From contig NC_090404.1 of the NCBI RefSeq assembly GCF_036365525.1, positions 4,216,001-4,280,000 of the forward strand: a stretch of DNA of 64,000 nt. Reading direction: 5' to 3'. This document shows positions 1 to 64,000 of the stretch, piece after piece; positions within the stretch are counted from its first letter, which is position 1; every line of letters starts with the position of its first letter. The position numbers were made by a program, and so were the translations under genes. The notes below the pieces were generated by a model that saw only the letters and a program-made list of their open reading frames with translations, did no database searches and was not told the origin of the DNA. The DNA is from Heterodontus francisci (Eukaryota).

Positions 1-2172
1 TCCCCTTAATGCCATTGACGTCTAGAAATCATGTTAATGATTGCTTTAAATATCCTCATTGACTGAGTTTCCACAAACCGATGGGGTAGAGAATTCCAAA
101 GATTCACAACCCTCTGAGTAATGACATTTCTCCTCATCTCTGCCTGAAGTGGTTTCACCCTTATTTTGAAATTGTGCCCCCTGGTTCTAGATCCCCCAAC
201 AAGGGGAAACATCTTACCTGCATCTACCCTGTCTATCCCCTTAAGTATTTTGTAGGTTACAATGAGATCATCTCTCATTCTTCGAAACTCTAGAGAACAC
301 AGGCCCAAGTTCCCCACTCTCTTTTCATAAGGCAGTCCTGCCATCCAGGGAGCAAGCCTGGTGAGCCTCGTTGCACTCTCTCTTTGGTAATAATATCCTT
401 CCTCAGTAAGGGAACCAAAACGGCACACAATCCTGCAGGTGCTGTTTAACCGAGGTTCTATACAATTGAAGCCAGACTTCACTCGTCCCGTACTCAAAAC
501 CTCTTGCAAAAAAATGATGAGAGATACAGCACTGAAACAGGCCCTTCGGCCCACCGAGTCTGTGCCGACCATCAACCACCCATTGATGCTAATGCTACTC
601 TAATCCCATATTTCTACCACATCCCCACCTGTCCCTATATTTCCCGACCACCTACCTACACTAGGGGCAATTGCTAATGGCCAATTTACCTGTCAACCTG
701 CAAGTCTTTGGCATGTGGGAGGAAACCGGAGCTCCCGGAGGAAACCCACTCAAACACAGGGAGAACATGCAAACTCCGCACAGGCAGTACCCAGAATTGA
801 ACCCGGGACGCTGGAGCGGTGAGGCTGCGGTGCCACCCACTGCATTATTTAATCTCTTACTATTTAAGAAATACTCTGCACATCTATTCCTCCTAGCAAA
901 GTGAATAATCTCACATTTTTCCACATTATGTCCATCTGCCACGTTCTTGCCCACTCACTAGGTCTCTCCAAATCCCCTTGAAGCCGCTTTGCATCTTCCT
1001 CACAACAGACATTCCGGTCTAGTTTTGTGTCATCCATGAACTTTGAAATATTACATTTGGTTCCCATATCTAAATCACTGACAAATATTGTGAACAGCTG
1101 GAGCCTAAATACTGATCCTCGCCGTACCTCACTAGTCACAGCCTGCTAATGCGAGAATTACCCATTTATTACTACTCTCTGCTTTCAGCCTGTTAACAAA
1201 TCCTTAAACTACTCCAGTATATATTACCTCCTATCGCATGTGCTTTCATTTTGCTGACCAACCTCCTGTGGAGGACTTCATCAAAACGTTCTGAAAATCC
1301 AAGTATACTACGTCCATTGACTCTCCTTCATCACTTCTGTTAGTAATATCTTCAAAAAAACTTCTAAAGGTTCGTCAAACATGATTTCCCACTCATAAAA
1401 CCATGTTTACTATGCACAGTCTGATCATTATTATCCAAGTGTCCACTTATTACATCCGTTACAATACATTCGAGCATTTCCCTAGCACTGATGTAAGACT
1501 AACAGGTCCGTATTTCCCTGTTTTCTCTCTCCCTCCCTTCTTAAATTGTGGGGTGACATTTCTCACCTTCCAATTTGCCGGAACCGTTCCAGAATCTATA
1601 GAATTTTGGAATATGATCACCAACACTTCCACTATCTCATAGTTTCCGCTTTTAAAACACTGGGATACGAACATAGGAATTCGGAGCAGGTGTAGGCCAC
1701 TCAGCCCCTCGAACCTGCTACACCATTCAATAAGTTCATGGCTGAACTGATTATTGCATATTACCACCTACCCCCGATCATCTTTCACCCCCTTGCTTAT
1801 CAAGAAGCTATCTACCTCCGCCTTAAACATATTCAAAGACTCTGCTTCCATTGCCTTCTGAGGAAGAGAGTTCCAAAGACTCACGAACCTCTGAGAGTAC
1901 TGGGATGAGAGAGGGATATACAATATCAGGTCCCATGGACTTATCAGCATTTAGCCCTATTAATTTCTCCAATACAACCTTCTTACTAACACCAAATTCC
2001 TTCAATTACTCATTCTCCCTCGTCCCTTGAATCTCTAAAGCTGGGAGATTTATTATACCTTCCTCAGTGAAGACTGACACAAAGTAAGCATTTAGCTTTA
2101 CCATTTCTCTATTCCCCATTTTAAATTCACTTGAATCTGCCTGTAATGGACCCACATTTGCCTTAGCCTAAC
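1..2172 (-). mobile_element. Degenerate CR1-clade LINE ORF2 fragments (RT and 3' end), interrupted by a SINE and a second CR1 3' fragment
   Basis: Minus-strand ORFs read RMRDDLIVTYKILKG...RTRGHNFK, KFMDDTKL (YADD-like) and VPANWKVRNVTPQFKKGGREKTGKYGPVSLTS; many stops and frameshifts. Confidence 0.9.
512..845 (-). mobile_element. tRNA-derived V-SINE (HE1-like)
   Basis: Reverse complement has a tRNA-like head (ggtggcaccgcagcctcacc), the V-SINE core tgcggagtttgcatgttctccctgtg...tttcctcccaca and a CR1-like tail gggccgaagggcctgtttcagtgctg. Confidence 0.8.
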
Positions 2173-2200
2173 GAGTCCGATGCATTCCTGAAGTAGTGCG
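2171..2200 (-). other. Remnant 23-RSS of V-a; nonamer replaced by CR1 sequence
   Basis: Minus strand cgcacta (degenerate heptamer) directly after CAMSP, then 23 nt, then CR1 ORF2-like sequence. Confidence 0.55.
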
Positions 2201-2821
2201 GGGCTCATGGCGCAGAAATGCAAGGCGATGTTGGAGATCAGGGCATTGCCAATCGCTAGCTCAGTAATCTTGGCATCTTTTGTCAACATAGAAACAAACC
2301 AATTAATGATGTCGGTGTTCCTGTGTACATTCCCTCCATTAAGATGAAGCATATACTGTGCCGGCTGCCCAGCGTGCTGACTGCACCAGTACATATAAGT
2401 GTGAGAATCGTTTCTCTTTTCAAGCTACACAGTCGTGTGATGTTACTTTTCTCTTCAATTGTCATTTCAAGGACAGTCTGTTCAATTGTGTCTTGGTGGT
2501 TCAATTATAAGAGAATATCAGAGTAATAGTCATGATTAGAAGCATTATCATCACCACCATCTCAATGAACATAATTATCATCATTTGACCAATAATGAAA
2601 CCTAGGTTGCAGCAGGGAAAATGCATTTTTGCTTGAAAGGAAACATGACAGTAAAGTAATTTAATGATTATTAACAGTGGGAGCCTGTTCCATATGATGC
2701 TTTCTGAGTCTGTAATTCTGCAGTCTGGAAAATCCGCTGTCTGAGCGAACGCATTTCCTAACCCACTGACCTTCTAACTCAGCCAGTGCCAAACAGGGAA
2801 CAGCGACAGCAATCTCTCCAT
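2201..2821 (-). pseudogene. TCR alpha/delta-type V pseudogene (V-a): frameshifted leader 2771-2821, V exon ~2201-2506
   Basis: Leader MERLLSLF/CLALAELEG with gtcagt donor; V exon DTIEQTVLEMTIEEKSNITRLCSLK../YMYWCSQHAGQPAQYML...NALISNIALHFCAMSP (Cys23, Trp41 and Cys104 equivalents, one frameshift); splice acceptor mutated. Confidence 0.8.
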
Positions 2822-3144
2822 AAACACAGGGGAAGCAAGGCGGCTCAGAGCCAGAGCAACTGAAATTTTGCGGGCGGGGCTGCCGCGGGGGCAGTGTTGA
2901 CACATGGAGGATTCATTTGTAAGGAACTGAATTCATTCATAATGTCGCAATCTGAAATTGTATAACTCTGCCTGTCTCTAAGAGTTGTTTTACTTGCGTA
3001 ATTATTGCACATTCGCTACAAGCAGGCTTGCGATATGAAAGACAGAATTATTATATTATTTACAAGTTACCAAAATCTTCATCAGTGAAGTGGGTTAAAA
3101 CTCGGGTGGGAATGTAACGGTGGGAAATGGAATGAAATGGTAAT

Positions 3145-3700
3145 AAAAGCAAAATACTGCAGATGTTGGAAATCTAATAGGACAAGGTCACAGAAAATAA
3201 CTGAGCAGCAGGTCATGGACCAAAGGCAGCGGTATGTTAATGGTGTGGTCACATACAAGCGTTAGTGCAGAGAGGGTGCACATTGACAGAAAACGAACAG
3301 CCCTGACCCCAAGCACAAGCATGAAAAAAACTGTGAGTAGGCACAATAGAAACAAACGAAGCAAATTAAAATAAAATAAAAGAAACAAATAACAAAGAAA
3401 AAAGAAAAAATAACTAAGAATAAAAATTAAAAGGTGGGTCCGTCATGCACTGAAATTTTTGAACTCAGTGTTCAGTCCGGCAGGCTGTAGTGTGCCGAAT
3501 CGGTAACTGAGATGCTGTTCCTCGAGCTTGCGTTGACGTTCACTGGAACACTGCAGCAACCCCAGGACAGAGATGTGGGCATGAGAACAGGGGTTGAATT
3601 GAAATGGACAGCAACCGGAAGCTCGGGGTCATGCTTTCGGACTGAGTGGAGGTGTTCTGCAAAGCGGTCACCCAATCTGCGTTTAGTCTCCTCGACATTG
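3145..3700 (-). mobile_element. Penelope-like element 3' fragment (GIY-YIG end plus terminal repeat)
   Basis: Minus-strand RRLGDRFAEHLHSVRKHDPELPVAVHFN motif; terminal aaaagcaaaatactgcagatgttggaaatc shared with other copies in the window. Confidence 0.8.
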
Positions 3701-3846
3701 GGGACGGAAGTGGCTGTTCAGAGATGTAGAAATGGACGAGAGAAGAAATTCCAGCCGGTCTAATAACAACCCGGCGCTGTTTCTTCCTTTCCAGGTTCTG
3801 TAAGGTCGCAGTCTCTGTTTCTGAAGTTAAGACTGGAATCGCCGAG

Positions 3847-4313
3847 ATTAAACTCTGCCTGACACCACTTATTGTCCTGATCACAGGTCGGTACCATTAT
3901 AAACTCCCTGCAACATTCGCCAATCATCATTAAATTTCCCATCTCCAGCTGCGGGTCACTTTCACTTTATTATACTTCATCTAACATGCTGTGTGTCCGC
4001 TGTTTATTTTCAGAGATGGGTAACAGAGACTCAGGGCTCCAGTAAGAACAAGGAGTTGGATCAGTAAATTTAGCAATAATCTATAGTTGTTCTGCATGGT
4101 TTCACTTGCCAGCTGTAACCTGTTCTGGCATCACCAGTATCCACACCAAGCTCCTTAGTATCTGTTCAGAACCGATAGTCACGAAAATAAGGAAACGGCT
4201 CCCGGTTTTGAACACTTCAGCGGTAATCTCAACCGGATGCAAGGCACTTTTCTCCTGCCTATGAAAGGCTTGAGGATCACAGACAACGACTATTATTACT
4301 GCACCATAAGACC
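3847..4313 (+). pseudogene. TCR alpha/delta-type V pseudogene (V-b): leader-like 3847-3886 (ATT for ATG), V exon 4014-4313
   Basis: tttcag acceptor at 4013; CNLFWHHQYPHQAP*YLF...HFSGNL...LRITDNDYYYCTIRP; in-frame stop and a disrupted 5' part. Confidence 0.8.
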
Positions 4314-4352
4314 CACAGTGAATAAGATTCCTCGAGCAGAACACAGGTCGGC
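4314..4352 (+). other. RSS of V-b (perfect heptamer, nonamer lost)
   Basis: cacagtg at 4314-4320 directly after YYCTIRP; no good nonamer at 23 nt. Confidence 0.6.
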
Positions 4353-5197
4353 ATTAAGGGTGGGCGCCAAGTAAATACAAGGGATTGAATCCCAGAGAGT
4401 TTGCACAGAAAATGAAGGGAATATGCACTTTTTTCGAGCTGTTTTCTCAGTCAGTGCTCTCACCGTTGTGAAATGTAACATTTTTGCAGCATTTGAATCT
4501 AGGGTCAAATTCAGATATTCCCAGCTACCTGTTAACAATGACTTGCAGATCTCTGGGATGAATAACAGGATCGATCTGTCCAAGTAACATATCCGTCAGG
4601 CCACATCTTGCAAAGTTTCTGGAATTGCATTGGTAACAAAAGCGGCTGAATGAAATCATCACTTTACTGGTACAAGTTGAACATAAGTGATACCGCACAC
4701 CGATTTGAAGAGGAGTGGCTACTTATAATGTCCTTGATAGCCTTAGGACTGTAGCAATGATGTTCATGGTCGGGAGGGTATTCATTCATACCAGGGCTTG
4801 AGAGCAAATCGAATTATTTCACCTTAATTAGAGAGAGATCTATTTCTCATATAACATAAAGATATCCAGTTATACAACAATGGAGACAAAGTGAGAAAGA
4901 AGCAGAAAGACTGACAACGAGATAAAGAACAAGCGACTGAGACAGGGAGAAAGACGCACAAACGTATTCAGGGAAGAAAGTATTGGTGAGACACAGCAGT
5001 AATTAGTCCTCAACGAACCTGATTGGTTCACAGTTGACATAATATCTGAGCCACCAGCCAACGTTACCCAGAGAAACACCCGTCCGTTTTCCAATAAGTG
5101 AATTCTGCCTCGATCAAAGGTCATTCTTCAATGTAGGATTGGAAAATTAACAATTAAAGCATTCTGCTATTTTCAGTCGAACGCTAAACCAGACAGC

Positions 5198-5625
5198 ATG
5201 TGCTTCCTACGTTTCTTACTGATGATACTGGTCTTGTTGTCGCATGAACCTATGTTTAAAAGAAAAGTGTGTCCTCCATTGGTTATATTCAGTCTTCTAA
5301 TTTCGACTTCTGTGTATTGTTACAGGAATGAGTGGTGACGATTCAGTGTCCCTGGACCCACTTGAATTAACGGTTCAGGAAAGACGGGCGGTAATTCTGA
5401 ACTTTAGTTACACGACAGCGTAGCCTGACTTAAATCTTTTCTGGTACATGCAGTATCTGAGGGAAGCTCCGAGATTTTACTGAGAACATGCAGCATGGTA
5501 CAGGGGGATAAATCTCCAGATTTTCCAGATTCTGGTGAATTGGACAAAGAAAAGAAAACAGTTCCTTCAAAAGTCGACGGGGCTCTTGTCTCTGACTCTG
5601 CGGTGCGTTACTGTGTCCTCCGCCT
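5198..5625 (+). pseudogene. TCR alpha/delta-type V pseudogene (V-c): leader from 5198, V exon 5326-5625
   Basis: Leader MCFLRFLLMILVLLS; acceptor ttacag at 5325; GMSGDDSVSLDPLELTVQE...ILNFSYTTA*PDLNLFWYMQYLREAPRF/LL...VSDSAVRYCVLR; stop, frameshift and loss of the first Cys. Confidence 0.85.
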
Positions 5626-5664
5626 CACACTGTCAGAGGAGCGCAGTCTGTCAGTACAAACATG
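5626..5664 (+). other. 23-RSS of V-c
   Basis: cacactg + 23 nt + acaaacatg. Confidence 0.8.
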
Positions 5665-6409
5665 TCAAAGGACTCTCACCTCCTCTCACTGAATCTGGAT
5701 TGTTATCTGATAATGGAACACAAACCAAACTATGGAGATAAACACATGGGTCAATTTATAGATGGGTAGTTCATTAAACAGTTAGAAAGATAAATGGACA
5801 GTCTCCTCGCCTTCACTTTCTCCTTCAATGATCTCTTCCTCCTTTGTTTGAAAGTATCCAGCTGCTGCAGACAGGCGCCTGTGAATTCCGGCTGTGGAGT
5901 CTGTGAGTATAAAGCTCAGTGTGTTTCACAGCTCAGTAACGGGTTGGTTCTTGTTCGTTTGGGAGCTGAATGATGAGATAGTTGGACATTAGCACTTCAG
6001 TCATCACTCCGATTGCCCGACTGCAACATAACCAAGAGGTGGATCGGATCATGAAGAATATAAAACAGTTAACTCTGGATATAACTTTAAATTAAACTGC
6101 GGAATTATAGCTTAGGGACACGGGTTCAAACTATGAAAGGTCATTTCAGGACCGGTATCAGGAAATTCTTCAGCAATCAATGCGTGGAATCAAGTTCCAG
6201 ATGCAACAGAAGATGGTCAAACCTGGGAATAATTTCATAAAATGATGGATATTCCAAAGGCGAAGGTTGGAGCAGGATGGGGTTGGAGGCATGTTGGTGT
6301 TAAACAGTCTATCCTAAGAGTGGCAGAATTCCAACTCCCGCCCTGCATGATCCTGTGATCTTGTGATCAATCGCAGGAGTCGGCAATTTGTTTTGGACAT
6401 GCAGTCGCT

Positions 6410-6720
6410 TGTAGTCACCAGCAGAGGGCACTAAATGTCTTCACTGTGTTGGTGTCAATGTGGCAGCGACTGCAGCTTCAGTATTGAGTAACTTTACTGA
6501 AGAAGCGGATTGAAGAAAAGTTTCGGTAACAGAAACATTCATTTCAAATGGAAGTTGTTTTTATCAATGTCATGATGAAGGAATAAAATATTATTACTAA
6601 TGGCGATATTCTGCATTTTGTAAGAAGCCGATCACCACAGAATCACTCAGTCCATTTGTTGCGACACTCCGCCACTCTCCTCAAAGCTGTCAATTATTCC
6701 CTATTGCATTCAAGTAAAAG
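6410..6720 (+). mobile_element. Possible Gypsy/Ty3 gag remnant
   Basis: Broken frames read QQRAL..LHCVG..QRL and TESLSPFVATLRHSPQSCQL, resembling vertebrate Gypsy gag motifs (RALLLHCLG.EGQR; GES..FVA.LR.LA..C.F). Confidence 0.4.
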
Positions 6721-6989
6721 GTGCTGGCTGTCTCGTTTATCTGCAGAACAACTGCAAACTTGTTATGCTGGCTGTGGGAAATTCTAATGAGCAGTGCACA
6801 GCTCTTCTCGTGGAATTCAATGGCACAGATGCCAGGACAACATGAATTATTTTCCTCATGCACCAGCCTCACAGACTGGCTCTGTTAAAGGGCCAACATT
6901 GAGTTTTAACCCCGTCCAGTTCCCTGTTGTGAGAACAATTTCCCTGTTCACTGCTCTGATGTCATCAATTCTGGATGAAAGGACCGAAG

Positions 6990-7112
6990 AGCTGATTGGA
7001 TGAATTGCAGTACTAATGCACTGAGTGCTGATTGGATGAACTGGAGAATAAAGGATTTGTGATCTGATTGGACGAATTAAACAACAAAGGACCCGTGAGT
7101 TGACTGGATGTC
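6990..7112 (+). repeat. Short imperfect tandem repeat (~36-40 bp, 4 units) built on ctgattggatgaa
   Basis: gctgattggatgaa / gctgattggatgaa / tctgattggacgaa / ttgactggatgtc at regular spacing. Confidence 0.65.
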
Positions 7113-7651
7113 ACATGCTGTCCAGGCCAGCAATGGACCTATCGGGAGAAAGGCTGGATATCGAACAGCATCTTCTAAAGGCCTGATGAAAACAATTCCA
7201 GCTTCAATCAGTTCAGTTCATATCAGCCCACAACTGTCTGAAAACGTGTTGGATGTTACTTTTTATTTATTCCTCACAGCTGCAGCTCTCTTAACTGGGA
7301 AGTTCACAATTTGCACAAGGCCGCCTTTCACATCTTGATCATATAGTTCATCGGTCTGTTCCCTGAAAACAAGGGTAACAATCGATTGATCGGAAGTGAA
7401 CAAAGCAATCCGGATCTACCTTGAGTCAACACTGAACACTGTTTGAGCAAACTCGACAAGCTCCCCCAATAAGAGAAATTGGAAGAGTTGAGCTGAGATT
7501 ACAGGGGAATGGCAGACAGACATGGCCCTCCCCACCAGGGCTAATGACAGACACCGATAGACACACGAGTCTTACACCCACAGGCCGTTTGTCGGCTTCC
7601 CTTCACAATCGATCCCAGCACCTACCTGTTGCAGCTTCTGAACTGTGGAAA

Positions 7652-8064
7652 GTGTATTTGTGTTTACCTGTCCTGATTTCTCAGTTAAGTATTGGGGGTG
7701 ACGGGCTGATTCTCGGAGATAGACGTTGGTTAATTTGATATTGCTCTGTTCTTGCAGGATATTGTCGAGGAGACTCCGTTTCACAGACACCGGCTGTAAT
7801 CACAGTAAGTGAAGGAGACGATGTTCGGTTGCACTGTGATTATACAACTACAAGCAGCAGCAATCCTTACCTATTCTGGTACCGTTAGTATCCCAGTGGA
7901 TACATGGAATATCTGCTGCAAAGAAACAAATACAGTGAGGACCGAGAAAGATTTCCAGAGGACCGTTTTTCAGCGGAGCTCGATGATTCGATCCGAACCA
8001 TCCCACTGAAAGAATCTAAAACAGAACTGACAGACTCTGCGGTGTACTACTGCGCACTGAGACC
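7652..8064 (+). pseudogene. TCR alpha/delta-type V pseudogene (V-d), nearly intact: leader 7652-7688, V exon 7758-8064
   Basis: YCRGDSVSQTPAVITVSEGDDVRLHCDYTTTSSSNPYLFWYR*YPSGYMEYLLQRNKY...DRFSAELDDSIRTIPLKESKTELTDSAVYYCALRP; single TAG at 7886-7888; leader begins with GTG. Confidence 0.92.
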
Positions 8065-8103
8065 CACAGAGACACAGAGCTGGGCTGATCCTGAACAAAA
8101 ACT
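8065..8103 (+). other. 23-RSS of V-d
   Basis: cacagag + 23 nt + acaaaaact. Confidence 0.9.
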
Positions 8104-8279
8104 GTCAGAGAGTCTCTCAACATCACAGCAAGTTAGGGAAACATTGTGATTGGAGGCGAGTGTCTGCATTAGTGATTAGAACTTGTACTGTTAATGTTAA
8201 TATACAGTTATCCTTTTTCCTGCAATGTTTCACTTTTCAAATAATGATCTAATTTCCTTTTAAAAGTAACGATTGAATC

Positions 8280-9170
8280 TGTCTCATATAAGCCCACAGA
8301 CTCCCATAACTACCTCGACTACACTTCTTCACACCCTACCTCCTGTAAGGACTTTATTTTATTATCCCAGTTTCTCGGTCTCCAAGGCATCAGTTCTGAT
8401 GATGCAACCTTCGGCAACAGCGCTTCTGACCTGTTTTCCTCTTTCCTCAACACAGCATTCCCCGTACCATCCCACACCACCTCCCCCGCTCCACCCCCAC
8501 AGCCACACTGTTGTTGACGGGGCCCTTCAACCGTGTCTGGCCTATTTCCCACACTTCTGCCCGCACCCCTTCCCCTCCATCCCAGAACCGCGACAGGGTT
8601 CCCCTTGTCCTCACTTTCCACCTCACCAGCCTCCATATCCAAAGGATCATCCTCCACCATTTCTGCCACGTCCAGCGTGATGCCAATACCAAACGCAGCT
8701 TCCCCTCCTCTCCCATGTCAGCATTCCGAAGGGATCATTCCCTCCACGGCACCCTAGTCCACTCCTCCATTACCCCCAAAGGCCGTCTCCTTCCTATGGC
8801 TCCTTCCCATGCAATCACTGGAGGTGCAATACCTGCCCCTTTACCTCCTCTCTCCTCACTATCCACGGTCCGAAACACTCCATTCAGAAGAAGCAGAGGT
8901 TTGCTTGTACTTCCTTCAATGCAGTATACTGTATTCGCTGCTCGCAATGCAGTCACCTCTGCACTCGGGAGACCAAAGGCAGATTGGGTGACCGCTTTCG
9001 GGAACACCTCTGCTCAGTCTAAAAACATGCCCCGAGCTTCTTGTCGCTTGTCATTTCAATACCCGCACCCGCTCCCACCCATACAAAGTCCCGCCCCCTC
9101 CCACCCTCCAACTCCCCCCCCCAACTCTGCTCTCTTGACGACTTCTCTGTCCTGGGCTTGCAGCAGTGTT
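8280..9170 (+). mobile_element. Penelope-like element (RT C-terminus plus GIY-YIG endonuclease), degenerate
   Basis: KPTDSHNYLDYTSSHP, RVPLVLTFH and VYCIRCSQC...ETKGRLGDRFREH motifs. Confidence 0.85.
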
Positions 9171-9171
9171 A

Positions 9172-10965
9172 CGTGTGCTGTGGACAGAGTGGAACCAGTG
9201 GATGGAGCTTACTTAGGTTTCCAGAAGGCATTTGATAAGGTGCCACATCAAAGATTATTGCAGAAAATAAAAGCTCATGGTGTAGGGGGTTACATATTGA
9301 CATGGACAGAAGATTGGTTAGCTAACAGCAACAGAGAGTCGGCATAAATAGGTCAGTTTCTGAATGGCAAGATGTAACGAATGGTGTGTCACAGGGCTCT
9401 GTGCTGGGGCCTCAACTTTTTACAATTTATATAAATGACTTCGATGAAGGGACCGAAGGTATGGTTGCTCAATTTGCTGATGACACAAAAATGGCTGGAA
9501 AGTAACTTGCAAAGAGGACATAAGAAGGCTACAAAGGGATGTAGATAGGTTAAGTGAGTGGGATAAGATCTGGAAAAGTGTGCATAATGTGGGAAAGTGT
9601 GAGATTGTCCATTTTGGCAGGAAGAATATAAATGAAACATGTTATCTAAATGGTGAGAGATTTCCGAGCTGTGAGATGCAGAGGGATCTTGGTGCCCTAG
9701 TGCATGAATCGCAAAAGGTTAGTATGCAGATACAGCACATAATTAGGAAAGCTAATAGAATGTTATCGTTTAATTGAATACAAAAGTAAGCAGGTTATGC
9801 TTCAGCTATAAAGGACGTTGGCGTGACCACATCTGGATTACTGTGTACAGTACTGGTTCCTCATTTAAGGAAGGATGTAAATACGTTGGAGGCAGTACAG
9901 AGATGGTTTCCGAGATGAATACCTGGAATGGATGGGCTTTCTTACCAGGAAAGGTCCTGGGGAAAATTGATATACAGAGAGATTTGGGTGTTCAGGTCCA
10001 TTGTTCCCTGAAGGTGGCAACGCAGGTCAATAGAGTGGTCAAGAAGGCATACGGCATGCTTTCCTTCATCGGACGGGGTATTGAGTACAAGAGTTGGCAG
10101 GTCATGTTACAGTTGTATAAGACTTTGGTTCGGCCACATTTGGAATACTGCGTGCAGTTCTGGTCGCCACATTACCAAAAGGATGTGGATGCTTTGGAGA
10201 GGGTGCAGAGGAGGTTCACCAGGATGTTGCCTGGTATGGAGGGCGCTAGCTATGAAGAGAAGTTGAGTAGATTGGGATTATTTTCATTCGAAAGACGGAG
10301 ATGGAGGGGGGACCTGATTGAGGTGTACAAAATCATGAGAGGTTAGATAGCAAGAAGCTTTTTCCCAGAGTGGGGGGTTCAATTACTAGGGGTCATGAGT
10401 TCAAAGTGAGAGGGGAAAAGTTTAGGGGGGATATGCGTGGAAAGTTCTTGACGCAGAGGGTGGTGGGTGCCTGGAACGCGTTGCCAGCGGAAGTGGTAGA
10501 CGCGGGCATGATAGCATCTTTTAAGATGTATCTAGACAGATACATGAATGGGCAGGAAGCAAAGAGATACAGACCCTTAGAAAATAGGCGACATGTTTAG
10601 ATAGAGGATCTGGATCGGCGCAGGCTTGGAGGGCCGAAGGGCCTGTTCCTGTGCAGTAATTTTCTTTGTTCTTTGTTCTTTGAAAGATAGGATGAGGTTG
10701 GCTTGCATCAGCTGGAACTTAGAGGAGTAAGAGGCGACTTGATTGAAACATATAATATCTTGAGGGGGCTTGACAGGGTGGATGTGGAAAGGATGGTTCC
10801 CCTTGTGGGAGAATCTCAAACTGTTACTGTTTAAAATTAAGGTGTCGCCCATTTAAGACCGCGATGAGGAGAATTTTTTTCTCTCAGAGGGTCGGCAGTC
10901 TTTGGATTCCTCTTCCTCAAAAGGCAGTGGAAGCAGAATCTTTGAATATTATTAAGGTAGAGTTA
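9172..10965 (+). mobile_element. CR1 LINE RT/3' region with a younger CR1 3' fragment nested at ~9955-10680
   Basis: FQKAFDKVPHQRLL, QFADDTK, LVRPHLEYCVQFWSP; nested copy ends in a tttgttc repeat tail. Confidence 0.9.
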
Positions 10966-11430
10966 GATATTTTATTTATTTTCATCATTCGTTTTTTAAC
11001 TATGTGTCTCCCCACTTTTTGTTCGTGTTTGTGCTTTTGGCTTGGGCTGTTAATTATTCTGTCATTTAATATCCTCTCTGCACTAATGCTTCGTCCTTCA
11101 CCACACGATTGGCACTCTCTTTGCCTTTGCCCCATGACCTCCTTGTCTGTTAATCGCTGACCATCTGTCCTATCAACACTTTCCCTTTTGTTCCCTTTAC
11201 CCCCAACCCCGCTTTATTTGTATCTAAGCTATTACATTTCTAAACTTTGCCAATTCTGATGAAAGGTCAGTCACATGAAACGTTAACTCTGCTTCTCTCT
11301 CCTCAGATGCTGAGTGCTTCCATCACGTTTTATTTTTATTAATGTTTTTGTGTCCAGCTGTTACTGACCCTCCCTCACACGGGCAACAGTTTCTCTTTAT
11401 TCACTCTATCAAAATCTATTTTTTCTTCAT

Positions 11431-11834
11431 ATGTCACTCAGTGATCTTTTATTCTTTATATTGTATCCTGCTTTTGTTGGGATTTACTATTCACACATTC
11501 TCTAAATGTTTCTCTCTCTATCCTGCAGAGAGCGGCCTTGAAGGCATCACTCATCAACGAAAAGAAGATGTGACAGCTCGGGGAAGAGTGATCTCCACCA
11601 TGACGAGCTCCTATACTGAGGTGACGAGAGTTTGCCTGGAATGGTACCGGGATGGTCTCTCCGTGGATCCGGAGAAATTCTCATCCACTGCACCGACGGG
11701 TTCATTGACAATTCGTCTTTTGCAACCCGGCGCTTCACCACATCTTTGGTCAAAAAATACACGGCCGTCAGTGAAACAGTTTCACAGGTGGCAGCTGCCG
11801 ATACCAGGAAATACTTCTGAGTCTTAACACCGCA
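11431..11834 (+). pseudogene. TCR alpha/delta-type V pseudogene (V-e): possible leader 11431-11476, V exon 11529-11834
   Basis: ctgcag acceptor; ESGLEGITHQ...TEVTRVCLEWYRDG...PE/ILIHCTDG...RRFTTSL...AADTRKYF*VLTP (TGA at the second Cys); frameshift. Confidence 0.75.
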
Positions 11835-11873
11835 CACAGCCGTGTAGGTTGGGAAAGAGCCTATACATAAACT
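11835..11873 (+). other. 23-RSS of V-e
   Basis: cacagcc + 23 nt + acataaact. Confidence 0.75.
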
Positions 11874-12657
11874 GAAGATGTTATGACAAGAATACTGTGT
11901 CAGTGAACTCGCGGTATCATTGTATTTCATGATCGCTACTGAGTGCAATGGTCCAATGGAGAAGCGTAACAATTCTTTCATCCATTTTTCCCTCAGTGTA
12001 TCATAAACGGACAGATTGACAATTTTATCGAACATTGTGCACCCAAAGGTTTTTATTTTTGTTGACCACAAATTACCGATATCTCGAAAACACTTGGACT
12101 CCCAAATTCCTTCATTCCTCCACAAGAGTCAGCGTCAGAATCAATGACACCATTTCTGGCACAGAATTCCACATTCATACTTCTTACTTTGTGATAAACT
12201 TCCTTTTACTTAAAAGTCAATCTTCTGCTGTTTGAAAGCTCACACTATTGGCTATCTTTATTGTCGCTGTTTCCACAGGGACCAGCAGAGTTTCTTCTTT
12301 GCTTTGCATTGTTGCAGTCCATTTTACCAGATTGTGTTGATGAGCGGTCACCTCCTCCTGGGAATGCCCCGCCCACCCACCCCCAACACCTTGGATTCAG
12401 TCTCCAATCCTCTCACTGATCCTCTCCGCTCAAGAGGACACCTGTCGGGACCCAGGAACCTCCCGGCAGAAAGGAGGTTCTGTTTGGAATGACTCCGTGA
12501 TTGACTGGGCAGAGGAGGACTGAAGCTCCCACAATTCACAGCAGCTAGCAAACGCCTGGGATGTCGCTGACAGTGACGTTTCAGTCAATGATATTGCATT
12601 TGCGAATGTGTGGGTCGTGAGCCATCTGACATAAGCAAACAAGACCTTCAAGTTTTT

Positions 12658-13586
12658 GAAAGCAAGAAATGCTGGAAATACTCAGTAGGTCTGGCAGCAT
12701 CTGTGGAGAAGAAACAGAGTTAATGTTCACTGGAACGGACAGAGATGTGAGCTTGAGAGCGGGGGGACTGTTGAAATCGCAAGCAACCGGAAGCTCGGAG
12801 TCATGCTTTCGGGCTTGGCGGAAGTGTTCCACAACGCGGTCACCCAGTTTGCGTTTGGTCTCCCCAATGGAGAGGAGACCATATTGTGAGCAGCGAATAC
12901 AGCATACCACAGTGAAAGAAGTATGAGTAAATCGCTGGTTCACCTGAAATGAGTGTTTGGGGCCGTGTATAGGAAGGAGAGAGGAGGTAAAGGGGCAGGT
13001 ATTACACCTTCTGCGATTGCAGGGGAAGGTGCCTTGGGAAGGGGACGAGGTGGAGTGGGTAATGGAGGAGTGGACCAGGGTGTCGTGGAGGGAATGATCC
13101 CTTCAGAATGCAGACATGGGAAGGGAGGGGAAGATGCATTTGGTAGTGGCATCACGCTGGACGTGGCGTAAATGGCGCTGGATGATCCCTTTGAATATGG
13201 AGACTGATGGGGTGGAAAATGAGGACAAGGGGAACCCTGTCGCGGTTCTGAGAGGGGGGAAGGAGTGAGGGTAGGGGTGCGGGAAAAGGGCCGGACATGG
13301 TTGAGGGTCCTGTCAACCACAGAAGGCGGAATTCCTTGGTTGAGGAAAAGGGGAAGTCATATCAGAAGCGCTGTCATGGAAGGTCGCATCATCAGAGCAG
13401 ATCCATCGGAGACAGAGAAACTGGGAGATTGGAATGGAGTCCTTACAGGAGGCTGGGTGTGATGAAGTGTAGTCAAGGTGGCTGTGGGAGTCGGTGGGAT
13501 TATAATGGATATTAGCAGATAGCCTATCCCCAAAGATGGAGACAGAGAAGTCGAGGAAGGGAAGGGCAGTGTCGGAGATGGACGGT
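12658..13586 (-). mobile_element. Penelope-like element, degenerate
   Basis: LPFLDFSVS...NPTDSHSHLDYTSSHPASCKDSIP and CIRCSQYGLLSIGETKRKLGDR motifs on the minus strand. Confidence 0.85.
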
Positions 13587-14339
13587 TTCCCATGATATTT
13601 CCTGAATCTGTAACTCTGCAATGCAGGAGCATCTCTGACGGAGCAGAAATACAAATCCCACTCCCCCTCCACTGCTGATCCAACCAATGACAAGAATGGA
13701 GCCGCGGCAGCACTCCCTCCAATAACACAATCGGGTCAGAGCAAGAGCAGCAAACGGAAGTTGTGGGCGAGGATGCCGCAGACTCAAAATTTGAGTGAAG
13801 TGTGAGGCGACACTCTGCTGCACTCGGAACTGATTGAGCGGGAATAGTGTCTGTTGAATCTCCAGAATTCAGTGGCTATTCTCCACCTGCTTACTGTTCA
13901 GTTGACTGGGAAATTTAGAGTGGAAGGAGAATGAAGGTACCAGAATAATAGAATCTGAGAGCACAGAGTGAGGCCATTCGGCCTATACTCCCTATGCCTC
14001 TTTGGAAGAGTTCACTAATTCATACCTCACCCCCTACATTTTTCGCATTGTCCTGTTTTGTTGTTCATTTTCAAGTATATATAGAATTCCCTTTCGAAAA
14101 TTACTGTTCAATCTGCTTCCACCACCCTTTCAAGCAGTACATTCCAAATCTTAACAAATCACCGTGTATTAAATATAAATCAATTTTCCCTGTCATTTTT
14201 CTCCAACTCTTTTAATTTGGAGTCCTTGGGATACACAATTTTATGCCAGTGGAAACAGTTACGTGCAATCTACTCTATACTGATATATGGAGAACAATCC
14301 CAGCTTTCTCTCGTCCCTCTGCATAAAGGTTCATCATTT

Positions 14340-15415
14340 TACTTATTCTTTAATCGGAGGTGGGCATCTCTGGTGAGGTCAGTATTTAATACCTGTCTCT
14401 ACTTGCCTTTGATAAGGTGGCGGTGAGCTGACTTCTTGAACTACCGCAGTCCTGGGGGTGCAGGTTCACCCACAGTGCTATTAGGAAGGCAGCTCCAGGA
14501 TTTTGACCCAGCAACAGTGAAGGAACGGCGCTTTCGTTTCAAGTCAGGATGGTGTGTGGTTTGGAGGGGAACTTGCAGCTTCTGGCGTTCCTAAGTTTCT
14601 ACCGTTCTTGTCCTTCTAGGTGTTAGAGATCACGGGAATGGAAGGTACTGTCCAAGGCGTCTTGGTGCGTTGCTGCAGTGCATCTTGTAGATGGTGCACA
14701 CTGCTGCTACTGTGTATGGGTGGTGGAGTGAGTGAATGCTGAAGGTTGTGGATGTGGTGCCGATCAAGCGGGCTGCATTCTCCTGGATGGTGTCGAGCTT
14801 CCTGTCTGTTGTTGGAGCTGCACGCATACAGGCAAATGGAGGGTATTCCATCACACTCCTGACTTATGCATGTAGGTGGAGGACAGGCTTTGTGGAGACA
14901 GTACGTTAGTCACTCGCCGCAGAATTCCTCGCCTCTGACCTGCTCTAGTAGCCATAGTACTTTTATGGCTGGTCCAATTCAGTTTCTGGTCAATGATAAC
15001 CTGCAGAATTAGGTACGTGGGGGATTCAGCAATGGCAATGGTATTGTACATCAAGGGAAGATGGTTCGATTCTCTTTTGTTTGAGATGGTCATTGCCTGG
15101 CTCCTGCATTGTGTGAAGTTTACCTGCCAATTATCAGCCCAAGCCTGGATGTTGTCCAGTTCTTGCTGCATCTGGATACGGACTGCCGCGAATGGTGCTG
15201 AACATTGTGCAATCCTCAGCGAATATAACAATTCTGACCTTATTATTGAAGGAAGGTCATTGACGAAGCAGCTGAGGATGGTCTTTCCGAGGACACTACC
15301 CTGAGGAACTCATGCAGTGATGTCCTGGGACTGAGATGATTGACCTCCAACAACCACAACCATCTTCATTTGTCCAGGTATGACTCCAACCAGCGGAAAT
15401 GTTCCCCCTTGATTC
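14340..15415 (-). mobile_element. Non-LTR retrotransposon 3' fragment (possibly RTE-X-like)
   Basis: MQQELDNIQAWADNWQV..., MMEYPPFACMRAAPT..KLDTIQENAARLIG; 3' tail related to 43590-43835. Confidence 0.7.
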
Positions 15416-16119
15416 TCATGGGCACCCGTTTTGCTCAGGCTCCTTGATGCTCTACTCCTGCTACCATTTTGGTTTACTTCCTCTGCACTCGCTCCAATGT
15501 CTTGAGATTCTTTTTCAATAGTGGAGACAGCTGTTAAGCCAACAGGCATATAATTTCCTGCTATCTGTCACACCCCTTTTTGCGAGTTTTCAATCCTCTC
15601 GGAGGTTTCCAGAATCTAGGGTATTTTGGGAGATTGCAACCAATACATCCACTATCTCTACAGCGACTTCTTTTAAAGGGAGATGGAGTGGAGCAATGTG
15701 AGGGGATCCCTCGGCTGGTGTTCAGTGAGTTCAGGAAGATGGTATCAGAGGGAATGGAGCATGGAGAGAAGATTCCTGGGGTGATCTTCAGTGAGTTCAA
15801 GGAGATGGTGTAAGAGGGAATAGAGTAGAACAAAGAGGAAGTTCAACTGAGGTGGGGGGGCAGGGGGGTGCGGAGGGCAAATAACGAGGTATAGTAGAAA
15901 TGATGGAGGCAGTGATTCAACATGTGCATAACAGAAAAGTGGACACTGTGTGTGTATCTGACAGAACAGGTGGACAGTGTGGTTTGTGTATATATCAGTA
16001 AATTTGAAGTTAGAGTCTATGTGTCAGATAGACCTCAGAATCCGGGGCTCATTCCTGCCGTTTGTCCTCCCTCTTGTGTCTACCAGACTCTGGGAGTCAT
16101 CCCAGCAATTAAATTGATT

Positions 16120-19100
16120 CAAATTCATTGAAACCCTAATTAACTATTTAATTAATAAATAGAGGAGCAACTAATCCGGAGGGAGGAGATTACTGCATTT
16201 AATATTTATAGTAGAAAGCTAGCGCTAGGGACCATATAGTTAATTGTAACTTTATTTAGTAAGGATTTAATAAGTATTTATTTTAAATTAATGTATTAAT
16301 TAGTGCTAGAAATGTCTGTTAGAGGGGTAAAGTGCTTCACCTGTGAGATGTGGAAGGTCCATGACACTTCCAGCATTGCGGACAACGTCATCTGCAAGAA
16401 GTGTACCCAATTGCAGCTCGTCACAGACCGCATGGATCGGTTGGAGCAGCAATTGGATGCGCTTAGGAGCATGCAGGTGGTGGAAAGCATCATAGACAGG
16501 AGTTTTAGAGATGTGGGTACACCCAAGGTGCAGGCAGATGGATGGGTGACCGCTAGAAGGGGCAGGCAGTTAGTGCAGGAATCCCCTGTGGCTGTCCACC
16601 TCTCTAACAAGTATATCGTTTTGGATACTGTTGGGAGGGATGGCCTATCTGGGGAAAACAACAGCAGCAGCCACAACAGTGGCACCACGGCTGGTTCTGT
16701 TGTTCAACAGGGAGAGACAAAGCGCAGAAGAGCATTAGTTCTTGGGTAGTCAATAGTCAGGGGCACAGATAGGCGCTTCTGAGGACGTGAAAGAGACTCT
16801 CAGATCGTATACTGCCTTCCTGGTGCCAGGTTCAATGATGTCTCTGAATGGGCAGGGGGCATTCTGAAGGGGAAGGTGAACAGCCAGAGTTTGTGATACA
16901 CACTGGTACCAACGACATAGACAGGAAGAGTGACAGGGTTCTGCAGGAGGAATAACTTCGGTAGTAAGTTAAAAAACAGGACCTCTCGGGTTGTAATTTC
17001 GGGATTACTCTCTGTGCCACGTGCCAGTGAGGCTAGAAATAAGAAGATAGTGCAACTGAACACGTGGCTAAACAGCTGGTGTAGGAGGGAGGGTTTCAGA
17101 TATCTGGATCATTAGGATCTCTTCCGGGGCAGGTGGGACCTGTACAAGAAGGACGGGTTGCATCTAAACTGGAGGGGCACAAATGTCCTGGCCGCAACTT
17201 ATGCTCACGTCACTCGGGAGGGTTTAAACTCGTGTGGCAGGGGGGAGGGAACAAGAGCAGTTGGTCAGCAGGTGAAGCAACTGAGGGGGAACTAGTAAAT
17301 AAGGCCAGTAAGACTGAGAGGAAGAGCAGGCAGGGAGATGTTGCTGAGCACTGCGGGACTGGTGGTCTGAAGTGCATTTGTTTCAATGCGAGAAGTATAA
17401 CAGGTAAGGCAGATGAAATTAGAGCTTGGATTAGTACTTGATGTTGTTGCTATTACAGAGATTTGGTTGAGGGAAGGGCAGGATTGCCAACTAAATGTTC
17501 CAGGATTTAGAAGCTTCAGGCGGGATAGAGGGGGGTGAAAAAGGGGTGGGGGAGTTACATTACTGGTTAAGGAGAATATCACAGCTGTACTGTGGGAGGA
17601 TACCTCGGAAATCTCATGCAGCGAGGCATTATGTAGAGCTCAGGAATAGGACGGGTGCAGTCACAATGTTGGGGGTTTACTGCAGGCCTCCCAACAGCCA
17701 GCGGGAGAGAGAGAAGCATATATGTAAATAGATTTTGGAAAGATGTAAAAGCAACATGTTTGTTGTGGTCGGTAATTTAAACTTTCCCTATTTTGACTGG
17801 GACTCAATTAGTGCTAGGGGCTTGGATGGGGCAGAATTTGGAAGGAGCATCCAGGGGGGCTTCTTGAAACAATGTGTAGATTGTCCAACTAGGGAAGGGG
17901 CCGTACTGTACCTGGTATTGGGGAATGAGCCCAGCCAGGTTGTCGAAGTTTCTGCAAGGGAGCATTTCCGGAACGGTAGCCATAATTCCGTAAGTTTTAA
18001 GGTTCTTGTGGATAAGGATAAGAGTAGTCCTCCGGTGAAGGTGCTAAATTGGAGGAAGGCTAATTATAACAATATTAGGCAGGAACTGAAGAATTTAGAT
18101 TGGGGGCGGCTGTTTGAGGGTCAATCAACATCTGGGAGTCTTTCAAACGTCAGTTGATTAGAATCCAGGACCGGCATGTTCCTGTGAGGATGAAAGATAA
18201 GTTTGGCAAGTTTTGGGTACCTTGGATAACGAGGGATATTGTGAGCCTAGTGAAAAAGTAAAAGGAAGCATTCGTAAGGGCGAGAAGGCTGGGAACATAC
18301 GAAGCCCTTGAGGAATATAACGAAAGTAGAAAGCAACTTAAGCAAGGAGTCAGGAGGGTTAAAAGCGGTCATGAAAAGTCTTTGACAAACAGGATTAAGG
18401 AGAATCCCACGGCTTTATATACGTATATAAAGAACAAGAGGGTAGCAAGGGTAAGGGTTGGCCCACTCAAGGACAGAGGAGGAAATCTATGCGTGGAGCC
18501 TGAGGAAGTGTGCGAGGTACTAAATGAGTACTTTGTATCAGTATTCACCCAAGAGAAGGACTTGGTGGATGATGAGGCCGGGGAAGGGAGTGTAGATAGT
18601 CTGGGTCATGTCGATATCAAAAAGGAGGAGGTGTTGGGTGTCTTGAAAAACATTAAGATCGAGATGTCCCCAGGGTGTGATGGGATCTACTACCCAGAAT
18701 ACTGAGGGAGGCAAGGGAGGAAATTGCTGGAGCCTTGACTGAAGTCTTTGTATCCTCATTGGCGACAGGTGAGATCCCAGAGGAGAGGAAAATAGCCAAT
18801 GTTGTTCCTTTTTTTAAGAAGGGTGGTAAGGATAATCCAGGAAATTAGAGGCTGGTGAGCCTTACGTCAGTGGTAGGGAAATTATAAGAGAGGATTCTTC
18901 GGGACAGAATTTATTCCCATTTGGAAACAAATGGACTTATTAGCAAGAGGCAGCTTGGTTTTGTGAAAGAGAGGTCGTGTCTCACTAACTTGATCGTGTT
19001 GTTTGAGGAAGTGACGAAGATGATTGATGAAGGAAGGGCAGTGGAAGTTGTCTACATGGACTTAAGTAAAGCCTTTGACAAGGTCCTTCATGGCAGATTG

Positions 19101-20165
19101 GTACAAAAGGTGAAGTTACACGGGATCAGAGGTGAGCTGGCAAGATGGATGCAGAACTGGCTCGGTCATAGAAGGCAGAGGGTAGCAGTGGAAGGGTGCT
19201 TTTCTGAATGGAGGACTGTGACTAATGGTGTTTTGCAGGGATCAGCGCTGGGAGCTTTGCTGTTTGCAGTATATGTAAATGATTTGGAGGGAAATGTAGC
19301 AGGTCTGATGAGTAAGTTTGCGGATGACACAAAGGTTGGTGGAGTTGAGAATAGTGATGAGGATTGTCAGAGGATACAGCAGGATATAGATCGGTTGGAG
19401 ACATAGGCAGAGAAATGGCAGTTGGAGTTTAATCCGGACAAATGTGAGGTAATGCATTTTGGAAGGTCTAATACAAGTGGGAAGTATACAGTAATGGCAG
19501 AACCCTTAGGAGTATTGACAGGCAGAGAGATCTGGGCGTACAGGTCCAAAGATCACTGAAAGTGGCAACGCAGGTGGATAAGGTAGTCAAGAAGGCATAT
19601 GGCATGCTTGCCTTCATCGGTTGGGGCATAGAGTATAAAAATTGGCAAGTCATGCTGCAGCTGTACAGAACCTTAGTTAGGCCACACTTGGAATATTGCA
19701 TACAATTCTGGTCGCCATACCACCAGAAGCATATGGAGGCTTTGGAGAGGGTACAGAAGAGGTTTACCAGGATGTGGCCTGGTCAGGAGGGTATTAGCTG
19801 CCAGGAGAGGTTGGATAAACTCGTATTATTTTCACTGGAACGACAAGGTGGAGGGGTGACATGATAGAGGTTTACAAAGTTATGAGTTGCATGGACAGAG
19901 TGCTTCGTCGGAAGGTTTTTCCCAGGGTGGAAGAGTCAGTTACTAGACGACATAGGTTTAAGGTGCGAGGGGCAAAGTTTAAAGGGGATGTGCGAGGCAA
20001 ACTCTTTACACAGAGGGTGGTGAGTGCCTGGAACCTGCTGCTGGGGGAGGTGGTGGAAGCAGGTACGATAGTGACGTTGAAGAGGCATCTTGACAAATGC
20101 ACGAATAGGATGGGAATAGAGGGATACGGTCCCCGGATGTGCAGAAGGTTTTAGTTTAGACAAGC
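16120..20165 (+). mobile_element. Near full-length but inactivated CR1 LINE (ORF1 Zn-finger/SGNH esterase; ORF2 APE endonuclease plus RT)
   Basis: ORF1 CFTCEMW...CKKC, VIHTGTNDI, DGLHLN; ORF2 CICFNARSI, SKAFDKV, SKFADDTK, VRPHLEYC; multiple stops and frameshifts. Confidence 0.92.
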
Positions 20166-20419
20166 ATTGTTCATTTTTCTTTGAATTGTGCCTCCTTCGT
20201 TGTCTAATAGGCTTCAGGATCAGGAAGTCATTCCCAGGGTTTCTGGGATGTATTCGATAGCCCCTTGAATGTGGGCTCCCTGTTGTGGAAAATGGACCCC
20301 AGGCTCTTGGGATAATTCCCAGCATTTATTCTTAATGGTCTATCGTTCCAGATATTCATTAGTCTTGAGGAATCATTCCCAGGGTTTATTGTCTCTCGTG
20401 TCTGTGTTATATTTCTAAC

Positions 20420-20600
20420 CTGGTCAGTGCCTGCCCTGGGAGCGTTTGCTGGTGCAGTGTAGAGGGAGCTTTACTGTGTATCTAACCCGGGCTGTGCCTG
20501 CCCTGAGAGTGTGTTTTGCGGCAGTGTGAAGGGAGCTATACTCTGCATTATCCCGTAAACTACCTATCCTGGGAGTGTTTGATGGACAGTATTCTTTCAT
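20420..20600 (-). repeat. Degenerate ~65-bp tandem repeat
   Basis: Repeated cctgccctgggagcgtttg..agtgtagagggagctttactgtgtatctaaccc; reverse-complement of the 31250-31700 repeat. Confidence 0.65.
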
Positions 20601-21344
20601 ATACTACACTGCTCTTTAATGCAACCTGGCACCTGACTGTGACAGACCATGGGAGGTGCTCCTCTTCGCTGTGCGGCCATTCCGACCCTGGGCATTGGCA
20701 TTTTGAGGCAGAAGGAAAGGTGGCTATATTCTGATGAGCCACTGGATGGCGCAGCAGCACCATCACCGAAAGACTTTTGGTTCAAACACAAACCAGACAG
20801 GACTGGTGGAAAACAGCTGTCAGGAAAAGGGAAAATGTGTAATCGGTAAAATGGAGCGTGTGAATGGGCCTTGGAGCAGGGAATTGAGCAAAGTCACGTT
20901 AGTCCATTTGTTACTCAAGATTTATTCACAATTTCAAAAAAAACATTTTACAGAAACATTTTTAAAGGGTCCAAAGTGAATTTAGCACCTGTGAGTCACA
21001 TTGAGGACAAAACACATGCGATCTGAGCTGTAGACTACTTCTAAAATTGTTACAGATCAGAGAGAAAACAGGGGCTCAACATAAAGAGAAGGAAACAGTT
21101 GCAAATAAGGGATAGTTATTTATTTACAGATGAAATTCAAACTATTGTGAAACTCGAAGGTGCATAGACATTAGCGGTAAGATTATCTGACACAATTCAA
21201 AGAAAAAAACGGAAACAATGTTTATGATCTTCTCAGCTACAGATTCTGAACCATAAACTGACGGCAATTTACTTTTACAGTTTGTTTGATAATACAGAGA
21301 TGTTAAAAAATAAGGAAAATCCAGGGCGGCCGAAATTCGATCGA

Positions 21345-21353
21345 TCACTTAAC
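21345..21353 (-). CDS. IGHM: IgM TM2 exon (cytoplasmic tail VK*)
   Basis: tttacag|GTT AAG TGA completes the conserved KVK tail; AATAAA downstream at ~21119 and ~20921. Confidence 0.85.
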   Translation of the reverse strand, partial: VK

Positions 21354-21485
21354 CTGTAAAAGAGGGATAAAAGAATGAAGCAGAGATTTCGTGGTCTTGG
21401 ACATTCATCTCAGAACTATGAAATTTTAGGGATTTGTTAAACAGCTTCATTTAATTTGAAATGTGAGTGGATTGAATATTCTCAC

Positions 21486-21613
21486 CTTCACCAGAGTGAC
21501 GGCAGCGCTGTAGAAAATACTCAGGAAGAACAGGATGATGAATGTGGAAGCGGTTGTCCAGATGTTACCGCTCTCTTCCTCATTGTCTTCAATCCAGATG
21601 TGGCCTGAGTAAT
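21486..21613 (-). CDS. IGHM: IgM TM1 exon
   Basis: (D)[42 protein letters not shown], a CART-type transmembrane segment; ag/gt boundaries and phase match the CH4 internal donor at 24480. Confidence 0.93.
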
Positions 21614-22059
21614 CTTCGAGTTTTTAGAGGAGAAATATATTTAGATCGTTCATTAATCCAGGATATAAGATTGTCAATTTGCACTCGCAGAGTTCTTCCT
21701 TAAGCCATTATTTTGCTCTCTAATTTAATTTTCAGTTTGTATCCATTGTGAAGTTAATCACTCTCAGCAATCTACCTCTGTTACTAACCCCACAGCCATT
21801 CTTCCCATATGATCCTCGTCCAGGCCCTGTTGGAAAATATGATATTTCTTCCTTCAGGGTCAGGCGCTATTCTAGTCTGGATCAATCTTGTTCTATCATT
21901 AGGGATATCGATGGAATTTTACTGATCAATATCGATAGTTTTGAGATTTTCATTGGTGCTGGGTAAGAGATTTGATGCGAGTTCTAATCTTGTTTATTTG
22001 TGATGGAAGTTGTTGGTCAATCATTAACTGACCTCACTTTCGAAGTGAAAACTTTGCTT

Positions 22060-23100
22060 CACTGTGTTTGTATGTCCAACATGTATGAGGGAATATGTTG
22101 GAGAAGGTGCCCATTCAAACAGTGCATTTGAATGCAACTTTCACATATAGCCTGGTGCTTTTGTTTGTATGCTTTAATACATGTGTATGTGTGCATAAGT
22201 ATCTGTTACTTTGCATCACTCAGTGCGTGTCCATGGCTTGTGTGTGTGAGATTTAATGTATTTTTTAATGCGTTTCTTTGTGCACCCGCCTGTGAATGTC
22301 TCAATGTGCGTATTTATATCTTGATGCCTGTGTGTTGTGTCCCTGTATGTTAGTATGTGCTTATGTGCCAATGTGTATCAATGTGTGCTTTCAAGTGGCC
22401 GCGTGTGTGTGTATGTGCATGTGCGTGTGTATAAAATATATCATCCTTAATGTTTTGTCTTCATTCATCCATGTGTGTGCATGAGCATGATAATGTTTGT
22501 TTTTGTGTGTGGTTTGGTCCCCATGCGTGCTTCATGTTGTGAGCTTTTGTGTTGACAGATGTCTTTATGTTTTCCTGTGTGTCAATGTGTGTTCATGTTT
22601 CCATGTGTGCGTATGAGTTTGTTAATGTTTGTTTTTGTGTGCTTCTGTCCCCATAAGTGTGATAATGCGTCTGATTTTGTGTTGATGTCTACGTTTATGC
22701 ATTAATGTGTGTGATTATGTGTACATGTGTGCTAATGTGTGTGTTATGTGCATGTTTTTGCATCCATGTGTGTGTCATCATGTTAATGTTGGTGTCTATT
22801 TGTGTGTGAGTGATCGTGTTAATGTGTCTGTTTAAATGTTTGTGTGCAGATGTGTTAGTCTGTTCATGTGCGAGTATGTTTCCATCTAGCTGTGTTTATG
22901 TCTATGATAATGAAAGCTTTTCCGTCTATGTTTCTGTGTTTGTGAGACTGTACTAATGTGTACATTTATGTTTATTTTTGCGTGGGTGACTGTGAAGTGT
23001 TTATATCTGCGTTTGAGTCTGTTTGTGTGTGTAGGTGTAAGTGTGTGGTTGTGCATTTGAGTGTGTTTATGTGTGTGTTTTTGTCTGTGTGCCTGCGCAT
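22060..23100. repeat. Degenerate GT/TG-rich low-complexity tract in the CH4-TM1 intron
   Basis: ~1 kb of imperfect tgtg/atgt repeats. Confidence 0.8.
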
Positions 23101-23257
23101 CTTTATTCTTGTTCAAAGTTTTACAGAGAATAAATAACCGGGTCTGACCCTGACGGTGTGCATTATGGAGAATATTCTTCACTGTTCTGTGCATAAATGT
23201 ATTCTGTGCGAGATGTCATCTGACATCATCTGAATGACTGTAACAATGCAACTGATG

Positions 23258-23470
23258 GATAAAAACAGAAGTTCTGGAAATACTCAGCAGGTCAGACAGC
23301 AGCTGTGGACAGAGAAGCAGAATTAACGTTTCAGGTCGGTGCCCTTTTCACACACCTGAAATGTTAACTCTGCTTCTCTCTCCACAGATGCTGCCTGACC
23401 TGCTGAGTATTTAAGCATTTTCCGTTTTTATTTCAGATTTCCCCCATCTGCAATATTTTGCTTTTATTTC
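23258..23470. mobile_element. Inverted pair of Penelope-type terminal repeats
   Basis: tggaaatactcagcaggtcagacagcagctgtggacagagaagcagaattaacgtttcaggt followed by its reverse complement. Confidence 0.65.
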
Positions 23471-24418
23471 CATGAAACTGATGGGCCTCAGAATCATCAG
23501 GAACAGGAGATGATTAAATCTTCAGCTAGATTTAGATGATTATGTTATTAGAATTTAACAGGGAAACCGTGAACGATATTACGTTACATAAATATATATC
23601 TTACAATCTGATTCCCATGTGGAAAGTTTAAAATCTTCGCACACTGCGCTCGAAGCCGACTTTGTACTGATGGCATTTGAGTCCATTTAATAGAGAGCAG
23701 GGGGAATGGGAGTATAAGGTTTACAAATGTCCTTGCCCCTTTTTCTGTTGGAGGAAATGTGGCGAGGAGCTGCAGTCAGTTCACAATTCTCTTTACCGTC
23801 TGTCTGTTGCAGAAGTACCGTTGCAGTGGATTCACAAGTACCCTTTCCTCTTCTCTGTTTGGGAAGTGGGGTACAGTGTTTTAGTAAATTCCTCTTCCCC
23901 CTCTTTCTGATGGGGGATTTTGGGAAGACTTCGTATTCGTGTGTGGCCATCACTTCAGTTCCCAGTGCGCATGATGCTGCAACTAAAAACTGACCCTATT
24001 CTGAAGGGATGGCCAACACGAGAAGCAGGTACACCGAGATCTAAATGCACTGCGTATTTTTGTTGGTAAGGAGAAATGTCCAGATTCCCCATCTCCTCCT
24101 CCCCGGCCCCCCACCCATGTCCCCCTCTAATGCTCCCCACCACCTCCCCCTCCTCCAACGGGAGGAAAGTTGCTGAAATTCTTCCACAGAATCCAATAAT
24201 GAATCAGGTTTACTCTGTGAATTAATATGTGCTGGAAACACTGGTTGTACAAGACTTGGGCCCGAGACCTGCAAATATCATGCTTTGATGAAAAGACCTA
24301 CACTTAGCAAATGTGGGAAGCACAATTAATTGAGCTGTTGTGTATTTAAATCGCGATTGGAAGAAAAGGTCTTTATTGTGTTTTTTTATTTAAGAATTGA
24401 AATGCAATCGATAAATTC

Positions 24419-24813
24419 TCATTGACATGAATTAACGGTGTCCAACAGTGCAAGGGAAATGTTCACAAAACTCGGTTTACCGCTGGATTTATTAACTGTT
24501 CTGTTGATGATCTTCAAGGGGATCGCTTCATGTCCCACCACACAGGAGTAAGAAGTGCCGCTGGCCCACTCCTCTGCTGCAATGGATAACAGGCTGTAGA
24601 TGAAGAAGGAGCTCTTGTCGTTCTCCGCCATCACCTCGGTGTTCTTGTAGTTGCCGGGATTCACTGACTTGTCATTGACGGTCCACTTGACGAAGATCTC
24701 TCGGGGGGAGAAACCTCTCACTAAGCAGGTGAGGGAGAGGAACCTCTCAGCGGAGATTTCTTCTGCTGGGGGCAGGAGAACAGACACAGACGGTTCCCGC
24801 AGATCTTTCCATG
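24419..24813 (-). CDS. IGHM: IgM CH4 exon plus secretory tailpiece
   Basis: [15 protein letters not shown]...[17 protein letters not shown]...[43 protein letters not shown] (penultimate Cys, N-I-S glycan site); AATAAA at 24385-24390 and 24372-24377. Confidence 0.97.
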
Positions 24814-25282
24814 CTGAAAAATTAAAATAAATGTCAATAAACTAGACAATTTCAGAGACAATGACACCGGTGGTTAAATGTGAGAGAAATTGTGAAGGTT
24901 TTCCTTTTCCTCTCTGGGGCCTGTGCTGTTTTCCAGCCGGTGCAGAGGCGCTACAATCCTGCTCGCCGAGAACATAAAGGATTAGATTGGAAAATTACAT
25001 AGAACTTGCAGCACAGGAGCAGCTATTAGGAGGAGCTAGCCTATGCTGGTGTTTATGCTGCACACGGACCTCCTCCCACCTTACTTCAGCTCTTTCTATT
25101 CATTTCTCCATTATCTACGTATCTAGCATCACCTGAAATGCATCACCTCTGGTCCCAGGGAGGTTCAATAGTGAATTACAATTAAATTATCAGCGTAATC
25201 CATTCAACCACTTAATTGGGCCTTGCACAAACACCGGCAAGAAGCACAACCTCTGAGTTATTGCTTCAATCACATTGCTCAC

Positions 25283-25588
25283 CTTCCTTGTGGATGGAAT
25301 CTCTGAGAGGAGTCGGCAGATCCTGATGGCTCACCACACAGGAGAACACAGCCTCACTCAGCCAGGCTTGTGTCGAGATGTCTACAGTGCTGATCACGCT
25401 ATCGGGTTCCTCTCCGGGTTGGACGGCAATCTCTGATTTCAAAGGCTTCTGTTCTTGTGTCCAGGACACGTTGACACCATAAGGAGCATTAGACACGACG
25501 CAGGTTAAGGTGACCGTCGCCTTCAGTAAGACCTGTTCTATTGATGGTGGCAGTAGTTTAATTACTGGATGATTGCACTCGGAAGAAT
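25283..25588 (-). CDS. IGHM: IgM CH3 exon
   Basis: [31 protein letters not shown]...[21 protein letters not shown]; canonical splice sites, phase 1. Confidence 0.96.
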
Positions 25589-26089
25589 CTGTAGAACAGA
25601 AATGAGAGTCAAAGAAATCTCCATCTTCAGGATCAGGACGCGAGTATTTAACTATCACTTTCTTCAGGAGGGGAAAAACACCTTTCACTTCAACACTGTC
25701 GTTCATGGGAAGGGCAACGATTTGTAAAATCTGGGACATCCAAGCGGATCACATCTCTGCTGAATATAATGGCTCTGTCACCCCAGGACATGAGCTACAC
25801 ATGTAATTCATACTGGCTCAAAACGAATGAAATTACGAATTTTAGGACCAACTGGAAACAAAGTTAATGTTCTGGTGCCTTGTCAGTATATTTGGGGAGA
25901 TGAAAATGTTCAGCAACCAGACAGAGGAGGGGCGAAAGGTCGGTAAAATGCAGTCCCAAGGTTTTTGTGTGGTGAGGAATAATTCGCAATACTGGACGAG
26001 ATAGTTTTCTAATATCTGCCACGAGTGAGTATTTCTCATGTGTCGGCCTGGAGTTAGAAGGCGATCTGACCACAGGACTGTAATAAGAA

Positions 26090-26720
26090 CATAAGAATAA
26101 GAGTGGGCTATTCATCCCCTCGAGCACGTTCCGCCATTCAATTGCACGATGGCTGAATTGTATCTTAATTCTGTTTACCCATATATAACCCTTAATACCC
26201 TTACCTGTCAGAAATCTATCACTCACAACATTAAAATTTTCAATGGATGTCAAGCTTCTAAAGTGAATTGGGGGTGAGAATTCCAGATTACCGCTATCTA
26301 CTGTGTGAATACTCCCTTCCTGATATCATTCCTGAATGACCATGGTCTAATCTGAAGGTTATGCCCCCTTGTTCTGAAGTTCCTCACCAGAGGAAATATT
26401 TTTCTCCATTGACTCCATCAATTCCAGTAAACATCTTAACCACCTCAATTAGATCACCCTTTAATCTTCTATACTCAAAGCAATACCAGTTTGGCCTGTG
26501 AAACCTGTCCTCATAACTTAACCCGATCAGCCCCGTTATCATTATGGTCAATTCTTGTTGCACCACTCCCAAGGCCAATACATTCTTCCTGTGCTCTGCA
26601 GTCCAGAATTGAACACAGTTTTCTAAAGAGGGTAGATGCTCTTTCTGGCACCTGATTCCGAGGCCGTTACCAAGAAAGGGTTCCAGATGCCGATTGCTGC
26701 TCCGTGTATGATTAGCCCAT
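26090..26720 (-). mobile_element. CR1 LINE 3' fragment in the CH2-CH3 intron
   Basis: LENCVQFW...RRLKGDLIEVVKM. Confidence 0.8.
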
Positions 26721-26986
26721 TCAGGATAAAGCTGATATACAGGCCACCTCACTCACTATATAACATCACAGTAGAGCTAAACATTCTTTCATGATGTGAT
26801 GACATGTTGAACCGTGAGCAATCCTAATTTCTAATTTCTAAATCCTAAACTCACAGCCAAATAACACATAAAAACTGCACGATGGCGATTTAGAAATTGT
26901 TCTTTGTACAAACTCCAATAAATTCCTGACTTTCAGTAACATGGAGTACAGAAAGATGTGGAGTTTCCTGGGACTGTGCCTCTTAC

Positions 26987-27304
26987 CTGGAGATCCGGTG
27001 ATGTTTCGGCTTTGGGTGACCGCTTGATGGGAGACCTGGCAGGTATAGACCGTGTTGGTGAACCATTCCCGAGCGGGGACTGTCAGCCGACTGGTCGCTG
27101 AGAAGTTCCCGTTCGTTTCACAGGCGGGAGAGGTGACGAAGCCCGATTCCATGGGATGTCCATCCTTCAACCAACTCACGGTTATTGCTTCTGGATGGAA
27201 ATCGATGATTGAACACACGACAGTCGCAAATCTGCTGCTTCTGATTTCTTCACTGGAAGTCTGGGTGAGGATAACAGTTGGATGGACGATGTCACCTTTA
27301 CAAT
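26987..27304 (-). CDS. IGHM: IgM CH2 exon
   Basis: [14 protein letters not shown]...[21 protein letters not shown]...[20 protein letters not shown]; canonical splice sites. Confidence 0.96.
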
Positions 27305-27516
27305 CTTCAAGAAAAAACATGTTAGACATTTCTAGAAGAAATTAATAACTAATACAAACTGTTCTTATATTTTAACAGGTTATTTGCATCAAGCAGGCAC
27401 TAACTGATGTTTCCAGCGGTCTGAACTGTGCACAACACTCGAAATGTGGAATAGCCAAAGTTCTACACAAGATCCGTCGAGCTTTTCTGTTTTTCCACAG
27501 TTTCCACAACACTAAC

Positions 27517-27813
27517 CTGGAATTTCCTTGATCCAGAGCGACTCTCCGCGTCGAACCTCGCAGTAGATTTTGCTGCTTCCCACCTCTGACTCGGTGATGG
27601 TTAACTGGCTGCTCAGGGTGTAGGTTCCCTTCTTGTTCAGCACTGACGGGTAAGTCTTCAAACCAGTGGTGATCGGTTCTTCACCTTTCTTCCAGGAAAC
27701 GCTGGTGATTTGGGGGATGTAGTCCATCGCCAAACAGCCGTAGGCCATGGAGCCGTCGGTGTTGGGTTGTTCACAGGAGCACAGGCCGTAAAGGGTTGGG
27801 GGAGACGGTGTCG
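27517..27813 (-). CDS. IGHM: IgM CH1 exon
   Basis: [42 protein letters not shown]...[17 protein letters not shown]; closely resembles shark mu CH1. Confidence 0.96.
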
Positions 27814-29499
27814 CTAGGAAAGAATGGCAAATTGAACAAGTTAGACTGTGATTCATGCTTATTAAATAACCAGACATCTCGCAATTCGATTCCAGCTGGA
27901 AACTGATTCCAACATTTTCCGATTAAAACCTTCATCCGCATTTGAGCTGCGATCAGTTACATCATTTGGTGATCATCACCTGTGGGTCCCCTGGTCAGGA
28001 ACACACCTCTCTTTCAGGACCTGTCACATTACAAAAGTAAGAGCCTTTTGAAGTTATCTCAATAAGGTATTTTTCATTGGATTAAACTGAAAGAGGAGTT
28101 TCCCCGCTTTGTTCGGCCAATATTTATTTCTAAATCAACAACACTTGGTCAAAAAACATGCGGCATTTAATTTTTGGAAATTTCTTCTCTGCAAATTGAC
28201 TTCTGGGTTTCGCCGCACCTCCACCTCCTCCCAGCACCCCTCCCCACCACCAGCAGACCACCCCGCCCCCCCAACAACCACTCCCCCTCCAAAAAAATAG
28301 CAACTACTCCTAAAAAGTGCCATTGGAATGCGTGCTTATGAAATGAACGTAATACTGTAAACTTGAATACCAGGCAAATTCATTCCATTATTTTCCCATA
28401 AAAACCTACAAAACATCCGAACATGCTTATGACCCAGGGTGATAAATTCATAGACATGATAGCTGAGAAGAAGGCCATTCGGTCCATCAGGCCTGTGAAA
28501 GATGACCTTCCAATTTGTAATCTTTTCAAAATTTCATTTTATCCAGCTATTTTAGATTCTATTTACAGCCCTCTTTCTGATTGGACATTCCAGATCCTAA
28601 CAACCCCCTGTGTAGAAAAGTAGATTCATACCCTCTTCCTTCATTCTTTTGACGCTGATTTTAAATCAGTGCCCTCTACAGACCAACTCACTGATCTGGG
28701 CAAATTGGTATCTGAATTTCTGTATAAAATATTCATTATTCAAAACACCACTACCAGACTTCATTTTAATCTTCTATGTTCCCATAATAATGAAGAACTT
28801 TTACAATAAATAGTTGAAGTCTACTTTAAAATATGGACTGAATCATTTAGTACACAGATTTCAGAGGGGAATTTTTACACAGCCTAGTTTCTGGAATTAA
28901 AGTTTTTAATGACTCGGCAATTACTCTAAGCTATCACTTTCCTTTTCAGTACTTGAAGATTGTGACTTCTGTTCTATATTATTCGACTGAATGGATTCTC
29001 TGGAGTTTGCTTCTCCCTCCAACTCAAATAATAAACCGAATTAAATCCGATTCCTAAAAATCGGTCATTTGGACTGATGCGCTTTAAATGGTCCATTTAA
29101 CTTTCCAAAGTATCTTCCCACCCCTCACCAGTGAGAACTGGTGTTGCTGACTGTGTCGCTACAGACACATCTTCTTGCTGCTTGCACCGACCGTATTGTA
29201 AACATCAGGACAGGTTTCTTCTACAAATATCTGATATTGTCATTACTTACACATTATAAATCGAGTGAATATCAGTCGGTTCCAGGCAAGGAAGGACAAA
29301 AGTTCCTGAAGTGTTATTGCTGACATGGTCAACTCTCACTTCTGATTTGTGCGGACAATTCAAACACCTGAGGCCCATCGGTCTGATATTGGAAGCTCGC
29401 TCACCAATATGATGTGAAAGAGGATGCCGGTTATGCTGGCACAACAGTAGGACATATGGGCTTTCAAATGGCATTAGATAACATGTCAGGTAAGAGAAC

Positions 29500-30570
29500 A
29501 TTCGGAAAATGGAAGCGCATGGCTTAAAGGGGTCTCAGTAACCTGTTCAGGGATAGGAAACAGAGAGTGACGGTGAACCAATGATTTTCTGACTGGAGAG
29601 AATTAAGCATTGTGATCCCCCCTTGGGTCGGTCATAGGGTCATTATTATTTTTGTTAAATATAATGACGTGGTATTGGGTATGGGGCGTAGAATTTCGAA
29701 GGTCAAAGACGATACTAAACAAATAGTGAGCAGGATAGTATCAGAGTTCAGAAGGACATGGGCAGGTGAAATGTTCAGAGACAGAGCAAATGCAATTTAA
29801 TGCGGTTAAATGTGAAGTGCTGGACCTTTTGAGGAACATCACGGAAAGTTAATGCAATCTAAATGGTCCGATATTCAAGGGGTAGAAATGTAGAGGGACC
29901 AGAGTTGCATTTTCACAATGTTTTTTTTCAAGGTCGTTAAGAAAGCGAATGGAATACTTGGTCTTGTAAAATGGAGTACGAATTACAAAAAACCAGGAAG
30001 TCATATTAAAGTATTACTAATCACTAATTAGGCTGGAGTATTTTTGCACAATTCTGGCCGTCACACTTTCGAAAGGATGTCAAGGCATTGGGGGGAGTGC
30101 AGAGGGAGTTTACCAGACTGATGCCAGGAATGAGGGAGTTCAGTTATCTAGAGTTATGATGCGAGATAATTGTTCTCGTTAGGCGATTACCGGTTAGTTT
30201 TGTTCAAAATTATGGGATGTTTTGATATAGCAGATAAGGAAAAACTATTTCCTCTGAAAAGTGGGTCAGTAACAAAATAATTAATTGTCAAAAAAGAGCG
30301 TGGGCGGGTGGTGGCTGCGGGAACAGGTTTCTTTCCTGACAGAGGGTGCTTTTCACAGAAGCATTGAACGATTACACCACAAAAGGAGGCCATTCAGCCC
30401 GTCGTGTCTGTGCAGGTTCTCTGCAGGCGCAACCGGACATATCCTCGAAGGACATTAATTTGCGTGGCTATGAGGGAAAAACTGGCTTGTAAGATTAAAT
30501 TGGAGAGCGCTTTGAGAGCTGACACAGGCATGACGGGCTGAATGGCCAAATTCTCTGCGAGAGCTTTCTA
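29500..30570 (+). mobile_element. Old CR1 LINE fragment in the J-C intron
   Basis: ISKVKDDTK, aaatgtgaagtg, cacaattctggccgtcacactttcgaaaggatgtc and a CR1-type tail. Confidence 0.7.
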
Positions 30571-31249
30571 TCATTCGACCCGACTCAGTAGGATGAGTTA
30601 TCCCCAATTTAATGGGATGAAAAGCTTCATAAATTTGAACATCACTGTGACATATATTTTGTTGCTTTTTATAATGAAAGAGGGTTTTTAAAATAAGAGG
30701 TTCTGAGCGATTTTATTCAAATTAGTCAATCAGATACTGTCAGAGACTTAAAGCATATTGTGATTGACATTGATTGCAAGCGAATTGTATCACTTCAAAA
30801 ATTTCAAAAGAGCTTACTTCAGTGGCTGTGTGCCCTCTGCTGTGACACAATCCAATAATTGCCTCTCACCAGAGTTTATCACTGACTGTCACCTTTTGAA
30901 AATACTTGAACTAAATAATGATTTCAAACATGAGAATATCATGATGGTTATTCGGAGCGGAAGTCTCGACTATCTCCACTTAAAGCGCCAAAATAACTTC
31001 CAGTCTCCCATCAGATCAGAACAGGCGTTGGTCTCTGGAGCGTTACAATCACTTCCTGAAACTGTTTGTTCTGAAAGTGCACTCAAAATCAGGCCAATCG
31101 CATTCAATAATTATCTGAAACTTAATATATTTAAATATTATTAATTCATTAAAATTTGGCCAAGAATTATTATTAAAATCAATTCATGTGCGTTGTTTCA
31201 TCTGGACAAATGAATAATTTATATTCATATATCTGGGTCGAGAACTCAC

Positions 31250-31700
31250 AGCTTATGAGTTAGATGCAGATTGAGATTCCTTGAACACTGTGGGGAAAAC
31301 ATTCTCAGATCAGGTACAGGACAGTTAAGCTGCAAAGTAAAGATCCCTCTACACGGCCCTATCATGAGTTGTAATCTCAGACATTGCCAGTGTTATATTC
31401 CGTAGAAAGCTGCCTCTACACTGCACTGTCACTCTGGGTCAGGTACAGCATCAGTTTAATATAAAATAAAAATTCCCTCTACGCTGTCCCATCAAATATA
31501 TCCAGGACAGGTTCAATCCGATTTAGATACTGAGTAATTCCTCCCTCTACGCTGTCCCCAACAAGTAGTCCCAGAACAGTTACAATATAGATTAAACATA
31601 CAGTAAAACTTCCTCTACATTGCCGAATCAATCACTCCCAAGGGAGGTACATTACTGATTACAAACGGACCAAATCTCCTTCTACAGTCCGTCTGTTGTG
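31250..31700 (+). repeat. Degenerate ~65-bp tandem repeat in the J-C intron
   Basis: About 6-7 units of ccctctacactgtcccatcaa..tccca..caggtacag...ttagat. Confidence 0.7.
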
Positions 31701-34700
31701 TCTCTGAACTGTTATTTCTGACTGCCACAGACTGGAATTATGATCTCATTGCTGAGGCGCCTCATCAAACTTAAAGTCAAACTTTTAGGTTTCTCGGGGG
31801 TACAAGTTTCTTAATTAAATGGATCAAGTTGCACTCCTTGAAATGAAACGAACCAGTCTGTTTGCAACCTGCAGGGAGGATTCCTCGTCCTGACACAGTG
31901 AGCAGGCGCACAGAAACAGAACAGACACAAACGGTGCAACAATCGGGCTCTCAGCAGTTAGATCTGTTCAATTGTCAATTTCAATGAAGCTGTTTTATTC
32001 TAATTCATCAATTGTCAAATTGTGACCACTCCAGGTCTGTATACTCTTTGAAATTAAACTGATATTCATTTCAAAAACTCCCTTCGACCTCCAACTGTTT
32101 CTCCCTGTCTGTTTACAATCTGAAAAGCATGTAAGAAAGTTTCGCTTAAAATGAGTACATCAGAAGAATACACATTCAGGAAAATTAGATGTCCATAACC
32201 TGAACTCAGTGACAGAGTAAGAATTTAGCAAATCAGGAGATATTTATCTTGCAAACTGATTACCCACTGGTTTGATACAATTGCAGAATTCAATTTTACA
32301 AAAAGAAATAGTTGAACCACTGCTCAAAGTTAATTCATTAAAATCTGCGGTGACACTTGACTGAGCTGAGAACAGCTGACTAAGAAATGTATTGTTCTCT
32401 AAGTTATTGCCAGACATAATGAAATAATCTCTCCGATTCTTGAGATTTTGCACTCATTGGAATCCTGGCAAGTATACTATTGAATTGTGTGAGGCCATTT
32501 ATGTTTAATGAATTAGCACTATTATATTCTCATATAATATTCATGTTAGCTGATTTTATACTGTATTTATCATTTATAAATAAATGCAAATAAATAAATT
32601 AGTTAATATTACTTCAAGACCAGTTTCTGCCTGGCACCTTGTGAAATAATGGAGTTTTAATTAAGTCATTATGACACTTTATCAATATTAAATAATCAAC
32701 GTCATATTAATAGATGAAAACCTTCAGACAAATATATTACTTCATGCTGAAATCGAATCACAGTGCAATAATATAAAATGAACAATAACTTCTAGTCCCG
32801 CCATGCTTTCTCTCCACAAACTTGTAAACTGCGCAGGTATCTGAATGCGTTGATATATTATAAGCTCCTTCCATTCTCAACGAGTACTTCACACAATGGA
32901 TTTAGCCTGGCCCGGGTCACATGTCACTAACTGGGCTGCAACATAGCCTGTTTGTGAAAGCAGCTCTCCCGTGTTTAAATATCGTTATAAATCTTAACTA
33001 TATGTGATAAAATATCAAAAACATCCGGGCAATTTGCGATCAGTAACTGTGCTGCCACTATTTAATCACACGATGTTTTTAGATTTTACTCCCGTAATTC
33101 ACAAATTAATTGCTAAATATATTGTGATTTTTATTGAACGAAGTTCCAAAATGATCACTGCAAAACTGGACGTAAACAATTCTTTCAGATCATCTGTGAC
33201 ATTGAAACCTAATGAGCAAATGTAGCCGAGATTTGGCGGATCAATTTAATATTTATTAAGAATTCAGCATAACTCTCAGGTATAATCTGTTCTTTGTCTA
33301 TCATTCCATCCTGCGTGCAGCACAACTATGGGAGACAGGATGTTGTTACTGAATTCAAAACTAACATTAAACTTTTGTAATTAATTGAATCTGCTTGAAT
33401 TTCCAGGTGTTATTTGTTTGTCTTTAGCATTACGCAGTCTGCAAGTTTCTTCAATTTAAATAAAATCATATGCACAATTCTTTGACTGCCATTGACCTCT
33501 TGTCCCAGGAAAATGGTTAATATTAGATTAGTGATAATTATCTCACTATCCAACAACAAATGACATTGAAGAAAGAACATGGAAGAACATGAACTCAAAG
33601 AATGCAATAACCGGACAGATATATTACACTGACAAACTGCAATTTACAACGCCTATTTAAGTTGTAAGTAAATACAAGCTGACATTCACCTGTTTTAATC
33701 AGGAATATCACAATTAATTTAAAAGCGCTCATTAACCTGAAAACAGCACTGGAATAAGTACACTCTTATTGAAATAATTTCAAGCATAATTAAAAATAGT
33801 CTCCAGCCATAAAGCTTTCCGGTCACGACAATTGTGCGCTTGGCACACCAGAACTGTAAAAGACGATTCTTGAATAATGAATCCATCATAACATGAAAGC
33901 GTATTTGGTTTATATGAGGACATATTGCCGCATTTTAATTGTTTGAATTGTATTAATTTTACTCTCCAATCTGCAAACCTGCTACTTATTCAGTTTGTAA
34001 TTGCAGTAACATTTCACGGATTGAAGGAGCGTTACAAACCATGGCTTAACAGTTCAATCTGCAATTATCATTCAAATTTTTTTAAATGCCTTGAAATATC
34101 TTTTTTTTTATTTCTGAAATCTGCCTGTTATCCGGCTTTCGAATCGTCTTTGAAGCAGTTTCAAACAAACAGAATGTATCCATTTGATCGGAAAACCTGC
34201 AGCCGCTCGGTGTCACCCGGGTTCAATAAAGCAGAAACGCCAAATAGTTTTACAAATTTTACTTTGTAACACAGAGACACACTCTCCTCAGCAGATAAGC
34301 TCCAACTCACATCACTGAGGGGCTGAATCCCGCCTCAGTACGTTTCAAGGCGAAGCAGCTTAACTCCACAATCACTTTCAGCAGAATCAAATGTAACATC
34401 CCAAAAATAACATCTCAATACAGAATCCACCGAGCCTGCCTGTCTCTGAATTACCAAATATATAAAATAATGGCAGCAGATTTGTGAGTACAGAGAGCAT
34501 GTTTAATAAATTAATATTGATTCTGTAGCATATTTCATTGATATTGCCTGATATCACTGCATTATTAAAAGTGAGGTTATATTAATGTAAATCTGGCCAA
34601 AGCTGCAAATTTGTTATTGATGTAATTCTTAATTACATCAAAATTTATTGTATTACATATGAGCATTCGTAAGCAGTAGATTGATAGATAGCAATTTAAT

Positions 34701-35155
34701 TACCACTGCTCAAAATAGATCAAAATATCAGAAGGCTATTTTTGACCACTGAAGCTTTCTGCATAATTTTATTTCAAACATATTTAAAGACTTATTGTTT
34801 CTATTAGATCAGAAAACCTGCAGCAACTAGATGTCACCCAGATTAAACATTGCAGAAACGTCAAACGGTTTAACAACAGTTTGGTATTTAAAGTAGCCCA
34901 AACACTCAGTCCCATCAACAAATAAACACCAAATCACATCAATCTGGAGCTGAATCCTTCAACAGTACCGTGTGTAAAGAAACCATTAAGTTCTTTAATC
35001 CCTTTGCAGCAGAATCACATAAAACATTGCAACAAATCTCAATATAGAATCCACCAAATCCACTTTTCAGTGAACGACTGTATCATTACAATAAACAGAA
35101 ATATAAAATTAAAAACACAAATAAAACAGTTAATGAATAAATGTATGTTTCTTAC

Positions 35156-35203
35156 CTGCAGTCACCGTCACCATGGTCCCTTGTCCCCAGTACTCAAGAT
35201 AGT
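35156..35203 (-). CDS. IGHJ: JH segment
   Basis: YLEYWGQGTMVTVTA with WGxG motif and gtaag donor at 35155. Confidence 0.95.
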
Positions 35204-35205
35204 CC

Positions 35206-35220
35206 GGTATGGCAGTGGGT
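35206..35220 (+). other. D1 segment (ggtatggcagtgggt), inverted relative to V/J/C and fused to JH
   Basis: G-rich D-like 15-mer on the + strand followed by a 22-spacer RSS; abuts JH through cc (35204-35205), palindromic to its gg end. Confidence 0.8.
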
Positions 35221-35258
35221 CACGGTGCTGTACAGAGCGAGTTCTTCATCCAAAAACC
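35221..35258 (+). other. 22-bp-spacer RSS (D1 3' type)
   Basis: cacggtg + 22 nt + ccaaaaacc. Confidence 0.9.
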
Positions 35259-35569
35259 TCAGACAGGGAGTTTGCTCAAACCAGCGATCACTAACACGGC
35301 AGATGGTCCTTAAACAATGAGGGTTAAATATAAAATTGGGGAAATACAATATTGATTTGTAAAATTGTATAAAAGTCTCCTGCTTTATTCATGTTGACTG
35401 TCACGCTAAATCAGCACAGATGATTCAGAAATATTGCGATCCCTTTATAAATATAATGACTGGTATAAACTGAATTATCTCACTGATGTACTCTTAGGGT
35501 GATTGGAATCATGTTTTTGAGAGCGCTGTGAAATGTAATCTCTGTATTTTACAGTTAACAGTCCGCCGC

Positions 35570-35638
35570 AGTATTTGACACGGTATGTCTCACTGTGATA
35601 TATTGGGTGGCACAGCAGTTACTGTCAATACAAAAACT
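35570..35638 (+). other. D2 segment (35598-35610, atatattgggtgg) flanked by 12/12 RSSs
   Basis: agtatttga-12-cactgtg | atatattgggtgg | cacagca-12-acaaaaact. Confidence 0.93.
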
Positions 35639-35964
35639 CCCTCAGCACTAATTGATGAGTCTGGGTCAGTGCTCGCTTTAACAATCCAACTATATATACA
35701 GTGAAGTTCTATTTGTGTCCAGCACTGTCCTCCTAGCACGGTTTATTATGGATAAACGGATTAATTATTCATTCATCAGTTGGTGATTTCAATAATTGCT
35801 GATATGTTACTGTGTGAAATATAAATCATCAGGGAAATTTATAAAGAGTGAAAAGAATTATTAATGCAGTTATAATTTTACAAAGAACCATCAAGATTTT
35901 ATTTTGCCTCTGGAGTGTGGATATTTAAAATAATAATGGATTTCTCACTATTCTGTGCAGAGCC

Positions 35965-36031
35965 AGTTATTGTGTGACCCAGCCAAGGGAATGTAACACT
36001 GTGCACAGTGACACTAACCTGCACAAATACT
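35965..36031. other. Precise RSS signal joint: 23-RSS fused head-to-head to 12-RSS
   Basis: agttattgt-23-CACTGTG|CACAGTG-12-acaaatact with zero intervening bases (GTGCAC at 36001-36006). Confidence 0.95.
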
Positions 36032-36421
36032 GCACTCACTCTCTGTTCAGTACTGCCTCCCAATATTCACTTCAAATAAAAATTCACTTCTGATCTAATT
36101 CAGAATATATCCAAAAGTTTACACCATGCAGTAGGAATTGAACCCAGCTCCAAGTAACACCCTCCAGATATCAGTCACATTAAAACTAGCATCTTATCCA
36201 GATTTGCAATTGCTGATACTATTAACATTAAAAATCAGCACAGCCAAAATTAGTCGTCAGTACTTCGGTTAGTGTCTTAGATTTGTACCATTGAATTTTC
36301 ACTGTGCTACTTGTGTGAGAGACGGTCTATGGCCTGGTTCTGAACACTGCCGTTAATATTGTATTTAATAAAATTACTGACCATCAGTTTATGATGGAAG
36401 TTATCGAATTCTCTCTCCATA

Positions 36422-36460
36422 TGTTCTTGTACATGTCCAGCCCTGGTTCCTCTCATTGTG
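36422..36460 (-). other. VH 23-RSS
   Basis: Minus strand cacaatg + 23 nt + acaagaaca. Confidence 0.93.
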
Positions 36461-36765
36461 ATCTCTTGCACAGTAATAGATGGCGGTGTCTTCAGTCTTC
36501 AAGCTCTTCATGTCCAAAGCAAAAATGTTTTTGGAAGTGTCTTTGGACGCAGTAAATCGATCTTTAATCCCTGGGGCGTAGTAGTTGCTGGATGAACTAT
36601 AGTAGTGAACCAGCCACTCCAGCCCCTGTCCGGGAACCTGCCGGACCAAGCTCATCCAGTAGCTGCCAAGAGTGAACCCGCTGGTTTCACAGGTCAGTCT
36701 CAGGGAGCCTCCGGGTTTCCCGGTCTCTGCCTCTGGCTGAGTCAACACGATATCCGAATGGACAC
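36461..36765 (-). CDS. IGHV: IgM VH exon (open frame; conserved FR2 Trp replaced by Leu)
   Basis: [51 protein letters not shown]...RFTASKD...[10 protein letters not shown]. Confidence 0.96.
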
Positions 36766-36890
36766 CTGTAAAAAATATCAAAAACCCCGAGAATTAATCC
36801 TGGAGAAATGATTCCTGACTCTGTAATATTCCAGAGAGAGACTATCACTGATCCAATTAGTGAGAGACTCGGACAGTAAAAACTACTCAC

Positions 36891-36936
36891 GGTATAAGAA
36901 AACCAGCAACAGACTGAGAGAAATCGCCGACCTCAT
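36891..36936 (-). CDS. IGHV: IgM VH leader exon
   Basis: MRSAISLSLLLVFLY + c|gtgagt; 46 nt (phase 1); 125-bp intron to V. Confidence 0.93.
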
Positions 36937-37023
36937 CCTTCTGGCAATTCGGGGAAAATGGTTCTGACAAGAACTCACTGAGCAAACCGGCTCCCGCACT
37001 GTTGTATTGCAGTCCCAGTGACC

Positions 37024-37062
37024 TGTATTTAAGTACCCGGCAGAAGGGGACGAGGTTACAGG
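37024..37062 (-). promoter_or_regulatory. VH promoter: TATA-like box plus degenerate CRE-like motif
   Basis: Minus strand tacttaaata ~90 bp upstream of the ATG; tgtaacctcg just upstream; no ATGCAAAT nearby. Confidence 0.5.
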
Positions 37063-38737
37063 CGCCGCCTATAGATTCCCTGATAGAGGCGGTAACTGGA
37101 TCCACGTCCCACCTTCCACATCATCAACAGAATGGACTCATATCATTACACTGAGTTATTATTAAATGCGAACTTTTTATCTGCATCCAGGGATAGTCAG
37201 TTGGCTGTGTGGTTTCAATGCAATGTGTGACTTGGTACTCAATGGAACTGTTGCAGTGAAGAATGAGTCAGTAATAAACAATTGCATTGTGGGCTATGAA
37301 CAAAATTCCTTTATTTCCTCAACTCATCACAGGGGATGTGAATCACTAAGATTAAATTACGTTACCAAGGTCAAAAGTTACTGATAGTATGTATCAATTC
37401 ATCTCCCGTTATCTATCCCCTCGATCAATACCAGTGAAGTATCCCCAATAATTTGAATTGTTATCAAGTTATGCAATTAAATGCGGGACATCAGTAAAGT
37501 GATTCTATTTTCAATTTGACTGGCTGTAGTTATACGATTTAGGATCAGAATGAATAGAAGCGCCTCGTATTATACAAGTCTCTCTCTCTGTCTGCATTTC
37601 TCGAGCTGCACCTTACTATGACTCGACGCCAGTCCTTTAAAAATTACCGAATACAGAAGTCCGCTTGCCGTGACACGGAAAATTCATATCAGCTTTTGAA
37701 AAAGAGAATCTAGTGAATCAGTATCAATACGGTGATCAGGAAATCTATCCCTGATACCCAGATCATTGCAGCTAACATTAATAACGACAGACTGTTTAAC
37801 ACGCACTGGTATCAGGAACACAGAATATCAGGACTTAAAGCTATGCTACAAAATATCACAAAAAGAAACGCTTTATTTGTTGTGGAAACGGAACACAAAC
37901 TGGGCATTTCTCTAACCACTGATATCTCCACTGAGAGGGATGGATATGCAATCCAAATTATCAGATATTAAACTGTCCGCAGCTGTTATCAGTAATGAAA
38001 GAGTCTTTATAGTTTGAATGTGATACACAGCTCTGTGAGAAAATTCATGGAAATGCAGCGGGTTCAGAGCAATTCCACCTATTTCATTATTTACTTTACG
38101 ATTCCCAATTTTCTATTTCCGATGTGGATGTGAGGGTCATTAAAATCTCTCTCTACAACTTCATGTAATAGAAATAAATGGTCTTAATGATTCAGAATAA
38201 TATTGTATTGTCATGTGTCAATTTATTATTTTGCGCTCCCAGTTTATAATGATATGAGCAGTGAGTTTACCGAAAATCATTCTTTAGACGTGATACCGTG
38301 AAATGATTTATTTTTTGTAAGAGCGCTGCTGAATAGTTAATATTTAAATGGTTAAATGCCACCTTTGTCCATTCATATTCACACTAATCTGCCCCACACA
38401 GTATTTGGCACCAACCCAGCCGACTGCCATCAGGGAGACTCAAACAGCAATGTCATTTACAGGAAGCATCTGGGGTTCTGTGCAGTAAATCAAAGATCTG
38501 TTTCCTCGTTACTGACCGCTTGGCTACAAACCAACTTCAAACCCTGACCATTGTCAATGAGGCCTATTGATAAACAAATCTGCCCAGCAACAATACTGGA
38601 GTTAATTTTATTTTTTCAGTTGCTTGCCGAGGTGAACTGTTCCCATCTCTCAGCAAAGGAAATATATCCAGTGTCTCAGACACCCTTTTAGGACCAACAG
38701 TCTGAGGAACTGTGCAGCATATCATAACATTGTAATC

Positions 38738-38810
<73 letters not shown>
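38738..38810. repeat. (GATA)n microsatellite
   Basis: Seen directly. Confidence 0.95.
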
Positions 38811-39051
38811 TTAGTTAGTGTGGGCCTCAGAGAGAAAATACATTCTGTAATTGATAAATATGATTGTTTGCGTGGATGGAGACATAGCTGCAACGATGCA
38901 GGGATGACTAGATAGTTGGATGGCTGAATGAAAGCAAAATACTGCTGATGCTGAAAATCTGAGATCAAAGTGAAAAGTGTTGGACATACTCAGCAGGTCC
39001 GGCAGCAACTGTGGAGAAAGAAACAGAGTTAACATTTAACGTCTGTGCAGT

Positions 39052-39342
39052 AGGTGACACAGTGGCGCAGTGGTTAGCACTGCAGCCTCACAATTCCAGT
39101 GACCTGGATTCGGGTACTGCCTGTGTGGAGTTCTCCTTGTGACCGCGTGGGCTTCTGCCGGGTACTCTGGTTTCTTCCCACAGCCAAAGTCTTGCAGGTC
39201 GATGGGTAAATTGGCTATTGTAAATTACTCCTAGTGTGGGTATGTGGTAGGGAATATGGGATTAACGTAGGATTAGTATAAATGGGTGGTTGTTGGTTGG
39301 CACAGACTCGGTGAGCCGAAGGGCCAGTTTCAGTGCTGTTTG
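39052..39342 (+). mobile_element. V-SINE (HE1-like)
   Basis: cacagtggcgcagtggttagcactgcagcctcaca head, V core and gccgaagggcc tail. Confidence 0.8.
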
Positions 39343-41029
39343 CTTCACCATAAACTTTCATCAGAACTGGCAAAGGTTAGACATGTAATAGGCTGTGTGA
39401 AAGTGGTGTAGTTGGTGAGGAATAGAATAAAAGGGAAGGTTTGGCACAGAGCAGAAGAGATTTCCTGAATGTCTAAACGTTTTGTTTCACGTACTGATGA
39501 ACAGATTGATGGATGTGTGGAATGAACTGATGGACAGATAGATAGATGGGCCTGAAAGATGCTGTTCTACAACCACATCTTTGTGATTGACTATTCCTAA
39601 CAGGAAGCCGCCTCTTTATTTCATTTACATTACTTTGACGCCTTCCAGTTCTACCTGATTTTCTGGATCATTTCAATCCCTTGGATATCCAGAAGTAACG
39701 AGATCAATTCACAAAGAGAAGCCTGGTGATATCCCTGCGGTATCTGGACTAATGGGGCACATTTATCACAAAGATATAAAGGGAGAATATGACTGGGTTA
39801 TGAAGGGACGATTGTAATATTTCTGAACATGTGGTCCTTTCATTTACATCAAAGCACTCAACTCGAATTACTTCAAACACATCAGCAATATAGAAAATCA
39901 TTGGATACATTTTTCACTTCCCTATGTAAATACTTATTCCTCTGTTATACTGGTCCAGTCAAACCATTCTAAAGAACACAGATAAAAGGAGAATAAACTG
40001 TAACTTTCTTTACCGCCATATATTCATTGTAAGTCTTTGGCCACAGTGAAATATATCATGTGGGTATCGCACACTGTGGTCCCAAATTCAAATGTCCTTA
40101 ACTCCTTCAGCCACATTCCCCAGAGCCTCTCCATTTAGTCCATTCATGCACTATTGTTCACGAGTTCAGTACATCAGTGAGATTTACTGAGGCTGATGGT
40201 TTAGGGTCCCTGTTATAAGAACATGAGAAATATGGGCACGAGTAGGCCCTTCAGCCGCTCAAGCCTGCTCCGCCATTTAAGAATATCATGGCTGATCTTG
40301 TTGTGGTCTTAACACCACTTTCTTGCTTGACCCGAAACCTTCCGCAACCAATCCCTGATAACCCTTGATTCCCTTGTCGATCAAAAATGGGTGACCATGG
40401 TATCATTATCGATTGTTGTGAAGACCCATCTGATGCACTATTGTCATTCAGGGAAGGAAATGTGCTGTCCTTATCTGTTCTGGACTACATGTGACTCCAG
40501 ACCCACGCCGATGTGGTTGACTCTTAAATGTCCTCTGAAATGGACTAGCCCGCCACTCAGTTCAAGGGCAATTAGGGATGGGCAATAAATGCTGGCCTAT
40601 CCAGCGAAACCCACATCGCAGGAACAAATTAAAAATTGTTCGAATAATACAATTCCCAGAATGGCAGAGTTATTCTCGTGTTGGATTCAAGGTCACACCC
40701 ACAGACATTGAATGTACTAACTATAACAAAAACAAAAAGTGCTGGAAAAGCTCAGCAGAACTGGCAGCATCTGTGGAGAGAGAAGCAAAGTTCACGTTTC
40801 AGGTCTGTGACCTTTCATCAAAACTGGCAAAGTTTAGAAAAGAATTTCCTCCTGTTCACTGTACTGACTACCTGCCGTTCTGAACCATATGGGGGAATGA
40901 CCTGAGAGGTCCGGACTCTGCCTGATTTAACACTGTATCTATAATGGAAGTTTAACTGTTGAATGCCTGGAGTTCCATTTACTTATTCCTCCTTGATCTA
41001 TATTTTAATGAGCAATGACCCTTGACCAT

Positions 41030-41520
41030 CAGCCGTGGCATGGTTGGTAGCACTCTCCCCACTGCGTTTGCAGGTCCCAGTTTCATGTTCTACTCCAGGA
41101 CCTGAGCACAAAAATTACACTGGAACTACAGTGGAATGCTGCACTGTCAGAGGTATCGATTTTCGGATGGGAAAAGAACCCAAGGCGCTGTCTGCTCTCT
41201 CAGGTGTGAAGGATCCCATGGCACTATTTCGAACAAGTGCTGGTGAGTTCTACCAGGTGTTCTGATCAGTATTTATCCTTCAACCGACCTCACGAAACAG
41301 ATTATCTGGTCATTGTCGTATTGCTGTTATTGGAGGGGCAGAGTGGCCTGCTGCTGCTCCCAATTCGCATGTTCGTCTGCTTGCTGTGTGCAAATTGGCT
41401 GCTGCATTTCCTACATTCCATCAGTGATGGTAGTTCACAAGTAGTTCATTAGTTGCAACGTTTTTGAGACGTCCTGTGGTCGTGAAAGGCCCGAGAGAAA
41501 TGCAACAATTTTTGGTCTTT
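41030..41520 (+). mobile_element. Deu-SINE (SacSINE1/AmnSINE1-like)
   Basis: tRNA-like head, ggatcccatggcactatttcgaa...cagattatctggtcattg core and aaatgcaa tail. Confidence 0.75.
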
Positions 41521-41829
41521 TTTACGAACGATAGTTGTAAAAAGGAGTGATGGATTGAGCAAGTAAATCATACACTGCTCGAATGATAAAGCTGAGAAGG
41601 AGGCCATTCAGCCTTTCAGGACTGCACCAGCTCTTTGACAAACTATCCAATTATTCCACTCCACCCTGCTATTTCGCCAAAACCGTGCATTCTTTTTCCA
41701 TTTGAAATATCTATGAAATTCCCTTTCAAAAGTTATTGTTCAATCTACTTCCCCCCTTTCAGGAATTGCATTCCAGATCATAACAATTTCCTCTGTCATT
41801 TGTCTTCCTCCTCATATCGCCTAGACTCA

Positions 41830-43100
41830 TAGAATTAGAGAGTCATTTACGGCACAGACGGAAGCCATTCGGCCCATTGAGTACATGCTGGCTCTCCACA
41901 GAGCTTTTCAGTTAGTGCCCCACTGCCCCACTCGATCCTCGTAGCCCTGCAAGTCTATTTCCTTCAAATGACCATCCAGTTTCCTTTTGAAGTCATTTAT
42001 TGTCTCTGCTTCCACCACCTTTGTGGACAGCAATTTCCAAGTCATTACCACCCGCTGTGTCACAGCGTTCCTCTTCATATTACCCTTGCATCTATTGTCC
42101 AAAGCCTTCATTCTGTGTCCCCTAGTCCTTGTACCATTAGTTAATGTGAACGACTTTTCCTCCTCTAATATAAAATAAAACAAGAAATGCCGGAAATACT
42201 CAGCAGTATTTACACTCAGAACGGTATGTTAATGCCTTTGTTCCATGACCTTGTGGTCAGTTATTCTCTGTGATCCGATCTTATCAACACCTTCACCTTT
42301 GTTATCTCTTGCCCCACCCCCGCTTCACTTGCTTAAAACCTTTTACATTTCTAATATTTGTTAGTTCTGATGAAGGGTCACTGACCGGAAACATTAACTC
42401 TGTTTATCTCTGCACAGATGCTGCCAGACCTGCTGAGAATATCCAGCATTTCATGTTTTTATTTCAGATTTCCAGCATCTGCAGTATTTTGCTTTTATTT
42501 TTCACCTCTAACTTGCCTAAATCTGTCATAATCTTGTACATGTCTATTAATCTCCCCTCAACCTCTTTTGTTTGAAGAAGAATAAGCTCAGTTTTTCCAA
42601 CTTAACCTTGTCACTAAAATCCTCCATCCCCAGAACTATTCTAATAAATCTCTGTCAAGGACTCTCACATGCTTCCAAAAGTGTGGTGACCAGAACTGGA
42701 TGCAATACTCCAGCATTGGCCTGACCAGAGCTTTATAAATGTTCAGCGTAACTTCCCTGCTTTTGTACTCAATACCTGTGTTTATGAAGCCCAAGATCCC
42801 ATATGCTTGCCTAACCACTCTCTCAAGATGTTGTGCCACCTTCAAAGATCAATGCACATGCATCCCAATGTCCCCCTGTTCCTGTACACTCTTTAGAACT
42901 ATGCCATTAAGTAAATGCTGCCTCTCCCTTTTCCTTCTGCCAAAATGCATCACCTGCCACTTGTCTGTCCACTCTGCTGACCTATCTATGTCCTGTTGCA
43001 GTCGTTATATATCATCCTCACTATTTGCCATACCTCCACGTTTGGTGTCATCTGCAAATTTGGAGATTCTACTCCATGTTCCAAGATCCAAGTCTACGTA
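41830..43100 (-). mobile_element. CR1 LINE 3' fragment with a nested Penelope terminal segment (~42170-42500)
   Basis: LVRPMLEYCIQFWSP and RTRGHRMK...TQRVV. Confidence 0.85.
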
Positions 43101-43284
43101 GCTTTTGGTATTATTGCTATTTACCTTGAATTTTTGTCCTCTCGTTATCAACCGTTCTACCATTGGAAATATTTTCAATTTACATATTCTATCAAACGCA
43201 CCAACGCTCCTCAGACAGCACCTTCCAAACCCACAACCTCTACCACCTCGAAGGACAAGAGTACCAGATGCATGGGACCATCAC

Positions 43285-43575
43285 AGGGCGGCACAGTGGC
43301 GCAGCAGTTAGCACTGCAGCTTCACAGCTCCAGCGACCCGGCTTCAATTCTGGGTACTGCCAGTGTGGAGTTTGCAAGTTCTCCCACATCCAAAAGACTT
43401 GCAGGTAAATAGGTAAATTGGCCATTATAAATTGTCCCAAGTATAGGTAAGTGGTAGGGGAATATAGAGATAGGAGAGCATGTGGTAGGAATATGGGATT
43501 AGAGGAGGAATGGCATAAATGGGTGGTTAATGGTAGGCACAGACTTGGTGGGCCGAAAGGCCTGTTTCAGTGCTG
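43285..43575 (+). mobile_element. V-SINE (HE1-like) inserted in a LINE 3' fragment (43190-43835)
   Basis: gggcggcacagtggcgcagcagttagcactgcagc head; gggccgaaaggcctgtttcagtgctg tail. Confidence 0.8.
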
Positions 43576-44999
43576 GAAATCAAAATCAAATCACCACCTG
43601 CAAGTTCCCATCCAAATCACACACCATCCTGACTTGGAACTATATCGCTGTTCCTTCACTGTCGCTGGGTCAATATCCTGGAACTCCCTTCCTAACAGCA
43701 CTGCGGGTGTAGCTACCTCACATGAACAGCAGTGGTTCAAGAAGGCAGCTCATCACCACCTTTTCAAGGGCAATTAGGGATGGGCAATAAATGCTGGCCT
43801 AGGCAGGGATGCCCACATCCCATGAATAAAAAAAAAATCAAAACACCTCTATGAAATCTCCTTTTAACCTTTTCTTCTCTCAGCAGAACAAACTTTGCTG
43901 CTTCAGTCTCTCCATCTAACAGAAATCTTTATCCTTGGTACCATTTTAGAACATTTTTCCGGACCATCTCCAAGGCCTTGAAGTCCTTCTGAAAAAGTGG
44001 TACCCAGAAATGAACACAATACTCCAGCTGAGGCCAACTGGTGTTTTGTAAAAGTTTAGCATAATCATAATTTTTCTGCTGGAGTCGTCTATGACTTGGT
44101 GCAATGAGAACTGAGGTGAGGGCTAATGTAATATAAACAGATGGATGGTGCGGTGTAGTAATAACTGAGACAGGATCTAGTGCAATATAAATTGACACAT
44201 TATGCAATGCAAGAATAAAAGAGATATTGTCCAGCGTAATATAGATGGATATGTGACATTGAGTAATATAACCAGCGGAATCATTTTGTGTAATAGGATT
44301 AGAGCCATGCTTAAATATATTACATGATCTGCAATTACGTTTTGAATAGAAGGAAATAAAATGCTAAAATATAATTTGTGAAGGCAATTATCCATCTTTG
44401 TTGAATCCATTGAGAAGTATTAATAATGATGTGCTTTCTACACAAACGCACACATTTTACATATACACATATACAATTACACATACACGTGCACTTAGAT
44501 GTGTGTTTGTGTGTGCTCGATTAGTTTTCGGTTGTTCCCATCTGGCAGCTGAGAGCTATGGAATTAGGTTAAAGTTACACTGGACTTTGCCTCCTTCGTT
44601 ACTGCACTAGACACTGCTGCAGTTCATATTACAGTAGACATTATCTCAGTTGGCATTGCACTAGACATCTCTTTGTTTATTTTGCACATGACTCATTCTA
44701 GTTTACTGCTGCACTAGACCATGCTTCAACTTATATTACACAAGGCCCTGCCTCAGTTGTTTCTGCAATGCACCATATCTCTGTTTATATTACACTGGAC
44801 TCTGTCCCAGTATACTACATTAGACCATGTGCAGTTATTACTGCAGGAGAACATTTATCTGTCTATAATACATAGGCTTTGCTCAGTTGTTACTACTCGA
44901 TCATGTCCCACTTATATTACACGAAATCCTATCCCACCAATATTATACTGGACCATGTTGCTTTTTATATTATGCTAGGTCTTGTCCCAGTTATTACTG

Positions 45000-45420
45000 C
45001 GGCAGCCCATAGGGTTGTGTTGTGTGGTCACGTTTCCAGACTCTGTCTGACACCGTCATTAGGTCAGACGAAACCTAAATAGAAAATCCTGCAGGGAAAA
45101 CAATCCTTAACAATAGAAAGGAATTGTGAAAATTATCACTGTACAACACAAGTGATGGATTCGTAAACTTCAACACAACAGAATTTGTCAGTAAGCAGTG
45201 TAAATTGCTTAATTTTAGTCCTATCCCTCAACCCAGTTCATCTCTGGGAGATTGTTACAAGATTCGCCCCATCCGTTCAACAAAAATATTCCCCACATAA
45301 TACCAGAGCAATTAGAAATTGCACACCGCTGCTTATCGCTGTGGACAAGATTAACCGTATTCTTACAACCAAAAATGATTGCACCACACACAGACATATA
45401 TTTTCATTTATATTCCTATC
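45000..45420 (+). repeat. Unclassified ~450-bp dispersed repeat; other copies at ~46150-46450, ~56040-56220 (partial), 58110-58345 + 61709-61980 (split by CR1) and ~53160-53460 (inverted)
   Basis: Shared cagcccat...cacgtttccagactctg...aaatagaaaatcctgcagg...gtacaacaca...ccacataataccagagcaattagaaatt. Confidence 0.8.
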
Positions 45421-45569
45421 CATCTATCTATATAACAGTTAAATGGTCTGTTGCCGTAAAATAACTGAGACACGGCCTCGTATAAACAAAAGACAAAGAC
45501 ATGGTCTCATGGAATTAAACAGAGTTATGGTTTAATGCGATATTCAATTCAATTCAATTCCATTTTATT

Positions 45570-45940
45570 GATGATAAGTTGAATTGGAGAGAACAGTGTG
45601 GAGATGTGGTGACCAAGTGACATACACCAATATACTACTCAGAAAATTAAAATCCTTTCGAGTAGAACCCGTAATCCTGAAAATCTTCCATACGGTTGTT
45701 GTTTTGGGTGCTGTCCTATTTGGATGTCTTTCCTGGTACTGTTGTCTTCGGAATGTAGATACTTTAAGGGTACAGAGATTTCTGAACCAAGCAGGAATGG
45801 TAGTGATGAGCAAATATTTCTTGACAACATCTGCTCTCAAAAAATTTGTACAAAGGAACATTATGAACAGTAAGAATCGCCCCTTGTCTCAATATTACTT
45901 TTCAAAGCGTTCAGGGAATGTAGGACAAACCGGTTCTTGA
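45570..45940 (+). mobile_element. Rex1/Babar-like LINE 3' remnant
   Basis: LLRKLKSFRVEPVILKIFHTVVVLGAVLFGCLSWY...RVQRFLNQAG resembles the Rex1/Babar RT C-terminus. Confidence 0.55.
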
Positions 45941-48900
45941 ACTCGTTCGTGCTTTTCTCTGAAATAACTTTTAACGGGAGCTTGATAAATGAATAACCAT
46001 AAGGGACTCATTGATTATTTTCATGTATTGAAATTAGTTTTAAACATCTATTTCAATCAACTTAGACTTTGTGTGATAGGGTAATTTTCTTTCTTTTTAT
46101 TGCCATTGTCCATATGCAATTTTAAAGTGTGCAATGTTATTCTGATCGAGCAGCTGAGAGTTATGGCATTAGCTGGATTTTAGCATCCTGCACCAGCCCA
46201 TCTAGCGGTGCTGTGTGGTCACGGTTCCAGACCCTGGCTGACACAGTCAGTTGTTCAGACGAAAGCTAAATAGAATATCCTGCAGGAAAAACATCCCTCA
46301 GCAATAAAAGGAATCTGTGAGCAATTTTCACAGTACAACACAACAGTGAATTCGTAAACTTTCACACAAAGTTTATCACTAAGTCGAGTAAAGTTCATTA
46401 CACCTTTCCTCTGTTCCCTCAATCCTAGTTGATCACTGGGAGATGGTTACATTACGCCAGTTGACACTGACCATTGTTTGTAAAATTTAGCGACATCATT
46501 ATTTTTCTACTCGTCGTCCACGGCCTCGTGAAATGAGAACTGAAACAAGGCCTATTTTAAATATAAACAGATACATGGTCCGGTAATACACATTACATTA
46601 CAATCGGCCCTGTTTACATTACATTTGGCCCTATTTCTGTTGATGTTACTGTGGTCTTGTCTCAGTTTTAAATGCAGAAACGTTTGCCTCTTAGTATAGC
46701 AAACAAGATTCTGTTCCAGTCATTACTGCACTAGGCCAACTCCCTCTCTCTCTCCCTCTCTGTTTATAATGCACCACCTCCTCTCCCAGTTGCTAAACCA
46801 TGTCTCTATTTCCATTACACCAGACCCTGCCTCTGTTATTACTCAACTAAATTAATTCTGCTGATATTTCACTGTCCCAGTTTATGTTACTAGAGATGCT
46901 GCCTCCTTTATTGTTGCACTAGACTACGCTTCTACTCACATTTCACAAGGCCCTGTCTCACATATTACTACACTGGGCCATATCTCTGTTTCTATTAAGC
47001 AAAGCCCTGTCTCAGCTTACAACATAAGACCATGTGCTGTTATTAGTGCAGGAGACCAATTCTCTGCTTATAATACATTCGGCCTTGCTCCGTTATTACT
47101 GCACTAAATCATGTCCTACCTTTATTACATTTCCTTTGCTCTGAGGAGAATACCTCAAGTCTTAAATTATATTTTAGAATTTTATTTCCTTCTACCCAAA
47201 ACGTAATTGCAGATCATTTAATACAATTGGCCAAGGCTCGAGATTTATTGAACACATCGATTTCGTTGTTTATATTACATTAGACCATGTTGTTTGTTTC
47301 TATTCTGCTCGGCTGCCTCAGATGTTGCGGCGCGAGGCCATATCTCTATTCATTCCACTAAACGATGTCACATTCGATAATGTTGTAGTTTGTGTCTCAG
47401 TTATTAGTGAAGTAACCAGAAAAAATATTGGAAGATGTCGGAGAGGAAATGGTGACGGTAAAACATTAAAATGAATTTTATGGAAGCAGAAATGGTGCGA
47501 AATTCACATAAAGCAGCAAATGTTTCATTCCTTTACAAACAATGGAAATAATAAATCAGTCATTTACAGATTTATTAACTTCACATCATGTACAGGTAGT
47601 ATCATTGTTACCATCACTTGCACAAATCATTACACACGCGAGGTGTTTACCATCAGCTTCTGTGTGATGGTGAGGTGATCACTTAACAATAAAGCACAGA
47701 GACTGGTGAGTCGCTGCTCATTACCCCTCGGTCTGCAATGACATTTTGAATTAAATAAATGCTTTAAAAATTGGTGAAGATACTTACTTATGTTTATGGA
47801 GTTGTAAACAATATGGTGTGCTTTGCACAGATACAAATGGAGTTACTTTGGTGAAAGAGTGAAACCAGGGGCTAAATGGGGACTGTGCTGACGAAAAGCC
47901 CCTGTTTGAATGACTGCATTTAGCACCCAATTTCCATCTAATTGATGATTGCCATAAAATTGAACTTGTCTGGAAATGTTAAACCAGAGACCAGCAGGTT
48001 CAACACCCAGGTGCTGATTAACCACAATATTCTTGAATCAATATATGTGGGCTCCATGCACGCACTTCTACTATAAGTGTGAGGTTGGCGGTCTGACACA
48101 TGGTAACAAGTTTCAGGATGGCTCAGGAACCAACTGAGTGGCTGCACAGATTCTCCGAAAGCCTTGTAGGTCCTGGTGGAGGAGATCCAGGAGAGGAGGG
48201 ATGTCCTGTACCCGCAATGTACCCTTCTGTCTCACTATCCTGCAGCAGCTGGTGCTACTCTGCCTGGCCTCATGTCCTCCTCCCATTCGTACACCAGGAT
48301 GCCGATGACCTCGCTGTGAAGGCCATTCCTTGAGAGGCAGGTTCTGCCACAAGTGGCGGAACCCCTTCAACCAAGATCAACAAATTAAACTAACAAACGT
48401 TCAGCCATTTACCTCTATTACAAATTTCTCTGTGCAGAAATCGGCCACATTCATCTGGAATTAGTTGCACTTCAAATTTTGGGACCTCCTAGAGAAGGTG
48501 ATGGGCTGGTACATCAACGCAAGTTGTTTCTTGGTGTATTAATATCAGAAGCAGGAACTGACATCGACATTTTCACAAGACGAGCAATGGCCAAACACAA
48601 CCACAAGGTGTCAGTGAAAGCCCGATTGTTTACATTACTTGAAACAGGTGCTGCCTTCATTATTACTGCTCCAGATCCTGTTTCTGTTTATATTACACTA
48701 GATGCTGTCTCTGTTTATATTAAGCTAGAACTTGCTTTTGTCTATATTATACTAGATGTTGTCTCTGTTTATATTATACTCGGTCATTTTCCAATTCGTA
48801 TTCCAACAAATATTGTCTCTGAGCATATAAAAACAGTCCATTGCTCAGCGATTCCGACATTGGCCCAATCCCAGGTGTTAATACTCTGGACCATGTTTCT

Positions 48901-50189
48901 GCTTGCACCACACAATACCCTGTCTAGGTCATTCCTGCACGAGATCACATTTCTGTTTCTATCACACAAAGCACTGTCTCTGTTATTACTGCAATGGACC
49001 ATCTCTCTGTTACTACTACACGGAATTCTGTCTCACCGAGTGCTGCACTTGTGCATGTCTCAGATGATTGAAATCGAGGTTCTGTATCAATAATTACTGC
49101 ACTGGACCTTGTCTCGGTTTTTCTTCTAATGGACCCTGTCTCACGTATGACTACATTCTATCATGTCCCTGTTCTCATTGCACAAGACACTGTCCCAATT
49201 ATTATTGCACTCGACAGATTTCAGATTACACTTGATCATGTATCTGTTTAACTGACACCAGAACATGTCTGTTAATACGACACGAGACACAATCTCAGTT
49301 TTTACTGAGCTGGACCCAGTGTTGGTTCATATTACCGTAGATCTTGTATCAATAATTGGTGCACTGGAGCCTGTCTCAGTATTCCTGCACCAGGCCCTGT
49401 CCCTGTTTATATTACCACAGTGCCTGTCTCTGATCATATTGCACCAGTCCCTCTCTCAGTTATTACTGCTCTGGACCCTATCCCAGCTGCTACTACACAG
49501 AACTATGTCTCTGTTTATATTAAGTTCGGCAAAGTCTCTGTTATTGCTGCACCAAACCCTGTGTCTGTTTATAGTACACTAAACCCAGTCTCAATTAGTG
49601 CTGGACCATTCAATGTCTCCGTTCATATTACACTGGAACATGTCCCTGTTAATACTCCACTTGAACATGTCCCTGTTCAAATTAAAATAAGCCTTGTCTT
49701 TTCATTACTAATGTGTTTATATTGCAATTGGAACACTCTCTGTTTATATTACACAGGACCCTGTCTCTTTTTATATGACACTTGATCCTGTCTCTTTTTA
49801 TATTACACTAGACCCTGCCTCTGTTTCTATTCCATTTGACCCTTTCTCTGTTTATATTACACTCGAACATGACTCAGTTACGACTGGACTTCGTTGCTTC
49901 TCTGTTTATACTACATTCGACCCTATCTCTGTTCTTACTGCTCCAGGCCTTGGCCATGTTTACATTACACTCGACCTTATCTCTGGTCTTTCTGCACCAA
50001 GCCCTGTCACTGTTTATATTACTCTCGACCCTGTCTCTGATTGCATTACACTCTGCCGTGCCTCTGTTATTATTAAACTAGGCCCTGTCTCTGTTTATAT
50101 TACTTTGGACGCTGACTCTGTTTATATTGCAGTTGACCCTGTCTCTTTTTATATTTCACGAGACCCATTTCGGCAAAAGTGACCATAAC

Positions 50190-52780
50190 GCTGGAAGGTT
50201 TAAGGTAGTTATGGAAAAGGACAAAGCTAGATCAGAAATAAAGGTACTGAATTGGGGGAAGGACGATTTCAATACGATAAAACAGTATCTGGCCTAAGTG
50301 GACTGGGAGCCGCTACTTGGAGGAAAGTCTACACCAGACCAGTGGGAGTCATTCAAGGAGGAAACAGTGAGAGTTCAAAGACAACATGTACCCGTTAAGG
50401 TGAAGGGAACCCTGGATGTCAAGGGATATAGAGGATTGGATCAGGAAAAAAGGAAGCTTTTGGCAGATTCACAGCGCTGAAAGCAGTGGAGGTACTAGAT
50501 GAGTATAGAAAGTGTAGCAGGGGGGTACTTAAAAAAGTAGTTAGGAGAGAGAAGAGTAGATAAGAAAAAACACTGGCAGGCTAGATAAAGGAAAATTCTA
50601 AAGCGTTTTCTAAGTATATTAAGGGTAAGAGGATAACCAGGGAAAGAGTAGGACCCATTAGGGACCAAAGGTGCAATCTCTGTGTGGAGCCGGAGGGCAT
50701 TGGTGAGGTTTTAAATGATTACTTTTAATCTGAGTTCACCATAGAGAAGGTCAATGTTGGTGTAGAGATCAGGGAAGGGGATTGTGATATACTTGAACAT
50801 ATTAGCATTGAAAGGGAGGAAGTATTAGCGGTTCTGGTGGGCTTAAAAGTGGATGAATCCCCAGGCCCAGATGAGATGTATCCCAGGCGGTTATGTGAGG
50901 CAAGGGAAGAGATAGCATGGACTCTGACACAAATTTTCAAATCTGCTCTGGCCACAGGAGAGGTACCAGAGGATTGGAGGACAGCGAATGTGGTACCATT
51001 ATTCAAGAAGGGTAGTAGGGATAAACCAGGGAATTACAGGCCGGTGAGTGTAACATCAGTGGTAAGGAAATTATTGGAAAAAACTCTGAGGGATAGGATT
51101 AATCTCCACTTGGAGAGGCAGGGATTAATCAGGGATAGGGAGCATGGCTTTGTCAGGGGGAGATCGTGTCTAACTAACTAGATTGAATGTTACAAGGCGG
51201 TGACTCAATGGATAGATGAGGATAAAGCAGTTGATATTCTACATGGACTTCAGTCAGGTTTTTGATAAGGTCCCACATGGGAGATTGTTTAAAAAGATAA
51301 GATCTCATGGGATCCAGGGCAATTTGGCATATTGGATCCAAAATTGGCTCAGTAGCAGGAGGCAGAGGGTTATGGTTGAGGGTTGTTTTTGCAAGTGAAA
51401 GCCTTTGACCAGTGGTGTACCGCAGGGATCGGTGCTGGGACCCATACTGTTTGTAGTGTACATTAATGATTTAGGCGTGAATATAGGAGGTGTGATCAGT
51501 AAGTTCGCAGATGACATGAAAATTGGTGGTGCCGTAAATAGTGAGGAGGATGGCCTTCCATTACAGGACGATATCGATGGGCTGGTAAGATGGGCGGAAC
51601 CGTGGCAAATAGAATTTAATCCTGAGAAGTGTGAGGTGATGCATTTTTGGAGTACTAATCAGGCAAGGGAATATATCGTGGATGGCAGGAACCTATGAAG
51701 TACAGAAGGTCAGAGGGACCTTGGAGTAATTGTCCATAGATCACTGAAAGCAGCAGCACAGGTAGATAAGATGGTTAATATAAAAGCAAAGTACTGCGGA
51801 TGCTGGAAATCTGAAACAAAAACAAGAAATGCTGGAATCACTCAGCAGGTCTGGCAGCATCTGTGGAAAGAGAAGCAGAGTTAACGTTTCAGGTCAGTGA
51901 CCCTTCTTCGGATAAGATGGTTCGCAGGGCATATGAAAATTATTAGAGGCATTTATGGGATCGATAGGAAGAAACATTTTCCCTCATGCGGATAGGTCAA
52001 TAACTAGGGGACATAGATTTAAGATAAGGGGCAGGAGTTTTAGAGGGGAGTGGAGGAAAGAAAATTCACCCAGAGGTTGATTGGAATCTGGAACACACTG
52101 CCTGAAGAGGTTGTAGAGGCAGGAACACACACGACATTTAAGAAGTATTTAGATGAGCACTTGAAATGCCATAGTATACAAGACTATGGGTCAAGTGCGG
52201 GCAAGTGGGATTACTTTTGGACAGGTGCTTGATGGTCAGCGCAGGGGCTCTGGGCCGAAGGGCCTGCTTCTGTGGTGTAAAACTCTATGACTCTGTAGGA
52301 TTCTTGACTTTATGAGCCGAGGCATTGAATATAAGAGCAGGGAGGTTATGATGGAGCTGTATAAAACACTGGTTAGGCTACAGCTGGAGTACTGTGAACA
52401 GTTCTGGGCACCACACTATTGGAAGGATGTGATTGCAGCCTCAGGAGAGGGTGCACAGGAGATTCACCAGGATGTTGCCTGGGCTGAAGCATTTCAGCTA
52501 TGCAGAGAGACTGAAAAGGCTAGGGTTGTTTTACTTAGATCAGAGAAGGCTGAGGGGAACATGATTGAGGTATACAAAATTATGAGGGGCAGTGATAGGT
52601 TGGATAGGAAGAAAATGTTTCGCTCAGCGGAGGCGTCAATAACCAGGGAGCATAGATTTAAGGTAAGGGGCAGGAGGTTTAGAGGGGATTTGAGGAATTT
52701 GTTTTTCACTCTGAGGATGGTTGGAATCTGGAATGCACTGCATGAAGAGGTGGTGGAGGCAGGAACCTTCACAACGTTTA
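50190..52780 (+). mobile_element. CR1 LINE ORF2 fragments inserted in the satellite
   Basis: SPGPDEMYPR, VPEDWRTANVVPLFKKG, SKFADDMK, LEYCEQFWAP. Confidence 0.9.
51777..51910. mobile_element. 134-bp Penelope-terminus insertion with a 12-bp target-site duplication
   Basis: gataagatggtt at both 51765-51776 and 51911-51922. Confidence 0.8.
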
Positions 52781-53681
52781 CACGATATAACACTAGACCA
52801 TGTTTCAGTTATGACTGGACTTCGTTGCATCTCGGTTTATATTACACTAACCCTATCTCTGTTCTTACTGCACCAGTCCCTGTCTCTGTTTATATTACAC
52901 TGGACCCTCTCTCGGTTTATATCACACTGGGCCATGTTGGTTTTTCACTGCACTAGGCCATGTTTCCAGTAGATGAAGAGATATTATTATAAATAAAGAT
53001 GTTAGACTGGAAATTGGTATCAGGTTACGGCCGAACGGACGCTTTTGGCTCGGCCGCCCTTTCTACCCAGGGCCTTGTGTTCAATTTCATTGCAGTCAAC
53101 GGAGTTGCTGTCTCTCCCGGGCGGTCAATCCGATAGTGACGCTTTCTGTGCCACTGCCTGAAACCAATTTCCATCTTTTGTGTTTGTGTGTTGGGCGGGT
53201 ATAATCATTTTCTGTATGGAAGAATACCTTTAACCTTGTTAATACCTATCAGTAGCTTGTGTGAAATTTCTAATTGCTCTGGTATTATGTGGGTAATATT
53301 TGTGTTGAAAGGATGGGCTGAATCCTGCAACAAGCTCCCAGAGACGGACTGGGTGGGATTGAAGGACAGGACTAAAGGTCAGTAATAGTGTACTGCACTT
53401 TACAATACTTGGTAACAAACTCTGTTGTGTTAAAGTGTACTAATTCACACTTGTGTTGTACTGTGACAATTCCTCACTTTTTAATGTTCAGGATATTTTT
53501 GTCGCTGCGGGATTTTCAATTTCGAATTCACCTGACCTCGTGATTGTGTTCGAAACAGCCTGGAACAGTGACCCCGCAGTCCCAACCGACAGGCTGCCGC
53601 AGGGTCCTAATGTCCACCAAGTTCAATCATCTGATCAACAGGGACAACTGAAATGAAAACACACAATGTTATATATCGGCG

Positions 53682-53682
53682 A

Positions 53683-53713
<31 letters not shown>

Positions 53714-53760
53714 TGTGTGTGTGTGTGTGTGCGCGTGTGTGTGTGTGTGTGCGCGTGTGC
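53682..53760. repeat. (GT)n microsatellite
   Basis: Seen directly. Confidence 0.95.
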
Positions 53761-55199
53761 CAAATAAATCACACTTAATGATTGCAAGGTGGTTCCACAT
53801 AGTTATATAACCTATTTCACTAGATTGTTTCTGCATTTTATTTCCTTTTATTCAAACTGTAATTGCAGATTGTTTAATACCGTGTGATATAAACAGAGAT
53901 ATGGCCCCGTGCAATGATAACAGAGAGACAGGACATCAGGTAAAACTATAAGAACCATTTCTTGATGTAATCGTAATTGAAACAATACTTCGTACAATAA
54001 TAACTGAAAGTGGTTATAGTGTAAGACTAGCAGAAGCAGGGTCAACTTTGACAATACCAGAAACATGTTCCTACTGAAAAGTGACAGAGACAAAGTCTCC
54101 AGCAATAATAATAGAGGTGTGCACTAGAATTGGAATAACAGACAGGTTATTTTTCTAAAAATAAGAATGGCAATGTGTAACAATTATACAGACAGGGTCT
54201 AATACAATAAGAGTAGAGGCAGGATCCAGAGCAAAACAGCAAAGACGTGGCTTACTTTGAGTGTAACAAAGGCAGTGTTTGATCCAATAATAACCGAGGC
54301 AGGCTGCAGTGTATTACTGAACACATCACTACATCCAGTGTGATGATAACACAGTCAGTATCCACTGCATCAAAACCAAAGCTTTGGTCTCCTATCATAG
54401 TGCAAGTGAGTCAGAATCTATTGACATAACAGCAAATACTTTGCCAAACACCTCATAACAGAGTCAATGACCACTGCAGTTTGAATGAGATGGGCTTAGT
54501 GTAATAACGCAGGCACTGTCTGGTGTAATGGGAGCTGGGAAAAGATCATGTCAGCATTGACACTCTCAGCCTCAGTCAGAAGGTGTGGGTTCAAGCCCCA
54601 CTCCAGACACTCGACTGCATAATCTAGGCCGATGCTCCCGTTGCCAGTACATATGCAAGTGGTTCTGTACTTTTGCACACTATTTTGTTAGACTCAGAAG
54701 GACTGAGGGGAATGGCAGATGGAGCAACTCTAGGCAATTTCTCCATCCAGCGAGGCAGGGGTTCTGGTGACATCATTGCAAGTTTGACGTGACTGCCCAC
54801 TCCTAAAAGTCCTCTTCCCCCTCTCCCACTAATAATCACAGAGGCCGGCTCAAGGGTATCAATAACAGAGGCTGCTTATACTGCAGGAACTCTTACCTTG
54901 AGAGAGGCAGGGGGTCTAATAAACACCCGATTGTAATAGGAAGACAAAGTGCAGGGAAGCACTGACGTTTTGGGCCTCGTACAGGCTTCTGTGTTATGGT
55001 GAGTGAAACAGGGAGTAGTGTGAGAAAATAGGAATGGAAACACCATGACAGGCACATGTGGCTGACTCCACCTGACTAAGCTGATGCACAAAAGAGGGTG
55101 ACCATGAGGACAGGGCGTACTCCAGAGATTTCTGATATCTGAGGTGACAATGGTGCATGTCTCAGATGAACTGAAAAGAAACTGTTTCTTCTCATCTGT

Positions 55200-55665
55200 C
55201 AGCTGTGCCTCAGTTTTTACAACGCTCACCTTTGAGTCATAAGCTTCCAGGTTCAAGACCCAATCCGGGGCTTGAGAGCAAAAATCAAGGCTGATGCAGT
55301 AGTGCAGTATTGAGGGAGCACAGCACTGCCAGAGGTGCCGTCTTTCAGATGAGATGTTAAACCGAGGCCCAAATCTACTTGCTCGGGTGGATGTAAAAGC
55401 TCTCTGGTACTATTTGGAAGAAGAACAAAGGAGTTATCCCCAGTGTCCTGGTCAAGGTTTATCCCTCCATCAACATCACAAAAACAGATTATCCAGTCTT
55501 TATCGCATTGCTGCTTGTGGGAGTTTGCTGTTTGTAAACTGGCTGATATGTTTCCTGCATTACAACAGTGACTACACTTCAAAAGTACTTCATGGATTCT
55601 AAAGCATTTTGAGATGTCCGGTGGTTGTGAAAAGCGTGATATAAATGCAAGTCTTTCCTTTCCTT
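55200..55665 (+). mobile_element. Deu-SINE (SacSINE1/AmnSINE1-like)
   Basis: gtgcagtattgagggagc...gttaaaccgaggccc...tacaacagtgactacacttcaaaagtacttc...ataaatgcaagtctttc. Confidence 0.8.
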
Positions 55666-56223
55666 TTTGCAGTCGCTGTGTTGCACAGGAACATCGGGGC
55701 CGGATCTGACAATTCGTAGAAACCAATGTTTTAAATCTTCTGCTAAAGCCAATTAAATTCAAAGTTCAAACCTCACCAGAGGAAAATTCAGAGTTGTGCA
55801 AAAATGAGTGAGCTGTCCAATTAATCCCATTGTTCATATCGCTGCCAATTTGCACCCCCCACCCCCACTCCACCAGCACCACCATCTACATGGCAACAAA
55901 ACCGAAAGGGGAGATGAGAAGAATTTTGTTTTAATACAGAGATTTTCTGTGATCTGGAATGCACACCGTGAAAGGGTGCTTGAAGCAGATTGAATAGTAA
56001 CTTTCAAAGGGAAGTGGATAAATACCTGAGGGGAGGGGGGAGATTATTGCAGGATTCACCCCATCCTTTCAACACAAATATTACCCACATAATACCAGAG
56101 CAATTAGAAATTTCAAACAGCTACTGATAGCTATTAACAAGGTTGAAGATATTCTTCCATGCAGAAAATGATTACACCCGCCCTATTTTGAACACTTCTA
56201 TTAAATAGTAACACACGCAAGTG

Positions 56224-56225
56224 GA

Positions 56226-56295
<70 letters not shown>
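56224..56295. repeat. (GA)n microsatellite
   Basis: Seen directly. Confidence 0.95.
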
Positions 56296-56839
56296 AAAAC
56301 AGACACTTTTAAAAAGGCAGAAACACGAGATGGTGAGAGATAAAAGCTGAGAAATAGAGAAGAGAAGGAACACACAGAGAGAATGGCATAAAATTAAAGG
56401 GAGCAAACTGCCAGCTGCCGGTTTCAGAGAGCAGAGGGAGCTCAGTGACTGATCCACAGACATGGTCAGTTATGTCCGGAAATGGAGACTCGAAACAGAA
56501 ACAACAGGTTCATTTGTAAATGTCACCATAATGTGATCTGTGTGACTCTGCACCCACTCTGTGGACAGATAAAGGCCGCCTTGGCATATGTTTCCACCAG
56601 ATTGTGGCCCCTGGATTTATTTTCTGCTCAGAAGTGAGATGTGTGGTTTGGAACCGGCAGAAGAGAAACAGGAAGTTGTGTTGCCTGAGAATGAAATAGC
56701 AGGTGTCAATTTCAGGTTGTCACCATGAACAGTCTTCCTTCCTGTGAGGGTGGATTCAATCTGACAGCACCAAGAACAAGCTCACAGATTGCTTCTGGTC
56801 TCAACATCGCGTTCACCTCCATTCACATTTAATTCTCAT

Positions 56840-57730
56840 TTGATTCAGTGAGTTCAGTCTGCGAGAGAGGAGAGAGGTTCATTGAGTTCAGTCTGAGCAA
56901 GAGGAGAGAGGTTCAGTGAGTTCAGTCTGAGAGAGGACAGAGGTTCAGTGAGTTTAGTCTGAGAGAGAGGAGAGAGGTTCAGTGAGTTCAGTCTGAGAGA
57001 GAGGAGAGAGGTTCACTGAGTTCAGTCTGAGAGAGAGGCGAGTGATTCCGTGCGTTCAGTCTGAGAGGAGAGAAATTCAATGAGTTCAGTCTGAGACAGA
57101 GGAGAGAGGTTCAGTGAGTTCAGTCTGAGAGAGAGGAGATTGATTCAGTGAGTTCAGTCTGACAGAAAGGAGAGAAATTCAATGAGATCTGTCTGAGAGA
57201 CAGGAGAGAGATTCAGTGAGTTCAGTCTGAGCGAAAGGAGAGAGATTCAGTAAGTTCAGTCTGAGAGAGGAGAGAGTGGTTCACTGAGTTCAGTCTGAGA
57301 GAGAGGAGAGAGATTCAGTGAGTTCAGTCTGAGAGAGAGGGAATAGGTCCAGTGAGTTCAGTCTGAGCGAGAGAAGAGAGATTCAGTGAGTTCAGTCTGG
57401 AAGAGAGGAGAGAGGTTCAGTGAGTTCAGTCTGAGAGAGAGGAGAGAGATTCAGTGAGTTCAGTCTGAGAGAGAGGAGAGAGGTTCAGTGAGTTCAGTCT
57501 GAGAGAGAGGGGATAGGTCCAGTGAGTTCAGTCTGAGCGAGAGAAGAGAGATTCAGTGAGTACAGTCTGAAAGAGAGGATGGAGGTTCAGTGAGTTCAGT
57601 CTAAGAGAGAGAAGAGAGATTCAGTGAGTTCAGTCTGAGAGAGAGGAGAGAGATTCGGTGAGTTCAGTCTGAGAGAGGAGAGAGCTTCAGTGACTTCATT
57701 GCATCTGAGAGAGAGGTTCAATGAGTTCAG
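56840..57730 (+). repeat. Minisatellite, ~31-33-bp unit (ttcagtgagttcagtctgagagagaggagagagg), roughly 27 copies
   Basis: Seen directly. Confidence 0.95.
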
Positions 57731-57971
57731 TGACAGACGTGTTCGCCTGGGCAATGGAAGAGTCTGTGTGAGATCACTTTCTCAACAAGACCACACAACA
57801 GAATGTGTTGTGAATAGGTGTTATCGTTATTGAATGATACGTAATACTATTACATTTTGAATAAATTGAAATTGAATAAAATGTTGTACAACGCTTCATG
57901 CACATAATCACTTATGTTAGTGCAATGCATTGCATGCATTAAGAAGTATGTGTTCTGGGCACGCCGTATCC

Positions 57972-57977
57972 ACACAC

Positions 57978-58027
<50 letters not shown>
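57972..58027. repeat. (CA)n microsatellite
   Basis: Seen directly. Confidence 0.95.
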
Positions 58028-58030
<3 letters not shown>

Positions 58031-58345
58031 GCCTCACACACGGTCACCCACAAACCACACACCCACACCCACAGAGCATACCACACACATGCACATATGC
58101 ACACACAGAAACATTTTGGTTTAGCTTGTTTCAGTTGCACCACTTAACTAGTTGATGAAAATCTAATCGGGTGGACATTAGGACCCTATGGCAGCCCATC
58201 TGGTGGTGCTGGGAGGACACGGTTCCAGACTCTGTCCAACACAATCTGTGGGTCAGGCGAAAGTTAAGTAGAAATTCCTGCAGAACAAAAAAATCCTTAA
58301 CATAAAAAAAAACTATCAGCAATGGAGACAGTACAACACAAATAT

Positions 58346-61300
58346 CATAGAGTTATGCAGGACATAAACAGGCCCTTCGGCCCATTGTGTCTTTCCCGTT
58401 CATCAAGCACCTAACTATTCTAATCCCATTTTCCAGCTGTTGGCTCAGAGCCTTGTACACGATGGCGTTTCAGGTGCTCATCTACATACTTCTTGTTGTG
58501 AGGGTTCCTGCCTCTAACACCTCTTCAGGCAGTGCATTCTAGATTCCAGCCACTCTCTGGGTGAAAATGTTTTCCTCAAATCCACTCTAAACCTCCTGCA
58601 CCTTACCTTAAATCTATGCCCGCTGGTTATTGACCGCTCGGCTAAGGGAAAATGTTTCTTCCTATCTAACCTATCAATGCCCCTCTAAATTTTGTATCCC
58701 TCAATCATATCTCCCCTCACCCTTCTCTGCTCTAAGGAAAACAACCGTAGCCTTTTCAGTCTCTCTGCATCGCTGAAATGCTCCAGCCCAAGCAGCATCC
58801 TGGTGAATCTTCTCAGCACCCTCTCCAGTGCAATCACATCCTTCCTATAGTGTGGTGCCCAGAACTGTGCACAGTACTCCAGCTGTGGCCTGACTAGCAT
58901 TTTATACAGCTGCATCATAACCTCCCTGCTCTGAAATTCTATGCCTCGGCTCATGAAGGCAAGTATCCCATATGCTTTCCTAACCACCTTATCTACCTGT
59001 GCTGCTGCCTTCTGTGATCTATGGACAAGTATACCAAGGTTCCTCTGACCCTCTGTATTTCCTAGGGTCCTACCATCCGTTGTATATTCCCCTGCCTTGT
59101 TAGTCCTCTCAAAATGCATCACATCACACTTCTCAGGATTAAATTCCATTTGCCAAAGCTCCACCCATCTTACCAGCCCATCAACATCGGCCTGGAATCT
59201 GAGGCTTTCCTCCTCACTATTTATGACACCACCAATTTTCGTGTCATCTGCGAACCTACTTACCATACCTCCTATGTTCACGTCTAAATCAATAATGTAC
59301 ACTAAAAACAGCAAGGGTCGCAGCAACAATCCCTGTGGTACACTACTGGTCACAGGCTTCCACTCACAAAAACAACCCTCGACCATCACCCTCTGCCTCC
59401 TGCCACTGAGCCCATTTTGGATCCAATTTGCCAAATTGCTTCTTGACCAATCTCCCATGTGGGACCTTATCAAAAGCCTTACTGAGGTCCATCAATACTG
59501 CATCAACTGCTTTATTCTCATCTACAAAATGTCACCACCGCCTCAAAACATTCAATCAAGCTAGTCAGACACGATCTCCCACTGACAAAGCAATGCTGAC
59601 TATCCCTGATTAATCCCTTCCTCTCCAATTGGAGATTAATCCTGTCCCTCAGAGATTTTTCCAATAGTTTCCCAACCAATGATGTTAGACTCACCGGCCT
59701 GTAATTCCCTGGTTTATCCGTCCTACCCTTCTTGAATAATGGTACCACATTCGCTGTCCTCCAATCCTCTGGTACCTCTCACGTGGCCAGAGCAGATTTG
59801 AAAATTTGTGCCAGAGTCCTTGCTATCCCTTCCCTTGCCTCACATAACAGCCTGGGATACATCTCATCTGGGCCTGGGGATTTATACACTTTTAAGCCCA
59901 CCAGAACCGCTAATACTTCCTCACTTTCAATGCTAATATGTTCAAGTATATCACAATCCCCCTCCCTGATCTCTACACCTACATCGTCCTTCTCCATAGT
60001 GAACACAGATGAAAAGTAATCATTTAAAACCTCACCTATGTTCTCCGGCTCCACACACAGAATGCCACTTTGGTCCCTAATGGGTCCTACGCTTTCCCTG
60101 GTTATCCTCTTGCCTTTAATATACTTGCAAAACGCCTTAGGATTTTCCTTTATCTTGCCTGCCAGTGTTTTTTCATGTCCCCTCTTCGCTCTCCTAATTA
60201 CTAATTTAAGTACCCCCCCCCCCTACAATTTCTATACTCGTCTAGTGCCTCCACTGTTTTCAGCACACTGAATATGCCATAAGGTTCCGTTTTTTTACTG
60301 ATCCAATCCTCTATATCCCTTAACATCCAGGGTTCCCTGAACTTGTTGGTTCTACCCTTCACCTTACGGGTTACATGTTGGCTCTGAACTCTCACTATTT
60401 CCTCTTTGAATGACTCCCACTGATCTGATGTCGACTTTCCTCCAAGTAGCTGCTCTAAGTCCATTTTGGCCAGATCATGTTTTATCATCCGAAAATCGGC
60501 CTTCTCCCAATTCAGTCCCTTTATTTTCCGTCCATCTTTGTCCTTTTCCATAACTACCTTAAATCTTGCAGAGTTATGGACACTATCCCCGAAATGTTCC
60601 CCCACTGACACTTCTACCACTTGTCCGGCTTCATTCCCTAGGATTAGGTCCAGTACTGTCCCTTCTCTTGTTTGGACTATCTCCGTACTGGCTCAAGAAG
60701 CTCTCCTGGATGCATTTTAAGAATTCTGCCCCCTTTAAGCTATTTGCACTGAGACGATCCCAGTTGATATTGGGGAAGTTGAAATTCCCTGCTATTATTA
60801 CCCTATTATTTTTACATCTCTCTGAGATTTGCCTACATATCTGCTCCTCTATCTCTCCCTGACTATTTGGAGGTCTGTAGTACACTCCCAGCCAAGTGAT
60901 TGCCCCCTTTGTGTTTTTAAGTTCTACCCATTTGAGGAACCTTCTAAGATATCATCCCTCCTTATTGCAATAATTGACTCCTTGATCAACAGTGCAAGGC
61001 CAACTCCTCTTTTACACCCTCCCCTATCATGCCTGCAGATTCTATTCCCTGGGATACTGAGCTGCCAGCACTGCCCTTCCCTCAACAATGACCCTGTGAC
61101 AGTAATAATACCATATTCCCATGTGTTAATCAACACCCTCAATTCATCTGCCTTACTTGTAAGACTCCTTGCATTAAAATAGATGCAATCCAGCCTTGCA
61201 TTTTGCACTTGTGCCTTAACAGGTCTATATTTGCTCTGCCTTCCAGATTGACTCAGTTTATATCGATGACTGTGCATCACCCTCTACTATACCTACACTC

Positions 61301-61708
61301 AGTATCCCATCCCCCTGCCAAGTTAGTTTAAACCCCCCACCCCCACACCCCCCAATAGCACTAGCAAACCTCCCAGCAAGGATGTTGGCCCGTTCCGGTT
61401 CAGGTGCAACCCGTCCAACTTGTACAGGTCCCAAATTTGCCAGAAACAGACCCAGTGATCCAGGAAACTAAAGCCTTCCCTCCTGCACCACCTCCTCAGC
61501 CACGCATTCACCTGCTCTATCCTTCTAATCCTATACTCACTAGCACGTGGCACCGAGAGTAATCCAGGGATTACAACCTTTGAGATCCTGCTTGTTCATC
61601 TTCTTCCTAGCTCACTAAATTCTTGTTACAGGACCTCATCCCTCTTTTCACCTATGTCGTTGGTGCCAAAGTATACTACGACCTCTGACTGTTCCCCTCC
61701 CCTTTCAG
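58346..61708 (-). mobile_element. 5'-truncated CR1 LINE (end of ORF1 plus ORF2), degenerate
   Basis: DLYKLDGLHLN, CIYFNARSL, YYRPPNS, SRFADDTK, VRPQLEYCAQFW; aatat on both flanks. Confidence 0.92.
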
Positions 61709-62104
61709 AATATGTATTAGTAAACTTTGACACAACAGAGTGTGTCACTAAGTAATGTAAAGCGCAGTGCACTATTGCTCACCTTTAGTCCTGTCCCTCA
61801 ATCCCAGTTCATCTCTGGGAAACTGTTGCAGGATTCATCCCATCCTTTCAACACCAATATTACCCACATAATAAAGAGCAATTAGAAATTGAACACAGCT
61901 GCTGATAATTATTCACAAAACTAAACGTAGTTTTCCAACGAAAAATGATTAAATCCTCACACACAAATGTTTATCTCTATATGTATTAATATATATGACT
62001 GTCACTGTCGTCCCATCTAGCTATATGTCTGTCTATCTCCCAATCTATCTGTCTGTCTGTCGCACTAGATGGCTAGCTAGCTATCAAGCTATTTGTGTGG
62101 CTAT

Positions 62105-62122
62105 TTGTCTATCTATCTATCG

Positions 62123-62172
<50 letters not shown>
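62105..62172. repeat. (TATC)n microsatellite
   Basis: Seen directly. Confidence 0.95.
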
Positions 62173-62173
<1 letters not shown>

Positions 62174-62174
62174 A

Positions 62175-64000
62175 GAATATAAGAAATAGGAGCAGGAGTC
62201 GGTCATTCAGCCCCTCGAGCTAGCTTTGTTGTTCAATCAGATTATGGGCTGATCTGCTCATGACCTAAACTCCACTTTCCTGCCTGTCCACCATAACCCT
62301 TGACTCTCTTATAGATCAAAAATTTGTCCAACTCACCTTTGAATATATACAATGACCCAGCTTCCACTGCCCTCTGGGGAAGAGAATTCCAACCACTAAC
62401 GACACTCTGAGAGAAGAAATTCCTCTTCCTCCGTCTTAAATGGGAGACCCCTTATTTAGAGACTGTGCCCCCTAGTTCTAGATTCCCCCATGAGGGGAAA
62501 CATCCTCTCCGCAGCTACCCTTTCAAACCCACTCAGAATCTTATATGTTTCAATAAGGTCATCTCTTATTCTTCTAAACTCCAATGAGTATAGGCCCAAC
62601 CTACTAAACCATTTCTCATACGACAGCCCTTCATCCCAGTCACTGGACTAGTAATCCAGATGCCCAGGCTAGTGCTCTGAGGACATGGGTTAGAATCCCA
62701 CCACGGCAGATGGTGAAATTTGAATTCAATTAATAAACCTGGAATTGTAAATACTAGTCTAATGTTGACCATGAAACCATGTCGATTGTTATAAAAACCC
62801 ATCTGGTTCACTCATGTCCTTTCGAGAAGGAAATCTGCCGTCTTTGCCTTGTTTGGCCTACATGTGACTGCAGACCCAGAGCAATGTGGTTGACTCTTAA
62901 AATGCCCTCTGAAATGGCCTCGCAAGCCATTCAGTTCAAGGCCAAATAAAGATGGGCAATAAATGTTCCCCTGGCCAGCGATGCTCGTGTCCCATGAACA
63001 AATAAAAGAAAGGGAATCGGCCTAGTGAAACGTCTCTGAACTGCTTCCAATGCAAGTACATCCCTCCTTATGTAAGAACACCAAAACTGTACCAATGCCC
63101 TGTACAGTTGCAGCTAAAGTTCCCTACTTTTATACAGCACCTTCCTTGCAATAAACACCAACATTCCATTTGCCTTCCTTATTACTTGCTGTACCTGCAT
63201 GCTAACTTTTTGTGATGCATGTAAAAGGATACCCAGATCCCTCTGTACCACAGCATTCTGCAGTCTCTCTCCCTGTAAATATTATTCTGCTTTTCTATCC
63301 TCCTGCATTATACTCCATCTGCCAAATTCTTGCCCAGTCTCTTAACCTATCTATATCTCTTTGCTGACAGTTGTGTCTTCCTTACAACTTGCTTTCCGAA
63401 CAATTGTCCACACATTTGGCTACATACACTCGGTCCTTTCATCCAAGTCATAAATATAGACTGTAAATAGTTGAGGCCCAAGCACTGATCCCTGTGGCCG
63501 TCCACTTGTTGTGGTTTGCCAACCTGAAAATGTGCCATTTACCCTGTCTCTCTGTTTCCTGTTAATTATCCAATCCTCTTTGTATGCGAACATATTACCC
63601 CCAACACCATGAGCTCTTATCTTGTGTAATAAACTTTTTTGTGGCAGCTTATCGAACGCCTTTTGGAAATCCAAAAGCACAACAACTGTTGGTTCCATAT
63701 TATACACCCTGCTTGTTACATCGTCAAAGCACTGTAATAAATTTGCAAAATACAATTTCCTTTTCATAAACCATGTTGACTCTACCTGGTTGCATGATAG
63801 AGTCATGGAGTCATACCGGTACAGGAGGAGGCCATTCAGCCCACCGAGTCCATGCTGGCTCTCTGTAGAGCAATCCAATCAACCCTGTTCACCAGTTCTA
63901 TCTCTGTAGCCCGGAAAATGTATTTCTCTCAAGTGCTCATCCAATTTCCTATTGAAATCATTCATCATCTCTGCTTCCACACTCTCGTGGGCAACAAGTT
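62175..64000 (-). mobile_element. CR1 LINE fragments with a nested tRNA-derived SINE (~62640-63010, + strand)
   Basis: [22 protein letters not shown]; SINE head cactggactagtaatccag...gggttagaatcccacc. Confidence 0.85.

Follow-up and report, generated by a model that had tools for sequence, protein, structure and literature searches.

Linkage and interleaving of IgM and TCR genes in an antigen receptor complex (AgRC) have been published for other elasmobranchs, and the same source, as far as its text is accessible, names TAILV and IgHV-TCR delta rearrangement (Flajnik et al. 2025, PMC12227049). According to the accessible text of PMC5192425, the elements of the shark clusters, including the cartilaginous-fish IgM minicluster (V-D1-D2-J-C-mu), tend toward one common orientation, which makes rearrangement deletional. 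Shark Ig genes joined in the germline are also on record: Lewis and Wu (2000, PMC2193153) and Lee et al. (2000, PMC2193156), in their available parts, describe horn-shark IgH clusters that are partly joined, as well as a single D1-D2 hybrid-joint inversion. Forms similar to these partly joined clusters and to the hybrid-joint inversion also occur on the horn-shark contig analysed here.

The window, a 64-kb stretch of the Heterodontus francisci genome (4.216-4.280 Mb of its contig, C34), holds five TCR alpha/delta-type V segments (V1-V5) beside an IgM cluster. We regard it with considerable confidence as one of 12 tandem units of ~76 kb inside the shark TCR alpha/delta V region, each with an IgM minicluster and with broken TCR V segments as its likely passengers. 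An IgM cluster embedded in a TCR alpha/delta V region was one of two possibilities raised by the initial annotation, and it is borne out by the flanks: TRAC lies at 3.184 Mb and TRDC at 3.302 Mb of the same contig, and the window 0.9-1.0 Mb 5´ of both. TCR constant regions with J arrays and a 12/23 D segment, for which the flanks were to be annotated, occupy C34:3.18-3.46 Mb. In the fetched stretches, from which alone J segments were counted, there are 10 TRAJ (in 20 kb read at TRAC) and, above TRDC1, 19 TRDJ with one 12/23 D. The labels TRAC and TRDC were assigned from the TM sequence, the layout of J and D and the order of the genes rather than from a match to a named shark protein; TRAC was located with the TM stretch of flounder TCR alpha. 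It was not found with the Pfam PF09291 profile, whose one weak match is on C26, and among the homologues retrieved by search there was no shark TCR alpha or delta chain of full length.

Along C34 the order is UrIg2-like (0.82 Mb), IgW (1.5-2.0 Mb), TRAC (3.18 Mb), TRDC (3.30 Mb), VH-like V segments (beside TRD at 3.36-3.43 Mb), a field of IgM clusters and TCR Vs, and IgNAR (28-44 Mb), mirroring the stingray sheet in the accessible part of PMC12227049. An exon at 2.0 Mb is 88-91% identical to IgW and one at 40.08 Mb 98% to horn-shark IgNAR; for the C exon at 0.819 Mb, a single exon only, UrIg2 (9DMX) was second of 4666 PDB matches. As in the AgRC, IgM, IgW and IgNAR share the TCR alpha/delta chromosome, and TCR alpha/delta V exons stand between IgH clusters. 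PSMB5 was not located, the 28 exon matches of PF00227 in an incomplete exon-wise search including none on C34. The 10-Mb field comprises 55 IgM C-mu4 sites, all within C34:3.61-13.87 Mb, interleaved with at least 168 TCR V sites, and 148 of the 150 scored TCR V matches fall on C34. This C-mu4 number is far above the IgM counts tabulated in the accessible part of PMC12227049, in which neither a repeated module of TCR V and IgM nor an array of 12 units nor a second inverted TRDJ-TRDC cassette is described; in its main text the words "horn shark", "Heterodontus" and "tandem" do not occur. Physical linkage of B- and T-cell receptor loci, which the initial annotation proposed, is true but already published there.

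Table 1. Features of the window (positions counted from its first nucleotide)
Feature	Position	Strand	Evidence and remarks
V1, TCR alpha/delta V pseudogene	2200..2492	-	frameshift near 2413; heptamer remnant, nonamer lost
V2, TCR alpha/delta V pseudogene	4015..4314	+	stops / disrupted 5´ part; heptamer CACAGTG, no nonamer at 23
V3, TCR alpha/delta V pseudogene	5340..5626	+	stop, frameshift; 23-RSS
V4, TCR alpha/delta V pseudogene	7772..8103 (exon 7772-8065)	+	single stop, codon 39; good 23-RSS 8065-8103
V5, TCR alpha/delta V pseudogene	11546..11873 (exon 11546-11832)	+	frameshift, stop at second Cys; 23-RSS
Decayed LINE, main filler between V5 and IgM	16107..20168 (RT domain about 18825-19490)	+	Pfam RVT_1, E 3e-30; multi-copy
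IgM TM1 + TM2	21345..21613 (TM1 21613-21485; TM2 21353-21345)	-	sequence
IgM C-mu1-4 + secretory tail	24419..27813 (C-mu1 27813-27515; C-mu2 27304-26988; C-mu3 25588-25283; C-mu4 + tail 24812-24419)	-	open frames
JH joined to inverted D1	35156..35220 (JH 35203-35156; D1 35220-35206)	-	coding joint
RAG-type inversion, 798 bp	35206..36003	.	holds D1, D1 22-RSS, D2 with both 12-RSS, J 23-RSS
Perfect signal joint	35997..36010	.	D1 5´ 12-RSS heptamer head to head with J 23-RSS heptamer
IgM leader + VH exon + 23-RSS	36419..36936 (leader 36936-36891; VH 36765-36458)	-	VH FR2 Trp to Leu

All five TCR-type V segments placed at 2.2-11.9 kb by the initial annotation are present. In a tree of 58 V domains, built without UrIg V and NAR V, each falls inside a family of C34 TCR-type Vs (V1-V4 in starred sets, V5 in a 100/100 pair), on the side that holds flounder and catshark TCR alpha V and not with VH or IgL; the split between the two sides has support of 93/75 and is not starred. 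TCR alpha chains are the best single-domain PDB matches of V4, and an open relative of V5 lies at C34:3.5146 Mb. Each of the five is interrupted by a stop, a frameshift or both, and they cannot encode a receptor chain. The heptamer-23-nonamer is recognisable in V3, V4 and V5, V1 and V2 retaining heptamer remnants only, much as first described. The WY.QYP motif was attributed too broadly: it fits V2-V4, loosely, but not V1 (YWCSQH) or V5 (WYRDG). No additional V was detected by an HMM scan of the window at 37-64 kb and of the unit-1 spacers.

The V block and the IgM cluster are arranged tail to tail, V5 lying about 9.5 kb from TM2, the distance given at the outset. The description of this gap as mostly retroelements holds as well: 6.6 kb of its 9.46 kb match at least two other places, and part of this sequence is a LINE that contains an RT domain and that we take to be of the CR1 type. 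With ~70% of the gap made of interspersed repeat and the surrounding region segmentally duplicated, a TCR V region might have been wrongly assembled onto an IgM cluster. However, the same junction is seen again in 12 units, is unbroken in a unit diverged by 4% (unit 1 aligns to window 12450-35204 at 95.7%), and is present in a further, 72-83% paralogue at a distance of 9.6 Mb; the 135 loci inspected contain not a single N, and interleaving of IgM and TCR V has been tabulated in four other species. We therefore hold a misjoin at this point to be very unlikely, to a degree that it can hardly be reckoned with. Neither of the two contrary outcomes named in the initial annotation, another grouping of the V segments or a misjoin, has come up.

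The window is unit 4 of the array, in which every unit consists of a TCR V block and a tail-to-tail IgM cluster. A DNA search with V4 gave 22 matches, on C34 only, 12 of them at 95-100%; C-mu4 occurs at the same 12 places with a period of 71-85 kb (mean 75.8 kb), and V5 is 12.2-17.5 kb from C-mu4 in all 12. Outside the array, an older collinear V3-V4-V5-IgM copy (72-83%) is located at C34:13.854-13.882 Mb, and order and orientation of the TCR V block are repeated at 9.23, 10.40 and 13.85 Mb; the 30 kb adjoining the 9.23-Mb copy contain no IgM exon match. The same block accompanies other IgM clusters in the array units and at 13.85-13.88 Mb. Units 4 and 7 are 0.1-0.5% apart up to 33 kb, while past 37 kb units 8 and 10 are nearest to unit 4. 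Since some TCR blocks are nearly identical (units 9/11 0.0%, 10/12 0.1%, 4/7 0.1%, 3/6 0.2%), 12 could be an overcount caused by false duplication. We infer that an IgM cluster came to stand tail to tail with a TCR V block, that the module would then have been copied at least twice, long ago, and that one copy may later have expanded through unequal crossing-over, because the units are mosaics of one another.

Comparison of the V copies bears on the order of events. Only one of the 59 TCR V copies in the array is open; the lesions that break the other 58 are mostly shared. The V1 frameshift is common to 11 of 11 copies, the first two V2 lesions to 12 of 12 and the V3 frameshift to 12 of 12; V4 has a stop in 11 of 12 copies, in two independent classes, the unit-1 copy being open. 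Co-duplication of the TCR V block with IgM, followed by decay, had been the other proposal of the initial annotation. The 12 tandem copies and the older one bear out the duplication, but not the timing: four of the window's five Vs already had their lesions when the tandem amplification set in, and did not acquire them later. As a point against the main reading, V4 probably still worked at the onset of amplification, given a pN/pS under 1 and an open copy in unit 1. The pN/pS values are 0.15 for C-mu (10 units), 0.32 for VH framework, 0.87 for VH CDR and 0.67 for TCR V4, pooled pairwise figures that come from few sites in recombining copies and do not amount to a formal test. The VH frame is open in 12 of 12 units and so are C-mu1-4 with TM1. 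Since all VH and C-mu frames are open and 58 of 59 TCR V copies broken, the TCR Vs of the array are likely passengers of IgM amplification; selection would have acted on IgM, conserving C-mu and diversifying the VH CDRs, and not on the TCR Vs.

Two functional explanations compete with this passenger reading. The TCR V block might be kept on purpose, for instance as gene-conversion donors or as RSS/promoter elements opening the region, and its repeated order and orientation at three distant places, the 23-RSS retained in V3-V5 and detected TCR Vs within 30 kb on the 3´ side of 18 of the 43 non-array IgM clusters speak in its favour. Yet old lesions are shared and further private ones have been added, the RSS of V1 and V2 have decayed, for 17 of the 43 clusters no TCR V was detected within 50 kb, and next to the 9.23-Mb block nothing matches an IgM exon, all of which makes purposeful retention highly improbable. 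Somewhat less remote, though still unlikely, is that the array was amplified partly for supplying its VHs to TCR delta chains by IgHV-TCR delta rearrangement, its position in the TCR locus being itself selected. Such rearrangements are common in sharks, according to the accessible part of PMC12227049, and all 12 array VHs carry a 23-RSS on the same strand as TRDD, TRDJ and TRDC1, 0.7-1.5 Mb upstream; with this RSS and orientation they could join TCR delta D by deletion. On the other hand, the constant exons, useless to TCR delta, are the most conserved part, the IgM clusters of the whole field point both ways (28 minus, 27 plus), and a separate VH-like set directly adjoins TRDD. Amplification driven by IgM, with the TCR Vs carried along, remains the reading we prefer. 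The locus resembles the TAILV/IgHV-TCR delta system in having VHs with 23-RSS in cis to TRDD and VH-like segments beside TRD; it differs in that the VH in the window is part of a complete IgM cluster and the five additional Vs are TCR-type, not Ig-like.

This cluster shares with the published minicluster (PMC5192425, accessible text) the leader, one VH with 23-RSS, two D, one J, four C-mu, secretory tail and TM1/TM2, and differs from it in the inverted stretch from D1 to J and in D1 already joined to J. The full L-V-D-D-J-Cmu-TM cluster first annotated is accordingly right as to its parts, which are all there with open frames, but it is not a plain L-V-D-D-J, since D1 to J is inverted and D1 joined to J. 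At the conserved FR2 Trp position the VH of this unit has Leu, an observation that counts against the main reading; the base concerned is absent from the X3 and X6 contigs over the site, where depth dips, and may be real or an assembly error. Runs X1 and X2 contain abundant V-J joined IgM transcripts from this VH family (90% likeness, at which assignment to a unit is impossible). Both runs are RNA by guess and behave as IgM amplicon libraries; because of this behaviour they are unable to show VH-TCR delta joins.

The D1-J coding joint consists of untrimmed D1 and J with two P (palindromic) nucleotides between them, and D1 is identical to the unrearranged D1 of unit 5. A 12/23 pair, exact heptamer fusion and a coding joint with P nucleotides occur together, as in a RAG-mediated join. 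The 798-bp segment has the opposite orientation in 11 of 11 other array units, and among 40 D-J regions scored only the window's copy shows the collinear layout. The signal-joint sequence has one exact match in the whole assembly. In X3, one of three same-sample DNA runs and the only one with a spanning contig, the joint is crossed by a 63-base contig without mismatch at depth 9 (~10-13 per unit), its arms being 33 and 30 bases, one of them below the 31-base bridging rule. The joint is not listed in X5 and X6, which does not amount to absence, as contigs lose low-depth links; the depth of X6 at this site is explained without a spanning contig. In a second individual 0 of 11 reads cross the joint, a number too small to tell. 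Since a same-sample DNA run carries the joint at about single-copy depth, the inversion is likely a germline event. Somatic origin in a B cell was also considered, but the VH has 4 private sites against 0-6 in other units, hence no signal of hypermutation.

On balance we think it probable that this unit records a recent, heritable germline RAG inversion, in which D1 was flipped and joined to J and the signal joint retained, in one of 12 near-identical copies. With the germline-joined shark Ig genes it shares a RAG-type junction with P nucleotides in non-rearranged DNA; unlike those in the available text of PMC2193153 and PMC2193156, it is a standard 12/23 inversion with signal and coding joint both on the chromosome and 11 unrearranged sisters at 92-97%. 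The accessible text of Lewis and Wu (2000) contains no inversion case keeping both joints, and in that of Lee et al. (2000) the terms "signal joint" and "inversion" do not occur. A literature search, whose coverage left out most subscription papers, the 1988 horn-shark work among them, gave no germline signal joint in sharks and no description of this horn-shark locus.

The locus adds a mode of growth to the region, IgM clusters multiplying in cassettes of ~76 kb and pulling TCR V remnants with them, so that TCR-type Vs between IgH clusters are explained without any function. With dozens of IgM VHs in cis to TCR delta D, "trans-rearrangement" would here be ordinary long-range joining. If the inversion is inherited, it documents germline RAG activity with unusual completeness, and PCR typing can follow it in populations: the two products of a single germline V(D)J reaction would be kept beside 11 uncut sisters, and the unit, read as V - inverted D2 - inverted D1-J, could still rearrange in keeping with the 12/23 rule. 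RAG activity in the germline would then be generating D orders and reading frames that are new and perhaps still polymorphic among today's sharks.

Five V exons lie at 2.2–11.9 kb of the window, one (V1) on the minus strand and four (V2–V5) on the plus strand, and all five carry a stop or a frameshift. The initial annotation had described them as TCR-type segments separated by about 9.5 kb of mostly retroelement sequence from an IgM cluster, and this observation stands. The RSS of V5 and TM2 are 9.46 kb apart. Of this gap, 6.6 kb has counterparts at no fewer than two places in a comparison with the remainder of the window and 61 other loci, and a LINE with an RT domain makes up its largest part. 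In a tree of 58 rows and 99 columns, where V1–V5 were entered with X at the breaks, each of them falls within a family of TCR-type Vs from its own contig, not with VH or IgL. The node dividing the TCR-type side from VH and IgL is less firm than these family placements, since its support is 93/75 on 99 columns. The top single-domain structure matches of V4 are TCR alpha chains.

Features of the IgM unit in the window
Feature	Window position	Strand	Remark
IgM cluster	leader 36936 to TM2 21345	minus	
RAG-type D1-J inversion, signal joint and coding joint	35206–36010		1 of 12 tandem IgM units

The 6.0-Gb assembly was searched with a TCR TM query, which gave five matches. Three are on the window's contig (C34, NC_090404.1). 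The match at 3.184 Mb (minus strand, TRAC) is accompanied by a C-alpha-like exon, and the 20 kb of sequence covered there includes 10 J segments; at 3.302 Mb (minus, TRDC1) there are 19 J segments together with a D that has 12/23 RSS; and the match at 3.462 Mb (plus) belongs to another J-C cassette, inverted and of delta type, which has 12 J segments. The alpha and delta labels of these constant genes rest on TM sequence, layout and gene order. The second delta-type D-J-C cassette (C34:3,443,000–3,462,000; L090–L092, L numbers denoting stretches taken from the assembly) has a diverged C exon and a TM, and stands head to head with the first (3.30–3.34 Mb), VH-like Vs between them facing each cassette. 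A small contig (C1869:27,414) carries the TRAC region a second time with identical sequence, probably a haplotype duplicate.

A search started from an open relative of V4 placed 148 of its 150 scored matches on C34. A C-mu4 query detected at least 55 distinct sites, at about 80% identity or more, within C34 3.61–13.87 Mb, and none beyond this interval among the 150 scored of 439 candidates; the same interval holds at least 168 TCR V sites. Among the 43 IgM clusters outside the tandem array, 18 have a listed TCR V no more than 30 kb away in the 3' direction, and 26 have one within 50 kb in either direction. An IgW exon (2.0 Mb) and an IgNAR exon (40 Mb) are also on C34. Because the TCR constant genes share this contig with interleaved IgM clusters and TCR Vs, the window's IgM cluster sits inside the V region of a TCR alpha/delta locus, 0.9–1.0 Mb from the constant genes, which is one of the alternatives proposed initially.

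Elsewhere on C34, the V1 family is represented by about 16 open TCR Vs at intervals of 2.56 kb (8,685,000–8,724,000), and TCR-type Vs occur far from the main field, amid IgNAR clusters (27.3–33.3 Mb), the copies in L107 and L108 having a stop at the 3' end. An open relative of V5 (L095:4652–4939, C34:3.5146 Mb) carries two additional cysteines close to CDR1 and CDR2.

Co-duplication of a TCR V block with the IgM cluster, the other alternative suggested initially, is also evident. Twelve DNA copies of V4 (95–100%) lie between C34 3.987 and 4.819 Mb, each accompanied by minus-strand C-mu4, V5 and VH. The period of this array is 71–85 kb (mean 75.8), and V5 is 12.2–17.5 kb from C-mu4 in all 12 units, the window holding unit 4. 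Outside the array, the series V3-V4-V5-TM-C-mu-J occurs collinearly in an older copy at C34 13.854–13.882 Mb (72–83%), and the V block recurs in inverted orientation at 9.23 and 10.40 Mb. A misjoin of the assembly at 12–21 kb of the window, a possibility raised with the original observation, seems very unlikely, because the junction recurs in 12 units, the alignment of unit 1 is unbroken across window 12450–35204 and the older copy is collinear.

Divergence of the TCR block is 0–3.2% in units 2–12 and 8.7–8.9% in unit 1. The window's unit differs from unit 7 by 0.1–0.5% up to 33 kb, and beyond 37 kb its nearest relatives are units 8 and 10. The units are mosaics of one another, the pattern expected from unequal crossing-over. 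That there are 12 units is less certain, since the difference within several unit pairs is no more than 0.2%. Near-identical higher-order duplications of 150 kb (units 8–10 and 10–12) and about 225 kb (3–4 and 6–7) are either very recent events or false duplication. In the older copy (C34:13,881,700–13,882,900, L013) J and C-mu are present and a VH/D match is absent; an open V4-family TCR V lies about 0.9 kb from its J, on the opposite strand. Further tandem IgM arrays are seen at C34:12.03–12.33 Mb (period about 70 kb, a TCR V 18–20 kb 3' of each C-mu4) and 6.94–7.38 Mb (period about 105 kb, oppositely oriented pairs, no TCR V detected).

The initial annotation missed an inversion in the window's unit. 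Its D1-J interval runs the opposite way in all 11 sister units, and only the window copy is collinear among the 40 D-J regions scored. At window 36003/36004 the heptamer of the D1 5' 12-RSS is fused exactly to that of the J 23-RSS; at the other junction, inverted untrimmed D1 and untrimmed J are linked by two bases that are a palindrome of the D1 end. In V(D)J recombination, a 12/23 inversion yields two joints, one signal and one coding, and by their sequence the two junctions are identified as the products of a single such event. The signal joint matches the assembly exactly at one place and is spanned without mismatch by a 63-base contig of depth 9 in the DNA read run X3, shared flanks having about 10–13 per unit. 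Two further runs from this sample did not list it; in a second individual none of 11 reads spans it, a number too small to tell. The unit's VH has no excess of private changes. We consider a germline origin of the inversion probable. Another X3 contig has, at window 36000, the J-RSS flank of this unit and passes by way of an altered heptamer into a J that is not inverted, which suggests a related copy absent from the assembled array.

Other IgM clusters on C34 have VD-, VDD- and D2J-joined layouts and, in one case, a D1-D2 inversion, so germline RAG products belong to this locus. Partly pre-joined clusters (VD-D-J, V-DD-J, VDD-J, V-D-DJ) are found in L163, L166, L167, L168, L172, L173, L174 and L175. 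In L171 (C34:12,957,345–12,958,179) the D1-D2 interval is inverted with swapped RSS, resembling the inversion with a hybrid joint that PMC2193153 describes for horn shark. Ig genes joined in the germline and carrying P nucleotides, together with a single hybrid-joint inversion, are on record (PMC2193153, PMC2193156), and germline-joined shark genes have been reviewed (PMC5192425, PMC8355894). A literature search with limited reach into subscription papers turned up neither a shark case in which a germline signal joint is retained nor an account of the C34 IgM/TCR locus in horn shark.

In the array, 58 of 59 TCR V copies are broken. One frameshift of V1 is common to all of its 11 copies, unit 1 lacking a match to V1, while the first two lesions of V2 and the frameshift of V3 are shared by all 12; V5 has a frameshift and a stop in its 9 aligned copies and the stop in the remaining 3. 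V4 has a stop at codon 39 in six copies and at codon 6 in five, the unit 1 copy being open, and appears to have lost function later than the other Vs, and twice. VH is open in all 12 units (10 distinct proteins, FR2 Trp kept in 11), as are the frames of C-mu1-4 and TM1. Pooled pairwise pN/pS, descriptive only, amounts to 0.15 in C-mu (10 units); VH framework has 0.32, VH CDR1+2 0.87 and V4 0.67. V-J joined IgM sequences of the window's VH family, resolved to the family and not to single units, occur in abundance in two runs that are presumed RNA. On the best reading, IgM clusters would have been amplified and would have dragged the TCR Vs along. The array VHs have the same orientation as TRDD-TRDJ-TRDC1, to which they could join by deletion. 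In the window's unit the FR2 Trp is Leu (window 36648), private to this unit and not confirmed in read contigs.

Linkage and interleaving of IgM and TCR Vs have already been reported by Flajnik et al. (PMC12227049), whose main text mentions neither horn shark nor tandem arrays. The original interpretation was correct and the linkage known in kind: the locus belongs to the elasmobranch antigen receptor complex, and what it adds to the published picture is the tandem cassette and the D1-J inversion.

What the first reader, a model, noticed from the sequence alone, without database searches (positions are those of the whole stretch)
35156..36031. RAG-type inversion fixed in an IgM cluster, with both coding joint and signal joint retained in place
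Seen: V, JH and Cmu are on the minus strand. The block 35206-36003 instead reads on the + strand as D1-like 15-mer, 22-RSS, 12-RSS, D2, 12-RSS, 23-RSS. Its right end is fused heptamer-to-heptamer to a 12-RSS and its left end is fused directly to JH. Established: the horn shark IgM cluster is VH(23)-(12)D1(22)-(12)D2(12)-(23)JH, and sharks carry germline-joined VD and VDJ clusters. Inference: RAG paired the D1 5' 12-RSS with the JH 23-RSS. These signals point the same way, so the ~800-bp segment inverted and both reciprocal junctions stayed on the chromosome. Deletional germline joins lose the signal joint, so this locus would be unusually direct evidence for RAG activity in the germline lineage. 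I do not recognise this configuration (V - signal joint - D2inv - D1inv/J) but cannot exclude an earlier report.
Basis: partly seen in the sequence, partly recalled or inferred. Interest (0 to 1): 0.96.

Follow-up and report, generated by a model that had tools for sequence, protein, structure and literature searches.

The report
Inverted D-J join in shark IgM
In one horn-shark-type antibody (IgM) gene cluster, the 798-base piece carrying both D segments has been flipped exactly at recombination signals, leaving both scars of a RAG cut-and-rejoin event (a perfect signal joint and a D1-J coding joint) in the assembled chromosome; this would be unusually direct evidence that the antibody recombinase has acted on heritable DNA, but inheritance was not shown here.

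Summary
On the minus strand lie a VH gene, a JH and four open Cmu exons. Between V and J, block 35206-36003 (D1, 22-RSS, 12-RSS, D2, 12-RSS, JH-type 23-RSS) lies in the opposite orientation. Its right end forms a perfect heptamer-to-heptamer 12/23 signal joint. Its left end joins D1 head-to-head to JH with at most one extra base. Undoing the inversion in silico restores the canonical horn-shark layout.

Contigs of paralogous clusters from public runs of the same species join JH to the reverse complement of 36003 downwards. Another contig stops exactly at 36004.

A RAG-type inversional join of the D1 5' 12-RSS with the JH 23-RSS is the best explanation.

Not shown:
- No read bridging the window's own junctions could be displayed.
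- The tissue of origin is unknown.
- "Fixed" is untested.

Germline joining and one germline hybrid-joint inversion are already known in horn shark. I found no report of a germline-retained signal joint, so this is a new variant of a known kind. Unchecked notes from this scan report further VH-signal-joint cassettes 2.4 Mb away in the same genome.

The parts
36890..36936 (-). VH leader exon (MRSAISLSLLLVFLY..)
   Evidence: One search gives the coordinates. The leader is nearly identical to that of Heterodontus francisci HV01.
36461..36766 (-). VH exon with an open frame. It carries Leu (TTG, 36647-36649) at the otherwise invariant Trp41.
   Evidence: Pfam V-set E 1.4e-15. 85% identity to HV01_HETFR. 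All four homologues have Trp at this position. All laid contigs read C at 36648, which gives TGG (table 3).
36422..36460 (-). VH 23-RSS, CACAATG-23-ACAAGAACA, in normal position
36032..36421 (-). V-D1 intervening sequence (390 bp), in the original orientation
   Evidence: Paralog contigs align co-linearly over 36004-36316 (records 6 and 7).
36004..36031 (-). D1 5' 12-RSS (nonamer-12-heptamer on the coding strand). It stayed in place and forms one half of the signal joint.
   Evidence: A paralog contig stops exactly at 36004 (record 7).
35965..36003 (+). JH-type 23-RSS, inverted. It forms the other half of the signal joint, fused at 36003|36004 without loss or addition.
   Evidence: In paralogs this sequence abuts JH on the opposite strand (joints 35199->36003 and 35204->36002).
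35639..35964 (+). D2-J intervening sequence, inverted
   Evidence: record 5: a paralog contig aligns to 35751-36003, ends its alignment exactly at 36003 and has 34 further letters. I take these to be JH, matching the 34-letter side of the joint 35199->36003.
35570..35638 (+). 12-RSS, D2 (ATATATTGGGTGG, 35598-35610) and 12-RSS, inverted as a unit
   Evidence: The D2 5' 12-RSS is 77% complementary to the D1 5' 12-RSS, meaning the two are inverted relative to each other (pair I1).
35259..35569 (+). D1-D2 intervening sequence, inverted
35221..35258 (+). D1 3' 22-RSS, CACGGTG-22-CCAAAAACC. On the coding strand it now serves as the 5' signal of the fused D1inv-JH.
35206..35220 (+). D1 15-mer GGTATGGCAGTGGGT, antisense to V, J and C
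35205..35206 (.). Coding joint between the D1 5' end and the JH 5' end. C35205 is a possible single P or N base.
   Evidence: the paralog JH coding end is at 35204, with 1 ambiguous letter that is the first C of the heptamer. The P-nucleotide reading is an inference.
35156..35204 (-). JH (..DYLEYWGQGTMVTVTA) followed by a GT splice donor
   Evidence: With the antisense D1 the J frame reads PTAIPDYLEYWGQGTMVTVTA without a stop.
24422..27922 (-). Cmu1 to Cmu4 exons, lying within the open frames 27515-27922, 26841-27341, 25269-25748 and 24422-24841. Cmu4 carries a secretory tail.
   Evidence: Pfam C1-set E 3e-11 to 2e-21. Translations.

Best explanation
This is a horn-shark-type IgM minilocus. 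RAG (V(D)J recombinase) synapsed the 12-RSS on the 5' side of D1 with the 23-RSS of JH. The two signals point the same way. Cleavage and rejoining therefore inverted the 798-bp segment between them instead of deleting it.

The two signal ends were ligated exactly, giving the signal joint at 36003|36004. The two coding ends, D1 5' and JH 5', were ligated head to head with at most one added base, giving the coding joint at 35205/35206.

Because the arrangement sits in the assembled chromosome, the event most likely happened in the germ line or very early embryo and is inherited on at least this haplotype.

On the coding strand the cluster now reads V[23] ... [12][23] ... [12]D2inv[12] ... [22](D1inv-JH). 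By the 12/23 rule it could still assemble V-D2inv-(D1inv.JH) through two deletions, with an open J frame.

Shown: the geometry, the exact junctions and the canonical state in paralogs. Inferred: RAG as the agent, the germline timing and any residual function.
For: - RSS layout and exact heptamer-heptamer fusion. The 14-mer is unique, with 0.01 expected by chance.
- In-silico reversal restores V(23)-(12)D1(22)-(12)D2(12)-(23)J.
- The partner signals obey the 12/23 rule and had the same polarity, which predicts inversion.
- Contigs of paralogous clusters from four runs of one sample of the same species show JH continuing into the reverse complement of 36003/36002. This is seen as two distinct joints. 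Another contig ends at 36004.
- No inverted repeats flank the breakpoints, so homologous recombination is unlikely.
- The signal joint is precise and the coding joint carries 0-1 added base. This fits a TdT-poor cell, as reported for germline-joined nurse-shark L-chain genes (PMC2193156).
- The window has no N, and the 798-bp block is far shorter than a long read. That second point rests on my assumption that this is a long-read assembly.
- V, J and Cmu1-4 are open.
Against: - No contig or read bridging the window's own junctions at 99% identity or more could be displayed. Logan contigs drop rare variants in multi-copy families, and only 38% of the locus's sampled words were found.
- The tissue used for the assembly is unknown. 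Other shark reference genomes were made from blood or spleen, which contain lymphocytes.
- The germline D1 5' end of this cluster is not known, so the processing of the coding joint is inferred.
- The V exon carries Leu at the invariant Trp41, so the cluster may be decaying rather than in use.
Confidence: 0.72

Rival explanations
1. The inversion is a somatic rearrangement made in a lymphocyte, or in a thymocyte where shark IgH clusters are often partly rearranged. It entered the assembly because the DNA came from blood or spleen.
For: - VGP shark genomes are often made from blood or spleen.
- Nurse-shark thymocytes carry many partial IgH rearrangements (PMC2435157).
- I could not show reads across the junctions.
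Against: - A consensus assembly follows the majority of reads of a haplotype, and any one lymphocyte clone is a tiny minority.
- Shark blood DNA is mostly from nucleated erythrocytes (own knowledge).
- Somatic shark junctions usually carry N regions, whereas this coding joint has at most one extra base and the signal joint has none.
Confidence: 0.12
2. The same final structure arose by RAG, but not by a single intra-cluster step. For example, signals of two neighbouring clusters recombined, or an excised intermediate was re-ligated.
For: - Unchecked notes from this scan report head-to-head IgM clusters and orphan VH-signal-joint cassettes elsewhere on the same chromosome.
- One 86%-identical paralog contig appears to run 12 nt past the 12-RSS heptamer (record 6).
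Against: - One inversion explains every feature.
- Segment spacing after reversal is regular for a single cluster: 390, 311 and 326 bp.
- Nothing is missing or duplicated.
Confidence: 0.08
3. The inversion is an assembly artefact.
For: IgM clusters are a multi-copy family. Many positions of the window are not represented in the short-read contigs (table 3).
Against: - Breakpoints fall to the base at two RSS heptamer borders.
- There are no flanking inverted repeats and no N.
- The block is much shorter than a long read.
- An artefact would not create a perfect 12/23 signal joint and a matching coding joint.
- Contigs holding window-specific letters do exist, for example C at 35250 in run X3 (table 3).
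Confidence: 0.04
4. The inversion is real but not made by RAG. It arose by microhomology or replication error, and the fit to RSSs is coincidence.
For: None specific.
Against: - Both breakpoints lie exactly at heptamer/coding borders of a 12/23-compatible pair.
- The signal joint 14-mer is expected 0.01 times per window.
Confidence: 0.02

Closest known systems
Germline-joined Ig clusters of cartilaginous fish (horn shark VD-J and VDJ, Kokubu 1988; nurse shark NS4 VJ, Lee et al. 2000, PMC2193156)
   Same: Both are inherited products of V(D)J-type joining inside a minilocus. Both have coding joints with little or no N region. The same species carries VDJ-joined and D(D)J-joined paralogs (joints 35191->36463 and 35203->36004).
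   Different: The known cases are deletional, so the signal joint is lost and no RSS trace remains. Here the join is inversional, the reciprocal signal joint is kept, D1 is fused to J in antisense, and V and D2 remain unjoined.
Germline hybrid-joint inversion of the D1-D2 intervening sequence in a horn shark VH cluster (Kokubu 1988, as described by Lewis and Wu 2000, PMC2193153)
   Same: Same species group and same kind of locus. Both are RSS-bounded inversions attributed to RAG acting in the germ line.
   Different: That event swapped RSSs by hybrid joints between the D1 3' and D2 5' signals and produced neither a signal joint nor a coding joint. Here the partners are the D1 5' 12-RSS and the JH 23-RSS, with standard signal and coding joints. 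I could not read the original paper because it is not held.
Somatic inversional V(D)J joining (mammalian Ig kappa, TRBV30-type inverted V, teleost IgL clusters; PMC2118803, PMC11264764 and PMC3014032, listed)
   Same: Identical topology: same-polarity 12/23 signals, inverted intervening DNA, and the signal joint retained on the chromosome.
   Different: Those joins occur in lymphocytes between segments laid out for inversion, and they give a sense-oriented exon. This one sits in an assembled genome, in a locus described as requiring deletional joining (PMC5192425), and it places D1 in antisense.
Lewis and Wu model for the birth of D segments from germline signal joints (PMC2193153, Fig. 2B ii)
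   Same: A chromosomal 12|23 signal joint is a pair of outward-facing RSSs with nothing between them. That is the proposed precursor of a D segment.
   Different: [quoted passage not shown] Here the joint has zero inserted bases and arose, most simply, within one cluster.

Membership tests
Standard RAG inversional recombination product | The partner signals are one 12-spacer and one 23-spacer RSS. | tested here: met
   A 12-RSS at 36004-36031 and a 23-RSS at 35965-36003. Both heptamers are perfect and both nonamers match 7 of 9.
Standard RAG inversional recombination product | Precise heptamer-to-heptamer signal joint | tested here: met
   CACTGTG|CACAGTG at 35997-36010, with no base lost or added.
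Standard RAG inversional recombination product | A reciprocal coding joint between the two coding flanks, with at most small processing | tested here: met
   The D1 5' end at 35206 is joined to JH (germline end 35204 in a paralog), with one base, C35205, between them. The germline D1 end of this cluster is not known.
Standard RAG inversional recombination product | The intervening DNA is retained and inverted relative to the unrearranged state. | tested here: met
   Reversal restores the canonical order. Paralog contigs show JH abutting the reverse complement of 36003 downwards.
Germline-joined shark Ig gene | Present in non-lymphoid or germ-cell DNA and inherited | not testable with these tools
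   Only its presence in the assembly is known. Read laying gave contigs of paralogs, with no displayed record bridging the window's own junctions. The tissue is unknown.
Germline-joined shark Ig gene | Two or more of V, D and J are fused without an intervening RSS. | tested here: met
   D1 (antisense) is fused to JH at 35205/35206.
Hybrid-joint inversion (Kokubu-type RSS swap) | Each RSS ends up on the other partner's coding segment, and no signal joint forms. | tested here: not met
   A signal joint is present. D1 keeps its 22-RSS and D2 keeps both its 12-RSSs.
RAG transposition or reinsertion of an excised signal-ended fragment | The fragment is bounded by two signal ends and flanked by a 3-5 bp target-site duplication. 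| tested here: not met
   The block has one signal end (36003) and one coding end (35206). There is no duplication at the borders.
Horn shark (Heterodontus) IgM minilocus | V(23)-(12)D1(22)-(12)D2(12)-(23)J within about 1.3 kb, followed by Cmu1-4. The layout is from my own knowledge of Kokubu 1988 and Litman reviews. | tested here: met
   The layout appears after reversal of the block. The V-J distance is 1271 bp. The leader and V are closest to HV01_HETFR. There are four C1-set exons.

The most novel reading that the evidence does not exclude
The 12|23 signal joint at 35965-36031 is a heritable 'zero-length D' flanked by working signals. Together with the other VH-signal-joint cassettes noted 2.4 Mb away, it would show that RAG in the horn-shark germ line has repeatedly made inversional as well as deletional joins. 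That would give the first physical example of the proposed route by which new D segments and new RSS arrangements arise. The cluster would still rearrange as V-D2inv-(D1inv.JH) and be expressed with a part-fixed CDR3.
Probability: 0.3. Interest if true: 0.85.

Novelty: new variant of a known kind. Interest (0 to 1): 0.66.

Why it matters
Germline-joined shark Ig genes are the classic argument that RAG can reshape heritable DNA. They are deletional, however, so the reciprocal product is lost. Lee et al. 2000 noted that for H-chain clusters it was unclear whether RAG or the RSSs were involved at all.

An inversion keeps both products side by side. An exact 12/23 signal joint is a signature that only RSS-directed cleavage leaves. 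If inherited, this locus would be direct molecular evidence for germline RAG activity.

It would also show that a locus described as requiring deletional joining can invert. And it would give a real example of a chromosomal signal joint, the postulated raw material for new D segments.

There is a practical point as well. V-to-J PCR sizing, as used for nurse-shark intermediates, would score such an inversion as germline-sized, so similar events may have been overlooked. This last point is my inference.

Tried and rejected
I could not fetch unrearranged clusters from bamboo shark, catshark or whale shark genomes found through the V search. No base-by-base alignment to a canonical cluster was possible.
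  - It gave the canonical J|23-RSS joints.
  - It cannot show whether the window's own junctions are read-supported. Only some records are listed, the contigs collapse a multi-copy family, and only 0.38 of the sampled words were found.
- **Some literature was not available.** Kokubu 1988 (PMC454840) and Hsu 2016 (PMC4874517) are not held. Hinds-Frey 1993 is held as abstract only. Published horn-shark D1, D2 and JH sequences could therefore not be compared.
- **Seven full-text searches went through, and none named a germline signal joint or a D1-J inversion**. Three further attempts were rejected for term format.
- **Explanations rejected:**
  - Homologous recombination between inverted repeats: none lie at the breakpoints.
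  - Hybrid joint and RAG transposition: see the membership tests.
  - Chance RSS-like motifs.
- **Extended homology between the V-D1 spacer and the block was looked for as an internal orientation marker.** Only the two 12-RSSs and a short D2-like stretch matched, which is too weak to use.

Full report
**What is there**

The window carries a complete IgM heavy-chain minilocus on the minus strand.
- A leader exon at 36936-36890.
- An open VH exon at 36766-36461 (Pfam V-set).
- A JH at 35205/35204-35156, followed by a GT donor.
- About 7 kb further on, four open C1-set exons. The last has a secretory tail.

The leader (MRSAISLSLLLVFLY..) and the V region are closest to Heterodontus francisci HV01, at 85% identity over V. 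The genome is therefore a horn shark or a close relative.

**The observation**

Shuffled sequence gives about 1.6 per window.

On the coding (minus) strand the order is as follows:
- V, then CACAATG-23-ACAAGAACA.
- 390 bp of spacer.
- AGTATTTGT-12-CACTGTG, directly abutting CACAGTG-23-ACAATAACT.
- 326 bp of spacer.
- 12-RSS, reverse complement of D2, 12-RSS.
- 311 bp of spacer.
- GGTTTTTGG-22-CACCGTG, then the reverse complement of D1 (ACCCACTGCCATACC), then JH.

The head-to-head heptamer 14-mer is unique in the window and expected 0.01 times by chance.

**What it is**

Cutting out 35206-36003 and re-inserting it in reverse orientation in silico yields V(23)-(12)D1(22)-(12)D2(12)-(23)J. To my knowledge this is the published horn-shark layout, including the unusual 22-bp spacer.

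The two signals that now abut are a 12-RSS and a 23-RSS. In the reversed model both point the same way. [quoted passage not shown] Both products are present.
- The signal joint is exact.
- The coding joint unites the 5' end of D1 with the 5' end of JH.

**Evidence from other clusters of the same species**

Four runs of one sample held parts of the locus as short contigs. Laid at 85% likeness, they show several things.
- Two different 'opposite strands' joints link JH to the 23-RSS: 35199 to 36003, and 35204 to 36002 with one ambiguous letter.
- In these paralogs JH therefore runs straight into the reverse complement of the 23-RSS that the window holds 800 bp away in the other orientation.
- A 510-nt contig aligns to 35751-36003, stops exactly at 36003 and has 34 more letters.
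- A 328-nt contig aligns to 36316-36004 and stops exactly at 36004 with 15 more letters. That is the length of D1, but I did not see the letters.

It is met fully on the J/23-RSS side and indirectly on the D1/12-RSS side.

The ambiguous letter in the second joint is the first C of the heptamer, so the germline JH end is 35204. C35205 is then an extra base. It is complementary to the first G of D1 and could be a P nucleotide, but that is an inference.

**Alternatives**

- Homologous recombination is unlikely, because no inverted repeats flank the breakpoints.
- A hybrid-joint inversion is excluded, because D1 and D2 keep their own signals and a signal joint exists.
- RAG transposition is excluded, because the block has one signal end and one coding end and no target duplication.
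- Misassembly is unlikely. It would not produce two junctions exactly at heptamer borders with a matching reciprocal joint. The window also has no N.

The serious rival is a somatic, lymphocyte-derived molecule. Other shark reference genomes were made from blood or spleen. Against this, a consensus assembly follows the majority of reads, and somatic shark junctions usually carry N regions. [quoted passage not shown]

I could not test the point. The listed records include none at 99% identity or more that bridges the window's own junctions.

Window-specific letters do occur in the sample. For example, C at 35250 is seen at depth about 7 in run X3 (table 3). The locus is therefore probably present in that animal, but its arrangement there is unknown.

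**How it would work now**

This section is inference from the 12/23 rule. On the coding strand the fused D1inv-JH is preceded by a 22-RSS and behaves like a long J. In the J frame it reads PTAIPDYLEYWGQGTMVTVTA without a stop.

The inverted D2 is flanked by two 12-RSSs and has no stop in any frame. Two deletional joins would build a VDJ exon and remove the signal joint: D2inv to D1inv.JH, and V to D2inv.

The signal joint itself is a 12/23-flanked element of zero length and could take part as well.

Use of the cluster is doubtful, though. Its V has Leu (TTG) at the invariant Trp41. All four homologues inspected have Trp, and every laid contig reads the Trp codon at 36648 (table 3).

**Comparison with what is known**

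Germline joining (VD-J, VDJ, VJ) in cartilaginous fish is long established.

A germline RSS-bounded inversion is also on record. Two horn-shark clusters differ by inversion of the D1-D2 intervening sequence, explained as hybrid joints (Kokubu 1988 as described in PMC2193153).

I did not find any report of a standard inversional join with a retained signal joint in germline DNA. Related statements in the literature point the same way.
- Lee et al. 2000 speculated that inverted V-gene orientation in catfish L-chain loci might hinder the rare germline joining event, because reintegration needs ligation at two sites.
- The same paper noted that no RSS trace remains in joined genes.
- Lewis and Wu's scheme for making D segments from germline signal joints was the one route without an example.

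The original Kokubu paper and Hsu's 2016 review were not available to me, so an earlier mention cannot be excluded.

**Context from this scan**

These are unchecked AI notes. The same genome is said to hold a 'germline-fixed RAG signal joint behind an intact VH' and 'two convergent orphan VH-signal-joint cassettes' about 2.42 Mb beyond this window. It is also said to hold IgM clusters interspersed with TCR alpha/delta V genes.

Two of my own observations fit these notes.
- A paralog contig of 86% identity runs 12 nt past the 12-RSS heptamer into signal-joint-like sequence (record 6).
- A TCR-type V fragment with a 23-RSS lies at 7889-8146.

The scan has thus noted similar signal joints on other DNA of this genome. 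None has been followed up.

**Verdict**

- The RAG-type inversional D1-to-JH join is strongly supported as the origin of the structure.
- Germline status is likely but untested, and 'fixed' is unsupported.
- It is a new variant of a known kind of event: germline V(D)J recombination in sharks.
- It is of real interest to specialists because it preserves the signal joint.

Noticed in passing
window:7889-8146 (+), RSS at 8065-8103: A V-set fragment ending ..DSAVYYCALRP, followed by CACAGAG-23-ACAAAAACT. It looks like a TCR alpha/delta-type V (possibly a pseudogene, since only the FR2-FR3 part is in one frame), 28 kb from the IgM cluster and on the opposite strand. This fits the reported Ig/TCR-alpha-delta linkage in elasmobranchs (PMC12227049).
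   Followed up: partly
window:35203 to 36004 (joint 'skips 800', 27 letters between): A paralogous cluster in the sequenced sample has the D1 5' 12-RSS heptamer followed by 27 nt and then JH. Depth is about 10, like the other single-copy contigs. This looks like a germline V-D(D)J-joined cluster, a type I do not recall for horn shark.
   Followed up: no
window:35191 to 36463 and 35192 to 36464: Two different contigs join the V end to JH with 24 and 36 nt between them. These are fully VDJ-joined paralogs, as known for horn shark.
   Followed up: no
window:35442 and 36044 (joint 'opposite strands', side 158): A contig links the middle of the D1-D2 spacer to the V-D1 spacer just outside the 12-RSS, on opposite strands. 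It could be a canonical paralog with a divergent or missing D1 unit, or another rearranged form. It remains unexplained.
   Followed up: no
window:35992-36260 (records 6/14/22/31): A paralog contig of 86% identity aligns through the 12-RSS and 12 nt beyond its heptamer, into the heptamer and first spacer bases of the 23-RSS. It may come from another locus with a signal joint. Compare the scan's notes on VH-signal-joint cassettes 2.42 Mb away.
   Followed up: partly
window:36647-36649 (-): The invariant Trp41 of the V domain is Leu (TTG) in this cluster only. All laid contigs and all homologues inspected have Trp. This may be a sign of relaxed constraint on this V.
   Followed up: partly
window:36054-36070 (-): A D2-like stretch (ATATTGGGAGGCAGTAC, against D2 ATATTGGGTGGCACAG) lies in coding orientation about 20 bp upstream of the D1 12-RSS nonamer. 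An RSS-like CACAGTG-24-ACACTAACC lies at 36306-36267. Either could be a relic of an older element or chance.
   Followed up: partly
window:33600-35155: The J-Cmu intron begins with a diverged tandem duplication of about 620 bp (34796-35055 against 34175-34431, 72% identity). Paralog contigs show 'goes back 549/567' joints here, so copy number varies between clusters.
   Followed up: partly
window:8200-20200, 42000-43400, 50700-52950, 58600-61600: There are many LINE/reverse-transcriptase-like open frames on both strands around the cluster.
   Followed up: no

What the first reader, a model, noticed from the sequence alone, without database searches (positions are those of the whole stretch)
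35156..35258. Inverted D1-JH coding joint with P-nucleotides forms an extended, in-frame J with its own 22-RSS
Seen: in gene orientation the order is 22-RSS, acccactgccatacc, gg, actatcttgagtactgggga. The gg is palindromic to the adjacent D1 end (cc|gg). In the JH frame the fusion is open: PTAIPDYLEYWGQGTMVTVTA. Established: P-nucleotides come from opening RAG hairpin coding ends, and a 22-bp spacer is characteristic of the horn shark D1 3' RSS rather than JH. Inference: the cluster stays 12/23-competent (VH23 to D2inv12, then D2inv12 to 22-D1inv/J). It would produce CDR3s from antisense D sequence with a germline-encoded Pro-rich stretch.
Basis: partly seen in the sequence, partly recalled or inferred. 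Interest (0 to 1): 0.8.

Follow-up and report, generated by a model that had tools for sequence, protein, structure and literature searches.

The report
Germline inverted D1-J joint, shark IgM
In one shark antibody heavy-chain gene cluster the first D segment lies upside down and is already fused to the J segment, and the matching "signal joint" lies 800 bases upstream, so the antibody-gene recombinase RAG evidently flipped this block in inherited DNA; a flip that keeps both of its products has, as far as I could find, not been described for shark antibody genes.

Summary
On the minus strand the order is nonamer (35258-35250), 22-nt spacer, heptamer (35227-35221), a 15-nt D1-type element in antisense (35220-35206), gg (35205-35204), a 48-nt JH (35203-35156) and a splice donor. 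The J frame is open (PTAIPDYLEYWGQGTMVTVTA).

- The reciprocal product is in the window: a perfect 12/23 signal joint at 36031-35965.
- Read on the plus strand, block 35206-36003 is an ordinary D1-22RSS, 12RSS-D2-12RSS, 23RSS series.
- VDJ transcripts of sister clusters, from two RNA runs of the same species, carry D1 and D2 in the opposite orientation to the window.
- Their J ends at 35203, so gg belongs neither to JH nor to D1. It is palindromic to the D1 end (a 2-nt P addition; N cannot be excluded).
- Alignments of paralogous contigs stop exactly at the heptamer-heptamer border (36004).

Not shown:
- That the joint is inherited in other individuals.
- That this cluster is expressed or rearranges. 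Its V also carries Leu at the invariant FR2 Trp.

The scan had already noted the same event on this same DNA (s1-872194, s1-872179). I call it a new variant of a known kind, germline RAG rearrangement in sharks.

The parts
35250..35258 (-). Nonamer of the 22-spacer RSS (ggtttttgg; plus strand CCAAAAACC, 8/9). It was originally the 3' RSS of D1.
35228..35249 (-). 22-nt spacer
   Evidence: 22 gives 8/9 nonamer matches, 21 gives 6/9
35221..35227 (-). Heptamer caccgtg (plus strand CACGGTG, 6/7; the CAC next to the coding end is intact)
35206..35220 (-). D1 segment in antisense orientation (plus strand GGTATGGCAGTGGGT), full length and untrimmed at the joint
   Evidence: table 5c: sister VDJ transcripts carry GGTAC(AG)CAGTGGG in sense, which is the reverse complement of the gene-strand reading here. 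Paralog and organism-B contigs match from 35213 onward.
35204..35205 (-). gg at the coding joint. Palindromic to the D1 end (cc|gg), so most likely 2 P nucleotides.
   Evidence: table 5: J of sister transcripts ends at 35203. Table 5c: D1 starts GGTAC with no constant CC before it.
35156..35203 (-). JH, 48 nt (DYLEYWGQGTMVTVTA), untrimmed, followed by the gt donor at 35155-35154
   Evidence: three of the best-supported J-side joints end at 35203. The loose end at 35156 reads into Cmu1 (acceptor at 27815-27814).
35570..35638 (-). D2 (coding 35610-35598, ccacccaatatat) with a 12-spacer RSS on each side, inverted together with D1
   Evidence: table 5c: sister transcripts carry ATATAC/TTGGGTGG-type D2 in sense, the reverse complement of the gene-strand reading here.
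35965..36031 (-). Reciprocal signal joint: nonamer agtatttgt, 12-nt spacer, cactgtg|cacagtg, 23-nt spacer, nonamer acaataact. No base is lost or added.
   Evidence: table 8: paralog contigs (records 5, 14, 15) stop aligning exactly at 36004.
36422..36460 (-). VH 23-spacer RSS (cacaatg / 23 / acaagaaca)
36461..36765 (-). VH exon (leader exon 36936-36891). Open frame; Leu instead of the invariant FR2 Trp at codon 36649-36647.
24419..27813 (-). Cmu1 to Cmu4 exons of the same cluster, with the secretory tail

Best explanation
This is the coding-joint half of a standard RAG-mediated inversional recombination that took place in inherited DNA of one IgM heavy-chain cluster of a shark (best V match: horn shark). 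The ancestral cluster was V-23> <12-D1-22> <12-D2-12> <23-J. RAG paired the 5' 12-RSS of D1 with the 23-RSS of JH. These two signals point the same way, so joining inverts the 798-bp block between them instead of deleting it. The two signal ends were fused precisely and now sit at 36031-35965. The two coding ends were joined without trimming, with 2 palindromic nucleotides from the opened D1 hairpin, at 35206/35203. As a result JH carries an antisense D1 on its 5' side and has taken over the old 3' RSS of D1 (22-nt spacer). D2 and its two 12-RSSs lie upside down between the two joints. Shown: the anatomy, the breakpoints at the RSS borders, the inverted orientation of D1 and D2 relative to expressed genes, and the J border. 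Inferred: that RAG did it in the germ line, that gg is P and not N, and that the cluster can still rearrange (V23 with the upstream D2inv 12-RSS; the downstream D2inv 12-RSS with the 22-RSS, which is the same RSS pair as in normal D1-D2 joining). I judge it most likely a neutral or mildly harmful scar and not an adapted gene.
For: (1): every element is present with the predicted spacer class and orientation. On the plus strand, 35206-36003 reads D1 / CACGGTG-22-CCAAAAACC, then nonamer-12-heptamer / D2 / heptamer-12-nonamer, then nonamer-23-heptamer. Segment spacings are about 450, 377 and 387 bp, and J to Cmu1 is 7.3 kb. This fits the 'about 400 bp apart, 6.3-6.8 kb from Cmu1' reported for nurse shark clusters (PMC2435157). 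(2): an exact 14-nt heptamer-heptamer palindrome, none expected by chance. (3) table 5c: in at least 6 of 11 listed CDR3 inserts of VDJ transcripts, D1 lies next to V and reads as the reverse complement of the window's gene-strand D1. In at least 4, D2 lies next to J and is likewise opposite. Horn shark D segments vary little between clusters (PMC2191167). (4) table 5: J-side ends are at 35191-35203, three of the top joints are exactly at 35203, and only one listed insert reaches 35205. (5) table 8: paralog contigs in the DNA run X2 and the RNA run X1 align from 36004 toward V and stop there. An organism-B contig (record 27) matches 35213-35379 and then carries 96 letters that do not match this J. 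(6) (PMC2193156): germline-joined shark L-chain genes show the same style of joint, with a possible 2-base P region and little sign of TdT.
Against: No DNA from a second individual or from a named non-lymphoid tissue was examined. All runs that hold the stretch come from one sample, which may be the assembly's own source. D1, D2 and J borders of sisters are therefore inferred from transcripts and alignment ends. Only the best-supported 15 of 208 joints and 12 of 474 inserts were shown. A 2-nt palindrome is weak evidence for P.
Confidence: 0.85

Rival explanations
1. A somatic rearrangement of a lymphocyte clone, or a minor read population, was captured by the assembly. The germ line of the animal would then have the ordinary V-D1-D2-J order here.
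For: Inversional D-to-J joining through the 5' RSS of a D is a known rare somatic event in mammals. All holders of the stretch come from one sample.
Against: A polyclonal tissue would not give one rearranged clone the majority path of a 64-kb contig. The joint has no N nucleotides, as expected outside lymphocytes. Earlier notes of this scan report VH-plus-signal-joint cassettes elsewhere in the genome (unverified). One 86%-alike paralog contig in X2 seems to run into a second heptamer as well (record 13). Both would mean inherited, duplicated copies.
Confidence: 0.06
2. It is a normal, unusually long germline JH (65 nt) with a 22-spacer RSS, and the resemblance to D1 is a coincidence.
For: Long JH segments exist in other vertebrates (my own knowledge). 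The frame is open.
Against: Sister J sequences in transcripts end at 35203. The extra 15 nt match the reverse complement of the expressed D1 at 13 of 15 positions. The cluster has no forward D1. A perfect signal joint sits where D1 should be.
Confidence: 0.02
3. The block was inverted by a mechanism other than RAG (replication error, recombination between short inverted repeats, or misassembly), and the ends coincide with RSS borders by chance.
For: None specific.
Against: Both breakpoints fall exactly at heptamer/coding borders of a 12/23 pair. One junction is a flush heptamer-heptamer fusion. The other is a coding joint with a palindromic 2-nt addition.
Confidence: 0.02
4. The event is as described, but the cluster is in active use: it supplies antibodies whose CDR3 is coded by antisense D2 and D1 (ending ...PTAIPDYLEYW), and the signal joint acts as an extra recombination target.
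For: The geometry obeys the 12/23 rule. Every RSS keeps the CAC next to its coding end. D2inv has no stop in any frame, and D1inv-J is open in the J frame. V, leader and Cmu exons are open.
Against: No listed joint in two lymphoid RNA runs has a J side beyond 35205. The V has Leu at the invariant FR2 Trp. No perfect octamer lies upstream of the leader. The two best RSSs of the cluster are those of the signal joint, which would compete as a decoy for the V RSS.
Confidence: 0.2

Closest known systems
Germline-joined Ig genes of cartilaginous fish (VD-J, VD-DJ, VDJ heavy-chain clusters; VJ light-chain genes). Lee et al. 2000, PMC2193156; review PMC5192425.
   Same: The gene segments of a cluster are already joined in inherited DNA. 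The joint looks like a RAG coding joint, with little or no N and a possible 2-base P region.
   Different: The known cases are deletional joins in the sense orientation, and the signal joint is lost. Here the join is inversional, D1 is antisense, D2 stays unjoined and inverted, and the signal joint is kept in cis. The review states that shark segments share one orientation, 'necessitating deletional rearrangements'.
Horn shark cluster variant with inverted D1-D2 intervening sequence (Kokubu et al. 1988, as described in Lewis and Wu 2000, PMC2193153)
   Same: A germline inversion inside a V-D-D-J-C cluster, attributed to RAG acting as a site-specific recombinase.
   Different: That case is a hybrid-joint product: the RSS-ended spacer is flipped, the signals are swapped, and the coding segments stay in place. 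This one is a standard product, signal joint plus coding joint, and the coding segments themselves are flipped.
Somatic inversional D rearrangements at mammalian IgH, inverted D use in human repertoires (PMC2189376, PMC11775173), and inversional V-kappa to J-kappa joining with a retained signal joint (PMC2118803)
   Same: The same reaction: a D joined through its 5' 12-RSS gives an inverted D, and in inversional joining both products stay on the chromosome.
   Different: Those occur in lymphocytes and are not inherited.
Hypothetical origin of D segments from germline signal joints (Lewis and Wu 2000, Fig. 2B ii)
   Same: A signal joint fixed in the germ line between V and J elements.
   Different: The hypothesis needs intercluster joining and junctional insertion. 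Here the signal joint is intracluster and has no insert. The commentary says only its cases i and iii had support from sharks.

Membership tests
Standard RAG inversional V(D)J recombination product (coding joint plus signal joint in cis) | Both breakpoints lie exactly at heptamer/coding borders | tested here: met
   Paralog alignments stop at 36004, and sister J ends at 35203.
Standard RAG inversional V(D)J recombination product (coding joint plus signal joint in cis) | The two signals used obey the 12/23 rule and point the same way before the event | tested here: met
   The signal joint joins a 12-spacer and a 23-spacer RSS. The reconstructed order on the plus strand is canonical.
Standard RAG inversional V(D)J recombination product (coding joint plus signal joint in cis) | Flush heptamer-to-heptamer signal joint | tested here: met
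   CACTGTGCACAGTG at 35997-36010, exact
Standard RAG inversional V(D)J recombination product (coding joint plus signal joint in cis) | Coding joint with end processing (trimming, P or N) | tested here: met
   No trimming and 2 palindromic nucleotides. P versus N is not resolved.
Standard RAG inversional V(D)J recombination product (coding joint plus signal joint in cis) | The segment between the signals is reversed relative to unrearranged copies | tested here: met
   D1 and D2 are antisense relative to expressed sister VDJ (table 5c). A direct DNA alignment with a sister cluster could not be made.
Germline-joined shark Ig cluster | Joined state is inherited (present in non-lymphoid DNA and in other individuals) | tested here: inconclusive
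   Only runs of one sample hold the stretch. The contigs shown do not prove that the junctions are bridged in DNA.
Germline-joined shark Ig cluster | V-D-D-J-Cmu minilocus of IgM type | tested here: met
   (V 85% identical to HV01_HETFR)
Germline-joined shark Ig cluster | Deletional, sense-orientation joint with loss of the signals | tested here: not met
   The joint is inversional, D1 is antisense, and the signal joint is retained.
Hybrid-joint inversion (Kokubu 1988 type) | Each RSS is joined to the coding end of its partner, so coding segments keep their orientation | tested here: not met
   RSS is joined to RSS and coding end to coding end.
Ordinary germline JH segment | About 48-nt J directly behind a 23-spacer RSS | tested here: not met
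   17 extra nt and a 22-spacer RSS. Sister J ends at 35203.

The most novel reading that the evidence does not exclude
This cluster would be the first case in which both reciprocal products of one RAG reaction are preserved side by side in inherited vertebrate DNA. That is direct proof of standard, not only hybrid-joint, RAG recombination in shark germ cells, and a living example of the germline signal joint proposed in 2000 as raw material for new D segments and RSS swaps. If the VH-plus-signal-joint cassettes noted elsewhere in this genome descend from the same event, the product has been propagated by duplication. The cluster may also still rearrange, giving antibodies with antisense-D CDR3s.
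Probability: 0.3. Interest if true: 0.8.

Novelty: new variant of a known kind. Interest (0 to 1): 0.62.

Why it matters
Germline-joined shark antibody genes have long been taken as the result of RAG acting in germ cells. For heavy chains, however, the junctions were called too varied to tell whether RAG, TdT or the RSS were involved (Lee et al. 2000). An inversion keeps both products. Here the flush signal joint and the untrimmed coding joint with its palindromic dinucleotide can be read together, which identifies the enzyme and the exact pair of signals used. It also shows that germline RAG activity can flip D segments, hand a D's signal to a J, and leave a signal joint between V and D. These are the kinds of step proposed to explain how segment orientation, spacer classes and D segments changed during evolution of antigen-receptor loci. 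The limits: it is one cluster in one assembly, inheritance and use are unproven, and the scan had already flagged the same event on this DNA.

Tried and rejected
I stopped typing them and ran the same in-window search from coordinates only. It found one IgM cluster and one weak V-like hit.

2. I wanted sister-cluster DNA from other sharks through the look-up of encoding contigs, using P0002, P0003 and P0009.

3. A metagenome scan with the J core found nothing, as expected. I left the second scan unused, and I avoided a degenerate J pattern because it could hit human JH.

4. Kokubu 1988 (PMC454840) is not held, and only the abstract of Hinds-Frey 1993 is held. The published horn shark D1, D2 and JH sequences and the '22-spacer is typical of D1' statement could not be checked.

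5. I searched the V exon alone as protein.

6. I considered and rejected RAG transposition (no RSS-ended insert with a target duplication), a hybrid joint, and an origin of gg from J (the P nucleotides of a J starting AC would be GT).

7. The listed joints contain no product of this cluster itself. Because only the top rows are shown, this is weak evidence of absence.

Full report
WHAT IS THERE. The window holds one shark-type IgM heavy-chain cluster on the minus strand.
- Leader exon: 36936-36891.
- VH exon: 36765-36461, with a 23-spacer RSS at 36460-36422.
- Cmu1 to Cmu4: 27813-24419.
- The V exon is 85% identical to horn shark HV01_HETFR and 67-77% identical to VH of other sharks and a chimaera. 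It matches the Pfam V-set domain.
- I searched the V exon alone.

THE FINDING ITSELF. In gene orientation the sequence runs:
- ggtttttgg (35258-35250)
- a spacer of exactly 22 nt
- caccgtg (35227-35221)
- acccactgccatacc (35220-35206)
- gg (35205-35204)
- a 48-nt J (35203-35156)
- gt

The 65-nt coding stretch is open in the J frame: PTAIPDYLEYWGQGTMVTVTA. The window has only one JH and one copy of the 15-mer.

THE RECIPROCAL PRODUCT. About 800 bp upstream in gene orientation lies agtatttgt / 12 nt / cactgtg|cacagtg / 23 nt / acaataact (36031-35965).
- This is a flush heptamer-to-heptamer fusion of a 12-RSS and a 23-RSS, which is a signal joint.
- The 14-nt palindrome occurs once exactly, and none is expected by chance.
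- Between it and the finding lies a 13-nt segment (35610-35598) with a 12-RSS on each side.
- No forward D1 exists in the cluster.

Read on the plus strand, 35206-36003 is an ordinary series: D1, heptamer-22-nonamer, about 330 bp, nonamer-12-heptamer, D2, heptamer-12-nonamer, about 330 bp, nonamer-23-heptamer. That is what lies between the D1 5' border and the J border of a canonical V-23> <12-D1-22> <12-D2-12> <23-J cluster.

The D1 5' 12-RSS and the J 23-RSS point the same way. A RAG reaction between them must therefore invert the block, fuse the two signals, and join the D1 5' end to J. The window shows exactly that. Segment spacings (about 450, 377 and 387 bp) and the J-Cmu1 distance (7.3 kb) fit shark miniloci (PMC2435157).

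EVIDENCE FROM READS. Four runs were laid on 34900-37000 at 80% likeness.

Nature of the runs:
- X1 and X5 are clearly lymphoid RNA. Depth is huge on leader, V and J. The leader-V splice is seen at 36762/36888.
- The loose end at 35156 reads into the Cmu1 exon start.
- Hundreds of V-to-J joints carry inserted letters.
- X2 behaves as DNA of the same sample, and X8 is another species label.

Four results bear on the finding.

(a) J border. J-side ends of the best-supported VDJ joints lie at 35191-35203.
- Three distinct joints end exactly at 35203.
- Only one listed insert reaches 35205.
- Sister J segments with the same 5' sequence therefore begin at ACTAT. The 65-nt J is not the family norm, and gg is not germline J.

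(b) Orientation of D1 and D2. The inserted letters (table 5c) consistently run from the J side to the V side.
- The D1-type motif lies next to V and reads ...CTGCTGTACC on the plus strand, which is GGTACAGCAG... in sense. This holds in at least 6 of 11 rows.
- The D2-type motif lies next to J and reads CCACC(C/T)(A/G)(G)TATAT on the plus strand, in at least 4 rows.
- The window has the opposite strand of both on its plus strand (GGTATGGCAGTGGGT and ATATATTGGGTGG). Both D segments are therefore upside down relative to expressed genes.
- D segments vary little among horn shark clusters. The window's D1 differs from the expressed consensus at 2 of 15 positions.

(c) D1 end. In those rows D1 starts GGTAC, preceded by nothing, C, GCGG or AGAGG. 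It is never preceded by a constant CC. The cc before GGTA on the plus strand (gg in sense) is thus not part of D1. It is the inverted complement of the terminal GG, as expected for P nucleotides from an off-centre opening of the D1 hairpin. A J that starts AC would give GT. N addition cannot be excluded for two bases, but germline-joined shark genes show little sign of TdT.

(d) Alignment ends. Paralog contigs (X1 record 5, X2 records 14 and 15) align from V-side DNA down to 36004 and stop there, at the heptamer|heptamer border. Paralog and organism-B contigs match from 35213 (inside D1) through the 22-RSS and beyond. Organism-B record 27 then carries 96 letters that do not match this J.

WHAT IS NOT SHOWN.
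- Every run that holds the stretch comes from one sample, possibly the source of the assembly. Inheritance rests on the arguments that one clone cannot dominate a polyclonal tissue and that the joint has no N nucleotides.
- Only the top rows of the joint tables are visible.
- No listed joint has a J side beyond 35205, so nothing shows that this cluster itself rearranges or is expressed.

Its V has Leu (ttg, 36649-36647) where all ten compared VH have the invariant FR2 Trp. No perfect octamer lies upstream of the leader.

The geometry does allow rearrangement:
- V-23 can join the upstream 12-RSS of D2inv.
- The downstream 12-RSS of D2inv can join the 22-RSS, which is the same signal pair as in normal D1-D2 joining.
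- All heptamers keep the CAC next to the coding end.
- The two best signals of the cluster are those of the signal joint, which would compete for the V signal.

COMPARISON WITH WHAT IS KNOWN.
- Germline-joined heavy- and light-chain genes are classic in cartilaginous fish, and RAG activity in germ cells was inferred from light-chain genes (PMC2193156).
- For heavy chains that paper calls the junctions too varied to identify the process.
- One germline inversion in a horn shark cluster is on record. It is a hybrid-joint flip of the D1-D2 spacer that leaves the coding segments in place (PMC2193153).
- A review states that shark segments share one orientation, so that rearrangement is deletional (PMC5192425).
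- Inversional D joining and retained signal joints are known in mammalian lymphocytes.
- The same commentary proposed germline signal joints as the source of D segments and noted that this, unlike joined genes and hybrid joints, had no support from sharks.
- My full-text searches found no report of a germline inversional coding joint plus signal joint in a shark cluster. The library lacks most subscription papers, so this is not proof of absence.

EARLIER NOTES OF THIS SCAN.
- The same event on this same DNA was already flagged as a signal joint (s1-872194) and as a whole inversion (s1-872179). I reached the same reading from the sequence before using them, and I tested it with reads.
- Other notes report VH-plus-signal-joint cassettes 2.42 Mb away (s1-871827, s1-871893) and partly joined clusters elsewhere (s1-874350, s1-874354). 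I could not check these.
- X2 record 13 is an 86%-alike paralog whose alignment runs 12 nt past 36004 into the second heptamer. That is compatible with another such fusion.

VERDICT.
- The structural interpretation (inverted D1 joined to JH, P-type dinucleotide, borrowed 22-RSS) is supported.
- The functional inference is possible but untested, and there are mild signs against use.
- It is a new variant of a known kind. It interests comparative immunologists because both products of one germline RAG reaction can be read together.

Noticed in passing
window 36647-36649 (minus strand codon ttg): The VH of this cluster has Leu (LVRQ) where all 10 compared shark and chimaera VH have the invariant FR2 Trp (WVRQ). 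This may be a sign of relaxed constraint on the cluster.
   Followed up: partly
window 36267-36306 (minus strand): An extra RSS-like site, CACAGTG / 24 nt / ACACTAACC, lies in the spacer between the V RSS and the signal joint, in the same orientation as the V RSS.
   Followed up: no
window 35992-36260, X2 record 13: An 86%-alike paralog DNA contig aligns 12 nt beyond the 36004 border into the second heptamer, unlike the other paralogs that stop at 36004. This may be another cluster with a heptamer-heptamer fusion. Earlier scan notes report such cassettes 2.42 Mb away.
   Followed up: no
table 5c, row X1 35191-36464: One VDJ transcript carries a forward D1 followed by a D2-like 8-mer in the inverted orientation. 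This suggests occasional inverted D2 use, which the two 12-RSSs of D2 allow, or a variant cluster.
   Followed up: no
window 7772-8149 (+ strand): A TCR-like V fragment (…DSAVYYCAL…) matches Pfam V-set below the cut-off (E 0.0013) and is 31% identical to the VH. It is split over frames, so it is probably a V pseudogene. This fits IgM clusters lying near TCR genes.
   Followed up: partly
window 56844-57731, 48673-52937: There is a 34-nt tandem array (26 copies, GA-rich) and dispersed 27-nt tandem arrays. There is strong GC skew at 16-20 kb and 56-62 kb.
   Followed up: no
window 37180-37187 (minus strand): The only octamer-like motif upstream of the leader is atgcagat (1 mismatch), about 250 bp before the ATG. 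No perfect ATGCAAAT lies near the V promoter.
   Followed up: no

What the first reader, a model, noticed from the sequence alone, without database searches (positions are those of the whole stretch)
35965..36031. Perfect chromosomal signal joint that could act as a zero-length D segment
Seen: nonamer-23-CACTGTG|CACAGTG-12-nonamer, with two consensus heptamers and no base between them (ApaLI site GTGCAC). Established: this blunt fusion is the characteristic signal-joint product of RAG cleavage and NHEJ, and signal joints can be re-cleaved by RAG. Inference: lying between VH(23) and D2(12), it has the geometry of a D segment with no coding bases. It could be re-cut in B cells or gain junctional insertions and become a new D, which bears on the hypothesis that D segments arise from germline signal joints.
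Basis: partly seen in the sequence, partly recalled or inferred. Interest (0 to 1): 0.88.

Follow-up and report, generated by a model that had tools for sequence, protein, structure and literature searches.

The report
Germline RAG inversion scar in shark IgM
In one shark antibody heavy-chain gene cluster, the antibody-gene cutting enzyme RAG appears to have flipped an 800-base block in the germ line, leaving both of its fingerprints side by side: a perfect signal joint and an upside-down D1 fused to J.

Summary
CACTGTG|CACAGTG sits at 35997-36010, with a nonamer 23 bases to the left and another 12 bases to the right. Chance expectation for the 14-mer is 0.01 per window.

The window holds one IgM cluster on the MINUS strand: leader, VH, JH and Cmu1-4. 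The V is most like Heterodontus V.

The joint is not an isolated zero-length D. It is one of the two reciprocal products of a single inversional V(D)J event, between the 12-RSS upstream of D1 and the 23-RSS of JH.

The block 35206-36003 reads on the PLUS strand like a normal cluster interior:
- D1 (GGTATGGCAGTGGGT), followed by 7-22-9
- 9-12-7, D2 (ATATATTGGGTGG), 7-12-9
- 9-23-7 at the far end

V, J and C lie on the other strand. The inverted D1 is fused in frame to J at 35205/35206; that is the coding joint.

Several results agree with this: the sense of D1 and D2 in expressed CDR3s, the end of J homology near 35203, paralogue contigs that break at 36003|36004 and at 35213, and the likeness of the two ancestral 5' D signals.

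The joint does have D1-like 12/23 geometry. Use as a D is unproven, and published signal-joint biochemistry argues against it. Germline origin is inferred, not shown. I found no paper describing such a structure.

The parts
36891..36936 (-). Leader exon of VH (starts ATG AGG TCG; MRSAISLSLLLVFL...)
   Evidence: Same leader start as Heterodontus francisci HV01. RNA contigs skip a 125-nt intron, 36766-36890 (table 5).
36461..36765 (-). VH exon, open, ends ...TATTACTGTGCAAGAGAT
   Evidence: Pfam V-set, E 1.4e-15. 85% identical to H. francisci HV01.
36422..36460 (-). RSS 'a': VH 23-RSS (CACAATG-23-ACAAGAACA)
36267..36306 (-). 'X': orphan RSS-like element (CACAGTG-24-ACACTAACC) inside the V-D1 interval. 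Unexplained and not part of the inversion.
   Evidence: Paralogue contigs cover this region (records 13 and 15). Its nonamer is identical to the first 9 nt of the spacer of RSS 'b'.
36004..36031 (-). RSS 'b': ancestral 5' 12-RSS of D1 (9-12-7 in gene orientation). This is the 12 half of the signal joint.
   Evidence: It is the best inverted-repeat partner of RSS 'd' (I1).
35965..36003 (-). RSS 'f' inverted: ancestral JH 23-RSS (7-23-9 in gene orientation). This is the 23 half of the signal joint.
   Evidence: Paralogue contig alignments stop exactly at 36003 or 36004 (table 8).
35639..35964 (+). Ancestral D2-J intersegment (326 bp), now inverted relative to V/J/C
   Evidence: Position within the inverted block; inference from the model.
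35611..35638 (+). RSS 'e': ancestral 3' 12-RSS of D2 (CACAGCA-12-ACAAAAACT), now on the V side
35598..35610 (+). D2 (ATATATTGGGTGG on the + strand), inverted relative to V/J/C
   Evidence: The D2 consensus from expressed CDR3s (gene sense ATATACTGGGTGG) matches the + strand with 1 mismatch.
35570..35597 (+). RSS 'd': ancestral 5' 12-RSS of D2 (9-12-7 on the + strand), now on the J side
   Evidence: 21/28 identical to 'b', against 14/28 for b/e and d/e. 30-nt inverted repeat with 'b'.
35259..35569 (+). Ancestral D1-D2 intersegment (311 bp), inverted
   Evidence: Paralogue contigs align over 35213-35554 (records 9 and 17).
35221..35258 (+). RSS 'c': ancestral 3' RSS of D1 (CACGGTG-22-CCAAAAACC), now serving as the RSS of the fused D1-J
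35206..35220 (+). D1 (GGTATGGCAGTGGGT on the + strand), inverted and fused to JH
   Evidence: The D1 consensus from expressed CDR3s (GGTACAGCAGTGGG, gene sense) has its only window match here, on the + strand, abutting the heptamer.
35204..35205 (-). Coding-joint nucleotides (GG in gene orientation). They form the palindrome CC|GG with the D1 end, so they may be P nucleotides or the first bases of J.
   Evidence: Most J alignments of rearranged RNA contigs end at 35203 or lower; one ends at 35205. Unresolved.
35157..35203 (-). JH (..DYLEYWGQGTMVTVTA) with a GT splice donor at 35156
   Evidence: RNA contigs continue from 35157 into Cmu1 sequence (table 7, loose end at 35156).
24419..27877 (-). 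Cmu1-Cmu4 exons (open frames 27512-27877, 26838-27329, 25266-25739, 24419-24787; the last carries the secretory tail ...[14 protein letters not shown])
   Evidence: Four C1-set domains.

Best explanation
The heptamer-heptamer fusion is the signal joint of one germline, RAG-mediated inversional V(D)J recombination inside a shark IgM cluster.

Ancestral order, in gene orientation: V[23] .. [12]D1[22/23] .. [12]D2[12] .. [23]J. The 5' 12-RSS of D1 (b) and the 23-RSS of JH (f) point the same way and obey the 12/23 rule. RAG cut at b|D1 and f|J, and the roughly 800-bp block between the cuts was re-ligated upside down.

- Signal ends b and f fused exactly. This is the joint at 36003|36004.
- Coding ends D1 and J fused at 35205/35206, possibly with 2 P nucleotides.
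- The present order is V[23] .. [12|23] .. [12]D2inv[12] .. [22]D1inv-J - Cmu.

Every remaining RSS pair still obeys the 12/23 rule, and all coding parts are open. The cluster should therefore still assemble V-D2inv-(D1inv-J) in B cells, deleting the signal joint when V joins D2. The joint itself is most likely a passive scar.

Shown here: the sequence anatomy, the sense of both D segments, the boundary of J homology, and the RSS likeness. Inferred: RAG as the agent, the germline as the place, and present-day function.
For: 1. The joint is a precise 12|23 heptamer fusion.
2. V, J and Cmu1-4 are on the minus strand. Both D segments with their RSSs read in forward sense on the plus strand.
3. 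CDR3 inserts of rearranged RNA contigs (table 5c) give, in gene sense, D1 about GGTACAGCAGTGGG followed by D2 about ATATACTGGGTGG. In the window these match only or best on the + strand, at 35206-35219 (2 mismatches, directly abutting heptamer 35221) and 35598-35610 (1 mismatch).
4. J homology of expressed transcripts ends at about 35203. Listed joints run from 35191 to 35203, with one at 35205. RNA depth falls from about 2,000,000 in bin 35134-35200 to about 16,000 in bin 35201-35267. So 35206-35220 is extra sequence fused to J.
5. Paralogue contigs stop aligning exactly at 36003 or 36004 and carry on with unaligned letters (records 4, 11, 13, 14, 30). One contig has 96 unaligned letters left of 35213, although J is conserved (record 26).
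6. RSS b and d, the two ancestral 5' D signals, are 21/28 identical against 14/28 for the other 12-RSS pairs. They are the best inverted repeat in the V-J region. As duplicated D units they would be direct repeats before the inversion.
7. There are no N additions at either junction, whereas expressed CDR3s in the same data are rich in non-templated bases. This fits a cell without TdT.
8. The intersegment lengths of 390, 311 and 326 bp fit the spacing of about 400 bp reported for shark clusters (PMC2435157).
Against: - The 'normal' arrangement is therefore inferred from contig breakpoints and from only 11 displayed CDR3 strings.
- No independent read or contig was shown bridging either junction.
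- The tissue and individual behind the assembly are unknown to me, so germline status is not demonstrated.
- The D1 match has 2 mismatches in 14, and its window-wide chance expectation is 0.42. The argument rests on its exact position against the heptamer.
- An extra RSS-like element (X, 36267-36306) is not explained by the model.
Confidence: 0.8

Rival explanations
1. D1 was simply removed. Either RAG cut both RSSs of D1 in cis, or an intercluster or sister-chromatid deletion occurred between a D1 5' 12-RSS and a D1 3' 23-RSS (the route of Lewis and Wu 2000, Fig. 2B ii). This would leave a chromosomal signal joint in place of D1, with D2 and J untouched.
For: The joint has exactly D1's expected 12/23 geometry and lies where D1 should be. 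Paralogue contigs break at the heptamer borders. The mechanism was proposed in PMC2193153.
Against: A D1-like 15-mer sits inverted against the heptamer next to J. D2 is in the opposite sense to expressed D2. J homology ends 15-17 nt before the heptamer. A paralogue contig diverges left of 35213 instead of running into the conserved J (record 26). This rival explains none of these four.
Confidence: 0.06
2. The structure is real DNA but somatic. It would be an inversional D-to-J rearrangement from a lymphocyte clone that entered the assembly, or a local mis-assembly.
For: Inversional joins that keep the signal joint on the chromosome are known in lymphocytes, for example Ig kappa primary inversions (PMC2118803, abstract seen). 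I could not show a bridging read from an independent individual.
Against: An assembly consensus needs most reads, and a single B-cell clone cannot supply them. Neither junction carries N additions, although expressed CDR3s in these data do. An assembler error would not produce a base-exact signal joint plus a coding joint. First-reader notes report similar joints behind other VH genes 2.4 Mb away (s1-871827 and s1-871893; unchecked).
Confidence: 0.07
3. The joint is a working 'zero-length D'. In B-cell precursors RAG would use its 12-RSS with the V 23-RSS, or its 23-RSS with the D2 12-RSS. That would add a round of trimming and N/P addition without germline D bases, and the joint would be kept by selection.
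For: Correct 12/23 geometry on both sides. Both heptamers are still perfect. Heterodontus D segments vary little between clusters and were suggested to serve mainly junctional diversity (abstract of PMC2191167).
Against: RAG nicks and cuts signal joints poorly, while a signal joint stimulates cutting of its partner RSS (PMC6509286). Joining a coding end to a heptamer would usually erode that heptamer. V can join D2 directly, which deletes the joint. No read evidence bears on its use. Perfect heptamers may simply mean the event is recent.
Confidence: 0.1
4. A chance palindrome, or a RAG transposition insert bounded by RSSs.
For: The segment 36004-36306 is bounded by outward-facing heptamers (7-12-9 ... 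9-24-7), like a signal-ended fragment.
Against: Chance expectation for the 14-mer is 0.01, before counting two correctly spaced nonamers. The flanks CTGTG (35999-36003) and CTACT (36307-36311) are not a 5-bp target-site duplication.
Confidence: 0.01

Closest known systems
Germline-joined Ig genes of cartilaginous fish (VD-J, VD-DJ, VDJ heavy-chain clusters; VJ light chains), attributed to RAG activity in germ cells (Lee et al. 2000, PMC2193156; review PMC5192425)
   Same: Coding segments are fused in the germline at their RSS borders within one minilocus. Here D1 is fused to J.
   Different: Known cases, as far as I could read them, are deletional and keep only the coding joint. Here the join is inversional, so the signal joint survives on the chromosome. 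D1 and D2 are upside down and their order is swapped.
Heterodontus cluster variant with an inverted D1-D2 intervening sequence, read as a germline hybrid joint (Kokubu et al. 1988, as discussed by Lewis and Wu 2000, PMC2193153)
   Same: Same kind of shark and locus. A germline RAG-type inversion inside a V-D-D-J cluster that reshuffles RSSs.
   Different: That case inverted only the RSS-bounded spacer through hybrid joints. It produced no standard signal joint and no coding joint. Here the standard pair is present and the inverted block carries D1 and D2.
Somatic inversional V(D)J joining with a chromosomally retained signal joint (Ig kappa primary inversions, PMC2118803; inverted D use at IgH, PMC11775173, PMC11153149; only their abstracts in the listing were read)
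   Same: Same reaction geometry: two RSSs pointing the same way, a coding joint and a signal joint both kept in cis, and an inverted D in the DJ product.
   Different: Those events occur in lymphocytes and are not inherited. Here the product is in a genome assembly with no N additions, so it is presumably germline.
Lewis and Wu (2000) proposal that D segments arose from germline signal joints that gained junctional insertions (PMC2193153, Fig. 2B ii)
   Same: A signal joint with 12/23 geometry lies between a V and a downstream segment. That is the proposed precursor state.
   Different: It arose by intracluster inversion rather than intercluster deletion. It has no inserted bases, and the cluster already had D segments.

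Membership tests
RAG signal joint | Exact heptamer-to-heptamer fusion without loss of heptamer bases | tested here: met
   CACTGTG|CACAGTG at 35997-36010.
RAG signal joint | One 12-spacer and one 23-spacer RSS, each with a nonamer at the right distance | tested here: met
   23-nt and 12-nt spacers; both nonamers 7/9.
RAG signal joint | A reciprocal coding joint that accounts for the two coding ends (kept in cis if the event was an inversion) | tested here: met
   Inverted D1 is fused to J at 35205/35206, and D2 is inverted in between. The J boundary comes from RNA contigs.
RAG signal joint | Dependence on RAG1/RAG2 | not testable with these tools
   Inferred from the junction signatures only.
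Germline-joined shark Ig gene | The joined configuration is present in non-lymphoid (germline) DNA and inherited | tested here: inconclusive
   Present in the assembly. No N additions at either junction. No bridging contig was listed, and the runs are from one sample.
Germline-joined shark Ig gene | Two coding segments abut, with loss of the RSSs that flanked them | tested here: met
   D1inv is directly followed by J. Its former 5' RSS and the J RSS now form the signal joint.
D gene segment | RSSs on both sides, compatible with the upstream and downstream partners | tested here: met
   The 12-RSS faces V (23) and the 23-RSS faces D2 (12).
D gene segment | Germline coding nucleotides between the two heptamers | tested here: not met
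   Zero bases between the heptamers.
D gene segment | Takes part in somatic rearrangement | not tested
RAG transposition product | 5-bp target-site duplication flanking an RSS-ended insert | tested here: not met
   The flanks of 36004-36306 are CTGTG and CTACT.

The most novel reading that the evidence does not exclude
Germline signal joints may be recurrent, retained elements of this shark's IgH clusters, given the first-reader notes of further copies 2.4 Mb away. This one may be active in lymphocytes. It could act as a template-free D that adds a round of junctional diversification. Or it could act as a built-in 'cut-and-run' partner that stimulates RAG breaks at the neighbouring V, D2 and DJ signals. 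Either would be a living example of the proposed route from signal joint to new D segment.
Probability: 0.1. Interest if true: 0.9.

Novelty: new variant of a known kind. Interest (0 to 1): 0.72.

Why it matters
Germline RAG activity in sharks has been argued from coding joints in pre-joined genes and from one hybrid-joint inversion. A coding joint alone can be questioned. A base-perfect signal joint lying in cis with its reciprocal coding joint is the full signature of a V(D)J reaction written into a genome.

It shows three things. A single germline event can reorder and flip D segments. It can reassign RSSs, so that D1's 3' signal becomes the 'J' signal. And it can place an RSS pair with D geometry between V and the next segment. 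That last state is the raw material Lewis and Wu proposed for the birth of D segments, and they noted that shark data did not yet support it (PMC2193153).

It also gives an experimental handle. One natural cluster now carries a chromosomal signal joint next to usable partners, so re-cleavage versus 'cut-and-run' behaviour of signal joints could be tested in vivo.

Tried and rejected
No direct comparison of clusters was possible.
- Self-BLAST of 35100-36800 against the whole window: no second copy. Local alignments between intersegments found only RSS-level likeness.
- Test for reintegration of an excised circle (likeness between sequence after the V-RSS or X-RSS and sequence after the joint's 23-RSS): none found.
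- Test for transposition: no 5-bp duplication.
- The search of earlier findings by sequence: blank.
- Read laying returned only Logan contigs at 80% likeness. It gave breakpoints and CDR3s but no bridging piece and no cluster-specific expression. The depth bump at 35938-36004 fits both the inversion model and the simple-deletion model, so I did not use it.
- A D2-like 13-mer at 36054-36066 (I18) is at chance level by my estimate (about 1 expected).
- An octamer ATGCAAAT near the V promoter: none.
- Literature: no paper found on a germline signal joint, or a signal-joint-retaining inversion, in shark Ig genes. Kokubu 1988 and Hsu 2016 were not held, so the 12/23 spacers of a normal D1 are deduced from this window's partners and from my memory of those papers.

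Full report
**Observation.** The + strand reads AGTTATTGT, 23 nt, CACTGTG|CACAGTG, 12 nt, ACAAATACT over 35965-36031, with the junction at 36003/36004. The 14-mer is unique in the window even with one mismatch allowed, and 0.01 copies are expected by chance. An RSS scan finds both halves with perfect heptamers and 7/9 nonamers.

**Context.** The window holds one immunoglobulin M heavy-chain cluster on the minus strand.
- Leader exon: 36936-36891.
- 125-nt intron, seen spliced out in RNA contigs.
- VH exon: 36765-36461. Pfam V-set; 85% identical to Heterodontus francisci HV01, with the same leader start.
- VH 23-RSS: 36460-36422.
- JH, ending ..WGQGTMVTVTA, with a splice donor at 35156.
- Four C1-set exons between 27877 and 24419; the last has a mu secretory tail.

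The rest of the window is mostly retroelement-like open frames. The animal is therefore a shark, probably a Heterodontus-like species.

**Anatomy between V and J.** In gene orientation the order is as follows.
- V, then 7-23-9 (a).
- 115 bp, then an orphan 7-24-9 (X, 36306-36267), then 235 bp.
- 9-12-7 (b) | 7-23-9 (f). This is the joint.
- 326 bp, then 9-12-7 (e), a 13-nt D (35610-35598), 7-12-9 (d).
- 311 bp, then 9-22-7 (c), then 15 nt (35220-35206), then J.

V carries a 23-RSS and the D carries a 12-RSS on its V side. A D1 between them would need 12/23 flanks, and the joint has exactly that.

**The reciprocal product.**

*Expressed D segments.* RNA contigs laid on the region at 80% likeness come from many IgM clusters. 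They show V(D)J joints with inserted letters (tables 5 and 5c). Reverse-complemented into gene sense, these CDR3 inserts repeatedly contain GGTACAG(CAGTGGG) followed by (AT)ATACTGGGTGG. Those are the expressed D1 and D2 of this gene family, in that order.

*Where they match in the window.* The D1 consensus has its only match at 35206-35219 on the + strand, directly against heptamer 35221. The D2 consensus matches 35598-35610, also on the + strand. So both D segments lie in the opposite sense to V, J and C. From my own knowledge, not tested here, human IGHD6-19 and IGHD7-27 carry similar cores in forward sense.

*Where J begins.* J alignments of rearranged contigs end at 35191-35203, with one at 35205. 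RNA depth drops about 100-fold between bins 35134-35200 and 35201-35267. Normal J segments of the family therefore begin near 35203, and 35206-35220 is foreign to J.

*The whole block.* Read on the + strand, 35206-36003 is a complete cluster interior in forward order: D1, 7-22-9, intersegment, 9-12-7, D2, 7-12-9, intersegment, 9-23-7.

**Model.** RSS b (12, upstream of D1) and RSS f (23, upstream of J) point the same way and satisfy the 12/23 rule. Cutting at b|D1 and f|J and rejoining with the middle inverted gives exactly three results:
- a signal joint b|f;
- D2 with swapped, inverted 12-RSSs;
- D1, inverted, joined to J and now preceded by its own former 3' RSS (c).

One event explains every feature.

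**Further support.**
- Paralogue contigs stop aligning exactly at 36003 or 36004 and continue with unaligned letters (records 4, 11, 13, 14, 30).
- Three contigs begin at 35213, inside D1. One of them carries 96 further letters that do not align to the highly conserved J (record 26).
- RSS b and d, the ancestral 5' signals of D1 and D2, are 21/28 identical, against 14/28 for the other 12-RSS pairs. They form the best inverted repeat of the region (30 nt, 77%). Before the inversion they would have been direct repeats.
- Gene segment spacings of 311-390 bp match the roughly 400 bp reported for shark miniloci (PMC2435157).
- A first-reader note on this same window (s1-872214) independently calls 35156-35258 an inverted D1-JH coding joint. 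I saw it only after deriving the model. It is an AI note, not independent evidence.

**Germline or somatic.** I could not test this directly. Neither junction has N additions. At most, GG at 35205-35204 forms a CC|GG palindrome with the D1 end and may be P nucleotides. Expressed CDR3s in the same data are full of non-templated bases. An assembly consensus is also unlikely to reflect one lymphocyte. No bridging contig was listed, and the DNA runs come from the same sample as the assembly-like data. Germline status is therefore inferred, at about 0.9 given that the structure is real.

**Function.**
- All parts are open. D1inv-J reads PTAIPDYLEYWGQGTMVTVTA in the J frame, and D2inv has no stop in any frame.
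- The remaining signals allow V(23) to join D2inv(12), and D2inv(12) to join D1inv-J(22). The cluster should therefore still make heavy chains whose CDR3 uses both D segments upside down. That would be a distinct CDR3 coding set.
- The signal joint is removed when V joins D2.
- Use of the joint as a template-free D is geometrically possible. However, Kirkham et al. 2019 report that signal joints are poorly nicked and cut by RAG while stimulating cutting of a partner RSS. I rate functional use at about 0.1.

**Comparison with what is known.** Germline-joined shark Ig genes and a hybrid-joint inversion in Heterodontus are established (PMC2193156; PMC2193153; PMC5192425). Lewis and Wu proposed that germline signal joints could seed D segments, and stated that only the other two routes had shark evidence. 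Somatic inversions that retain signal joints are known in mammals (abstracts listed). My searches found no description of a germline signal joint, or of a signal-joint-retaining inversion, in cartilaginous fish. Key older papers were not available, so prior description cannot be excluded. I class it as a new variant of a known kind.

**Limits.**
- The D consensus rests on 11 displayed CDR3 strings.
- Element X is unexplained.
- First-reader notes of further signal joints 2.4 Mb away (s1-871827, s1-871893) were not checked.

Noticed in passing
window 36267-36306 (minus strand): Orphan RSS-like element in the V-D1 interval: a perfect heptamer CACAGTG, a 24-nt spacer, and the nonamer ACACTAACC. 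No partner RSS or recognisable coding segment lies before it. Its nonamer is identical to the first 9 nt of the spacer of the joint's 12-RSS (36011-36019), in inverted orientation. The 9-mer occurs 4 times in the window against 0.38 expected. Paralogue contigs cover the region.
   Followed up: partly
table 5c (RNA run X1, joint 35191-36464): One expressed CDR3 carries D1 in forward sense followed by CCCAATATGG. That is D2 in inverted sense, with the same A/G variant as this window's D2. It suggests somatic inversional use of D2 (12/12 RSSs), or another cluster in which only D2 is flipped.
   Followed up: no
same genome, about 2.42 Mb beyond the window's end (notes s1-871827, s1-871893, s1-871913): First-reader notes describe another 'germline-fixed signal joint behind an intact VH', two convergent orphan VH-signal-joint cassettes without D2, J or C, and a palindrome with arms of at least 10 kb carrying a VH. 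If correct, germline signal joints recur in this IgH region. I could not read those windows.
   Followed up: no
run X8 (organism B): An RNA-like run from a differently labelled organism has contigs 93-97% identical to the non-coding intersegments (35385-35654, 35678-35872, 36160-36411). It has almost no cover of 35871-36003. This points to a very close relative or a labelling difference.
   Followed up: no
window 1-24000 and 38000-64000: Many reverse-transcriptase-like open frames of LINE-type retroelements on both strands, for example 58685-59473, 52312-52956, 9774-10346 and 18921-19406. Simple-repeat-encoded frames also surround the single IgM cluster.
   Followed up: no
window 36401-36460 versus protein P0002: Read through as protein, the V 23-RSS gives [13 protein letters not shown]. 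The Chiloscyllium V annotation reads HSERSQVWTHSKT at the same place. The V-RSS spacer therefore seems conserved between distant shark lineages.
   Followed up: no
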